A stretch of DNA of 62,816 nucleotides, taken from positions 1 to 62,816 of the forward strand of contig MNCI01000134.1 in the NCBI GenBank assembly GCA_015680685.1, in the 5' to 3' direction. The DNA is from Gnetum montanum (lineage: Eukaryota; Plantae; Gnetophyta). How positions within the stretch are numbered: position 1 is the first letter of the stretch; the number at the start of each line of letters is the position of its first letter. The notes beneath the pieces are model-generated. The model was given only the letters and a program-made list of their open reading frames with translations. It was not told the origin of the DNA and did not search any database. This document shows, piece after piece, positions 1 to 62,816 of the stretch. Position numbers and translations under genes: made by a program.

Positions 1-197
1 TCAGCTGCCAACTGTGGCCTGATATCATTGTAATAAGGTATTCACTCATGTTGTCATGAACACCAGTTTTTGTCAAGTCTTGTAATAAAGACCGTTCACA
101 TGTCATCCCATTAGTTCCATTTCCCCTAATAATCCCATACCTACCTGATATCATTGTAAGGAACTCGAGGACAAGTTTTCATTCAGTCATGGGGGTA

Positions 198-1296
198 TGA
201 TGAGATGCGATTTGCACTAGGTCGTGATATCGCATCTTCTTCTGCGATATCGCGTCTTCTCCTGCGATATCGCGTACCCGATATCACGGCCACCGCGATA
301 TCGCATCTTCTCCTGCAATATCGCGTCCCGCCACCATTTCTATAAATAAGAGGTGGCACTCCCCTTATTTTCCCAATCCTGGCTAGTGTAGCGAAGCTCT
401 GGCAGATTGATCACTCTAGAGTTAGAATTTTTCCCCATGTGCCCGCAGTAGGAGTCCTAGAGTGAACGGCTCTTTATTCGAGCAGCTTGTAACCTAAACC
501 CAAGTTGTGTATGGCAATAAAGACGAACTTTTTTGGATAAACCTTGCAGCACATGGTTTCATTTATTGCTTTCATTTACTGCTTTCCTAGTGCGTTCAAG
601 TACCACTTGATTATGAGCGTCTATGGACGTGTACGGCTAGTCAAGGAATCGGCTGCTTGACGCAATGCATGAGTACGACTCAATTACGAGCATTGGATGC
701 TTGGTAACCCAGTAGTGTATTCCAGGATTCTGCGCTTGGTAACTCTAGGGTCTAATGTGTATGGCTAGTTGAGGAATCGGCTGCTCATTGCTAGGCTAGA
801 TCGTGTGATAAGTACGACTTAGTTACGAGCACCCACGGGTGTGTACGGCTAGCTAAGGAATCGGCTGCTTATCACACGTAGGCTAAATAGGTGCCTCAGT
901 ACGACCACTTCGAGCACTTGCGTTACGTGTGGCGATCCCAGTAACGATTAGCCTTTGGTAAGCTGCAGTTGCATAGTTCAAGGTGTGTCCAGCAAGTGGG
1001 AACGGATGCTGACGCTAGTTAATCTAGACTTAGATCTTAGTTAGAGTTAGTTTAGTTTCTCAACTCTTTCCTCCTGGTAGCATAGAAGATAAGCCGAAAA
1101 TACTAAAGAAATCACATACCTCAGACTTGCTTAACCATACACCATGACACATACAAGCAAGCCTGGGAAGACAATGAATGATTAACCCCAAGTGTTTCTT
1201 GTGGCGTTAAGGCATTTAGTCTGCGGAGTTCGACCGGATCGCGCGTGTACGCTCGTATTCGTATGGTGGAGTGTAGGGGTACCTCGCCAATCATCA
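198..1296 (+). mobile_element. 3' LTR of an Athila-like Gypsy element, young and CpG-rich; 1-197 is the internal 3' end with the PPT
   Basis: Termini TGATGAG (198) and ATCATCA (1296); purine tract catgggggta immediately upstream; TATA-like tataaataa near 341; aataaa at 517. The same PPT/LTR junction recurs in reverse at 59851-59900. Confidence 0.85.
226..330 (+). repeat. Short tandem repeats (cgatatcgcRtcttctcctg-like) in LTR U3
   Basis: About 6 copies of a gatatcgc core at roughly 15-19 bp spacing. Confidence 0.85.
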
Positions 1297-1767
1297 CTAG
1301 GGGTTTGTAATCTAAGACTATCCACCTATAGAGATTAGGCTCTTAGTTTTAAGGCTTAATATAATGTAATAAGTTAAATTTGTAAGTCTTGATAATTAAA
1401 TTAGTAGATATGATTAGTTAGTTTAAGTTATGGCCTCTTCAGGCATAGTTTAAGATGTCATAAAATTTTCAAGTACTTAAATGATAAATTTGACCTTGTC
1501 ATTAACTTTAGAAGGATAGAAAATGTTAGAAATGACTATTCATTTATTAATAATGAACATTGTATGCCTAAGTTATGCTAAAATGGGTATTTAAGGGTCT
1601 TAACATTCTATGCTAAGCATGGAGTAAAAAAAATAATTTTTGGAGTTCAATGGGGTATATCTAACTTAAGCATTACATCCAAGAGATTGAAATCTAAAGG
1701 AAATGGATCTTTGTTTGCAAAACAATATGTATGGCTTCTAGAGTTGAAAATTTTAGGCATGGAAAAC

Positions 1768-1824
1768 AAGACTTTCCAATAGGTCATCCATCCTAGTACT
1801 ACTCCAAAGTAAGCATGCTTAATT
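1768..1824 (-). mobile_element. 5S rRNA-derived Pol III box domain, Cassandra TRIM-like LTR remnant
   Basis: Minus strand aattaagcatgcttactttggagtagtactaggatggatgacctattggaaagtctt aligns with the plant 5S core AGTTAAGCGTGCTTGGGCGAGAGTAGTACTAGGATGGGTGACCTCCTGGGAAGTCCTC; flanks are not 5S-like. Confidence 0.75.
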
Positions 1825-1938
1825 ATGAAATTTTTATCTCACTTGCTACCAAGGTGCCAAATTTCTTTTTGGAAATTTTTCCTCAATGTTTTAAATTTAA
1901 TTTTACCACATATTTTCCTAGTTTTTTCAAATTTTTCA

Positions 1939-2481
1939 TTAATTGACATAAAATTTTATAGTTGATGGTATGGCTAGTTGGTGGTGTCTACAGAGCTGTG
2001 TGAAAGATAGAATTCCATGATGTCCATGAAACTTTGTGAAAGATAGCATTCCATAGTGTCCATAGTGTCTATGAAGCTCCATGGAAGGTAACCTTGCATG
2101 GTTTTTGCAAAGCTTTGTGGGATGCAACATTCCACAGTGTGTGTGGTGTTCATGATGCTCTATGGGAGATAAAATTCCATGATGTTCACAATGCTCTATG
2201 GAAGGCAACATTCCACAATGTCTATGGTGCTTCATGGGAGGTAGCATTACATGGTATCTATGGCATTCACAATGCTTTGTGGAAGATAACATTCTATAGT
2301 GTTCATGGTGCTTCATGGGAGGTAGCATTCCATGGTGTCTATAGTTCTCATAGACACTATAGACTACTAAAAGTTCTAGCTTATTTTTTAGTGAAGGTGG
2401 AGCAAGGGACAAATGTTCTTGATGAGTCCATCGCTCCTGTTGAAGTTGCATAGTTGCTCCGCTCCCTAACCTCCCCCACAT
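1939..2481 (-). CDS. His/Met/Pro-rich tandem-repeat ORF (about 9-10 units of HxHHGMLPPxEH); possibly the C-terminal extension of the split PLAT gene
   Basis: 180-aa ORF built from 36- and 45-bp units, all multiples of 3; same strand as, and directly downstream of, the PLAT remnant at 2648-2736. Confidence 0.4.
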   Translation of the reverse strand: MWGRLGSGATMQLQQERWTHQEHLSLAPPSLKNKLELLVVYSVYENYRHHGMLPPMKHHEHYRMLSSTKHCECHRYHVMLPPMKHHRHCGMLPSIEHCEHHGILSPIEHHEHHTHCGMLHPTKLCKNHARLPSMELHRHYGHYGMLSFTKFHGHHGILSFTQLCRHHQLAIPSTIKFYVN

Positions 2482-2647
2482 TGGAGCATCTATCTACATC
2501 TATAGATGTTTTCTAGCTCATGGCAGATCTATTGTAGGCCATTAAGTGGCCTTTGATTGCACTTGGGAAAGGTGTAGTGTATGCGGTTTCTTGCTTTGGG
2601 GCAGTGCAACATGGCTCAAGTGCAGTAGTAGACATAAGCATAGTGTA

Positions 2648-2736
2648 TTATTTAGATATATAGAGGGGAATAGGCCTTTTGTTGTGGTTGATTCCTTCAT
2701 GATCATCCTTATTGATGATATAGGTGGGATTGATTG
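2648..2736 (-). pseudogene. 3' part of PLAT/LH2 paralog A, separated from its 5' part by the Copia insertion
   Basis: Joining 7579 to 2736 reads KKWITPINPTYIINKDDH, which aligns with RPWLTPVHPIIVVDLRNC of the 14908-15656 paralog. Confidence 0.65.
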
Positions 2737-3197
2737 TTATGTGTTAAATGTGTTTAATTATTAAACATGGTTTTTTTACTTATCCTAGTCTTTAGGAATT
2801 ATCTTAGACATTTGGTTGCTATTTTCATTCTTTAGAAATTGAATGGTTGACTGTTAGAAAAGTGGAAGGCTTTGCTGTTATAGAGGTTGAAGGATCAATC
2901 ATTATAGAATTTAAAGGATTGACTGTTATAAAAGTTATTATTTTCCATTAATGTATTTGCCTATTTAAAGGCCATTATCAATTGAACAAAAACATACAAA
3001 TTCAGTTACCTTTGTTTGTCCCTATTTTGTTATCCTTTTTTATTTAAGACTAGTAGTGCATAGCCTCAAAGGCTGATAGTGGTATGGAAGCTCTGTTTAG
3101 GAGGCTAGAGAGAAAGCCTAGTTTAGAAGGCTAGAGAGAAAAGCATAGTAGTGCACCCAATTTAGAAGGCTCAAGAGAAGAGCATAGTAGTGCATAA

Positions 3198-6100
3198 ATG
3201 GCCTCTACAAATTTTGTGCAACCTGCCATCCCACATTTTGATGGTCACTATGATTATTGGAGCATGTTGATGGAAAATTTCATGAAGTCTAAGGGGTACT
3301 AACAAGTTGTTGAAGATGGTGTAGTAGCACCCACAACTGAGGTTGTGCTCACAAATGAACAAAGGAAGAAGCTAGAGGGACTGAGGCTAAAATATTTGAA
3401 GGCAAAAAATTATTTATTTCAAATAATTGATCATTCTATCTTGGAGACTATTCTTAGCAAAGAGACTTCCAAGGATATTTGGGATTCTATGAAGATGAAA
3501 TATCATGGGTCTTTGAGAGTAAAGTGCACATAGCTTCAAGCCTTGAGAAGGGATTTTGGGACTTTGAAAATGAAGGATGAAAACTTTGTTATCAACTATT
3601 GTGAAAGAACAATGGGGATATCCAATAACATGTGATTTCAAGGTGAGAAGATGGATGATGTGATTATCATTGAGAAGATATTGCATTCCCTATCCCCCAA
3701 GTTTGATTATGTTGTTTGTTCAACTAAAGAATACAATTATATTGATGTACTTTTCCTTGATGAACTTCAAAAAAATTTTCTTAGTCCATCAAGAAAAGAT
3801 GAATTGAAATTCAACTTCTAACAAGCAAGCTTTGAAGGCTTCTACTTTTACTTATTCCTCAAGAGGAAGAGGTAGAGGAAGAGGAGATCAAGGCAATAGA
3901 TATGTCAGTGGACATTTCAAAGGGGATGGTGATAAATTTCAAGGAAAAGGTAGCGGACAAGATGAAAAATCTAAGGTGGAATGCTTTAGATGTCATAAAT
4001 ATGAACATTATCATTTTGAATGCTACATTAAACTACCTAGTGACAAAGGAGAGAAATCAAATTTTGTAGAAGAAAGGAAGTTTGAGACTTTGTATGTGGG
4101 TACTAGCTACAACAACCATATGTGTGGATGTAAGTCTTCTTTTTCTTACTTAGATGAAAGTTTTCATTCTATAGTAAGTTTTGATGATTGTTATACTGTA
4201 AATGTAATGTAAAAGAGGGGATATTAACATTAGAACCAAGAATGGTTTTGTAGAAATAATTTCCAATGTTTTCTATGTTCTTGATTTAAAAAGCAATTTG
4301 TTAATTGTTGGTAAATTGCAAGGGATGGGTTAGGTAACAACCATTCAGAAGGGTGCTTGTGAAATTTATGATTCTTTAAGAGGAGCTATTGTAGTTGTTA
4401 AAATGAGCTTCAAAAAATTATTTCCATTAAGGATTGAAAGTGCTCAATCTTGCTTGAAAGCTGAAGTAAAAGACCCAACATGGCTTTGGCATTTTCATTA
4501 TGGCCACATGAATTTTGGAGAATTAAAGACTTTGCAACAAAAACATATGGTGACTAGTCTTCCTCAAATTACAATTCCTTCTAAAGTTTGTGAAGAATGT
4601 GTTATTGGTAAACAACATTGTTCTCAATTCATTTAAGGAAAATCATGGAGAGCAAAGAATGTCCTTGAGCTAGTTCACTTAGACATTTGTGGGCTAATAA
4701 AACCATCTTCAAATTGAGGTAAGAGGCACTTAATCACCTTCATTGATGATTATTCTTTAAAAAGTTGGGTTTTTTGTTTGTAGGAGAATTCCAAAGCTTT
4801 TAATTCATTTAAAAGCTTCGAGGTGTGTGTTGAGAATGAGTTTGGAAAGATCGTTAAGACTCTTCATACAAATCATGGAAAAGAATATTATTCAAAAGAG
4901 TTTAATGTTTTTTGTGAGAATCATGGCATTCAAAGATAGCCCATTGCCCCCTATACACCACAAACAAAATGGTGTATTAGAGAGGAAAAATATAACCATC
5001 CTCAATATGGTGAGAAGCCTCTTGGCAAGAGGAATTATTCTAAAGAGTTTTTGGCTAGAGGCTATGAATTGAAGCATCCACGTTTTGAATAGAAGTTTTA
5101 CCTTTCTTATTCAAAACATGACACTAGAAGAGGGTTGGAGTGGAAGGAAACTAGCAATGGATCACTTTAGAATCATTGGTTGCATTGCCTATGCACATAT
5201 CCCCAATGAGAAGAGGAAGAAGCTAGAGGATAAGGGTGAAAAATGTGTCTTTCTTAGCGTAAGTGAAGCATCCAAAGCATATAAACTATATAATCCTTTG
5301 ACAAAGAAGATTTTGACTAGAAAAGATGACATCTTTAATAAAGAGAGTACTAGCAATTGGAATGGGCAGTAGCCTACTTCAATTATTTTTTATAGTGAAA
5401 TTACAAACTTTGTAGCACTCAAAACTACAGAACCTAGAACTAAAAACTTCGAAGCACCAAGAACTATGGAGTTAGAGACTTTACCAACAACAAAAATAGT
5501 TGAATCTCACTATATTTGTAAAAGATCCTTATTGATGATGGATTATGAGGTAATTGGGATTGACCAATCTAATGACCTAATCATCCACTTTGCATTGTTT
5601 GTAGATTGTGATCCCACAACTTTTGAAAGTACTATTAAAGAATAAAAATTGAGAAATGAAATGGAGGATGAAACTGAAGCCATTAAGAGAAATGGTACTT
5701 GGGAGCTGGTTAATCTTCCAAAAGGGCACAAAACCATTAGTGTGAAGTGAATCTTAAAAACTAAACTAAAGGAGACTGGTGAAGTTGACAAGCATAAGAT
5801 GTGAGTGGTGGCTAAGGGATACAAGCAAGATTATGGAATTGACAATAAAGAAGCCTCTTCTTCTATTGAAAGGCATGATACAATCATATTGGTGATTGCA
5901 TTTGTAACACAAAGTTTATGACCTATCTTACAAATGAATGTCAAGTCTACATTCTTGCATGGAGACTTGGAGGAATAGGTATTTATTGATCAATCCCTTG
6001 GTTTTGTGAAGGTTGATAGTGAGAACAACATGTATAAATTAAAAAAGGCTTTGTATGGGTAAAACAAGGTCTAAGAGCTTGATATAGTGATATAAATACC

Positions 6101-7112
6101 TATTTTTCTAAGGGATTTCAAAAATGTCCATATGAGCATACACTTTTTACAAAGATTGATGGAGGAAAAGTGCTCATTGTATGTTTATATGTTGATGATA
6201 TTATTTTTACTAGGAATGATAGTGATTCATTTGAAAAATTTAAGAAGTCAATGATGGATGAGTTTGAAATGGCTAATCTTGGAAAAATGCATTACTATCT
6301 TGGCATGGAAGTAGTGCAATCCCCCATTGGAATGTTTATTTCTCAAAAGAAGTATGTCAAATAAATTTTGAAGAGGTTTAAGATAAAGGATTACAATCCT
6401 GTAAGCACTCCAAATGAGATTGTCTTGAGGATAAATAGAGATCCTAAAGGAAGCAAGGTGGAGGCTACACTTTACAAGAAAATTGTTGGGAGTCTAATGT
6501 ATTTGACTACAACCAGACCCAATATAATGCATGGTATGAATATTATTAGCAAATACATGGAATATCCAAAGAAGATGCATTTGTTGGCTACTAAAACAAT
6601 ATTTTGTTACTTGCAAGTGACTAAATATTTTGTGTTGTTTTACAAGAAAGGTGAGAAATCTGATCTTGAAGGATTTACTTATAGTGATTATGCAAGAGAT
6701 CAAGATGATAGGAAGAGCACTTTAGGAAATGTTTTTATGAAGGGCATAGGGGTTGTTTCATGATCATCCAAGAAGCAATCAATTGTCACATTGTCTACCA
6801 TAGAGGTTGAATTTGTTGCTGCAACAACTTGTGCTTGCCAAGGCTATTTGGCTAAGAAAAATTCTTAATGAGCTATATTTCAAGGAAGAGGGGGCTACTA
6901 TAATTTTTTGTGACAAAAATTCCATCATAAAGTTATTCAAAAATCCTATGCTACATGGAAGAAGCAAGCATATTGATGTAAGATTTTACTTCTTGCATGA
7001 TCTATGCAATGATGGTATTATTGATTTGGTGTTTTGTAAGATTGAAGATGAACTCTCTGATAATCTAGCCAAACCCCTCATGTTATCAACATTCCAAAGA
7101 TTGAGAAAATAG
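3198..7112 (+). pseudogene. Copia gag-pol, multiple stops and frameshifts
   Basis: MASTNFVQPAIPHFDGHYDYWSMLMENF; zinc knuckle CFRCHKYEHYHFEC; LWHFHYGH...CEEC; QNGVLERKN; CLYVDDII; YSDYARDQDDRKST; HGRSKHIDVRFYFL. Confidence 0.95.
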
Positions 7113-7289
7113 CTTAGATTCTACATGTTGAATGATTCCTGTTAGACTAATAATTTGCAAAATTTTAGTTTACAAGAGGGTGTTAAATGTGTTTAATTGT
7201 TAAATATGATTTTTTTTGTTAGTACTAGTCTTTAGGAATGATACTTAGGGATTTAGTTGCTATTTTTATTCTTTAGAAGTTGAATGTTC

Positions 7290-7420
7290 AACCATTATAG
7301 AAGTTGAAGGGTTGGTTATTATAAAAGTTGAAGGGTTGGCCATTATAGAAGTTGAAGGGTTAGCCATTATAGAAGTTGAAGGATTGGCCATTACAAAAGT
7401 TAAAGGTTTGACTATTATAT
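7290..7420 (+). repeat. 24-bp tandem repeat (ccattatagaagttgaagggttgg) in the Copia LTR
   Basis: About 5-6 units in the 3' LTR versus about 4 more diverged units at 2847-2935 in the 5' LTR. Confidence 0.85.
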
Positions 7421-7578
7421 AATTCATTATTTTCCTATTTAAAGGCCATTATCAGTTGAATAAAAAAAGTAGAAATTCAGTTGCATTTGTTTGTCCTTAT
7501 TTTGTTATGTTTTGTTGTTTTCTTTTATCTGAGGCTAGTAGCGCAAAGGATAGTAGTGCATAGCATTAGATGCTAATA

Positions 7579-8058
7579 GAGTGATCCATTTCTTAACTAA
7601 GAAGAATTGATCAATGGAAGAGGCATTGTATGCATTGTTTATGACCTAAACATGGCTACAATACTAGTTCAAGAGAGTGTTGATGCCATTTGATTCCAAA
7701 ATGATCTTGCATGACACCAATCCTAGGCACATCTTCTATCCATTGAAGAGATCTATATTTTCAATATGGAAGGAATCCCAATCAGATCTCATGAGTACAA
7801 TATTCTTCAAATTAGAAATCATGATGTCATTGTCTTCCTTCTCTAACAATGTCATGCTAATCACCAGACTTATTCTTATGAAGCCCTTCCATTCCATCTG
7901 TATGAACAACACATACACATAATTTTTATTTACATACGAGTATTTGATGGACTATGAAACTGTCATTGTTGTTGTAAATAGTCACAACAGGAAAAGTACA
8001 CTCACCATTATCATCATGAACATCTTGATCTTCTTTTGCTATTGTGAGATGATGCCAT
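7579..8058 (-). pseudogene. Secreted PLAT/LH2-domain gene, paralog A (intronless, in-frame stops)
   Basis: MASS..KKIKMFMMIMVSVLFLL*LF signal peptide, then NKNYVYVLFIQ...MTLLEKEDNDIMISNL...DSFHIENIDLFNG*KMCLGLVSCKIILESNG...*YCSHV*VI...QFFLVKKWIT. This follows the plant PLAT pattern CxY...TG..GTDS...FERGNLDIF..CL...WY...VEV...WL. Confidence 0.85.
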
Positions 8059-8110
8059 TGTTACTTGCTTTAGGTTTCTAGTTCTAAGATAGATTTCATG
8101 AAGGCCAACA

Positions 8111-8146
8111 TTGTTGTTGTTGTTGTTATTATTATTATTATTATTA
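8111..8146. repeat. Compound (TTG)n(TTA)n microsatellite between the putative TATA and 5' UTR of PLAT paralog A
   Basis: ttgttgttgttgttgttattattattattattatta. Confidence 0.9.
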
Positions 8147-8199
8147 TATAGTTTTAAATTTTCCAACTATAGAGTTGTAGGGATCACAAGCAACATGAG

Positions 8200-10592
8200 A
8201 CAAGCAACAAGTAGTATTAATGAGCATCATTGAAGGGCCAAGGATGATTAATCCAAAGCCACAAGGTCAAATTTTTTTTGATATGAGAATAACCATGGCC
8301 AAGGAATTTGTGTATAAGAGAATAATATCTATCCATGGTAGCATCCAAGGGTTCATGGTTTCTTTACTTCCATCCTTGGATCTATCTTCTCAGATTAGGT
8401 ACTCTAGAGTACATCTGATACTTATCATTAAATCACTCAAGCACTGTACTCCATCTATAGATGGATTCTAGCTCTAAGGACAAGTACTAGCTTTTTGCTT
8501 CTTTGATGAGTGTCCTAGAAAATAGCTTGATTTTTTACCTATTATTTTTTATATTCTGTAAGGCACAGACATCATGAAAAGCTTAAAGATGTGTCTATGG
8601 ATCAGAATTATATCCACCCTCAAATCTAGGAATATTGCTCATATCAAGTTGTCTGATCCAACTATCTTTCACATACCTAGTTAAAATTTTTATAGCCTCT
8701 ACAATATTTAGCATGCTTTGAGTTGCCAACAAAGGCTCATCATCATCATTATTTTTTTGTCACTGATGATGTCTTTGATCATTGTGAACCTAGTGATCAT
8801 CATGATTGTCTCGTTATTCACCTCCATCATAGTTGTTCTTTCTACGACATTTTTAGAACTAGAAGAGGAAGAAGAAGATGTAAAAGAATAGGGCAAAGAA
8901 AAAGGAGGATCACCACCACCATGGTATTTGCAACTCCTCTTCGGTTTTCACAGCCACGTTTGTTAGTTTTCTTATCATCTTGACTCCTTTCTGAGTCCCT
9001 ACCTTGACTACCATCTTTACCTAAACCTAGATTTTTGATAGTGGGTCATAGATTTAGGGCCACAACCCCATCACTAGTAACAAGGGTTGGAGAATTTTCA
9101 TGTTGAGAGCACCTAGAGGAAGGATTTTCATTGTCATCTTGGTTAAGCAAGAACAATGGATTTGTGAACTATTTTCCCTTCACAAACTCATGATGTTTCT
9201 CCTCGTGTCAATCTCTTTGGCATTGTGTTTCAGTGGGATGGTAGTTTCAATCATCATAATCATGCACAACATAATTTTCTTGAAGATCTTGGATGCCTAG
9301 CTTCTTAAGAATTTGAAGCAACATCATGGGCATAGATTGATTGGAAGGCATTACAATGTTTCCTTCTATGTCACACCATCGTAGTTGCTCATCCTAAAGT
9401 AGGATGAAGGTAAAATTAGGCACATACTCATCTAGGTGAGTATATACCACCTTGCATTCTTGAGGGATTGGCGCTTTAGCATCACCATGCCTGTGAAAAG
9501 AAGAAATTTTGCAAGACAAATAAAAATATTAGTGTGCTTATGTAATTATATTATTTAAGAACGATGTTGACCTTAGGGTTCATCCAATGATGTTAGTGAT
9601 GTTTACTAAACCTAGATAGCACATGTTTCAAACAAGCATCCCTAGAAATAATGCTAATGAAGAGCAGTGAAGCGTACCCCTACGCCCAACCATACGAATC
9701 ACGAAGCATTTATGCATCATCCTATCGAAATCTACAAACTCTATGTCTTCTAGCAAATTAATTTTCTAGGAAGTAAACTTTGCCCTAATAGTCATTCATT
9801 GTCTTCTCAATTACACTTGTGATGTACAAAGGTATGGTTAAGTGTAATCATGACATATGATATTTGTTATTTTATGTTTTATACTCTTGGTGCTTAAAAT
9901 AGAGAATTGAAGTATTTTAATAACTAATTTAACTTAACTAATTAACTCTCTAACTAATCCTAACATAAGCATCTAATCCCACTTTCCATACACATTCTGA
10001 ACCCATGTATCCATTGTTGGTGTTACCAAGTGCGACGCTACTAGGCAAACCAAGTAATAATGCTACTAGGATTACCAAGCAAATACATGTTTACACTTGA
10101 AGTAGTCATACTTATGTGTTTAATCTATTTAGCTTAATTAATTAAATAATCACTTGAAGTCTAATTTAGCTTAATTAATTACATAATTAATGAAAATAAT
10201 AAATACATAGATAAATTATTAATCTAATCCAAGTGTTGCAAAGTTTGATCAAAAGGCTTGTCTTTATTGTCCTTCACACTAGTGTGGTTTAGGTATGACA
10301 GTGCTTGAATAAAGATCCATATACATTCTGACTCCTGCTGTAGGCACTCAAAGAAATATTCTAACTCTTGAATGGAAAAACTACAAGAGCTCTACTACAA
10401 TTATCACTTGACTCCCATAAACACAACTGGTGAGCATGTATTTATAGTTTTTATTCTAGACCTACATCGACAAGGCCCCATAGATGCAAAACATGCTACA
10501 TTAAGAATGCCTCATTGATGGGGAAACACCACATAGACAGGGTCGTGTCAACGGGGCCTTGTTCATGAGGCCATGTCAATGGGGACCCATCA
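8200..10592 (-). mobile_element. Truncated Athila-like element: 5' LTR (9658-10592, ends at an N), decayed Asp-PBS, gag remnant
   Basis: 9658 onward is the reverse complement of the 198-1296 LTR end; then minus ttagcattatttctagggat, resembling CpG-decayed tggcgccgttgccggggat; gag-like RR*IQGWK*RNHEPLDATMDRYYSLIHKFLGHG near 8290-8400. Confidence 0.75.
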
Positions 10593-10732
10593 NAAGTATA
10601 CATATATGACATATATTTATATTCATTTTCTTTTAATAATAGTACAAAGTTAGTTAGAGTATTCAACTATTGGTTTGTAAGTCCCAAGTTTGATTTTGAT
10701 AGGTACGTTGATTTAACACCATTATCTTTAAA

Positions 10733-10795
10733 TGAGGTGTTAACTTTATGGTAAGAGTGTTGGTCTTGAAATCATAGGTTACAGGTTCAACTGGG
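10733..10795 (+). mobile_element. tRNA-like SINE head (A and B boxes)
   Basis: gaggtgttaactttatggtaaga...aggttcaact; related copies at 10900-10996(-), 37330-37422(-), 38178-38240(+) and 57100-57175(-). Confidence 0.55.
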
Positions 10796-10899
10796 ATTCA
10801 CTATACTAAAAAGAATTTTGAACTACTTTATCTAATGGATCTAGGAGGGCCTTAATATCTAAAATAATTGAAACATAAGTACACAAGAAAGATATATAG

Positions 10900-10996
10900 T
10901 CCAATTAAGATTTTATAACTCAGCATTATCCACCAAAATCAAACCTATAACTTGGAACTTCCAAATCAAGAGTCATACTACTAAGGTAACACCTCA
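10900..10996 (-). mobile_element. tRNA-derived SINE-like repeat
   Basis: Minus tgaggtgttaccttagtagtatgactcttgatttggaagttccaagttataggtttgatttt has A-box and B-box-like motifs and closely matches 37330-37422. Confidence 0.6.
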
Positions 10997-11149
10997 AAAA
11001 AAATATTTACGGTCAAAAGTCATTTGCTGCATCTCTTAATATACAAAATATACAATCAATAAAGAAAATGATGAGATATAGTTATGTATTATAGGGTTTC
11101 CATGATGTTTTAATTAAATTTTTTGGCCAATGGGCCATTACCAGTGAGA

Positions 11150-11340
11150 AATCGGTAACGTTAATATTTTGTGCGTAACGCTGACCAGCGTTGACTTTCC
11201 ATGGCCCATTTCGGTAACACTATTTTGTGCGCAACGCTACAAGCGTTGACTTTCCATATACGCTATTTCGGTAACACAACTTTGTGACGTGTAAAATTCT
11301 AGGAAGGCCATTTCCGTAACACAACTTTGTGCATAACGTC
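11150..11340. repeat. Degenerate 45-59 bp CpG-rich tandem repeat with internal palindromes
   Basis: Four copies of a tcggtaac...tttgtg core; the first two carry AACGCT-n3/4-AGCGTT. Confidence 0.8.
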
Positions 11341-11478
11341 GTGGGATAAAAGGTTACGTCCTTTGTAAAATAGAAATACAAATCATGCAGGAGGAGGGTT
11401 GGAGTTCTCCGTAGATGCAAACATGATCGCGCAAATGCAGATCCAGCATTCTGGCCAAAGATAGACAGAAACGATGCA

Positions 11479-11977
11479 CTAATCAGGGCATCGAACAGCA
11501 TCGGGGCACGAAACAAGATGCAGAGGCGGAGGCCAGCACTCCACATTGACATCAATCATCATACAACTCTGTAATTTTAAGTTGCAAAATGCGAACTTGA
11601 GCAGCTTTCGCATAAGTAATGTCACAAGGTTCTGCGAATTCAGCCCTGATATGGACGATGCCGGGTAATGCCCAACGTTCAGCAGAAAGTGCGTCAGTTC
11701 GCAAGAGGGCACACAAAAATATCAACTTCAGAGTCTCCTGGAACAATTGGTTGTTTATGTCCACAAATCCCACCAAAACCAACCCACCATGGATCAGAAA
11801 CACGAACTCGGTGGCCTGTGGATGACTATGAGGCCGAAGGATGCCACCTGGGTGAAATCGGAGTGAGACCCTACATGTTGCTGCTGGGCAGATTCATGGC
11901 CGTTGTCAGCGTCACTGCAGTCCCGAATTTCGTGCTCCGCGTTCCCGGCTTTGCCGGTGTGGATGTTTTGAAATCCA
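11479..11977 (-). other. Putative two-exon 3' end of an unidentified gene abutting the PPR fragment
   Basis: Open frame HGFQNIHTG...SHSDFTQ, CAG|gtggca donor (11847), ttacag| acceptor (11569), then phase-0 SCMMIDVNVECWPPPLHLVSCPDAVRCPD*. Confidence 0.35.
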
Positions 11978-12402
11978 TGTCAGGATCAATGCCTGCTGTT
12001 TGCATTTGAGAAAACAATTGCAGAACTTCTACCAGGAATCCTTTTGTCGCATAAGCTGAGATCATGGTGGTCCAAGATAGAACATTCTTCTTCGGTACTT
12101 CGCCAAACAGCTGTCGTGCCTCCAAGCTTTGAATACAGTATCAACGTTTTGGTTTGAATGTAAGGGTTCATCATGAATCCTGTCTGAAAGAGTTTGGGAT
12201 GTAGATTTCTTCCTGTCTGAATATAGGTCTTACGCAGCAATGCATCTCTGCAGAGATCTTGCATAGCTTGGAATATCATGCAAGCTTTGGACATAGAGAA
12301 CCGGCTGGATCTCCATCTGAGAATTCCGGTAGTCCATCTTCCAAAGACAGAAGTTGCTAAAAATGAAGCATCGCCCATGAGGTCTCTACCAGGGCGAACC
12401 AT
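11978..12402 (-). pseudogene. PLS-class pentatricopeptide repeat (PPR) gene fragment
   Basis: Transit-peptide-like N-terminus, then GRNLHPKLFQTGFMMNPYIQTKTLILYSK, frameshift near 12125, EARQLFGEVPKKNVLSWTTMISAYATKGFLVEVLQLFSQMQTAGIDPD; similarity ends abruptly. Confidence 0.85.
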
Positions 12403-13504
12403 AGTTGCCGGAAATGGGAAACGATGCAACGGCAAAAAAATCAGGTTGCCTACAAGAAACGATAAATTGTGTATATTTCTTTGTTCATCATCATGGAAAG
12501 AAACAAGTACAAGGATAAGTTTTTCATCATATAAAAATTGTGTATATTTCATTAAGAACAATTTTGGTCAATTTGGGCGTGGACTTTCGTAATTCGATTG
12601 CCCTTGGAAGTTTCCTTTTGTGGGCGTGAAATACATGTGAAATTTTCTGCATTTGCGTTTTCGTTAGGCTGATTTGATGTTTTAATCTTTATCAGTTGAT
12701 GATGGTGTCGATCTGGAAGCACAAAAACTTCATATTCAGAAATTGATAAAATTCAGGAAGGCACTGTAAAATATTCAGTCGTGTAATACAAAACCCAACT
12801 ACGTGGTTTATTGTAAGCAAAACACAGGCGAAACGTTATAATTTTGCGCCTTAACCACTTCTTCGATTGCCGTGATACCCAGGGAAGGAAATCCTAATTC
12901 CTTTCTTTTAGGAACTTTAATCATTTATAATTTCATATTTCAGTCATATACTGATGAGGGCTTTACTTTTAAAAAAAATTGTCCATCATAATATCATATG
13001 ATTTGTTTTAGATGTTAATTTCGTAAGTAAGAACTTCTGTTTTTAGCATTCAAGGATTAAAATATACGTGGGGCGCAGTTCCGAGTTTGCAAAATTGTAA
13101 GGGAAGTTTCCCGTGTTGCAGGACGAAAAACAGGGTCAGGTCAATCTAGATGTTAAAATTAAGCCAGGACCGACTTATTAAAAGAAAAATTGAAGGAATT
13201 ATAAACTGGTTTGCTAAATCTAAAAGGTCTCAAAGGTTTCAATGAACATAATTAAAAACATCAATTTCAAAATTAAATGACTCACGTCACTGAGGCCGAA
13301 CATATTCTTCTGATCAAACATTTCTTTGTAATCCTGTTTAAGGAAGAGCTGCCAAAAATAACAAAAACATTAATTATATTGAGGTGTGGAACCTTGAAAT
13401 AATTAGATAACCTCCCAGATATATAGTCTAAGTGTATTTACACGTGTTCTGAATTTAGTTCGTGACAGATGCATGTTGAGAATAAAATAAAAAAATAAAA
13501 AAAA

Positions 13505-13657
13505 AGAAATGAAACCGGTAAAAAACGCAATGAAACGTGAAAGAAACATTTCAGTCTGCCAACAAGTGACGCTTACTGTTCATGATAACGGCATTTTGAA
13601 ACGGGATCCCGTTTCCGCAACCAAAAATGCAAAACGTTATGAATCCATTGCGTTTCC
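13505..13657. mobile_element. Possible hAT-type subterminal region (gaaacg/cgtttc motifs)
   Basis: Clustered aaacg/cgttt motifs and the perfect palindrome gaaacgggatcccgtttc near 13598-13615; no TIR or TSD confirmed. Confidence 0.35.
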
Positions 13658-13659
13658 AG

Positions 13660-14080
13660 AGGGAGGGAGGGGGGGGGGGGGGGGGGGGGAGGAGTTGTTC
13701 CCCCTGCCCCCACGTTAGGCCCTTTTGGGGTGTTCATGGTTAGAGCCCCAACTCTCCTTGAGGGTTTGGAGGCCTTCTTGCCTGGGCTAGTAGCCAGGCG
13801 ACGACGATTTTCTTTGATTATCTGGGCAATACCTATCATGTGGTCTCTGATAACGTTCTCGATCCATTGTAGTGTTTGGTTGTATGATTGTGGGGCAGGG
13901 TTGGTGTCTTATAGAGCATTCCCTCAACAGCTTGCTGTGGCCCCCTGGCACTAGACGGTTGCCTCACCATGTGTTCGCTGGGGCTGACATCTTCAGTCGG
14001 CGAATCCCTCTGCAGAGCCTAGGGTTTGTACATTGATCATTTCTGCTGTATTACAACATGTTTAATAAAGTATCAGAAAA
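13660..14080 (+). mobile_element. Possible 3' end of a non-LTR retroelement, preceded by a long poly-G tract
   Basis: GC-richer non-coding block ending ttaataaagtatcagaaaa; G-run at about 13669-13689. Confidence 0.35.
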
Positions 14081-14092
14081 CGACTGACGATC

Positions 14093-14398
14093 ACTAGCTT
14101 AGTTATATATATTTATAATATATATCTATAAATTGGCCGATAGAATCTTATAAGATTACAAGTAAGAAGTTCTTTGAGTAAAAATTTTCACGACTTCTGG
14201 ACGAAGAACAAGTGTTCTGTACCTTATTCTTCCTAAGGATGGGTTTTTTGAAAAAAAACAAATTTGGGTTTTTAAATCTTGTTCTTCGTCCAGAAGTTGT
14301 GAAATTTTTTACTCAAAATAACTTCTTACTTGTAATCTTATAAGATTCTATGGGCCAATTTATAGATATATATTATAAATATATATAACTAAGCTAGT
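14093..14398. repeat. 306-bp foldback (MITE-like) with about 120-bp inverted arms
   Basis: 14093-14212 is the near-perfect reverse complement of 14278-14398; 65-bp spacer. Confidence 0.95.
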
Positions 14399-14738
14399 TT
14401 TAAAACAAAGGACACGACCAAAATAAAATGCACACAATTTTAACTAAAGTGAAAAAGAAGTGCACGATGAAATGCGAAAATGGAAATTCAACCTCGGAAG
14501 TCTCCGACCTCTTTGAAAATATTTTATCGGAAGACTCGTTACCTCACCCACCCTGCCAGGCACGCCACATCTCAAAAACGGAATATGTCTGCCTGAAACC
14601 CGCATCTCAAAATCGGAATATGTCTGTCTGTGTTTCAGGAACGGGCGAATGCAGGGCTCACCCTCATATAACTTAACATACGCTGCATTATTTACCATTT
14701 ATGAACGCAGGCGGTACATTTATGCCTGAGACAGGCCT

Positions 14739-14883
14739 GGCGGTGGGTCGGTGGCATTTAAACGTACTATTACTAAGTGGTGAGAGCGCATCTATACGCT
14801 AAATAGTGGTGAGAGGGTATCTATACGCTAAATCGCTCTCACCACTTAGTACTAGTACGTTTAAATACCACCAAACCACTACC
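14739..14883. repeat. Compact inverted repeat/hairpin just 3' of PLAT paralog B
   Basis: ggtggcatttaaacgtactattactaagtggtgagagcg (14750-14788) pairs with 14834-14872; a 29-bp tandem duplication spans the left arm end and loop. Confidence 0.9.
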
Positions 14884-14907
14884 AAAAACCACTGTGTTAC
14901 TCATCTT

Positions 14908-15656
14908 TCAGCTCATTATGATAATACTGGGAGTAGACGTGATGGAAACAACTTCTTCAGAAAAGATAGATTGGAGTAGGCTGCCGTGACCCTGGCCGTA
15001 GAGGAGGAAGCTGCCATGGCCGTGGCCTGCACTGGTACAGTTGCGTAGATCGACTACGATGATGGGGTGCACTGGTGTGAGCCACGGACGGACGTTGCAG
15101 CGCTGGCTCACGAAACTGCAGTTGTTTGGGTTGCTTATGACCTCTACCCGTTTGACGAACCAGGAACGGGGCTTTCCCTTGGGTTCTATCTGCAAAACGA
15201 GGAGGCGCGGTGCCGTCTCCAGGCACGTCTTATTTGCCAGGAAGAAGTCCAGATTCCCTCTCTGACAGCAAATACAATTGGGAAGTACTGAAAATTTGCA
15301 CAAATCTTTAAAGTTCACTTCCTCATGATTGTCGGTCAGCGCAGCGTTCACGACCGGGGTCGTTCCTGGCCCTGCCAGCCGACCGTCTTCACCAACAGCC
15401 CGTATATGCATTTCCTCTCATTCTTGTGAAACCCAGGAACCCAACATAAGAAATGAAGAAACAAATTAAGGGCGCTAGTGTGTCTAGCTCATCAAATCAG
15501 ACCTAATCAAAGATAATTGAATAACGTATGAATGATTCATTTAAATCACTCTTGTAACTTACCGGGATGTCCCCCATGGGCCTTGCGGTTGCCATTGCTA
15601 AGTGCGCTTGAGACCATCAGGACCATTTTCATGGACTGCTGCTGTGATGATGCCAT
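14908..15656 (-). pseudogene. Secreted PLAT/LH2-domain gene, paralog B (exon 1 15563-15656, intron 15423-15562, exon 2 14908-15422); two frameshifts as assembled
   Basis: MASSQQQSMKMVLMVSSA/LAMATARPMGDIP|NERKCIYGLLVKT/GRLAGPGTTPVVNAALTD...QRGNLDFF...CL...SWFVKRVEV...PWLTP...NC...GHGHG; gtaagt donor and pyrimidine-rich cacaag acceptor. Confidence 0.85.
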
Positions 15657-15717
15657 TGTTATTGCTCTGATTGCTGGTTCAAGGCTGGCTTTGATGAAGC
15701 TTGCCTTGCTCGTGGGG

Positions 15718-15725
15718 TATATAAA
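15718..15725 (-). promoter_or_regulatory. TATA box of PLAT paralog B
   Basis: Minus ccctttatataccc about 62 bp upstream of the ATG at 15656. Confidence 0.55.
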
Positions 15726-16699
15726 GGGAAAGAAAACATCTTTGGGTTGAGAAACGCTGCAAAGACTACAGCCAATGAAGTGACACTTTACTAATAACTT
15801 TATGTAAGGCTTAAGGGATAAGATCATGATCCACATATACGTGGTCATTATTATGATGGTGCAGGTAGTTACTGGTTTCCAAGATTATGATGTTGCAGGT
15901 AGTTACTGGTTTCCAAAATTGAGTTTAGGTTCAGTTCTTTTTTCCCATTTTTTAATTTGCATGAAATAGTCGGAAAATATGTCGGGTTGGCAAGAATCAC
16001 TATAAATTGAGAAATCAGGCCAAGTTATATTTAAAAGTTGCAAAAATATTAATTTCTTTTTAAAAATAAAGTTTGATTATAACAGTGTGTCGACTCAACT
16101 AAGGTCACCAAAATTTTTAATCCTGTCACTAATGTATAGATAAATCAGATCTTTCACCCAGCTAAAATCAGATCTTTCACCCAGCTAAAAAGCTATGATC
16201 TAAAATTATATTGAAACTGAGAAAGAAGCTTTATCTTTGATCAGGTCCGTAGATATAAAGATAAGATAAGGCGCTTTATCTTTGATCAGGTCCGTAGATA
16301 TAAAGATAAGATAAGGCTACTGATTGGCACACGTAATCACGAATGATTCCTCCTCGCTTCCACCACCAATCAATTCCTTTGGTGCATAAAGGCTACCTTT
16401 GATGCATAAAGGCTACGGATTCATCAAAATGAGCCAGAAAGGTTGTGGAATCTGTACCTTTCCAGCTGCCATGCAATTTCTCGTACAAATTGACAGGTAA
16501 GTAGGTAACGCAGACCAACGGATACCAAATGTATACATGCGTTCGTATCCATGCCTTCCATCATCATCTATGATAATAACTACATGCATGTTCTCAGTTG
16601 ATTGAAAAACTTAAAATTCTTGTGCCTCATCTCCGTTTCAGGTCCATGACTACCAAAAGGCAGAAACAGGTGCCGAAGTCGATTAGTTATTATATTACG

Positions 16700-16923
16700 T
16701 GGAGGTAGAAGTGAGAATAGAGCAGGAGTAAAGGCTTTGAAGAAGCAGAGGAATGCAAACTGCAACAGAAATCCATGGCCTTGTATGCAGCCTTAGCAAG
16801 ATGAATGCTATCAAAATTCAAGTAACACTAAGGATCCTTACCCAGAATCGTCGTCTTTGAGCCAGTGCTACTGCAACGGGCTAAGCCAGGGACTGTAACT
16901 GGCTGCAATTTCACCATGATGTC
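16700..16923 (-). other. Orphan spliced exons (82-bp exon 16842-16923, 82-bp intron 16760-16841)
   Basis: tgcag| acceptor, |gtaag donor and ttctgttgcag| acceptor; open frame DIMVKLQPVTVPGLARCSSTGSKTTIL; product not recognised. Confidence 0.4.
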
Positions 16924-17339
16924 CTGCATAATCTCGGATTCTGCTCAGCTCAAGGCAACAAGCTATTCTAATCTATTCTAATCTACTCGGATTCTGCTCA
17001 GCTCAAAGCAACAAGCTATTCTAATCTACTAATCTACCGGCTTTCACAGTATCTTTTTGATTTACAGTGATATTTTATTATTTTACCGTTCTTACTTGAT
17101 TAGTCTTTTTTATTATTCATGGGTAGAATGATGTCCCGAAACAAAATTAAAGGAGACCCTTCTCATGTTCATCCAATGCCGTCCCAAACAAATTTTTGAC
17201 AACATTAGTTTGAAAGTTTTAATTCCAAGTTTATACATATTTTTTAAACTAATTGTTCATTGTTGATAGTTTTTTTTTCTTTCACTTTTGCATGGTTTAA
17301 GGCCTTTTCCCCATTAATTTTGGCACCTTTTTAAAGGTA

Positions 17340-19110
17340 AAGTCTAGTCATATATATAACAAGAAGGATGAACCCTCAAATCAACAAATACAATAACAGT
17401 ATCATCATAGAGGGTACAAGATCCTCCAGCAAAATAGATGAACACTCATACTAATAAAAAAGCCCATATTCCTATAGGACATTGAAACCAAAAATCAAAA
17501 AAATAGTCATATGCAACATCATTAAGTTCATTTAAAACACAAGGTATGCATATTCAGGAAAATAGAAGAAAACATAGTTTAAGGGTGCCACATTAGTTCC
17601 GCTTGCAAGGAGTCACAAGTTAAAACCTTGTCATTGTGCATTCATGAATATTTTCCCACAAGTGAAAGTTAGTGAATGCTTTTGAGATGCAATTAAAGGG
17701 AGAGTTTTGGCACTTTGCACAAAAAGTGTGAACATTCCGCTTAAGCCAAATCTGCTAAGCAACCACCATCGATAATAAAATCTTATGCAAGTGTCTTTGA
17801 ATAATGTGCCTTTCTCTAATCATTGCCCAATACTGATCCCACAAGATCCTAATCTAGATGTACACAAATTGACTTATAGCTTTTGTAAACAAACATTCCT
17901 TGAAAAGATGTGTTGCAGTTTGAATTTTCTTATAGCAAAGGATACACTGGAAGGCCATGGAAAAACCCTGTTTTTGGAGTTTTCTCTAAATAAGCACTAT
18001 ATGATGAACCAATAGGTAGGCAAAAAACCTCACCTTTAGTTGGCAATGCAACCTCCAAATAAGGTCCCATTCCCTTAATTTGAAAGGATTACCTACAAAG
18101 ACATGAGATCCACTATTTATGGTTTATCAAAGTAAAATGGAAGGTATCTTCATGGCCTAAATTAGGAGGGCTATGTCTTTTAAAGATGTCAAGAATTTTG
18201 GTGAATTCACTATGTCTAATATTGTCATGAAAGATTAATGAAATTCTCCACTATTTCCTATTGAACCAATCCTTTACATGTGCCCTTGGACCTTGGCATA
18301 ATAGGATGACCACTTCAAAAAAAAATCTCCTAATCATTTTATGATGAGCTTGTCCTACTTCAAGATCTTTCACCAAAATTTCTATTTCCCCAAATTCCCA
18401 ATGCCCAAGAGATTAAAGGAAAGTTCACTTTTCCATATGTGTGAGGCTCTGGTTGGGCAAGTCCACAAATTAAGATAGCACATTTGAAGATAATTGACCC
18501 AAGGCTTATCTACTTGGGACAAAACTTCCCAACCTAGCTTAGTAGCTAGAATACAAGTTTGCCACCCGAAATACCAAAGCCCACAACCACATGCATAAAC
18601 TAAGAAGCAATTAAATGAAATTGGGGATGCTCCTTTCCACCATGCTAAAGGAAATTCCCCATAATTTGATTCAGTTACAACACAAATTGAGCTGAAGGAT
18701 TGAACAGAAGTGCACTATAAGTGGAAATGCTTGAGAGGATAGATTTAGCCCAAGTCAATTTACTTGTAGAAGACAAAAACATACCTCTCCAAGAGATCAA
18801 TAGTTTTACATCTTTTCCAACACTCCCTACCAATTGTTAGTTAATTTCCATCTATAGAACAAAGGTTGTCCTAGATAGGTAGTTGTAAGCTAGCCAATGG
18901 TACACCTAAAGTATGTCTAGCACATTCAAATATTTTTTTTAGGCATCCCACATGAAAAATCTCTATCTTATCCCACTTGACTTCAAGCATTGTTGACTGA
19001 AAAAATCCATCCAATGCCTACGTTACCTTTTTGGCCTTAGGGATCCTCAAGGATAGATGCTAGGAAAGAAAATATTATGCCATCAACATACTGAAGAGTA
19101 TGAAGGTTTG
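17340..19110 (-). mobile_element. Degenerate L1-type LINE, RT C-terminus and 3' part
   Basis: HTLQYVDG (QFADD-like) near 19080-19105 and TTYLGQPL (PxxYLGLP-like) near 18860-18885, followed by a WK..K motif. Confidence 0.6.
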
Positions 19111-19599
19111 CTTCTAATTTTTTATTTTTTAGAAATGTGTTTCCAGGAAAGTGTTAGAGATAAACAAATATCACCTAGTTTTATATTTTTTGACATTTAT
19201 GAAGAGAAGTTGTATATTACCTAGGGAATTATTGAATCACCTGAAAATGCATGGAATCCCACTAAAGTAAAAACAAAAAATCCAAGAGGAAGCCAAAGGT
19301 TGGTTCCTCCCTCTAAAAATCCCTCATATGATTAGCACATGTGGATTAAGGAATACTACAAAAGAATGATTGAAAGCTACAAGATACTATCGATCTTGTA
19401 TAGTAGTAGATTTATTTAAATTATTCCATTCATAGCATCTACGATTCTATGACCTGTTTAAAATGGGATGGTTTTTTCAAACTTGTACATAACTAAATAA
19501 AAGGTAAAATTAAAAGCCATGCCCACATAATTTGAACTCTAAAACTAAAGATTTATTACTATTATGGCAGAAAAATGACCCTACACTAGAACAATTTAA

Positions 19600-22500
19600 A
19601 TAACTTGTTTTAGGTGTTTCTAGTCTTTGGTATCACCAAGGCATGGATATTCGTAAATAGTGTTTTTTAGTACAAATTAGTAAAAAATGGTTAATTATAT
19701 TTAATAGTCAAAAACCTTTCTGAGAAACTATTATCTTGTATGTAACTAATAGCTACTCCTTTTAGCTATCTCTAAATGTAATTATGAAAATCAAATAACG
19801 TTACCAAAATCCTAGCTTCAAATCCTATGTAGCTAATATAGCAAATGAGAGAATTTATAGAAGATGCCAATCTTTAATTCCAAGCTATATATGCTAGCTA
19901 ACTTACTAAAGCTAAACCACAAAACTTTTGCTAAATAGGGCAAGAATCTCGAATAGAGAAATTATTTGAAAACCTTAAAATTATACAAAAATAATATCAC
20001 TTCTATGTTATACTGATACAGAACTAACACTTATAAAAGATATCTCATTCAACCAAAGTAATAAGAACAAGTTAAACCTCATATTATAGAGAAAATAACT
20101 TATCCCAAAGCCAATCACTCACTAAAACAGAGCTATGCAATAGTTAAGCTCGACAAGTAAAGAAAGCTTCTAATTCAAATACCAATTGAGAGATAAAAGC
20201 TAAAAGAGATTTAAAAACATGTTTAGAATGTCATTATATAAACAATATTTACAAGATTTTTCCAAAAGTGACTTATCCTTTTCTTTCCCTCTTTCCCAAT
20301 CATCGTCCCCTACCCCCACCCTTCCTTCTTTTAAACTTTTTCTCTAGGCTTTATATTATTGTCATTGATAGTTATAACCATTTCAAAACTAAGGTTTCAT
20401 ATACCTCACGTTTTCTTCATAGAATTGTAGGTTGTTGGAGAGTTGTGTAGTTTCTTGATAGATTTTCCTTATTCTTTGAATTTGAAGCCTTTCCATTAGT
20501 AACTACTAAGGTAACCTCCCATGGCTAAGAAAAAAATTTATAGCTTGATTCGTTGCATCTAGCTTAGTACTGTAAAGATTCTNTTTTATAGCTTGATTCG
20601 TTGCATCTAGCTTAGTACTGTAAAGATTCTTGATAACATTGTCAACTCTTCTGTCACCTACACTTAATTCTATTATAGAATTGATTATTTGAGTTAATGC
20701 AGCTCTTGTGCTATAACAAGTTTTCTTCAATTCTAATTTCTTCTCAGTAGTTTTAGTTATTATCCTTGTAACTATCATCATCATCATCATATCTAAGAAA
20801 CTTTGTTTATGCTATGGTAGTACTTCTCTTTTCACTTTGGCTATGCAATATAGCTCTTGAGCTCTTCTTTCTATCTAAACAAAAATGGCTTATCTCTCTT
20901 CAATTTTTCTAATCTCAATTCTAGTATATTGTATCCATTTCTTATTATGGTTAATCTTAGTAATTATCACTTGAAGGTTTGGCAGTGCTAAGTAGGAATG
21001 ATTTGTAGCCTTGTCTCTTTTTTTTTAGCCTATTCTAATTTAGAGCTTACAATAGATAGTCTTTCTTCCAATTGTATCATATTTTATTCTTTATTTTCTA
21101 GCAATTATTTGTTGATAGTAATCATTCTCTTAAGCTGCTTGTTTTCTTCCTTGGAGTTCCTCAAATTGGATGTCTGCTACTCATTCTACATAAGATACTC
21201 CTTAAGCTTACCTATCTAATTATCAACTACTTGTCCCATGTCTTTAACTAAAGTAGCTATAGTCTTCGACATGTCTTGATGAGACATCACTAGCTTCTAT
21301 TGTTCAGTTTGTGGATAATATTTCTTATAGAAAAATATGACACTCACTTCTATCTTTGGCTTAATGGAAAGGTTTTGGCTCAAAATGATTTTCCCTTCTT
21401 TTCCTTTAATCTTGAAATATTGAACTACTCTCTTCATCAAGTAACTTGATAAGAAGTCTAGGGTTGTAAAAGCTAATGATGAGTTCTCCTCTTCTTTTTT
21501 GTTGTTGTTGCTATAGCTTCTTTAGCTTCTATTGTTCCAATAGCTATTGCTATTGTTTTTCTTTAATAGCTTTTATGGGTTCAAACTTGATTTTTCTAAC
21601 TACCTTTACTCCTACATATTTGGGTCCATTGAGTGGAAATCTTTCATCTTGCATGGCTTCTTTTGGATTCTGTAGCTTTCAAGAAAAATAATTTTCCTAT
21701 AGTAGAGCTAAATACTCATCATGAAAGCCCCTTGTCAAAGGATGTTCTTTGCATTTCCTCCATCTACATAGTTCAATAATTGGTAGATCATAGACAGTGA
21801 ATAGAATATTCATTGATAAACTTCCTTTTAACTATTTTGGAGCTTCATCCTTTGCTCAATTTACTTCTATATCTATACCTTTCAAATAAAATACATCTAT
21901 TTTATCAAGTTTATGAACTTTTCTTATTTTAGTAGCTAAGTATATCCTCCTTGGGGCCATAGGAAAATCACACTACTCTTTATACCTCTTAGCCATTCCT
22001 CTCAAATGCCTTGTATTGTTGAATTTCCCAAAGCCAAACTTCAAAGGAAAAACTTCCTTGTGCTTATAATTATTCCTAAAGGTAATTTTCCACATTTGTA
22101 TTCCCACTTCAAATACCACCAAATAAGGGGCTACAAATTTGGGTAACTTGAAAGCTTTTTCTTCAAAACCTACTATTAGCATGCAGGTGTAATGGACATG
22201 TAGAAAGACAACTTCATGACATTTTCCTTTTATTTCTTCAAATAGCTTCTTTTTAATTCTTGGTAGAAAAGATTCTAAAATAAATTTAACGTATGAGGGT
22301 ATATATAGTTCATCAATAATTTTAAAGCTTGGATGTCCAAATAGCTTCTTTGATATATAAATGGAAAAAAATCATAATAGGGATCTTTAGGGTGAGCTCT
22401 TCATTATGTTACATAACTAATGAAAATTGGGGCTATTCTCTCAAGCTTGGAAATCTCACTTAATAAATAATTCATTAAAATAAGCTTAAATTTAATTGAG

Positions 22501-24300
22501 CCTCTTATTCCTAAATTTTGGCCAACCTATTATAGAATGTGTCATTCATGTATTGTATGGGAAAGAAATTCTTCTTATTCTCTAAAGCTACCTAGGCCAA
22601 GACATGATAATCTATGAAAAAATATATATCGTAGCCTAAAAAAAATTTAATGCTAAAATAAAAATTCTATGGGGAAACTTGAGCTCTATGGCTTTTGAAA
22701 TGATATTTTAGTATCCATAAGTTTTTAGTAGATTGGCCATTGGAGGATTGAAAACTTTCCCTATCTTGAGATGGGCCAAAACAATGCTGTTGAACAAGTC
22801 TTATTTAAGCTAGAGAGCTTCTATTTTTGTAATGTCACAATCTATGAGACCATAGAGATTGTATGCCTTTTTGAAACTAATGTTATATTTCCTTTGAAGC
22901 AAATCTTATCTTTCTCATATACCATCTTAGCTATGAGACATTTTATAACATCCCTTATAATATTCATCCTTATCATGAAACCAAGCTTGTGAAGACTTGT
23001 CTTCTCATATATTTCTCAATAGTCATTCATTATTTTAGAACAAAGCCCTATTTTTTCTATTAGGTCATGGTCTTCATCAAATTTGAATAAATCCCTTTCT
23101 TGTACTTCTAATTCTAGGTGTGTGATGTCAATCCATTGTTGAAGATGATCCATATTCAGTTTGAATTGTTGTAGACAATTAAAGAAATTGAAGATGTCAA
23201 TACCTTGGAACTTTTGAGGTGCTTATTCCTATCTTCTTTATGTGAGAAACTTAAGCTAAGTTTCAAAAATGCTTTAAGGAAGTTTTTTCTATGCTTGAAT
23301 GGTAGCTCTTTCTCTACTTCAATTTTCATCTCTAATTATTAATGGCTCTATAATTTGGAATTTGTCCTGAGCTTGTTTATTGATATTGGAGATTCATTTT
23401 TCAATTCACTTGGAATTTGGAATTTGAATAATTTTTTGACACATGTCATGAGCCTCAATTTCATTGAGCTACTCTATTAATCCTATTAAAAGCTTGTGGG
23501 CTCAGGTACTAATCTCTTGATTCCAGCATCTTAACCCTTTTTTTTCTTGATCTAGTTCTTATTTTTATCTTAAGAATGATAAGGGTGAGGTGGCATGTAA
23601 ATAGAGCCTCATTCATAGAATCATTTTTTTGTTTTATGAACAAGCTCTCTTAGCATTTTAATTTTGCCTCTGCTAACATTGCAAAGCTTTTTCAAGGCCA
23701 TCTCGTAGAGTCAGTTTGTATAACCATTTTTGGTTCTATGAGTTTCTTCCTTTTAATTTGAGCTGATGTTATAATGGCTTGTTGCTTCTTTTTAGAACCA
23801 AATTTTGGTTCCATGAGATGCACTATATTACTTAACTTTTTAATCTTCATCTACTTAATTCATAATATGCTCAACTAGATTAAAAATATAATGTCACATG
23901 CCTAAATTGAACTCATAATCTTTTGTGGTTTTAATATAAGCTCTATTTAATCTAACATGACTTATATAACTTATTTAGATTTTTCTTGTAGAACCATTTC
24001 ATAGAACCACTTTTGGGTTCTATTAAACTATGTTACATAAAAGCCAATGTAATAAGGCCTTTCCAAAATCTAGTTTTAGAACTAATTCTTCTAGCTCTAC
24101 AAATTAACTTTTCAAGTCTAACATGATAGAGCCACTCATGTGTTGACTTATAGAACCTTTTCTTGGTTATATGAATAATACTTTTCTTTGTGCTTCTTCC
24201 TCAAATGATGATGTAGCTCATAGAACCATTTTAGCTTTTTGATTATAGAGCTAGTTCATAGAACTACTTTTTGGTTTTATGAACCTACACTAAATAAATT
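19600..24300 (-). mobile_element. Degenerate 3' part of an LTR retroelement with a long decayed non-pol ORF and a palindromic repeat cluster
   Basis: Minus purine tract at about 20280-20325; Lys/Glu-rich decayed coding-like sequence 20500-23550; agaacc..ggttct repeats 23610-24290. Boundaries approximate. Confidence 0.35.
23610..24290. repeat. Dispersed palindromic motif tagaaccaNtttggttctatga, about 9 copies
   Basis: Copies near 23616, 23720, 23793, 23989, 24001, 24076, 24149, 24220 and 24257. Confidence 0.75.
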
Positions 24301-24313
24301 ATGACATGGTAGG

Positions 24314-27300
24314 TGTTGCGAATGAAAACCTTGGTCACTGGAAAAAAACCAAGGAGCCTTGGTGCAGCAATATCCCAACCCAAAATCCCCAAGGCTGCTA
24401 CAAAAAAAAATGGGATTCAAGGTGCCCTACCCAGTTTGCCAGATCAACTAAGGACTTATGAAATTCAAAATGTGGAAATAATAAAGAAGAAATAGAATGC
24501 AAAATTGATAATAGGTCTAAAATAATGCACAGATGATAAACAAATATATTTCTTACACAAAACCCAAAACTTAAAACTTTATTAAGAAAGAAAATAAATA
24601 ATAAGTTTGAGAAATATGTACAAATGGTGCCTAGATGAGAAGAATGGAGGGATCACATATGCAAGAGTTCAAAGCCCATTGAAGCCAATGTGATCTAATC
24701 CATGATCCAAGTGCTAAGCCACTCCTGATGCTATCGAATCTTCCTTCACTACTGCAACCTCAGATTTGCAAGTTGGATCATTATTGGGGGTAAAAAAAGT
24801 AAAAAATTTGAATTCAAGATTGCTCCACATTGGGGTTTGGAAAGCCTAGAAGTGTAGTGTTGACAATCAAAATCCACAAATCTTATAGCTAAAACGCTTC
24901 CATGTTGGGGTTCAAGAAAATGCAAGTATGGGAACTTGCAAGATCTCTTGAGTGCTTGAGAATGCCCCAAATGTGGAATTATGAACAATGTTGTGTGTAT
25001 GCCAAAAACTGCTTGATAATGTTGAACTTGCTCAAAATTTTGGAAACTTGAGAAAAATTTCTGAACTTGTAAATGGTGTTGGAGACTAGTTTTCATAGGT
25101 TCCTTGGGCCATGAATGGAGCTGCAAAATGGCCATGATTTGGCTACAAACATGGCTGAAAATTGGTTGTAAATTGGCTGCCAAATTTGGATGAGCTATGT
25201 GCTCAAATTTTGAGGGTTACCATACATAGTAAGTGCTTTTCCCCATAGCCATTCCATTTACTATAAATAGTAACTAGGGCACACCTTTCACACTAGCAAT
25301 GAATCTTCTATGTTGAGCTCTCCACCATGCTTGTTAAAATGGCTGGTTGATGTTGAAGTGCATGAAGTGATGAATTTTTTCTTTTGTAGCTTCCATGCTA
25401 GGGGATATAATTTTCCATGTTGAGGATGAAGATTTCATGCTAGGGGAAAACTTCCACACTAAGGGGGGAAGGTTTCCAGGTTATGCATGTGGTGTCCATG
25501 TTGAAGAGGGAAAGTTTCGAAAACCCACATCCTTCCACATTGGGGGTAGGTAAGATCTACCTCCTACATGTGTTTCCAACATAGAAAAATGTATACCCCC
25601 CATAAAACCCATCAAATTGCTTTTTTGGCATTCCAAAAGGCTTTTTTGACCCCCTACAAGCCCAAATATAGACACTAAATGAATTTTTGTACTTGACGAA
25701 TGAGGCCTTGACCACTTTTAAGGATTTTTTATCCAAAAAGTATAAAGTATGTGAAATTAACCATTATGGGTTATAGTTTTCACATTTATAATGAAGCTTT
25801 TCCTTGCATTTAATAAGGTGAAAGCTACATGATGAATATTGGTTATAACATGCAAATTTTTGTCGTGTTTCAATGGCTCCTCTTTGTTGATGCTCAGAGG
25901 ATTGACCCAAGAGGCACTGACAAAGAATAGAAAACACCACTTCATATTATAATGCTATAATGCATACTAGTCACATGAAAATCAAGATATCCAGGTCACC
26001 AAGGTTGCTAGTTTAAGGTTGTGGTAGGCCATGGTACCAATTTAAGGGCCTCGTTGTGTTGCTAGTTTAAGGTTGTAGTTGACCATTGAGAGTAGGCTCA
26101 CTTGTTGATAATTGTTAGCTACATGTAGTATCTCTTTAGATAGAAATGATTGACTAGATTTGCCAACTCATTTTCAACCATGTCAGCTATTCTACATGCT
26201 ATATTTTCATAAGCTTTGATGACAAGAAAGGACCCATCATAGTTAGATAGGAATTTGTCTACATGCTCATGGATGGCCTTGAGGACTAGGTCCCCTTCCT
26301 TGATCTTGTGCATGGTTAAGTTATGATGATGTTGTCACTTCTACCTCTCATGATAGTTCTTGATGTGAGCAAGTGCTTGCATACCCCACTCCTTCACAAA
26401 ATCTAGGGCTACTATCCATAATCCCTTGTTTTACCATCATTGATGAAGCCGGTTAAGGCTACTTGGAGTGATGGAACCTACAATTTAAGAGGTAAAATAG
26501 ATTTAGAATCATAAACAAGGCTATAAGGAGTCATGCCAGTTGTTGTGTGATAGGTTGTTCTATATGCCCATAGTGCATGGGCAAGCCACTCATGCCACTT
26601 CCATTTTTTGTTGTTGAGCATCTTCTTGAGCAAGTTGATGATGGCCTTGTTGCTTGCTTCTACTTTTCCATTGACTTGAGGGTAGTAGGGAAACAAAAAA
26701 GAATGCTTAATGCCTAGGTTGTGATATAAATCCTTGGTTTCTCGGCTACAAAATTGAGATCCATTATCCATAACTATGGTCATGGGTATGCCAAAATGAG
26801 CTACAATGTTATCTAGCATAAATTTGCAAACTTGTTTATATGTGGTCTTCCTTAGGGGAATAGCCTCAACCCACATGGTAAAGTATTTAGTTGTAATGAT
26901 GATGAAGCTATGTCCTATAGAAGACTTAGCCATTATAGGTTGAAGCATATTCAATCCGCATGATTGAAATGACCATGTTATCTAGGTTGTATGTAAGTCA
27001 GTTGATGATACATGTATTAGGTTGCTTTATCATTGGCATGTGTCACATCATGTAGCCTTTTGTAAGCAGTTATTTTTCATATGGGGCCAATAGTAGCCTA
27101 ACCATCTAATCTTAGCAACTATGGCCTTAAGTCCTATATGTCCTCCATAAATACCCTCATGAACCTCCTCTAGGATTATTCTAGCTTTTGTTTTACCTAA
27201 GCACTTTAGGAGTATGCCATCATAGGATCATCAACATAAGGTATTATTACCTATGATGACATACTACTTTGATCGCTTATCTATGGTTTTTTTTCTGAGT

Positions 27301-30250
27301 AGTAGTTAGGCCTTGTGAGGATTCACCATGCATAAGGTAAAATTTGATATTGTCATAACACTCCTTAGGAGGAGTAGTATGAATGATGACCAAAAAGGTA
27401 TCCTCAGTGTTCTATGTGATGGAATTAGTATAGTCCATGGTTAAGGTGGAAAACTTGCTAAACACATCTAGTATCACACTAAAGGCTAATGTTGTAATTG
27501 CATTAGCTATGGTGTTTTCATTTCAAGGTATGCATTGGACATCAATGTCTATAAATTATTGTAATAACTACTTCCCTAGGTCACAGTAAGGTTGTAAGTG
27601 CTTAGCTTTACATGCATAGACATCGGTTACTTGGTTAACCACTAGTTGTGAATCATCTTTGATGGCTAGACATCTAATTCCTAGGTTATGAGCTACCATT
27701 ATCCCTCTAATCAAACCCTCATATTCCGCTATGTTGTTGGTACATGGAAACCCAAAAAAAATAGGCAAAGGGTTGGGTCCCACCAGATGGGAATGTTATA
27801 ATGGTAGCAACACTAGCCCCATGGGCAATTGAAGCTTTGTCAAAGTACATGACTACCTCATAACCCTCAAGCACTTGGCTAACTCTGTTAATGTGTTCAT
27901 TAGGGAACTTTGGATCTATGGCTACTTGGTCATCAATAGGTGAAATTATGAGTTGTATGGCTATAGCTTGACCTTTTGTTAAGGATTGAAAGACGTAATG
28001 GAGGTGGAACTCTATAGTTATGGCTTTTCATCGAGATATATGGCTACTTTCATAAATATTGATTGTTATGGCTTTGTGTATGTTGTCCTTGCAAATTATG
28101 TTAACCTGGCTTTTGAAGAGGTAGTGTCTCCATTTCTTCAAAGAGAAGACTAGTGTTAGACAATACTTCTTCACTTCAGTGTATCGAGTCTTGTGGGCAG
28201 CTAACATGTGGCTAAAGTAGTATACAGGCATTTCTACTTTGTCATAATGTTTCTAATAGAGTAGAAAGGCAATGGATGTATCAGAGATGATGAGATAAAT
28301 GTAAAATGGTTTACCCTATTATGGAGGATAGACTATCAATATCTATGTCAACTTTTGCTTAAGTTTTTCAAAGGCCTCTTAGCATTGAGCCATCCACTCA
28401 TAATGAACTCCTCTCTTAAGCAAGTGTTGCATGGAATGTAACTTATTTGTAAGCATAGTGATAAACCTATGAATAAATTGTAACTACCTTGTAATCCTTG
28501 AAGCTCTTTAAGGTTGTTAGGTGCTACTAATTTGGGTATGGACTTAACCTTATTAGGATCTATGTGTATCCCTACTTTAGAGATTGCAAAGCTAAGCATC
28601 TTACCAATATTGACATCGAAGACACACTTCTTGGGATTGAGCCTACACTCATATTTGAGACATTGTTTAAGCACAAGATCTTGGTCATTAGCATGGTCAT
28701 TGGCTATCTTAGACTTCATGGCTATGTCATCTACATAATCATTAAGCAAACCTAACATGTAATCATTGAAAATATAGGTTATGGCTCTCTGGTATGTTAC
28801 TCCAACATTCTTTAGGCCAAAGGACATCATGGTAAAGTACCCAATGGAATCATAAAGGTCATGCTAAGTTTTATGCTTTGGGTTGATCCTAATTTGATTA
28901 TATCCTAAGAATCCATCCATAAAGGACAACAAGGCATGTCTAGCTATAGTATTGATAAGTTGATCAATATTAGGCAGGGAAGTCATCCTTGATAGTAGCT
29001 TTATTTAGATCTTGAAAATTAATGCAAATACAAATACTCCCATTTTTCATAGGCATTACCACTATTTTGGATATCCATTATGCATAATTGATAGCCCTAA
29101 TGAAACCTACTTGGTAGAGCTTTAAGATTTTATCATGAACTACTAAGGCCAAATTAGCTCTAATCTTGTGCACTTTTTGCTTAATTGGTCTAATGCTAGG
29201 ATCTAGTATGATGTTGTATTGGATTAGACATGGGTCTAGGCCTAGCATATCTTTATATGATAAAGAGAATGCCTTACTATTGCTTTGTAAGATCTTGGTG
29301 ATGCCTTGAGCACATTGAGGCTCTAGTGAGGAACTTAGTTTAAGGGTTTTATCTTCACCATTGTGTGTTGTGATAGGAACCTGAACTAGAGAGTCTTTAG
29401 TTATGTCTCCTATTTCTAAGTCAAAGGTTTTGACTAGGTTTTTAGGCCATTCTAAATGTTTCTCTATTGACACTATGCGGTCTACAAGACTCTCAAGCTT
29501 AAGATCTAGCCAATTAGGATCGATACATCATTTAATATTACCGTGAGGTCCATGTAGACACAAAGGCAAATTGATTTGCTCCCAAGTACTCATACTTTAA
29601 TCCTCCATGTTAACCAAAAGCATATTAAGTGGAATTTAGGAAAAAGTAAATAAATAATGTTAACATGCCATAAATCACATGAAAATCTAATGCAATCAAG
29701 GCCATCCAAGGTCATTAGTAAGATAAGGTCAATTTAGAAAAATGCAATAGAGGTGAACAAAGATCACATATAGGTCAAACAAGGGAAAGTATAAGGCTAC
29801 AAATGGTCAATAAAGGCCAAAATTTTGCCAATATTAGTCCTTAGTGGGCCATGATGCCAATTTATAGTCTTGGTGGACTATGATGCTAGTTTAGGGCCTT
29901 AGCAGGGCATGGTCATATGGTGTCAAATGATGGTCAAGGAAGGTCAATCCCCACTATTCAATACTATTGAAAGGCCAAACAAAGGTAAATATAGTTGTAA
30001 TAAGACAAACAATGAACATATAAGGTTGTATAAAGGCCATGAAAGGTTAGAAAGGTCAACAAGGCAACATAAGTTAAAAATAAGTCAAAACATTATGTAA
30101 TAAGGAAAAAATCAAGAAAAATAGGCTATATATGATAAAATCTGGCTAAGAAAGGTTAAAACTGATTAGGTTTTGCTAGTTTTAGGCCTTAACAAGCCAT
30201 GTTTTAAGGCTACAAGGTTATTTGATGAGTTCAAACATCAATCAAGGCTA
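24314..30250 (-). mobile_element. Tat-type Ty3/Gypsy element: 3' LTR 24314-25658, integrase, archaeal-type RNase H, RNase H, RT
   Basis: RT MSFGLKNVGVTYQRA...YVDDI; RH PVYYFSH..YTEVKKYCL; aRH CTNNIAEYEGL...DSQLVVNQV; INT WVEAIPL...DNGSQF...YYPQVNGKVEASNK; LTR ends tgttg...ctaca. Confidence 0.9.
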
Positions 30251-30899
30251 TTGCTAGGCTATTTGCATTCAAAAATCAATTGTCAACGTGGAAACAAGGA
30301 TCCTTAGTATGGAAACCAAGGAAAATAGATTTTGGGATTCTTAGAGGTCAAAAATTAAGGTTTTGAGACCTTACCAAGGTAGCATAGGGTTAGATCCATT
30401 AAAATTAGGTACTCCAAAGGTCTATAAATGCCAAAAGTAAGTTCTTAAGCCTTCCCCCCTTATTTCCATAGTGGCCAATGTGAAAAAAAGGGGGTTTATC
30501 ATGGAGAATCAAAATCAAGATAAAAATAAGGTCAACTATGGTCAAATAGGTATCTAGAGTCTAGATCTGGAACTTGTGCATATCCCAGCTTCATTCTAAG
30601 GTGATTTGAGGCAAATTTGAGTGTCAAGATGTGTGTCAGAGTGACTTTGCCCCCCTTTTTCCACACTAAGTATAATATCCCCAACATGGAAAAATAGGGA
30701 GACAATTTTTTAATGAATTTAGAGTGATTTATGAGCACTTTGACTAAGTCTCTAGGTCCCTATAGTTGTAGACTTTAATTCTACAAGTTTCTAGCAGATT
30801 TTGGACATGTTTGAAGGCTATATAAGGGTACTTAATGGGGGACCCAAGATATATTCTTGTGTTTTAATGTCAATTTATTTTTTACTCTTACCATAGACA

Positions 30900-32841
30900 A
30901 TCTAAAAATGACAATTTATATTGAAGTGAGGTTATTCTTGTGGTGGTGAATTATTCACCAAGTTGTACTCATGGTTACACTTGTGCTAGTTTTTTATTCT
31001 TTGTTTGTTGATTTCAGATAAATGAAAAATCTAAAGAATCTTTGACAAGTAGCTATTAAGCTCAACCATTCTGATGATTGATGAATCCAAACTTGAACCT
31101 AATAAGAAATCAAATTAGAAGGCCCTCAATAAGAAATTTTAGTGGTGAAATCTTATTTAATTTTTCTTGATTATGTAATATTTCTAAAATCTCTAAAATA
31201 TGTTATATATCAAAATGTAATTTCTCCTTCTTATCAAGAGGGATATTTTGTACATTTGTACATAGTATCTTAGGATTGATGACATTAAAAGAGTTTCTTC
31301 GAAAAGATTTTTTTTGGAGTTGATGACATTAAGAGAATTTTCTTATGCATTGATTCTGGTCCAAAGTTAGAATCTGTGATGAAAAAGTAAAAATCCAATT
31401 AAAGATAAAAATTTTGAAAATATCTTTATTGTATTTATTGATTTTAATAAAAATTTAAAGGGTCATTCTCCCTCATCAAGAGACATTGATCTTGACCAAC
31501 AGGATAGTGTGATTAAGAAATAAGAAATAAGTACAAGGAAAGATTAAAGTGAAGATGAAGCAATAGAGTATCAACATGATGCTTTGTCAATTTTACAACC
31601 CTTAAGATAGCTTGGTCATATTAAAAAAAAAATATCCACTTAGTTTGAAGATAAAACTCCAATCACTAAAGCACTAAAGCTGAATCACTTACTTATGATG
31701 AAGCATGTACACCTCTTTATCATATAGAGTGGAAGCAAGTGATGGATGATGAAATGTCCTTTGTTCATGAGAATAAGACATGGGAATTGGTTAAACTACT
31801 ATATGGTAGAAAGCCAATTTGATGTAAGTGAATATTCAAAATTAAATCTAGTGACTAGCTTAAAGCACACCTTGTTGCTAAGGTTATTTACAAAAGATTG
31901 GAATTCATTATGATGAAATCTTCCCTTGGTAAACTTAACATCCCTTAGATCATGACTATTAATGCATTGGATTATGATTTGCAATAAATGGATGTGACAA
32001 AATTTTTCTTTCTCAATAGTAATGTTGAGGAGATATTGCAATAAGAAAAAATATAGCATATGATTTGTAAAATGTGCACCAAAGATGTAAAATAAAACTT
32101 TTATTAACCACATGTTGAGTCTTGGATTTACCTTGAAGAACTACCAAGAGTCTTGGTTTTAGATTGTGGGATTTACATATCAAGAGTAATGGCTTTAGCT
32201 TTTCAGACTTGTATACTTGGCACAAGCCTAGAAGACTTAGATATGAATCTCAAAAGTCAAGCCTAGAAGCCTTATATATCAAAGGTTTTGGCATAAGCTT
32301 GAAAGAGTTATATTTATGTTAAAATTTTTGGTACAAAGCTTGGAAGACTTGTATGTATGTCAAGAGTCTTTTGATAAGATTAGAGGACTTGTTTTTGTAT
32401 GTTCAAGAGAAGTGAAGATTTTAAATGCTTGCATTTTGGTTACCAACTCTTTGTGGTAAGAGTTTAAAAGAAAGGTGCTACACATTAGCTACAAGAGGGA
32501 TTGGGATTAGATTTTAAGGGGCAATTGAAAATTCACAAGAAGAAGAAAGTAGATATCCACTTCCCCTAACTAGAATGTTGAAAACCAATTCTTTGAAGGT
32601 TTAGAGTGTTATGAGAAGGTGATGGAGCTTAAGGTGCTCTTATGTCATTTTTCTTGAAAACACACAACACTAAAGGAGAAGTGGTTGGTCTCCTACCTTG
32701 ATTGGTTCTTCTTGCCTACATCATGTTGTGTTTCTCACTATCCAATCAATAAGGCCCTTTCCTTGATGTTGTTCGATCATAGATTGATTGTTTGTTAACA
32801 AGGAACAAGAGCTTTTCATAGAGTCCCATTTTATTTTAACA
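30900..32841 (+). mobile_element. Highly decayed, internally deleted Copia remnant with a probable 3' LTR (about 32526-32841)
   Basis: MDDEMSFVHENKTWELVKL..GRKPI..KAHLVAK at about 31745-31885; PPT-like aaggggcaat before tgaaa at 32526. Confidence 0.55.
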
Positions 32842-33842
32842 ATATGTGGCTTTCAAAGGAGTGTTTTTAGTCTAAAATAGGTCATATATGGAGCTAGGAG
32901 ATGTACTATTTCCTTACTACTATTTATCATCATTTACCATAAACACTTAGTAGAGGAAGAATAGGATCTCATTATTTAAGAATTGAAATAGATAGATGGC
33001 TCAAAATTTTAGGTGAAGAATGAATAATTTGATTATATAGCATTTAACATTAATAGCACATGTTCCTACAATGTTAAGCATTGGAACACATTAGATATGG
33101 ATAGGATATTCCAAATGCAAATTTAGTTAAGTTATTTCAAATGTTAAAAAGAACACTTATAATTTTTGTAAGTATGTTTTCAAAACTTATATAGCATGTA
33201 TATTTGTATTGTCTAATATATACAACACTATAACATTTCAATTTAAGTTTCAGTATAGTATACTTCATTAGATGATTCCTCTACAAAAAAGACTCTACAT
33301 GATTAGATATATTTATATAATTACATTACCCAGATTAGAGTTTAAAGAGGAAAAAGAAAACTTTGAGTTTTCACATCTACAACCTTTGATGCATTGAGAT
33401 AGCCATCCTTTATTTATTGTTGGAAAAAATATCTCCTTATGACGTCTTTAAATGACTTTCTATTTCTTGTTGAGAAACTCTCTACCTGCAAAAAATGTAG
33501 CAACTCAAAAGCCCCAAATCTTAAAAGAAATTGAAAATTGAAAATGAACTCAAAATTTGCCTCTTCCTATCTCAAAGACTAGAAGGAAACAAATAGGAAT
33601 CTGCATCTCTTTAAGGTAACTTAAGCTCCATTATTTCGTATTTATGAATAGAGATGGTAGATGCACCTAAGACAGACCCTCAGGATGGCCGCTAAACTAT
33701 CAGTATGGGTAACAGAATGGTTAGTAGTAGTGGTAGTGAATGTGGGCTAACCACCTGACCAGAGATGAGAGAAACTTTATGCCACATTATTTATTTATTT
33801 AGGATAATATTATAATATATTATTAAATACAAGTAAAACAAC

Positions 33843-34241
33843 TTATTTTATTAAGATAGATTGGAAGAAGGCATGGGCATGGGGGTGGGCACTACCATGA
33901 CACAAGCTGGTGCAGTCATGGATTGTGACCTCGAGCTGTGCTAGTGTGGGCCATTGGTCAACTGGGAAATAGTACTCCACAAGCCTGCCATCCTTTACAC
34001 AAGCTAGGCTAGTGTCGACATATCAAATCCTGGATCTCCACTTCATGGCCACAATGGTTGAACAACATCACGCTTACCACTGAGTCTGTTCCTATGTGTT
34101 CCAAGTTGCCCATTCATTCATTCATTTATAAGTTACGTCTGGGTGTTTGATGGGCCATGTAGTTTCCATTGCCAATAGTGGCAACAAGAATAGAACACTC
34201 ACTATCATGAGCATTTTGATCTCCTGATGTGATGATGCCAT
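33843..34241 (-). pseudogene. Secreted PLAT/LH2-domain gene, paralog C (internal deletions)
   Basis: Intact exon 1 (34137-34241) MASSHQEIKMLMIVSVLFLLPLLAMETTWPIKHPD|gtaact; then GNLEHIGTDSVVSVMLFNHCGHEVEIQDL and YYFPVDQWPTLAQLEVTIHDCTSLCHGSAHPHAHAFFQSILIK*; 5' UTR similar to paralog B. Confidence 0.85.
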
Positions 34242-35523
34242 TGTCAACTACTCCGATTGCTCCAAGTTTTTTGTCTCAGCTGGCTTGGATGAAGGTTGTT
34301 TAATTCATGTTATACTAGTGTGAAAAACAATTTCAAAAGAGGTAGGAGTAAAGATGATAATGATATCTTACTTTTGGCATCTAAATTTTTCAGATTACCA
34401 CATAACATGGACATCGTCATTATGATGACGATGGTGTTATATGCATGGTTTTTGGTGCATGGATTTAACTTGTACATGATTATTATGTTGATTGTCTTTG
34501 GACACTATTAGTCCTTTGGCTATCTTATTATTAATATATGGATTCATGTAAAAAGCTAGTGATAAGCTCTTTAATGATTTTTCAGATGGAGTGTTTAGCA
34601 GGATAAGATAGCTTTGGAGTGTTTAGTAACATAGTTCTTAGTATAGATAACTATGTGCAATGATGTTATTCTCATGCATTGATGATAGACAATGTTGATA
34701 CAAGAACACATATTTCTATGTCAAACATTTTAGACAAGAATGCATATCAAACACTAAAGAATTCTAACACTTTCTTTTTGCCAGCTGTCATTCTGATTCC
34801 TACTTTTTCTAACTACCATCCAATTTCAACAATGCAAATTGATACAAAATATATATGTCTTTGTATTCCTACCTCATTCCCATTTCAAACCTACCTCATC
34901 CTCATTTTTGGTTAATGCCATGGACCAAAAGGTGGAAGTGTTAGTTTTTTCGGCTGCCATTCCAATGTCTACTTTTTCCAGGTAGAAGTTATAGGTAACA
35001 TGAATTCATCATCATCTTCAATTCAAAGTTTTTCAAAACTCAAACCCCTACTTCATCTTCATTTTTAGTCTATGCATAGGAAAAAGCAAAAGAATAGCAC
35101 CCCACTCTGTAAATAGTCATCTTTAAATCATGGGCCTACAATTTCTTGACCTTGTGCTCCATCTTCATGGATTCGTAGCTTATATGTCTTAGAGTCAATT
35201 TTGGTTGTTGTTTCTCCTTAACTTAAGGCTAAAAGGTATTCTAATCCATGACCTTTAATACTGATTTTTCTTTGAGTGGCATTTATAGTTGAATGCTTTG
35301 TTTACCATTCAGGTGTCCTAGCCAAAATGGATGGGAAAAGTTTTGAGTTATGGAGTTAAATAAATTTTTTTTAAAGAAATACTAAAACTATTTTATCCAT
35401 TAGATCCAAAAGTATCTTAGTAAACATAAGTAAAAATTCTATTTCAATAGGATAAAAGAAGACACAATATAAGTTCAACATAAAGAAGACTAACCATAAA
35501 GCACAAATGTATGCTTAACTCAT

Positions 35524-36447
35524 TGATGAGTGGCAAGGTACCCCTACACCCAACCATATGAATTGTAAGTATTCACGCATGATTCAGTTGAATTCCATGG
35601 ATGGTACTAGTTGTGGCATTGAGATCACTATGCCTTGATCATAGTTCATTGTCTTCCCACTTGGACTAGTGGTAGCTTTGTCACATATGGTTTAGTCTAA
35701 AGTGAGGCATATGATTTTTATTATTTTATATTTTATTGTTCTACGATTAACAATAGGTTGAAACTCAATTTGTAATCAATTCAAATAATCTAATTGCTAA
35801 CTAATAATCAACTACCCTAAGTCTCTAATCCACTTCCAATGCACATCTTGAACACATATAACATTGCTAGGTTACCAAATGTTAAGCACTGCTGGGATTA
35901 CCAAGAGTCATACGCATGCTTGAAATGATCATACTTATGTGCTTAATTAATTAACATGCATGAAAATGTAAATATTAACTAAGTACATAGAAAGTAAATT
36001 GCATGGAAAGTAAATCTAATCTAAGTCAAAGTGCTGCAATCAATAAGAATCAATCTCAATCTTATTGCCACTTATTTAATATGTCCAGGTACATTACCAG
36101 TTGAATAAGAATTTGTACAGTTGACTTAGATCCACTCTGTGGGCACTCACTGACTATTCTCTAAGATTATAGAATAAAACTACAAGAATTTAGCTACTCT
36201 ATTGAAAAAAACTATGAAAAACTATTTTCAAATTGTGAGCCTAAGCACTATATTTATAGTTTAATGTATACCCCTCGATATTGGATATCTGACATCGCAT
36301 CCTAGGCTCTAACATCATTAGATACTTGATGTTGGGGCCTTGTTATCGAAGCTTTGTTATTTGGGCCAGGATATGGAGGCTAAGATATCAGAGCCAACCA
36401 AAAAGTTGACTTTTTATGAAATAACCTAGCCAATTGATGATTCATCA
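35524..36447 (-). mobile_element. Solo LTR of the Athila-like family with a 5-bp TSD
   Basis: TGATGA...TTCATCA termini flanked on both sides by CTCAT (35519-35523 and 36448-36452). Confidence 0.9.
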
Positions 36448-37329
36448 CTCATGAATGTTATGAGAAACTACAAAGAAGCATAATTTTAAATTAATTCATA
36501 TACTACATATTCAATGGCAAAAAATCACAAATCACAAGTAACTGTGAAGTTGTGGTCCTAGCAAATTTACTAATAGAAACTTAAATAGTTTCTTAAAAGA
36601 ATTCAATCACATAAGGAAAGGAAACATAAATAATTTATATCATGAAATATTTGTAAAATAAAGTATTCACAAGGGATTTTCAAATATGCAGAAATAAACC
36701 AAATTGTATGTTGTTAATATTTGTAAATTCCATAATTTAATCCCTATAAATTAGACTTTCCCACATGGCATAGAACCAAACTCTAACATGATAACAAAGC
36801 CATCAAATATTCATAAGAAGGGGTCTTTGTCAAAGTGTAACAAAATAGAATATCCTTTATCTTTCCTCCTTGAGTCTATGGTAAGAATGTTTCTAAATAA
36901 TTATATTATTGACTTCATGTAAATCATAGTAATGTATATAATGATGATACTACCTTAAAAAATATGACAAATTGTAGTCATTAGTTCATAATTTGTTTTG
37001 ATATTTTTATAGTTGACATATAAAATGATAGAAACATTGAAATATCTATCTAAGATTAGGAATTCATATGAAAAAATAATACTTCCTTAACAAAGATATC
37101 ATCATCATCATGGTAACCTCGTCTAGTCAATGTGGGGTGAGCCACACTTAGTTAATAAAGATACTTGGGTAAAACTATTTAAAGATTAGGATGTCATTTT
37201 TGAAGGTGTGAAATATTGGCTAGGAAGCAAAGAAGAAAATTTTATCAATAATTGTGAGTTTATGCAAATGAGTTAGGAAGGTATTAACACTAGTAGTTTT
37301 ATTAACAATATTTACCTCTAATATGTATT

Positions 37330-37422
37330 GTCAAATTAGAACTTTATAACTCATTATTTCTCATCTAAATCTATAATTTGGAATTTACAAATCAAGAGTC
37401 TTACCACTAGGCTAACACCTCA
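37330..37422 (-). mobile_element. tRNA-derived SINE-like repeat
   Basis: Minus tgaggtgttagcctagtggtaagactcttgatttg carries an A-box-like TAGCCTAGTGG; homologous to 10900-10996. Confidence 0.6.
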
Positions 37423-37470
37423 TTTATGAAGATGAGTATCTTTGTGTATGTGGAATTAAAGTTGAATGTG

Positions 37471-40400
37471 GGCTCTTCTTATCTTCTAGTGGTGTTGTTC
37501 CTTTCTCTAGTAATGATACAAATTTTGCATTATCCAAAAGTCTTTTAGCATTGTGCATTGTCTAACACAGTTACAATGTAGTTAGAAATACTAATGCTTA
37601 GTCTTACATGAAATAGGCTATGCCAGGCTCCTTCAATGATCCATAATTAGGCTACAATAACTTTCTTTAATCCTCAATCTTTAATGGTTCAATCCTCTTT
37701 TAGAATGCTACGCATATCTTAGACTTCATATTTATCAATCCTTAAAAAGTAGAACTAATGCCTTCTTCTCAAATACCATGTAGAAGAGCTAGAAATATTT
37801 TCTTTAAAAGCATGCTTTATGTGTATCATGTCTTCTTGTGTTCCTTGTTATAGTTATGACTTGAGGGCTTCACCATCTTTGATGTTATGAGCCATCTCCT
37901 TGCTCTCTCCTTGGGTTATAATCATCTTACTTGTTTTCCAATGATGTGACTGTTGTTCATAATCCTTACAAAATATAATAAAGGGTTTTGTCTCTTCATG
38001 GATCATCATAACCTATCATAACTTATCCTTATTTTAAGAAAATAATGATTATATTTTGTTAAGAAATTAATGATTGTATCATGAGAGAAGGAGAGATGCA
38101 CTATACATAAGTGTTGCATATTTTTGTAACTAACAACTATGAAAATATATGTTAGAACTCATCCTTTGTTTAATAATGAAGTGTAATCTTAGGAGTCTTG
38201 GTCTCACAAACGCATGTCATAGGTTCAATTATAGTTGACTATGCTACATTATGTATTAAAATTTTTTATAAAAAAGATTTTTGAAACTTCTAGGATAGAT
38301 GCAAAGGATCTTAATGAACATAAATGAAAATTGAGTTTGATCCAAAAAATGCTCATGAAATTCTAGAGGGTTGTTAGATGATAGCAAAACAAATGCTTGA
38401 AGAAAAGTGTTAAACTCCATTGATAAAGTTAATGTTCAATTATTAGCTGCATACATGAATAATCACAAAAATCCTATTAAAGATAGTATTTCATGAATGG
38501 CCACATAAGATCAGAAGGGATTGATTGAAATATTGCATTTATCCATGATTCATATAATTCTTGAGTTATGTGATGTGAAGCAATTATGTCATACCATAGT
38601 AACTTAAACTTAGAATTTTTAGTCAAATTAAAATTTTCCATTAAATCAAGTAAGGCATAAGAAATCATAAGTTTGCAAAATGTCCTTTAATTTAATGTTC
38701 AAATAAAATATGATTTATGCATAAAAGCTACATAAGAAACTTAATAATCAAGTTTCATCACACAAATGTCTAGAGTTTAAGCTACAATGAGACATGTCCA
38801 TATAAGATTACATAATGTCTATAAGAAAAATACAACATTACAATCATTCTTAGAAGTAATAAATATAATATAAATAATATTCACCAAATCTTCTAGAATT
38901 TCATTATATCCACCACATTAATTTCTAGTTTGACATAGAAGGCTTTCACTTTGAAGAAAACAAATATAAAATTGGATAGAGAATATAATGTTTTATAAAT
39001 TCATGAGAAAGAATATAAATATGGTATGAAAAATATATAGAATACTATTGAGGATATATGCAAAGAAGTCATTAATAAATAAGTTTATATCGTTAGTCTT
39101 CAAGCTCAAATGAAAAATTTGAAGAAAGTAGTTAAGAAATTGAAATTAAATTATCACATAGAATGATGAAGATGAATCCTACAAAGATAATGTAAAAGCT
39201 CAAGATATTAGGCTTGTGATGCTATAAATGATATTCAAGAAGATTCACTAACTAATTCTAATACATTAAAGTAAGAAACATAATAGAAATAACCTAAGTA
39301 ATCATAGCCAAATAGATCCTTTGTACCATCTAAGAAGCAATCAAACTTTGAAGAGTTCAAAGAGATTGTTGTTTCTAAAAATTGAACATATTGAAGAGTT
39401 CATGAAGTTTCATACATAATCATAGGAAATCTTTGTGTTTTATTCATATATTTTGTGTCTTTCTAATTTTTTTAAATGCTTAAGGAGTTACCACAAACTT
39501 TGCTTAGTAGAGAAACTATAATACTTATTTCTTAAAGCTTTCTAAGTATCATAAGTCTTACATAATGCTTAAAAAATTTATGTCATATACAAATTTAGGA
39601 ATTATCTAATTCTTAGATAAATACTAACCATAAGCTCTTGTAGATAGAGTATGACTAATACTGGTTCTAATTCTAATAGTTCATAATGTTCATGATATCA
39701 TCCTTGGGGTTATTATACCTCTAGGCTATGTTCATGGGTTCTTCTTATCTTCCAATGGTGTTGCTTCTTGCTCTAATAATGCTACAAATTTTTCATTATT
39801 CAAGAGTATTTTACCATTGTGAGTTGTCTCATAGACTTACAATATAGTTATAAATACTAATGCTTAGTCTTACCTAATTTGGGCCATGCTAGGCTCCTTC
39901 AACTATCCATAGCTAGGCTACAATAGCTTTCTTTAGCTATCTTCTAACTTCATGAATCCTTTATAAGTGCCCTTGTTGTATGTACTTATTATGCTTACTT
40001 TCTTTAATCTTCAATTTTTAATGCTTTAATCTTTCTTTTGGATGCTAAGCATATCTAAGACTTCACCTTAATTAATCCTTGCAAAGTAAGACTAATGTAT
40101 TCTTCTCAAATACCATTTGAAAGAGCCAGTAGTATTTTTTTTTGAAAATATATTTTACATGTATTCTTTATTATTTTATTCCCCATCTTACTTATCACTT
40201 AAGGTTTCCATCATCTTTGATGTTATGAGCCATCTCCTTGCTATCTTCTTAGCTTACAATCATCTTCCTTGTTGTTCTAATGATGTGACTTTTATCCATA
40301 GTTCTTACAAAATGTAATAAAAGTTTTTGTCTCTTCATGGATTATCATAACTTCTTGTAACTTATCCTTTCTTATGTTAAGAAACTAATTATTGTATCTT

Positions 40401-40700
40401 GTTAAGAAATTAATGATTGTATCATGAGTGAAGGAGAGATGTGTTATACATAAGTATTGCATATTTTTGTCACTAATAACCATGAAAATATATGTCATCA
40501 CTCATCATTTTCTTAACAATCAAGTGTAATACTAGTAGTCTTGGTTTTAAAAATCCATGTACTAGGTTAAATTTTAATTGTATCTATTGCATTATGTATT
40601 AAAAAAAATTCTATAACAAAATTTTGAAACTTGTTTGATAAATCCAATGGGTCTTGGTAAATGTAACTAAAAATTTAGTTTGATACAAAAGATACTCATT
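37471..40700. repeat. Diverged direct duplication: 37471-38350 matches 39736-40700
   Basis: Colinear blocks, e.g. aatactaatgcttagtcttac and ccatctttgatgttatgagccatctccttgct, occur in both copies. Confidence 0.9.
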
Positions 40701-40706
40701 GAGAGG

Positions 40707-43700
40707 TGTTGAAACCCAAAAAGTTAAATAATAATATTAAAAATTTTAGAGTACATCAAATCATCAAAGAGAGAGACTAAAGAAAAATCCTAATGGTTTT
40801 AGGGATATCATTTTAGGTGTCCATCCTCATAATCAATCTTGAAAATCCTCCCCTTTGGCATAGGAAAAGAATAAATTCTTGTCCTTATTCAAAAGTGTCC
40901 TCATAAGTTTCTGAACCCCTCAATGGCTAAGGAACTTGTTCAAAAATAAAAATAATAAAAAATAATAAAAATCAAAAAAATTATCATAGTTGATCAATTT
41001 AATTGGTCCCCTAAATTCTATGCCTTTTTAAAACTATTTTACCATATAATTTTATACATATGGCTTGAAATTAAGAAGTTTTTCATGTCTATGATCCTAA
41101 GGATCCAACTATTATAAAATCCAAATAACCCCTTAGATGACTAGGACTACACCCAACCTATGGAAATATCAATGAAAAATATTACAACTTTATTTGTACA
41201 AAAATCCAAGTTGGTCTTCTTATTCCATGTTTGGAATTATAATTAAAACAATAGTTTGAGATTATTTAGAAAAAATAAAAAGAGTATATTTCCTCTCTAT
41301 ATAACCACTTTGGACTAACAAAGTTTCAGACATGCATGTTAGCACAAATAGTGGACATAGATGAAGCAAGTGAGGAAGTTATCTTAGACCAAAACTAAGA
41401 GGATTAGGATGAGTTCAAAGCTAATTATGAACCAAATATGTTCATGGAGGACCTTTTGGAATAATCTATTCTAGAGATGACCATGTTCAACTCTATTCCT
41501 CCCACTTCAGTTAAAAACCAAACTTTTCCTATGATCTTCACAAGCTTGAGTTCTCAAATTACTTCATTGTTTACTGCATTATTCTTCTTAGCACCTTTTG
41601 CCACTATTCCTTAATCCTTGTGAATAGCTGCATCCATGCCTCAACCTTTTATAGTTTTGGCTAGTTCTTCTTCTAGGATACAAATACCACATAGCCTTCA
41701 TAACTTCTTTATGTCCAATATCCCTTTTTTTCAACATATGCTAGTGCAAATGTATCTTTCCATGTTTAATCCACCTACAATGATAGTCACACAACCTCTC
41801 TAGTATATACCTTTGCCTTCCTCTCAACCACAAACTACGTAACAACCAATGCAAGTATTAGGAGCATCACAAGGCCTAGATCAAGCCTTTCAAATGATCT
41901 AGAACCTTACTAAAGAGTTTCAAAAGCTCAAAGCTAGCACCACTTAGACAATAAAGTTCATGGACTTCTACCAAGATAATCCCATCAGTCCTAGCATTTC
42001 TCAAATTACATTATCCATAGGCATGCCTATCCCAAGCTTCACCAAATATAATGATGAAAGGAATCCTAATGCACACCTTGTCACCTTCTGATCTAAGTAT
42101 CTCCTATTGTATGCACGACCTCACATGATATAATAGTCCATGAAACTCTAGGTAGAAGTTTAGTAGGTAAGGCCTTCCCTAGATGTTCTATATCTAGGTC
42201 AAGGCCTTGAAAGAAAATGCTTTAGACTATAATTTAACCTTACCTAGATGTTCTATATCTTCTTTTAAAGACTTAATAAACCAATATATCAACCACTTCA
42301 AATACAACTTGAATTAAGATAAAACATTGGACCAGCTCATGAAATTGAGGTAGTAATTACTTGAACCTATTCAAAGGTTCATTCAAAGATGGAATGCAAT
42401 ACTCAATGAGATCCTTGAGCTCATCTCTGAGATCCACCTCTTGGTCATCTTCAAGGAAGTAGTTAATGATTTGATTGAGTCAAAGCTATACTACTTAGAA
42501 TCTCGATCACTGAGCCAAGTCTTTTCATAAATTAAGAACATCAAGGAGGTTACTAAGGCTAGCAATGATCTAGTCAATATGGCCAAAGAAAACCAATACA
42601 CTAGGAGGAACAAGGATAAAATAAAATAAGTACAAAAAACTATGGTCATAGTAACAAAAGAGCAAAAAAAAGTAGAAAGGTAGAGGTCAAAATCACATAA
42701 TGCACCTCATGATCCATCTCAACCATCTACATCATATGCTTCTAATCAACCAAGACCAAATTTTGAGTGTAAGGATAGGAATAGGTATGCTATGTTGACT
42801 ATGATAACCTCTAAGCTTCTAGAATAATTACTTTGAAATAACCATATTTAACTTAAGCAGTTATTTGAGAAAGCTCATAAGAGGTACGATTATCTTTGTG
42901 AGATAGCTAGAAATGATAGCAACCAAAGATGATCCAAGACTACCAAAGTACTTTAGACTTGAAAGTTTTTGCCATTACCATCAACTAGTTGGTCATGATA
43001 CTAATTTATGCTTAGCCCTTAGAGATGATTGACTATGGAGAGTTAGTGTTGAATGAGTCCAACTCTCCAAGCACCAACAATAACTCTTACATCATGGCCT
43101 TGTTCACAATAACCAAATGGTCTAATCCTCCTAGAGTACCATTTTTCATCAAAGTACCACCACCCATGCGTCCTAAAGTACCTTTTTTCATACATGTTCC
43201 ACCTTCAATGACATCAAATTACAACCCAAAGAATGCATTTCCAACCCCTCTAAGGCTAGGGAACCATTTTTTATTTGAGTTCCTTCACCTTTAACAAGTA
43301 AACCCATAATACCTCGTGACTCATGCTTACTTATTGTAGCCAATAATTCAATGATTAACAAGAAATCACCGCCACACTAATTATGAAAACAACCTATTGC
43401 CAAACCAAAAACTAAGCCCACTAAAGATAGCCAACAACAAAATGCTTTAAAGTAAGCTAACCCACCAAGATTCACATTAAGAGTAGCCTCACCTATGAAC
43501 TCAATTGCTTAAACCATATCAACTAATCAACCAAAAGAGCATCAAACATTAGGTATGAGCAAGGGGCCTAAGCAAAATATGTTGAAACATGAGCTAACAC
43601 TTCTAGGAAGAATGGAGGAAGTTAAAACTACGAAGGATAAACGATCATACAACAAGGAAAAGAATTTCCTTGAAATAATGGAATAAGATAGATGTTTCCT

Positions 43701-44900
43701 AAAAGAAAAGAACACCTCACTAAACTTATACAACCTAGTCATAGCCTCTCCTACTCATAGAGATGTGTTAGCTGAAATGTTGATCTCCATTCTCATGAGT
43801 GAAGACATGCCTACCAAAAAAACGTCCATCCACTCTATCATTGAGCAAGGTTTACTTAGAAAAAACAAGCATAAACCCATGCTCATCTTTCATGACAGTG
43901 AAGTAAATATTGAATCATGAAATGGAGAATTACTATTTGCTCCTTTCCTCATTACCATACATATTGGTAGGCATAAGGTTCACTATGTTCATGTAGAGGA
44001 CAGGACAGTAACTAATATGGTACCATTTACCATTGTTGAGAAACTAATCTTAATCAAAAACATCCAAGAATCCTCTACCCCCATGCTCAAGTCATTCAAG
44101 GGATCACGAGTCGTGATTTGAGGTTTTATCTCCTTGGATTTTGTAGCCAAGGAATAATTTCCTACATCCACCAACTTCCTAGTAGTCAAAGAGATACCTA
44201 GTTTTAACTTAATCGTAGGGAAGCCATGGTTAGCTAAGCTTCAAGAAATCTCATCTCCTATGCATTAGGAGATTTACTTGCCATATGAAGGTGGAAAAAC
44301 TATCATTCATGGGGATAACATGTGTTCACCATTTGTTAACAATGTCAACATTGATCGAGATTTGGAGGTGGAGTTTCAAGATGAAACTTCCTACACTAAA
44401 TGTAGGGCCACCAACAACAACAACAACAACAAGGCTAAAATCTCCAACCATAAAAAATTAAATGATTAACAAGAATACCTAATGATTTCCATATCAAACA
44501 AGAAGCATGATGAACATAGAATCATGCAAAAGGGATTCCTTGATATATTAAAGTTCAAGAGACAAATTCATACTTGACATCTTATCCCATCCTTTATTAA
44601 CAATTATTTATTTATTTTTATAGCCTTGTATCATGTTTTTCTATTTTTTTTATTCTCACATGCTCTTTTGAGATCATCCCTTGCTTGTTAGATAAGTGTA
44701 ACCATGGCTTGCCAAGGCCTAAAACTGATAACACGATGGTCTTCCAAGGCCTAAAACTAGTGAATATGTGTCCTCTCTTTCTTCCTTCTTGAATATACAC
44801 CATGAAAAATTTTACTATCATATACACCATGTCCTTTATGTATTTCATTTTATTATATCATATTACCAAATTTTACTTCATAGCCTTGTTATAGAAAAAT
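40707..44900 (+). mobile_element. Tat-type Gypsy 5' half: gag, zinc knuckle, protease, post-protease spacer
   Basis: PSFTKYNDERNPNAHLVTF (~42030); FCHYHQLVGHDTNLCLAL (~42970); protease ..NFLVVKEIPSFNLIVGKPWL (~44170-44230). The left boundary is approximate. Confidence 0.8.
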
Positions 44901-47879
44901 ATAACAACATGAGATTGAATAGAAATAGTCTAAAATAGTAGTCATGCTCACATTGTCTGAAAAATAATAAAAAATATATAATGTCCATGTCCAATAGCCA
45001 TAATTGCACTATGTAATAGATGACAACAATAATAATAGTACATAGTCACTAAGGCTATGATAGTGAAACAAAAATAATGAAAATAATGAGGAAACAAAAA
45101 CAACAAAATACAACATGTCCAAGAGTAGCCAAGATTAAACCATAGGAGGAGAAGGAAGATCATCATCAACATCATTGCCATCATCTACAGCCTTAAGACA
45201 ATGAAAATTATAGATGATTAGTAATAATACTAACTAAAGAACATAATTATAAAACAACAAAAATAAAACAAGAATCGACAAAATTCAAACAAAATAGCCT
45301 ATAAGATAACAGTGTTCACATTAAGCATAAAATACAAAAAATAACTAACTTCATTAACACAATATCAATTGCAGTGCAAACCAAGGTTCAGCCTTGTTAC
45401 ATCTTATTTAACATACATCAGAATTAAAATTTGACATGCTCAGAGACAAAACATAAGGAAAAATTAAGCTTAATAGTCTAACAAAAATTTGACATGAAAA
45501 TAGAATAGCCTAGCATTTTAAAAACTAAAATTGACCTTTCTTTTAAAAGAGTGAACATTACATCAATTTTTTCAAAAAAAAAAAAAAAACAGGTAGGTGG
45601 CTAAAATTAGCAATGCTAAAACTTGGTGATTGTAATTTTTTAGCAAACAACAAGGAAAGAAATCACAATATTCCTTGGGAATGTGGGAAGAGTAGTGATA
45701 AAATACATAAAATTTCTTGGCTCTTAGAGCCCACATGCTACCATTCTTTCCCCCAAAAATACCACAAAGCTCTCACACGCTAAGAAATTGATCTCCACAA
45801 GCTAAAAAAATTGAGTTTTATTCTTGCATGCTAAGAACCCAAGTCTCACACACTAACAATGTGTGGGGTAGCATGTGATACTTGGGAAAGCCTTATCTTA
45901 CTCATGGATTTCCCATAAGAGTCCCACACAATAGCACAATGTCTAGAGTAGTGTGTGGGAAAAACTCTACAAATTTAGGGAAGAATAATCACTACAATCT
46001 AATGATGGTTATGTATCATGTTTTCTATGAAGCCAAGAGTAGTACAAGATCACAAAGAAAGAAGGAAAGCAGTGAGAAACTAAAATCATTCTATTGCCAG
46101 TTTACTATGGTTGAATTCATCTGCAAAGGTGCAAGTAAGAAACAAAGGTGGATTTGCATCTACATTAGGCATGGAAAAAATGAGTGGTGTTGCGATGGGA
46201 GTTGTGATAGTGGTGATGAAAATGATGAGAATGATGATGATGGCAATGGTGCATGGGTAGAAATTATCATTATCTTGAGATTGGAAGAAGCAGTTTTAGC
46301 AAGTAGCAAGTGATGCACATTATTTGTTCATTATTGTAAGTATGGGGACATGAAGCAAGATTGATAAACTATAGATGTATCATAATCTTGTTAACAACTC
46401 TTACCTCACATCATCTCTATTATCCCTCCTGAGCCATTACCACATAGCCAAACTATAGCCCTCCTTACCTTGCTAATAATGAAAACCTAGGTTTGACATT
46501 CATGCACTATGGTCATGTGACATCCTCTTCTACATGCTCCACAAATCAAGTTTACTAAATGTAACATATCTCATTCAGTGTGAAAACAAAGAAAAACTCA
46601 TCCTTGACATAGAAGCCCAAATAGGGCTTCAAACCTATCAAGAAAAGGGAGTAATTGCCAAGAAAGCCAAGAGGCCAACATATCCTAGGGTAAAATAGAT
46701 GGCTCTAAACAAAAGGATGGAGCTAAATGGCCAAAGAAACCTGAGAGTAGAGTGCTAGCTCTTCTAAACACCATCAAGTAGCTAACAATTCAAGCATAAA
46801 GACCTTCTCACTTAGAAAGCATGTCACTTCCATGCCATGGCCATGATGTCAACATTTGGAATTCTTTGTTAGCCTATTTGACCATACTTTGATAACCAAC
46901 ATATCCATCATCTCATCCCAAACTCTTGACATTCCATTATAACCTTATTTCATCATAATGCACACTCCTTGGCATGATTCAATAGCTACTAAATTGAGTG
47001 TGGAGAGGAAGCATTGGTGATGAATTTGTAGTAGTGTTTCTTATTCTTTGTTGACACATCCTAAGTTAATGCTTTAAACATCAACAAAGAGGGACCAATG
47101 AAATGCCTCATGTAAAAATCATGTTATGCATAAGAAGCCTTCAAGCCAAAATTACATTTTAATTTGATGGGATTTAAAGGAAGAAATAATTATCTTATTT
47201 TCCATTAAAAATCATATCCTATGACATTGTTTCAACAAATTTTGGGTCACTTTTAGTGTAAAACGAGTGAGAATTACAACCCACATGCTATGAATATCAC
47301 TTAGGCTAGTGTGAGGATGAAAATGATTGGAAATAATGGGGTTTTCTCCATACGCTATACCACCTTATCCCACATGATGTTCCAAACATGTGGCACACTG
47401 TGTGGAGCTAAACTTACCCACACATTGGAATTTGGATCATGAAAATAGCCCAAATATGATGCAAATTTGGCAACAAAAATCTCACATGTTGGTGACCCAT
47501 ACACTACATTTTTTGGTGGTGAAAAGTACCATATATATTGGTGTTTAAAGCCCAAAAAATAAAAAACATTGGTGGTTCACACACTATAGATTTTGAACAT
47601 CAAAAGTATCAAAAATGTTGTAGGGATGTTAGAAATTATCCAAAATCAAATCAGTGGAGAATCAACAAATTCATGGCCTATTTAAACCAAAATCTTTAGC
47701 ATTTTAAGGACTTTTCAATCATTTTGCATTTGGCTAAACTTGATACTTTCAAAGTAATGTAGGATCAAAGTGTCCATAGCCTTTCCCTACAACATAAATC
47801 ATCATGAGTAGAGAGAACCTATGATAGACGACACTGGATAGCAGATTGGTTGAGACAGAAAAGGTAGATTGCATTGCAA

Positions 47880-48570
47880 GACACACACGATTGTTTGCAC
47901 CAAAATTTAACAATATTGTTATAATCTTGAGCTCATAAGTCCCATAATCTATACTTTCTAAACCTTTGTTATTTCATCATTTTTTTACAAAGTTTAATAC
48001 AAAGTTTTTATTTTTCTTTGTTTTTCTCTAATTATTTCTTAGAGAAAATTTAGATTGCATACCACTTGAAACCCTTTAAGCATAAGTGTATTCTAACTAT
48101 AATTACTTGCAATTTCAACTTTCAAATATTTATAAGATTCACATATATTAAGTATTTTTCTCTCAAAGGAAAAAATTATAATTTCTATTTCTAGTATCAC
48201 AAATTAGAATTTTAGTCTTGTCAATATTAACTTTCATACCAATGGTTACAGTAGTCATGGAGAATTTGAAGCATATAATTTAATCTTGTAGCTGATTTTA
48301 TAGTAAAGGCTACATCATCTACAAAGAGAAGCATGTTTAAAAATAATCCATTCACTAACATACCATGATTAAAGGCATTTTGCATCCATTCCTCCAATTC
48401 ATCTATAAATATGCCAAAAATGGCAAGGGACAAAGCACAACCTTGAATTTTTCTTTCTCTAGTAAGATTATCTTCAATAAGAATGTTAATTGTCTCATAG
48501 ATTCCTTTAGTAGAAAAAAGGAGATCTTGTGGAATGTTAATTTTATCCAATCTCTTCCAAAGTTATTGCT
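47880..48570 (-). mobile_element. LINE RT core fragment (RTEX-like)
   Basis: IQGCALSLAIFGIFIDELE...LLFVDDVA...LHDYC, then ESYKYL. Confidence 0.8.
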
Positions 48571-48619
48571 ATGAGTTTGGAAAACATTATTAAGAAAAAT
48601 AAAGTATTCTTAGTAACAT

Positions 48620-49520
48620 CATCTAGAACAAATCAATCAAATTTACAATTGAAAATATTATTAAGAAAATTATGAAATTTTTTTTATAACATTTGTAATA
48701 AATCAATAAAATTCACAACTCTAACATCCCATCTATGTTTAATTTGTTCCAATGTAGGATATTGTAGCAAAATGTGGTATTCATCTTCAATGCTATTTAT
48801 ATTGCATAGTCTGCATATTCATTCTGTATAAGGAATTTTTACCTAGCTACCTATTTTCACTTTGAGATCTCATTTGTGATTTACTAATTGTCTATCTTAA
48901 CTATAGTAGTAGGTAAATAATTTACCTTTGAAGTAAGGCCTCCCATAGTATTATTTAAGTAGATATGATTTTTCCCTTTTACATTTTTTAAATTTTTTTG
49001 AAATACTACAAACTTGGCTAGAATTAGGATAAAGAATGTGCTATTGAATATTCCATTTATTAAACCATAGAACTCTTTTAGGGAGCCATCCTTTATTATG
49101 GGTCTCCATGATTACTTTTTGGGAATATTTATCCATTGAAGATATAGAAAAATTATGAGTGCAAGCTATAAACTAACAAATAGCTTCAACCTCTAACAAT
49201 ATTATCTTGCTTCAAGAAGCATAATATTATTTTGTGTCTACCTCTTCACTTTAAATTCATGAAGAGAAAAAATATTTGAATTTTTTCTATCTATTTCCAA
49301 TATTTATTTGATGAAGTAGGACCAATACAACATATCCATAAAGAATAGTAGGTTGAATAATGATATGATAAAGTTATTTTTAATATCCCAAGCTAGCATA
49401 GATTCCTTTTTATATATTCTCTTTAAAGAAAATACAACTTTGATGCCACTTGCAACTCTTTAAGTAATGCATTGACCCAAATTACATTGCACAATTTACA
49501 TATTTTTCAATGTTGACTTC
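48620..49520 (-). mobile_element. LINE ORF2 C-terminal fragment with a CCHC-type zinc finger (RTEX-like)
   Basis: IQPTILYG (~49330-49360) and RICRLCNINSIEDEYHILLQYP (~48755-48822). Confidence 0.75.
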
Positions 49521-50356
49521 TTTATCAAATAATTCTTTAGAGGAGAGACAACCTAGTCAAATAATTGTTAATTACTATTCTCTAGTATACTGCTTTGTTT
49601 TTTTTTTTTGTAACTAATACTTTTCATGCACACATTAATTCAAACACAAAAATTTGATTTAAAGTATTTTGAATTAATACATCATTACTGTAAAAAATTA
49701 TTAATAACTATCATGTATGCATTCAATTGCCAGAATTATTATGCATAGTCAACATATACTTTAACAATTATTATGAAAAATTTACCCATGTCAAGCATCA
49801 TGGAATAGTTAAGGTAGGTAACTTGTTAGTTCAAGAGTGTGATTTTTTGAACACCATTACAATAAATGAGATGCATGAAGAGGTAAATTTTTTTAAATTG
49901 AGTTAATCCTTTAGAGTCATAAAGTGATATAAAATTCCTGAATAAGGTCTCAACATAATTAAAAATAGTTTTAATATACTAAGGAAGATGCTTGGTAAAA
50001 CCTTAAAAATAATATTTGTAATAAGAACAACTAATTTTATTATTTTTTAAAACACAAATTTTAGAAAACATGTCTTTAATATTTTTTATTCTTTGAATTT
50101 TTCTTTTTAAAAATAAGAAACTTGCAAGATGATGATGTTGTCGAATCACAAATTTCAGTTGTTATCTTATCTTAGATAATTAGTAATTTCATGATATAAA
50201 ATTCAATTTTATGTTATTTCTTTATAACAAGTCTAATATATCTTAAGAAATGGTTAATAAAGTTTTGAGTAAAAACCAAGAACAATGAAAAATAAGATTG
50301 TTTTCATAGTTAGGGAGGAACACTAAAGGTTATATTAGTTGCGATATTGTATCCCA

Positions 50357-53300
50357 TGATGAAAAATTGTAATAGCCATAAATGTCCATAAATATAGGCT
50401 TTACCATATTTAAGGCACTTTTTGGTTATTAGTTGTGGAAAAACTCTATCCGTTTGTTTTAATAGATATTAACAATTAGAAAGTCTCAATAGTATGAATT
50501 TGAGTTAATTATATGATGTCATATTTGAATGGATTGTACTTAAATGCAATTAATAAATTATAATAAGATCAAGATTTATTCCCCTTCATTGTAGCACTTT
50601 GATGTAGTGTCAATTTACTTTCATCTATCATTTAAATTTCAATATAACTTAGTATAAGATTTATATTTCCTATGCACATTAATCAAATGATGGAATGAGC
50701 TTGATCTACCTTTTAACATTAAAAAGTATTTGCTTACTAATCCCAANTTGATCTACCTTTTAACATTAAAAAGTATTTGCTTACTAATCCCAATAGTTAA
50801 TACACATATAGGATGTGATGGAAAGTTAGAGATTATTTACTTTTATTATTATTAATTAGATTAATTAAATAATTTCTATATTTATAATTATTTTAATTAA
50901 TAAATGCAACAACATCAAATATCACGTATCTCAAATATACTTAACTATATGAATTAAGGGCCACTAAGTATAGTTAGGAAGATAGTTACTTGTGATAACT
51001 CTTAAATATACCAAACATAGAGCTAAATATATCCACAAATTATAATATGGTCTACTATGATGCTTATAAATCATTTGGTTGGGCATTGGGCATACCCACC
51101 ATTCATCATTTAGTGTCATTACTAAAGATGATGCTAGTGATCTAGTTAGTTATATCACAAATGATTATTGTTAAAAGCATTACAAATTTGTCTTTTAAAA
51201 TATTTATTATTATAATTCATACATGTATTACTAATTAGATTATGACTTCTTCTCATAGGGTTAACAACCCACTATGTAAAAAAAACACTGTAGGGAATAA
51301 TGATAAAATCAATATTGAATAACATTGCAATGAATCATTATAAGTGAAGGTATCATGTACTCATTTAAACTCCTACATTTTTTATTTTACCTTCATCTTG
51401 TAGGAACTTGTAGGGCAACATTGTGCTACCACTTGACTAATTAATACCATTAATGCTTCAAGAAGTATTTCTAAGATCTAGTCCTAGCTATATCATTGAT
51501 GGCTACTATGTTACCAAAAACATAACTAGATCATACCACATAACTAAGGTTCAACTTAGACTAGATGCCATCATGAAGACTAGACATGAATGCAACAAGG
51601 AAAAGGAGGTAATATCCTTAATATCCAAATTTTAAAAAGATGTTGTGAAATATTAGTTTAAGAGGTCAAATCATGATGAATTCACCTATCATCCTTGTAT
51701 CTTCCACATTGAAAATCCAATACATTAAAAACTATATTCAACCATATGAGACAATCCTAGAGAAAATGGAACATGTGATAGAATGAGAATAGCCTCATGA
51801 CCTAGGACATATAATAGACCTAGCAAAGATTAGGAATTGGACCATAGACGAAGATATGAATGCCATGGTGGTTCTTCCAACTCATCATCTTTCTTTTCAT
51901 TTTAATTGTTTAGATTTGACAAGGATGAATGTAGGTAAAGAGATAAAGCTCTACCCAAAGATTAAGGTAGACAACTTGGTGGTCATCACAAGAGAAATCC
52001 AAATGATCACGATAGAAGGAACCATGAAAGATATCTATGTAGGGATCAACATAAATAAAACAACAAAAGTCAAGAAAGGAGGCACATCCAAAATTTAAAA
52101 TAGAATATAATTCTTATCTACAATATAATTTCAAAGAGACACCCTCTATTCTAGCTTTCAATTTATGAGAACACATAAATTAAATAATCAACTAAATTTC
52201 CATAAGTGTAGATGTTACCAAAGATAAGTTTATAATGCTCATATTGTCTTACTCCTTAGACATTTTACTAGGTCAATTAGTGATGATTTGGGCATGTTTT
52301 TGACGTTGAATGAGGCTTTGATGGTAATGGAAGGTAAGTTTAGGACTCTAGTAGTAAAGTTTAGCTTTCTCCAAAGTTTTGAAGGATGTGCTAATGCACC
52401 CCTTATGTGAATGTAGAGGCATTAATGCCCTCATACCAATGTACCCCTATATTAATAGACCACTATAAATTAGGGAGGCCTTCCAAAATCATTTTTGCAC
52501 TTTATAATTTTTATTTTACTTTCCTTTGCTTCCAAATTATCCAAAAACAAGCAAAACTTTGCCGAATTTTCATCACAAAGGTTAGATTAGTGATATTTGT
52601 TTGAAAAATTATTCTTAGCTTTCTTGTCCTTAGTGTCATAGTTATGGTTCAAGCCTAGTGTTTTGTAACTCAATCATGGGAAAGAAGCATTAATTCAAGT
52701 ATGTATTTAATATATTTGATAGCTATTTAAATATTTCTACCTTATTTACACTTATCCATGCATGTCACGATTCAATAGTTGTGATAATTTTTTTCAATTA
52801 TTTTCAATGGTTGTATTTATCATTATTTTCATGCATAACTTTTGCAATGGTACTATGATGTCTAGGGAACTCCCTTAATTTTTAGTAGTTTTTACAATTC
52901 ACCATGATAGGGAAACTGAGATCCAAACTCTATAGATTGAGGAGTAAGGTTGAAGAATCTCATACCTCTATCTACAAATCCTTGCACAAACCATCAATTC
53001 CTAAGGAGGAGAAAGGAAAAAAAAAGTTAGATCTCTTGATATAGAACCTACAAATCCTACTATAGAAAGACCTTCATTCAGAAGTAGATTAGGAGGCTGG
53101 TAATCACACTCTCAATATTTGGGTTGAGAATAAGCACAACAGTAAGTAGTTGAACAATTGCTATAGGAGGTAGTAAAATAATATAATGATGATTCTAATG
53201 ACATCCAAGAAGGTGTGGGTGGACACAATGTATAAAAATGATTGGGCCATGAAGAAAAGAATTATTATTGATTACTTGAGATTAGCCCTTCTAAGATCAA

Positions 53301-55777
53301 GGAGTTGTTGTAGCAAACATGACCCTATGAATATATCACCAAGTCCTTCACATGATATCAAAATGAGGTAAATTAATTATACTAAAACCTTAAAGCTAAC
53401 AATTCCATGTATCTTGTTGATGGTGTTCNTTATAATAAAACCTTAAAGCTAACAATTCCATGTATCTTGTTGATGGTGTTCTTATGTCTATTTCTACATG
53501 AGTAATCTTTAGGATCATAGGATTCCCAAATGAGCTAGTGAACAACTAGTGGCCATGGTTCAAAAGATTGAGCCCAAGATTAAGTCAAAAGTCCTATTCG
53601 AGGCCTTCAACATGGATAAAGTGAAGGTGAAGATGTTAAAACTTACTATACTTCATAATTTCTTGTACAAAATTATCACAAATAACTTTTTTTCTATCAA
53701 ATGATCATCGAGTATCTCTACTTAAGGGGCAAAAGTTATGGCCATGATGGAAAAGAAGTGCATCATTAACATCTCATTATTTTTCTATAAGGCCTTAATT
53801 CAAAAGATCAAGAATGTAGCCAAAGATAAGAAGAAGGTCTACACTTTTCCAGGGTTAATTGAAAAAATCTGTGAGCTAGTAAGCATAGTCAATCATGTGG
53901 GAAGGCATTCTACAATTGCAAGAATGGTGGACTGGAAAAATGTAATGATGATTGATTTAAGATGACATCTAGCAGTCATTGTTGTTAATCCAATTTGAAG
54001 GATGAGATGACTTCCACAAAGGTATCTTATATTTGATAATACCAAACAATAGCATCATCTACACCTCAAGCATCATAACATACAATAGTGTTGTGATCTA
54101 GTAGATCTATCTCCTGACCTCTAGGTTTTACCATCAGTTAGAGCCATGAACCTCTACCTAGTGGTAGTTTTGAGACTATTATGCATGTTGAAGGTGAGGA
54201 AAAAGTTTTCACAATTCATGTTAAAAGTTTTCAAGACCTTGCTAATAATTTATTGAACATGATGGATGTCATCATAAATGGTAAGACTATAAGGGAGGAT
54301 CTCTTCTAGTTTCCTTCTCCCTTGCTAGATGATCCACTTATGATCCATTATGATGTCTCCATTTAGTTTCAATATCATGTTCCTTCATAGAGTGTTTCCT
54401 CTTTACATCGATTGAGGCATAACATACACAATGTTTAGCATGCGATAGAAGTCCTTTAGGTACCTACTAATCAATCTAGAACTAGCCATTAGACAAAAAA
54501 GGAGAAGAGAATTAACTCAAATTCCAAGTAACTATTGAGGACTATTGATAGCATAGTAGAGACAAAACTAATCAAGATACAGGTTGAGCTAGATATCACA
54601 TATGCTAATAGAATGTTTATTTAAAAAAGATACAGAGAAGTCAAGCTGAGGTATGATGGTTGCATGAATAGTTAGAACATATTGCACCATTGGTACTAGC
54701 ATCTTTCAGAATCACTCTAGAGGTGTGGATTGAGTACCTATAAGCTAAATTATTTCAAGCATGCTAGGTTGGTGTAGAAGTGATGTTCATGCAAGATTCC
54801 TTGAAGTGATAGATTAAAATGTTGAAGCATCCATCCCATGAGTATGAAAGAATAAGTTAAGAAAAGGAGAAACAAGTAATCTTTCTTTTCTAGTAGGTAC
54901 AAATATTAGAATATCAAAGTCACATCATGGCCCAATTTCAAAATAACTACCTTTATATGGAAAAAGAGCATTGGAACTTGTAGTAGGACTTGGCAAATAA
55001 GAATACCAAGGAAACCAATGAGCTTCGTAAGATTCATCTAATCAGGTAAGTAACTTGGGATGTTGAGGTGTATAGATTGTATAAAATTATAGCTCTAGTA
55101 AATGAACGTGTAATTGAAGAGAAGTATGAAGTACAAACTCTAACAGATGGTTGTAAGTGAACCAACATTGCAAGAGAGGATGGGCATGTTGGGAACCATG
55201 TACATTCTTTACTACAAAGTAGCTGTCATAGTTCTTGAGAGGATACTTAAGAAGAAAAAAGATGAAATGCATGTGAAATGGAGGAGATACCTTTATATGG
55301 TCTACAATTCTACAAGTCAATCACACATGAAACTTGAGGAGAAATTACATCAAGCAATGTTCAAGCTAGATGTAGCCCAACGTGAGCTTTTGCAAGTAGA
55401 GAGAAGTCATGAGCAATTCCAAGAAAATGTAGAGAAATGGTTAAAAGTACTCCTACAAGATCAAGGATTGATGCACAAGAAGAACTGACAGCTCTAAGTG
55501 AGAATAACAAGCCTTGACACACAACTTCAGATATACCACATGTCTACACCTAGCTCTTCAACCTTCTTTCCATACCAAGAAAGAATGTTAGGGGGATTCT
55601 TCTCTTGGCCATCATCCACTGGCACTTCTCAATAAGTTGGCTTGTATTGTATTAAATTCATGGTTTGTGTATTTACACAATTGTATTCCTCTACATTTAT
55701 CATGTCATTTGTCTTGTCCTGATTTTGTATCTTAGTTGTTAAAGCTATAGGAGTAGTTTTACTCAATCATGGCGGAA
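50357..55777 (+). mobile_element. Old Athila-like element: 5' LTR about 50357-51108, decayed PBS, no recognisable pol, long decayed extra ORF with coiled-coil 3' part, PPT
   Basis: LTR end gggcatacccaccattcatca then tttagtgtcattactaaagatg (decayed Asp-PBS); coiled-coil KLEEKLHQAMFKLDVAQRELLQVE at 55147-55488; PPT tcatggcggaa at 55767-55777. Confidence 0.6.
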
Positions 55778-56894
55778 TGATGAGTCATCCAATGGTATTT
55801 TGTATGTCAATTGTAAACTCCAAATCTAGGAAGTATTTGATGTGCCCTGTGTTTATAGTTTGGTATGCTCAGTAAAAGTTCTTAGTCTTTTGAGATGCAT
55901 TGTTGCCTCCTAGTCATACTCTAAGATTGTATGCATAATTCAAAGGTCTCTAAGACAATTTCAACTTCATTTAAAGGTCCTATAATCCTTTCAGCATGTT
56001 TCCTTGGATTTTGGATTTTACTTATAATTAAAAAGGTAAAGTATGACTTTTTGGAGGATGCACTAAATATCTTGCACCAACGCATCCCTTATGTTAGTAC
56101 AAGGACATTGATGCATCCTCCTAGCAAGCCTAGTTTACCTAGCTTTAACTTGTATGTGCCTAGGGTCAATTTGGGTTGTGTCAATGAGACTCTATTGATG
56201 TCTAGGTGCTAACAAATTCATTTTGTTTCTATAAAAAAACTATAAATGCCTAGGATAAGCTCTCACAAAAAACAACATTATTATTAACATTTTCATTTAG
56301 CCATTGGGATTCAGTCTTGTGTGAATAGCTCTTCCTCCCTTGGGTAAGTTGATTTCTTTTCCTGTTTATATAATTTGAATCATCACTTTGAAAATTGCAG
56401 CTAGCCTCTATCGGAGTGATATCATGCTTACATAGCCCAAAAACATTTGGTCAATGCATGGTCTAGTGTTGTGTGATGAATAAAGCTTATTATTTTTCCT
56501 TGTTCCATCATTAATGCCTTAAATACTAAAATACTAAAAACATTCATAAAATATTAAAAACACTAAAAATCTATATTTAATTTCCATTTTCTTAAGCTAT
56601 GATGATTTATCCTTATCCAAGAAGGTCATAATTATATAGCACGGTGTTAGTCCATTGAGGTTATGACTAAGAGCTATTTTTATTATGTTTCATGTGTGGT
56701 GTTGCACCTATCCCCAAGAGGGANAGAAAGTCACTAAAAAGAAGATTAGGAAAGAGTGATTCAAGATTATTAAAATTAATTAAAAATCAACAAATATCTA
56801 GCTCATGTGATGAGATTCCCATTGGTTTAAACTAATGGGATTTATCATACAAATTGCATTATGATATAGTCGTAAGCTTTAAGGATGATGTTAC
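55778..56894 (+). mobile_element. Probable 3' LTR (right end uncertain)
   Basis: tgatgag directly after the PPT; ctataaatg at ~56240; aataaa at ~56479; candidate end gttaca at 56894. Confidence 0.45.
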
Positions 56895-57177
56895 ATGGAT
56901 TGCCAAGAACACTTATGTATATTTTTGCATTCAANGGATAGGATAGTGGTGTTGAATGTGATAAAAAATTCTAATAAAACTAAAAAAAATAAAGGAATAT
57001 TAAACATTTATCTTATATGATGTTAAATATTATGTAGTAAAAAATAGACATGAACAAAAAATTAGTGTGTTAGAAATGAAAATTCTTAAATAGATTTATT
57101 CATTTATAACTTAAGATTTGAAGCCATAGCTTGAAGCTTCCAAATCAAGAGTCTCATCACTAGGTTAATATCCTTAT

Positions 57178-58980
57178 TATTGAGCATTGAGAGTTCCCAA
57201 TGCCCAACCATATAAGTCACAAGTGTACACATGTGACAAAATAATAGTATGTGGATGAGATAATATGAATATACTAATGTATTGATGACAAGTGAATGAT
57301 CATTATCTTCCCACTAGAGTTAGCGAAGTGCAAATTGTATGGTTTAACTTTTTGCGAGGTATATGATTAGGTGATGTTAAATGACTCTAAAAGTGTTGAG
57401 GTAAAACATGTTAAAATTAGTAGAATATCTATTATCTAACTTGAAAAGGAAATGTAACATTAAGCTAGATGTGATAAGCATTTATTCTTAGCCTTCCGCA
57501 CATGCTTTGGGTTGATATAACCACCATTAAAATTATCAAGAAAATTTACTACTAAGCATTCCGCAAAGCTACTATTGGGTAATGAAGTGTCTATTAGTTG
57601 GCTATATAAATGATCACATATTGATGCATCCTCACTAATGCAGCCTCACTGATGCATCCCCCATGAACATAACCTTTGATATGTTAACACGTGTCAATAC
57701 TGATGCACCCAAAGACTATATAAATGCATGTACCATATGTATTTATGATACCTTTGATCAATTCAATAGTGAAGCTCTTGCAATTTGCTTCCATAAGACT
57801 TAAAAAAATTTCCCTCTAAGTGCCCACAACGTGGATTGAGTTGAGTGTACAAAGTTTTGTTCAAGTGCATGATGTACCTAGATACTTCTACATAATGGAA
57901 ATAAAATCAAGATTAACTCCTTCCATTGCAGTAGCTAGATTAACATTTAGTTTCTTTTCAAGATCTTTACTTTGAATGTATTCTACTTTACCATAATTAG
58001 AAAATTAATATTTTATTCCACAAAAGCATGTATACAACCATTTTGAGCATAATATATTAGCATTTGATGATCCTAGTAGTGGATATTTCATACATCTAGC
58101 AGTAGACAATTAGTAACCCAATAACATTAATGTAAGTTCGAGATAAGTATGGAAAGTAGGAATGGATGCTCTACATTTAACATAGCTTAGATTAATTTTA
58201 ATTTCATAGTTAGTTAGAAATTAACATTTTAATCACTTTATTTTTTAATATTTAATAATAAAAAAAATTATAATAAAAATATCTTATGGCTTAATTACAC
58301 TTAAGCATGTCAACTAAGCTAATACAATTGATGATTGGGAAGACAACAACAAAAAACATAATGGTTGGTTATCTAGGATACTATGAGCCCTAGGTTTCAT
58401 AGAATTTGACTGAATCATGTGTACATGCATGTGATTTGTATGATTGGGAATAGGGAATACTCACCACTCATCACTAGGTTACCAGACAATTATATGTTAG
58501 TACTCAAAATGAGTCATAATTATTTTTCATCAAATAACTAACAAACATTAGAAATGTAAAATATATAGGAAATTTAAATGACATTGTAAATATAAATAAC
58601 ATGGAAAGTAAATTTATGCTAAGTGAGTTGGTGCAATGGTGAAGAATAATCTTGATCTTTATTTTTACTAATAAACTGCATCCAACTAAGGTTCACTTGA
58701 ATAAAGATGTTAGATAACTATTAGCCACCACATTGAAGACACTCACAACTAACTTTAGAATCATAAAACCAAATTGCAAGATGCTTGCTAAAGGTTTTAC
58801 TAAAATGTAAATTTGATATGATGATGGGCTAGTATTTATAAGCATGATCATGATCCACTACATCACATCTATGACATCATATCTTTAGCTATGATAAGCC
58901 TTCATAAGTAGATACAATATCATAAGCCTTCATAAAAATTTGATTTACCACTTATGTTATATTTCAAACCATTTCCCTTT
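57178..58980 (-). mobile_element. Old Athila-family LTR split by a nested LTR
   Basis: 57178-57579 and 58474-58980 are colinear with the two halves of the 35524-36447 LTR. Confidence 0.65.
57580..58473 (+). mobile_element. Nested solo LTR of the same family
   Basis: taatga...ctcatca termini; flanks ttggg and ctagg are both derivable from an ancestral CTGGG TSD. Confidence 0.75.
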
Positions 58981-58981
58981 T

Positions 58982-61430
58982 TGATGAGTAGTGAGTAAAT
59001 CCTATGCCCAACCATATGAATGAAAAGCATTTACGCACAATCCAATCGAATTCCATGGACTTCAAGGTCTTAACATACATTGGTCTAGGAGACGAATCAA
59101 CTATTATAATCATTGTCTTCTTGGTTACACTTGTGAGTACAAGGATATGGTTAAGTATAACTAAGGCATATGATTTTTATCATTTTTATCTTTTTAACTT
59201 CTAAGTCACCTAAGAATAAAGAAGAATGAATAAAAATATTTAAATACTAAATTAATTTAATCATCTAGCTAATACTTACATAATCCTAACATAAGCATCC
59301 ATTCCCACTTGTCATACACATCATAGACAAGTATAGCACTGCTGGGTTATCAAACATTACGTGTTACTAGGATTACCAAGTATTACATGTATGCTCGAAG
59401 TGGTTGTACTTATATGTTTTAATTAATAATAATTTAATCTACCTTAATTAATTACTTAATTACTTTAAAACGTTTAAGGAAATTGCTTAAAATATTAAAT
59501 TCTTAAAGAAAATAATTAATCTATTTCAAAGTGCTATAAGGTTTATCAAAAAGCTCATCTTTATTATTGCACACACTATAGTGCTTAGGTAGAATAGTGC
59601 TAGAATAAAGATTCATATGCTCTTTGACTATTACTATAGGCACTTAGAAAATATTCTAACTTTCGGGAAGAAAAACTACTAGAGCTTCACCACAACTTAT
59701 GAAAAGAATGTCATAAATGTGGTGGAAGGAACAAATTTATAGGTGAAATATGATGCCCTATTAACAAGGATACATCAACAGGTCAAACCCTACATCCATG
59801 GGATCTCATCATCCTATTAATGAGATCCCATAAATGTGGCAAGACCATGACAACTCATCATACCCCCATGATTGAATGAAAAATAATCCTTGAGTTCTTT
59901 ACAAAATTTGAAAAAGTATGGAATTATTAACTAACAAAACAAACACACAAACAACATGATAAAAACTAAGTGCCCAACTGTATGGTTTTACATTGATTAC
60001 AAAATTTTGGTGTTTAGAATAAAAAAATTGAATACTAGGACAAAATTGAGAAATACGATTCCTTAGATGATTCAAAGACATTGGAGAAGATAAAATGGTC
60101 CTAGGTGGTGAAGGCTCTTGAGGCTCTGAAGAGCTTCTCCTACTTTGGGTGCACACAATGGTTGTGGTTCTCCTACAACAACTATAACTTTTGATGGAAG
60201 ATGAAAGGCATCCAATAGTGCCTTCATCTTGTCCTCCTTACTTCTAGGATCATTGACAATCCATGTAGCTTGACTAATGGGGTTGTAATGTGAATATCCC
60301 ACAAACAGGGAATTACAGGGAATAACTCTTTAACATTCATGAAATAGGTAGCAAATTATTTGCATTCGATATCAAACACTCTGAGTGCATTACACAACTC
60401 CTAGTATTCATTCATCTACTTGGCTAGGTTCTTAGTAGTTGATCATTAATTAGTGAACTTTACCTTGAGAACCTGGAGTTCGGCATTGGCAATCTCAAGC
60501 TTTTGCTTAATGTCTTTGTGATGCTTGAACTCTACCTTGTATAGGAAGTACAAGCTAGCCACTTGTTTCTCCAATTCTGACCATAGCCTACCAATAGTCA
60601 GCATCATCATATTTGCATAATAGAGATGGGTAAGCTCCTAGTACTCTTTCATCTCCTCAATCTACAACTCCTTCATGTGGATCTTTGGATTGTTGTAGTC
60701 ATTGAGCCCATCAAAGATAGGTTGCCAGATATTAACTCCTTCCCTAAGCTACTAGAGGATTTCATTGAATTTTACCTTCATTAACTAGATATGATTTTTA
60801 TTAATTTCTTTCTATAGACTGACCTTATATCTATAATGGTTCTTGACTCTCTCAATTTTAAGAGCCTTGTTCTTCCAAGTAGCTATCTCCATCATAGATT
60901 TTTGGCAAAGGGCTCAAACTTCCTCCTTGGAGAGATTTCTATTTTCAGCTACCAATCTCCTCAATTCATTGCTTACTATGGCTAGCTACTCCTATTGTTG
61001 ATGAATAAAATCTTGCATTTTCTCCTCTTACACATCAACATTCCACAAGAAATAATTTTTTGTGGTCGAGATTTCATTCTCATGGTTGGACATAGTTCTT
61101 CTAAGTGATGTATGTATTGGCATTGACCATGGACAAGTCAAACATGGTCATCTCCTTCTCATTCTCAACCTCTTTGAGCTTTTCTTCAAGTTGCTTCAAG
61201 TCTTCATCCCTTGTTAATGTAGGATTGAGAAATGTAAGATTAGTAATGTCTCTCCCATGTACCACTCCCCATTGGAAGTGATTGTGAGCCACATCAAAGA
61301 GTTCTACAATTGATCTTTAAATTCTAGAGGTGTAAACTCTATGAAAGGTCCAAAGTTTAACTATTGAAGCACTAATTTCTAGACCTCCTTATTCACAACT
61401 TTTACTTCATTTTGAAGTAGCAATTAAAGT
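58982..61430 (-). mobile_element. Athila-like 3' LTR (58982-59860), PPT and decayed coiled-coil extra ORF
   Basis: tgatgag...ctcatca followed by tacccccatgattgaatgaaaa, the reverse complement of 176-197; minus LKQLEEKLKEVENEKE near 61150-61200. Confidence 0.8.
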
Positions 61431-61439
61431 TTTTTTTCC

Positions 61440-62816
61440 ACTCCTCCATGATATAGCTCCTCTAGGAAGCATACAAACATAGCCAAATGTTGGTTTTCTT
61501 GAATCAACACAACTAGCAAAGTCTAAATCAGAGTAACCAATCACCTCTAGATTGTGAGTTCATCTATACATAAGCAAATTATATTTTGTACCTTAAAGGT
61601 ACCTCATCACCTTCTTTGCAGCACTCTAGTGGTTAATGCCTAGATTACTTTGATATCTGCCCAACATTCCCATAGAAAATGCAATGCTAGGTCTTATGTA
61701 GACCTAAGCATACATTAGGCTTCCAACAGCTAAAGCATATGAAATTTTTCTCATCTACCTTTTCTCTAAATCATTCCTAGGAAACTGGTTCAAATAGAAC
61801 TTATCACCCTTCATAATGGATGGTATACTTGATGAACAATCTTTCATCCAAAACCTCTCTAAAGATTTATTGATATAAGTTTCCTACAATAGTCCTAGAA
61901 TACATCTAGATTAGTCATTATTGATCTTAATGCCAATGACATAAGATGCCTTACCCATATCCTTCATGTTGAAGTTCTTAGAGAGAAATTATTTCATTTC
62001 TTATAGAAATCCATTATCATTGGTTGCAAGAAGGATATCATTAACATATAGGACAAGGAAATAGGTTTTTCTCCTATTAACCTTCTTGTATTTACATTGA
62101 TCCATGGTGTTATTTTCAAAACCAAATGAAGTGATTACATCATGGAATTTTAAGTGCCATTTATGGGAGGCTTGTTTCAATTCATATATGGATTTCTTGA
62201 GCTTGCATACCAATTTCTTACCACCACTAGAGGAAGATCCTTTAGGTTGTTTCATATAAGCCTCTTCCTCTAGATCACCATTAGGGAATGTCATTTTCAC
62301 ATCCATTTGATGTAATTTGAAATCAAAATGTAGAACCACTACCATAATCACACAAAGGGATTCCTTAGATATAAAAGAAAAGGTATTTGTGTAATTTATT
62401 CCTTATTTTTAAGTGAACCATTTAGAAACAAGTCTTGCCTAATATCTTTCAATGTTTCATAATGAGTCTTTCTTTGCCTTGAAGACCCATTTGCATCTAA
62501 TGGCTTTTACACCATTAGGAAAATTGACAAGATCCTAGAATCCATTAGATGACATAGAGTTGATATCATCTTTCATGCCATCATACCACAAGTCTAATTC
62601 TTTACAACTCATGAATTTTGAAAATGTTTTGGAATGATTTTTAGTTCCTATATTGTAGCCATACTCCTATAAATACACTATATAGTCACTAGGAATCATT
62701 GATTGCCTTACTCTAGTAGATCTTCTTAATATTGGTTCATCATTTTCCTAAGGAGCATGTTGTTCAATAGCTTGTTCAATTGGTTATGGTATCTATTGTT
62801 TAGTTGGATCTACTAC
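61440..62816 (-). mobile_element. Ty1/Copia RT and RNase H start, truncated
   Basis: LHQMDVKMTFPNGDLEEEAYMKQPKG...KLKKSIYELKQAS...LVLYVNDILL; VIGYSDLDFASCVDSRKPTFGY..GAISWRS. Confidence 0.92.

Follow-up and report, generated by a model that had tools for sequence, protein, structure and literature searches.

Does the minus strand of a 62,816-nt stretch of Gnetum montanum DNA (contig MNCI01000134.1; the whole stretch is referred to here as the window) carry a hidden cluster of working genes for secreted PLAT/LH2 proteins, or the remains of one? The initial annotation of this locus favoured the former, with three hidden secreted paralogues forming a His-tailed subfamily subject to birth-and-death. 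The three copies, all on the minus strand and spread over 26 kb, do lie where they had been placed: copy A at 8058-7579 plus 2736-2648, copy B at 15656-14908, and copy C at 34241-33843. However, every one of them is disrupted, and none can be read without interruption from its start codon to the end of the domain. We put at about three in four the probability that they represent a decayed, co-oriented cluster of paralogues of the PLAT-plant-stress (PLAT1-3) type, none of which can make the ancestral protein. Of the proposed birth-and-death, only the death is visible in the window.

A shared start region

The copies are tied together by their start regions. The 14-mer ACAATGGCATCATC is found exactly at 8061-8048 (A), 15659-15646 (B), and 34244-34231 (C), three exact matches against approximately 0.03 expected by chance with at most one mismatch allowed, a count reached in none of 100 shuffles. 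By BLASTN, B shares around 78% DNA identity with both A and C across some 60 nt of 5'UTR and first codons, and A and C share 69% across 85 nt, a similarity fading beyond roughly -45 to +90 of the ATG. The sequence around the start codon, TAACAATGGC, is similar to the initiation consensus of plants, and a TATA-like motif lies some 25-50 nt upstream of the CTTCAT element of each copy. At the other end, the C-terminal tails (CTS...QSI) and the tail of A (2736-2648) show an orderly similarity that is not significant alone. The open reading frame track displays only the 167-aa and 100-aa frames of B and nothing for either A or C.

A hydrophobic signal peptide had been described as common to the three copies, and an ancestral one is indeed supported. 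The best 12-residue mean hydropathy of its core is 2.85 in C, within the 2.6-3.0 of canonical members, and only 1.43 in B, whereas the leader of A is read in a frame other than that of its ATG. The peptide is intact in C, where a stop and a frameshift come after it, and in no copy does it stand in frame with the domain. The leaders of A and C resemble each other most (VSVLFLL).

Tandem arrays of secreted genes, such as those of plant defensin-like proteins, typically combine a conserved leader with a mature region that diverges fast. The window copies are reminiscent of them, since the 5'UTR and leader retain 69-78% DNA identity and the mature domain far less, with A and B sharing 48% of nucleotides and 21% of amino acids there. 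Contrary to such arrays, the copies in the window are dead, and part of the contrast comes from the GC-to-AT decay of A and from a strongly selected start context.

Homology to plant single-domain PLAT proteins

Judged from their sequences, A, B, and C are homologues, albeit very divergent ones, of the single-domain PLAT proteins of plants (PLAT-plant-stress, PLAT1-3 type), as had been proposed. Scored with a family-specific HMM made from 22 plant single-PLAT sequences, B (E 3.9e-9), A (E 8.7e-5), and C (E 4.5e-4) take the top three places among the 2,714 stop-free pieces of the window, each exon or piece being searched separately. With canonical PLAT proteins as queries, tblastn gives E values down to 3e-10 for A and 1e-6 for B, and with P0004, a 148-aa protein from a Logan assembly, 2e-10 for B. 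In a phmmer search of 1.84e9 representative proteins, the B frame matches P0004, its nearest relative there, with E 4e-5 (33% pairwise identity over 119 residues, E 8e-14), and P0004 itself carries PF01477 with E 1e-13. The same search also finds a protein with 14 PLAT domains. Two of the four library matches, P0001 (FG-GAP/subtilase) and P0002 (a repeat protein), were rejected as repeat-inflated false positives. A profile of B plus P0004 recovers 21 named PLAT-domain proteins of the angiosperm PLAT1-3 type (E 1e-17 to 1e-26), and the nearest ESM Atlas clusters are PLAT/ATS3 of Streptophyta. In a word-indexed homologue search, B alone returned nothing and P0004 alone returned itself only. The identity of the copies to anything known is 21-33%, with no close relative among the 1.84 billion representative proteins.

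The check suggested in the initial annotation, a match to Pfam PLAT (PF01477) or ATS3 (PF06232), failed on each of the eight stop-free pieces taken from the three copies, and hmmscan assigned no Pfam family to the B frame at E up to 10. The Pfam PLAT model misses plant members as divergent as these, whereas a family-specific profile recovers them.

The PLAT fold of the family is an eight-stranded beta-sandwich. A single-sequence AlphaFold model of B is unusable (pLDDT 36), and the one built with the family alignment (pLDDT 66.5, pTM 0.67) leans on PLAT sequences and is hence not independent evidence. Its best Foldseek matches are the PLAT domains of lipoxygenases, alpha-toxin, Rab6IP1, and pancreatic lipase (E 0.03 or weaker, TM 0.4-0.5), the first beta-strand being out of frame in the B sequence compared. 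In a maximum-likelihood tree of A, B, and the 22 PLAT proteins, which omitted C as too fragmentary, the branches of A and B are saturated at the length ceiling, so that their placement is meaningless and the tree neither supports nor refutes a single local expansion.

The reference family includes PLAT1 (AT4G39730), PLAT2, and PLAT3 from Arabidopsis and CaTIN1 from Capsicum, and its domain is described by PF01477 (PLAT/LH2) and the overlapping PF06232 (ATS3). Its members share with the window copies a single PLAT domain of around 120 residues after an N-terminal signal peptide, a short variable C-terminal tail, and the motif order C-x-Y...T-G, G-T-D-S, RGNLD-F, C...C, G-W-[YF], V-E-V, Q-W-L, R-x-x-C. 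Unlike those members, all three copies are disrupted, GTDS and one cysteine have gone from B, and a Gly/His-rich insert precedes the conserved ...QSI end in B and C. This tail had been taken as the mark of a new subfamily, a proposal that does not hold, given that His-containing tails are also present in canonical PLAT proteins (Ficus and Cyperaceae rows of the alignment). PLAT1 is a target of ABF and promotes abiotic stress tolerance; a signal peptide is predicted for it, and PLAT1-YFP was localised with organelle markers, with the ER and ER bodies being discussed (PMC4232524). The ancestral gene of the cluster coded for a signal peptide followed by a single PLAT/LH2 beta-sandwich and a short C-terminal tail ending ...QSI, and by analogy with PLAT1 its product may have been a stress protein of the secretory pathway or ER that associates with lipids or membranes.

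Copies A and C

Copy A is an old pseudogene whose base composition has equilibrated to the background and which a Copia-type retrotransposon has split. Its 5' part (7580-8103, minus strand) starts with an initiator-like CTTCAT and a 5'UTR at 8103-8059, followed by the ATG at 8058 and the out-of-frame hydrophobic leader at 8032-7985. The PLAT-homologous stretch covers 7993-7583 (the HMM piece being 7951-7739), has no intron, and keeps both cysteines and N-I-D-L-F. It is interrupted by one frameshift and five in-frame stops (7984-7982, 7954-7952, 7738-7736, 7666-7664, and 7648-7646), which were read as X in the tree and in the composition comparisons between A and B. The GC content of its domain is 0.34, at background level, against 0.53 in B, and, going from B to A, G>A/C>T differences number 59, compared with 14 in the reverse direction.

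The copy is split into 8058-7579 and 2736-2648 because an LTR retrotransposon, now a decayed element of the Ty1/Copia type, inserted into it (2742-7579, plus strand). The LTRs, at about 2742-3079 and 7181-7579, are 77-82% identical, and the element has a PBS-like TGGTATGGAAGC, a polypurine tract ahead of the 3' LTR, and open reading frames for a gag zinc-knuckle and an integrase-SH3 region (SH3_retrovirus, E 5e-25). The tblastn match on A stops at 7583, around 4 nt short of the edge of the LTR (7579). The probable 3' remainder (2648-2741, minus strand), placed by the LTR boundaries, reads W-x-T ... K-E-S-T-T ... F-P-S-I-Y-L with no His-rich segment. It is in frame with 7583 if five bases are counted as a target-site duplication; no clean duplication of this kind was seen around the element.

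Copy C (33843-34293, minus strand) is an internally deleted pseudogene. It has CTTCATCC at 34293-34286 and its ATG at 34241, and the intact leader is followed by a TGA at 34124-34122. The N-terminal PLAT fragment (34113-34012) keeps GTDS, and the C-terminal one (34022-33846), with CTS, a His-rich segment, and FFQSI, runs to the stop at 33845-33843. The frameshift lies in a (TGAA)n run, approximately 50 codons have been lost, including the ERGNLDIF motif, and there is no intron. Short stretches of A and C can be read either as intron remnants or as the first beta-strand, and neither DNA alignment beats shuffles; MAFFT prefers one reading, and the other, favoured by both codon colinearity and tblastn, is probably correct and is the one adopted here.

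Copy B, the best-kept member

Copy B retains a promoter-proximal region and exon 1 (15563-15725, minus strand), with a TATA-like TTTATATAC at 15725-15717, CTTCATC at 15699-15693, and the ATG at 15656. Relative to a variant contig in the DNA run X7, exon 1 lacks 17 nt between 15616 and 15600, a loss that shifts the frame and leaves a shorter hydrophobic core, and the leader read from the ATG is weakly hydrophobic. A 140-nt GT..AG intron (15423-15562, GC 34%), absent from A and C, separates it from the coding part of exon 2 (14908-15422). The ATG frame ends after 32 codons at a TGA (15420-15418), two codons past the observed splice junction. The first beta-strand of the ancestral frame (15422-15369) is out of frame, and a second frameshift, a 2-nt insertion at 15368-15367, precedes the rest of the domain. 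The 167-codon frame (15411-14908) carries the remaining PLAT domain and the GHGHG...GHG...LLQSI tail, with a 15-codon extension, the stop being at 14955 in relatives. The 3'UTR (14595-14907), delimited by the reach of one contig of run X1, contains an inverted repeat (14738-14884) with 51-nt arms.

Runs X1, X2, and X5 are taken here as RNA, which is a guess. In one contig of X2 the intron is skipped at the joint 15422/15563 (CT..AC on the plus strand), some contigs of X2 and X5 stop at the exon boundary, and other contigs of X1 and X2 retain the intron. Copy B is the best-kept member, with a promoter and a spliced intron, and is apparently transcribed in related species. It is most likely a transcribed pseudogene, because the -17 and +2 nt frameshifts misframe the leader and the first beta-strand and the main frame stops early; its RNA would then yield no useful protein.

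Some features of B run counter to such an interpretation. The 167-codon frame is open, with exon-like GC (53%), and the small probable-RNA runs cover B to a notable depth, exceeding that of many pseudogenes. The internal ATG at 15411 might serve as an alternative start, and splicing to another AG, six bases further downstream (exon start 15416), would bypass the TGA and give a continuous frame of 200 codons. The reading as pseudogenes is also limited by the guessed nature of the RNA runs, by a substitution sample that is small and mixes paralogues, and by the lack of Pfam recognition of any piece.

Alternative explanations

Could B still be a working gene? It would then make either a leaderless, shortened PLAT protein from ATG 15411, by reinitiation after the 32-codon upstream frame, or a 200-aa protein through the downstream acceptor, and its two frameshifts would be a tolerated remodelling of the N-terminus. 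Together they amount to -15 nt, which leaves the ATG in register with the domain, and expression and splicing are apparent in two or three related species. Leaderless single-PLAT proteins do exist: P0004 and P0025 (Acacia crassicarpa, 141 aa) begin at the first beta-strand, and the C-terminus of the former (SLLETVV) aligns with SLLQSIF of B. However, these two proteins keep the invariant residues and share a two-residue loop deletion not present in the window copies, which ancestrally had a signal peptide. In B, the TGA lies in frame at the observed joint, unrelated residues would replace the first strand of the sandwich, and around 15 of some 25 near-invariant residues have been lost, GTDS being GTTP and the second cysteine Arg, even though RGNLDFF, W84, W110, and L111 are kept. 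Substitutions in related species look neutral, with 10 non-synonymous and 2 synonymous changes (6:2 among the orthologue-like ones) against 3.25:1 under neutrality in this small, paralogue-mixed sample, and one relative has both a premature stop and a 4-nt insertion in the tail, near the 3' end. Together with the poor fold predicted even with an alignment, this makes a working B improbable. That its frameshifts are assembly or sequencing errors, B being intact in the living plant, is far less credible still. Both lesions are small indels with an open frame downstream, but the frame-shifted sequence recurs without indels in independent runs: contigs of X2 and X5, from at least two other organisms, cover 15035-15423 and 15563-15648 with no gaps, and a contig of X7 spans 15302-15412 with no mismatches. 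Over 98 neighbouring bases, the intact-leader variant of X7 shows 8 differences, which points to another copy or a divergent allele rather than to a correction.

The origin of A and C allows a further option, namely that they are processed copies, which arose by reverse transcription of a B-like mRNA and afterwards underwent local duplication. Both lack the intron of B with a spacing colinear with its spliced form (LAM to GT(D/T) distances of about 90-96 nt in A and 80 nt in C, against 92 nt in spliced B), their leaders are the most alike, and DNA similarity begins no further upstream than the initiator-like CTTCAT, which is close to where transcription probably starts. Nevertheless, three same-orientation copies in 26 kb fit tandem duplication better, every copy has an upstream TATA-like motif, and neither a poly(A) remnant nor target duplications on either side were seen. 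The pattern is also explained if one lineage lost the intron precisely or if B gained it, and the DNA-level alignment of the intron-site stretch is not significant either way. We regard this processed origin of A and C as rather unlikely. Similarly doubtful is that the window holds only the dead members of a family still alive elsewhere in the genus as a fast-evolving, genus-restricted secreted PLAT subfamily. Such a subfamily would combine a conserved leader and 5'UTR with a PLAT body that is hypervariable, and its Gly/His-rich tail, which might bind metal, would end in QSI. Living paralogues may exist elsewhere, as suggested by the X7 variant, which is around 92% identical to B and has an intact signal peptide and the canonical cysteine. 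If the subfamily were real, that variant would be a functional member, and the abundant spliced RNA of B could have a regulatory role.

Implications for annotation and gene decay

Under the preferred interpretation, a decayed cluster of PLAT-plant-stress paralogues, these loci should be annotated as PLAT-family pseudogenes, with B as a transcribed one, and not as novel secreted proteins. Searches for further members with the family-specific HMM gave no fourth copy among the 2,714 stop-free pieces; the candidates at 16698-16808, 46515-46607, and 54046-54059 were rejected, as they have no supporting DNA or motif order. No Rfam family was found across the whole window. The locus would offer a dated sequence of decay, in which gene death, the insertion of the Copia-type element (whose LTRs are now around 20% diverged), and GC-to-AT equilibration might be put in order. 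In addition, the intron that one paralogue has and the other two precisely lack could, in a comparison with outgroups, inform on intron gain or loss.

Homology to plant PLAT proteins

The three minus-strand PLAT/LH2 copies, A (8058-7579 plus 2736-2648), B (15656-14908) and C (34241-33843), are most likely a commonplace tandem gene cluster in decay, in which one member is a probable transcribed pseudogene. The initial annotation had read them as a His-tailed, lineage-specific subfamily; its observation was confirmed, its interpretation only in part.

Pfam gave no PLAT or ATS3 match even at E 10 for the 167-aa ORF of B (15411-14908, minus strand) or for eight stop-free pieces of A, B and C, and a word-indexed homologue search with B alone returned nothing; exons and pieces were treated separately in searches and folding. 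Run exhaustively over 1.84 billion representatives, phmmer yielded four matches. Two were discarded as repeat artefacts; the other two were one 14-domain PLAT protein and P0004, a 148-aa protein with a single PLAT domain (PF01477 at E 1e-13, ATS3 at 3e-7) and 33% identity to B over 119 residues. A profile of B plus P0004 recovered 21 angiosperm proteins (E 1e-17 to 1e-26), named PLAT domain-containing protein 1/3, PLAT2/LH2 and similar. A family HMM built from these 22 proteins, with no window sequence included, was run against all 2,714 stop-free pieces of at least 15 aa in the six frames of the window, where the top three were the B ORF (3.9e-9), A 7951-7739 (8.7e-5) and C 34113-34012 (4.5e-4), followed in fourth place by the out-of-frame first strand of B; the other pieces of A and C had non-significant E-values, mixed with equally weak chance pieces. 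In addition, tblastn with canonical PLATs detected A at 3e-10, in one frame from the leader (the signal-peptide stretch after the ATG) to 7583, and the ESM Atlas neighbours were PLAT/ATS3 clusters of Streptophyta. The best but weak structural matches of an AlphaFold model made with an alignment (pLDDT 66.5) were the PLAT domains of lipoxygenase, alpha-toxin, Rab6IP1 and lipase, which is consistent but not independent, because the alignment used was itself one of PLAT proteins.

Among the HMM and structural searches, the lack of a match is thus confined to Pfam and does not extend to the family-specific profile, and the PLAT identity first proposed is upheld by the P0004 alignment, the 21-protein profile, the family HMM and tblastn. 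[quoted passage not shown] Its Arabidopsis members PLAT1-3 each have one PLAT domain. A signal peptide is predicted for PLAT1, whose YFP fusion was localised with organelle markers, the ER and ER bodies being discussed; as an ABF target, PLAT1 is switched on under abiotic stress, to which it promotes tolerance (PMC4232524). The divergence of the window copies far exceeds that of any family member retrieved, and each of the three is disrupted.

The shared start region

The starts of the three copies were correctly placed, since a 14-mer around the start codon, ACAATGGCATCATC, has three exact matches, all on the minus strand, against a chance expectation of about 0.03 with one mismatch allowed. 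By BLASTN, the 5'UTR and first codons of B match those of both A and C at ~78% over ~60 nt, and A matches C at 69% over 85 nt. Global alignments restrict the similarity to an interval from about -45 to +90 around the ATG. It starts at a common, initiator-like CTTCAT, preceded in every copy by a TATA-like motif at a distance of about 25-50 nt. Only the 5'UTR and leader connect the three, the leader core VSVLFLL being common to A and C. The domains of A and B share 21% amino-acid and 48% nucleotide identity, no closer than to angiosperm PLATs, and the protein tree was saturated and gave no usable placement. Leader and 5'UTR are far better preserved than the domain, a contrast not accounted for by neutral decay alone.

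The start context TAACAATGGCATCATC is identical at 16/16 positions in A and B and at 15/16 in C (8048-8063, 15646-15661, 34231-34246). It is unchanged in A despite the rest of that copy being fully decayed, and it resembles the plant translation-start consensus. As for the ORF list, said to hold only fragments of A and B and none of C, it contains two ORFs for B, none for C and nothing for A either.

Disruption of the copies

In copy A, the leader changes frame after about nine codons, and the PLAT-homologous frame carries five stops (7984, 7954, 7738, 7666 and 7648). The homology breaks off at 7583, some 4 nt away from where the 3' LTR of a Copia element ends. The direct repeats of this element (7181-7579 and 2742-3079, 77-82% identical) flank Copia-type ORFs (3832-7112, plus strand); it also contains a PBS-like sequence and a polypurine tract, and an SH3_retrovirus domain is recognised at E 5e-25. 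Because the homology ends beside this LTR, the proposed split of A (7579/2736) is explained by retrotransposon insertion. The motif order of the remainder (2741-2648) fits the tails of B and C, with non-significant similarity. The GC content of the A domain is 34% versus 53% in B, and G>A/C>T differences number 59 in the B-to-A direction and 14 in the reverse, a combination that marks long neutral decay, probably methylation-driven. The 3' LTR also contains a ~72-nt tandem duplication at 7300-7422 (7350-7300 versus 7422-7372, 82%), which partly explains why the two LTRs differ in length.

A His/Met-rich 180-aa ORF (1939-2481, minus strand), opposite which the plus strand carries a 119-aa ORF, shares its frame with the tail of A (2736). 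The ...PSIYL end precedes it by ~170 nt, with at least one stop in between; it has no Pfam match and contains tandem units of 36 and 81 nt at 2147-2342 (TRF); a PLAT fusion was rejected, and the ORF reads as a minisatellite.

Copy C keeps an intact leader (hydropathy 2.85 versus 2.6-3.0 in canonical PLATs), followed by a TGA at 34124-34122 and a frameshift inside a (TGAA)n run. All that is left is an N-terminal fragment, which retains GTDS, and a C-terminal one; about 50 codons are missing, ERGNLDIF among them.

For copy B, contigs from public sequencing runs were aligned to window 14300-16300. In run X2, one contig lacks 15423-15562, a stretch with GT..AG ends, and X2 and X5 contigs end at the boundary of exon 2. 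Upstream of ~15650-15700 there is cover from the DNA run X7 but none from X1, X2 or X5. Together these features fit cDNA, the RNA nature of X1, X2 and X5 being a tool's guess. With the observed junction, the ATG frame runs through 31 exon 1 codons and one junction codon into a TGA (15420-15418). In the ancestral frame, the exon 2 head (NERKCIYGLLVKTVGWQG), the canonical first strand, follows on from the exon 1 tail (...LAMATARPMGDIP), and two extra bases at 15368-15367 shift this frame into that of the 167-codon ORF. A variant X7 contig has, within exon 1, ~32 nt where B has 15 (15601-15615), restoring a leader of the C type (...SALFMLPLLAMA...), and window B therefore carries a 17-nt deletion. 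The two lesions total -15 nt, and the TGA falls inside the mis-read interval. Assembly error was ruled out as the source of the frameshifts, since the same shifted sequence occurs, gapless, in runs of other coded organisms.

The B ORF has lost ~15 of ~25 near-invariant family positions, GTDS and the second cysteine included, some of which A and C retain. Substitutions seen within the ORF in related runs are non-synonymous in 10 of 12 cases, and full-depth ones of the RNA-like runs in 6 of 8, against a neutral expectation of 3.25:1. Among them is a nonsense change at codon 153; close to the ORF end, a 4-nt insertion is present in one relative. The pattern is neutral-looking, with little power. 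All relatives have His at Tyr138 and Trp at Arg88 of the window. In two runs the ORF terminates in ...QSIFSE, like the ...QSILIK of C, and the last 15 codons of B in the window are accordingly read-through.

Just downstream of the stop of B, within its transcribed 3' region, lies an inverted repeat (14738-14884; 51-nt arms, 88% complementary, 45-nt loop). Contigs of X2 and X5 have strand-switch joints or replaced sequence at this point, and the repeat could represent a MITE-like hairpin or a structural polymorphism.

The intron of copy B

B has a 140-nt GT..AG intron (15423-15562) between the leader and the first beta-strand. From the LAM motif of the leader to GT(D/T), spliced B has 92 nt, compared with ~90-96 nt in A and 80 nt in C, and a single frame of A runs across the intron site. 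DNA-level tests of the intron's absence were not significant, so it is no more than fairly likely that A (7940-7880) and C (34140-34090) precisely lack it, with colinear codon spacing. The difference could reflect loss in an ancestor of A and C, gain in B, or a retrocopy origin of A and C.

Tails and probable better-preserved relatives

The tails of B (AGHGHG...GQGHG...LLQSI) and C (LCHGSAHPHAHAFFQSI) carry a Gly/His-rich insert between the last cysteine of the family and its conserved end, an insert that the tail of A lacks. Canonical PLATs have variable tails too, some of them His-rich (Ficus and Cyperaceae alignment rows), and P0004 ends in SLLETVV. The His tail, initially taken as the mark of a subfamily, is local variation and no new architecture.

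One X7 contig, which differs from B at 8 of 98 bases (15600-15697; ~92% identity), has its signal peptide restored to an intact form by 17 additional bases, and a separate X7 variant contig over 15203-15207 has Cys for Arg at codon 69; neither is the orthologue of B. A better-preserved paralogue or divergent allele is probably present elsewhere. Divergent X7 contigs also cover the Gly/His tail of B (14922-15032) and part of its downstream flank (14441-14698) at a depth of 56-66, ~10x single-copy, and the RNA-like X2 and X5 depth peaks over 14970-15036; the genome may hold several related copies of this tail region. The intact-leader variant, the contig with the canonical cysteine and the raised tail depth in several runs hint that a fast-evolving, His-tailed subfamily of secreted PLAT proteins may be alive elsewhere in the genus, but we consider this unlikely.

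Repeat environment

The window is AT-rich (GC 33.5%), plant-like and crowded with decayed retrotransposons; Rfam found no family anywhere in it. Besides the Copia-type ORFs, it contains a Gypsy-type integrase and RT (26478-28830, minus strand), a further RVT_2 (62001-62351) and an RVT_1 (48227-48550). A very high-copy repeat at 14300-14433, with a summed contig depth in X7 of 12,000-20,000 versus roughly 4-8 for single-copy sequence and many divergent loose ends among the contigs, is probably a dispersed small transposable element.
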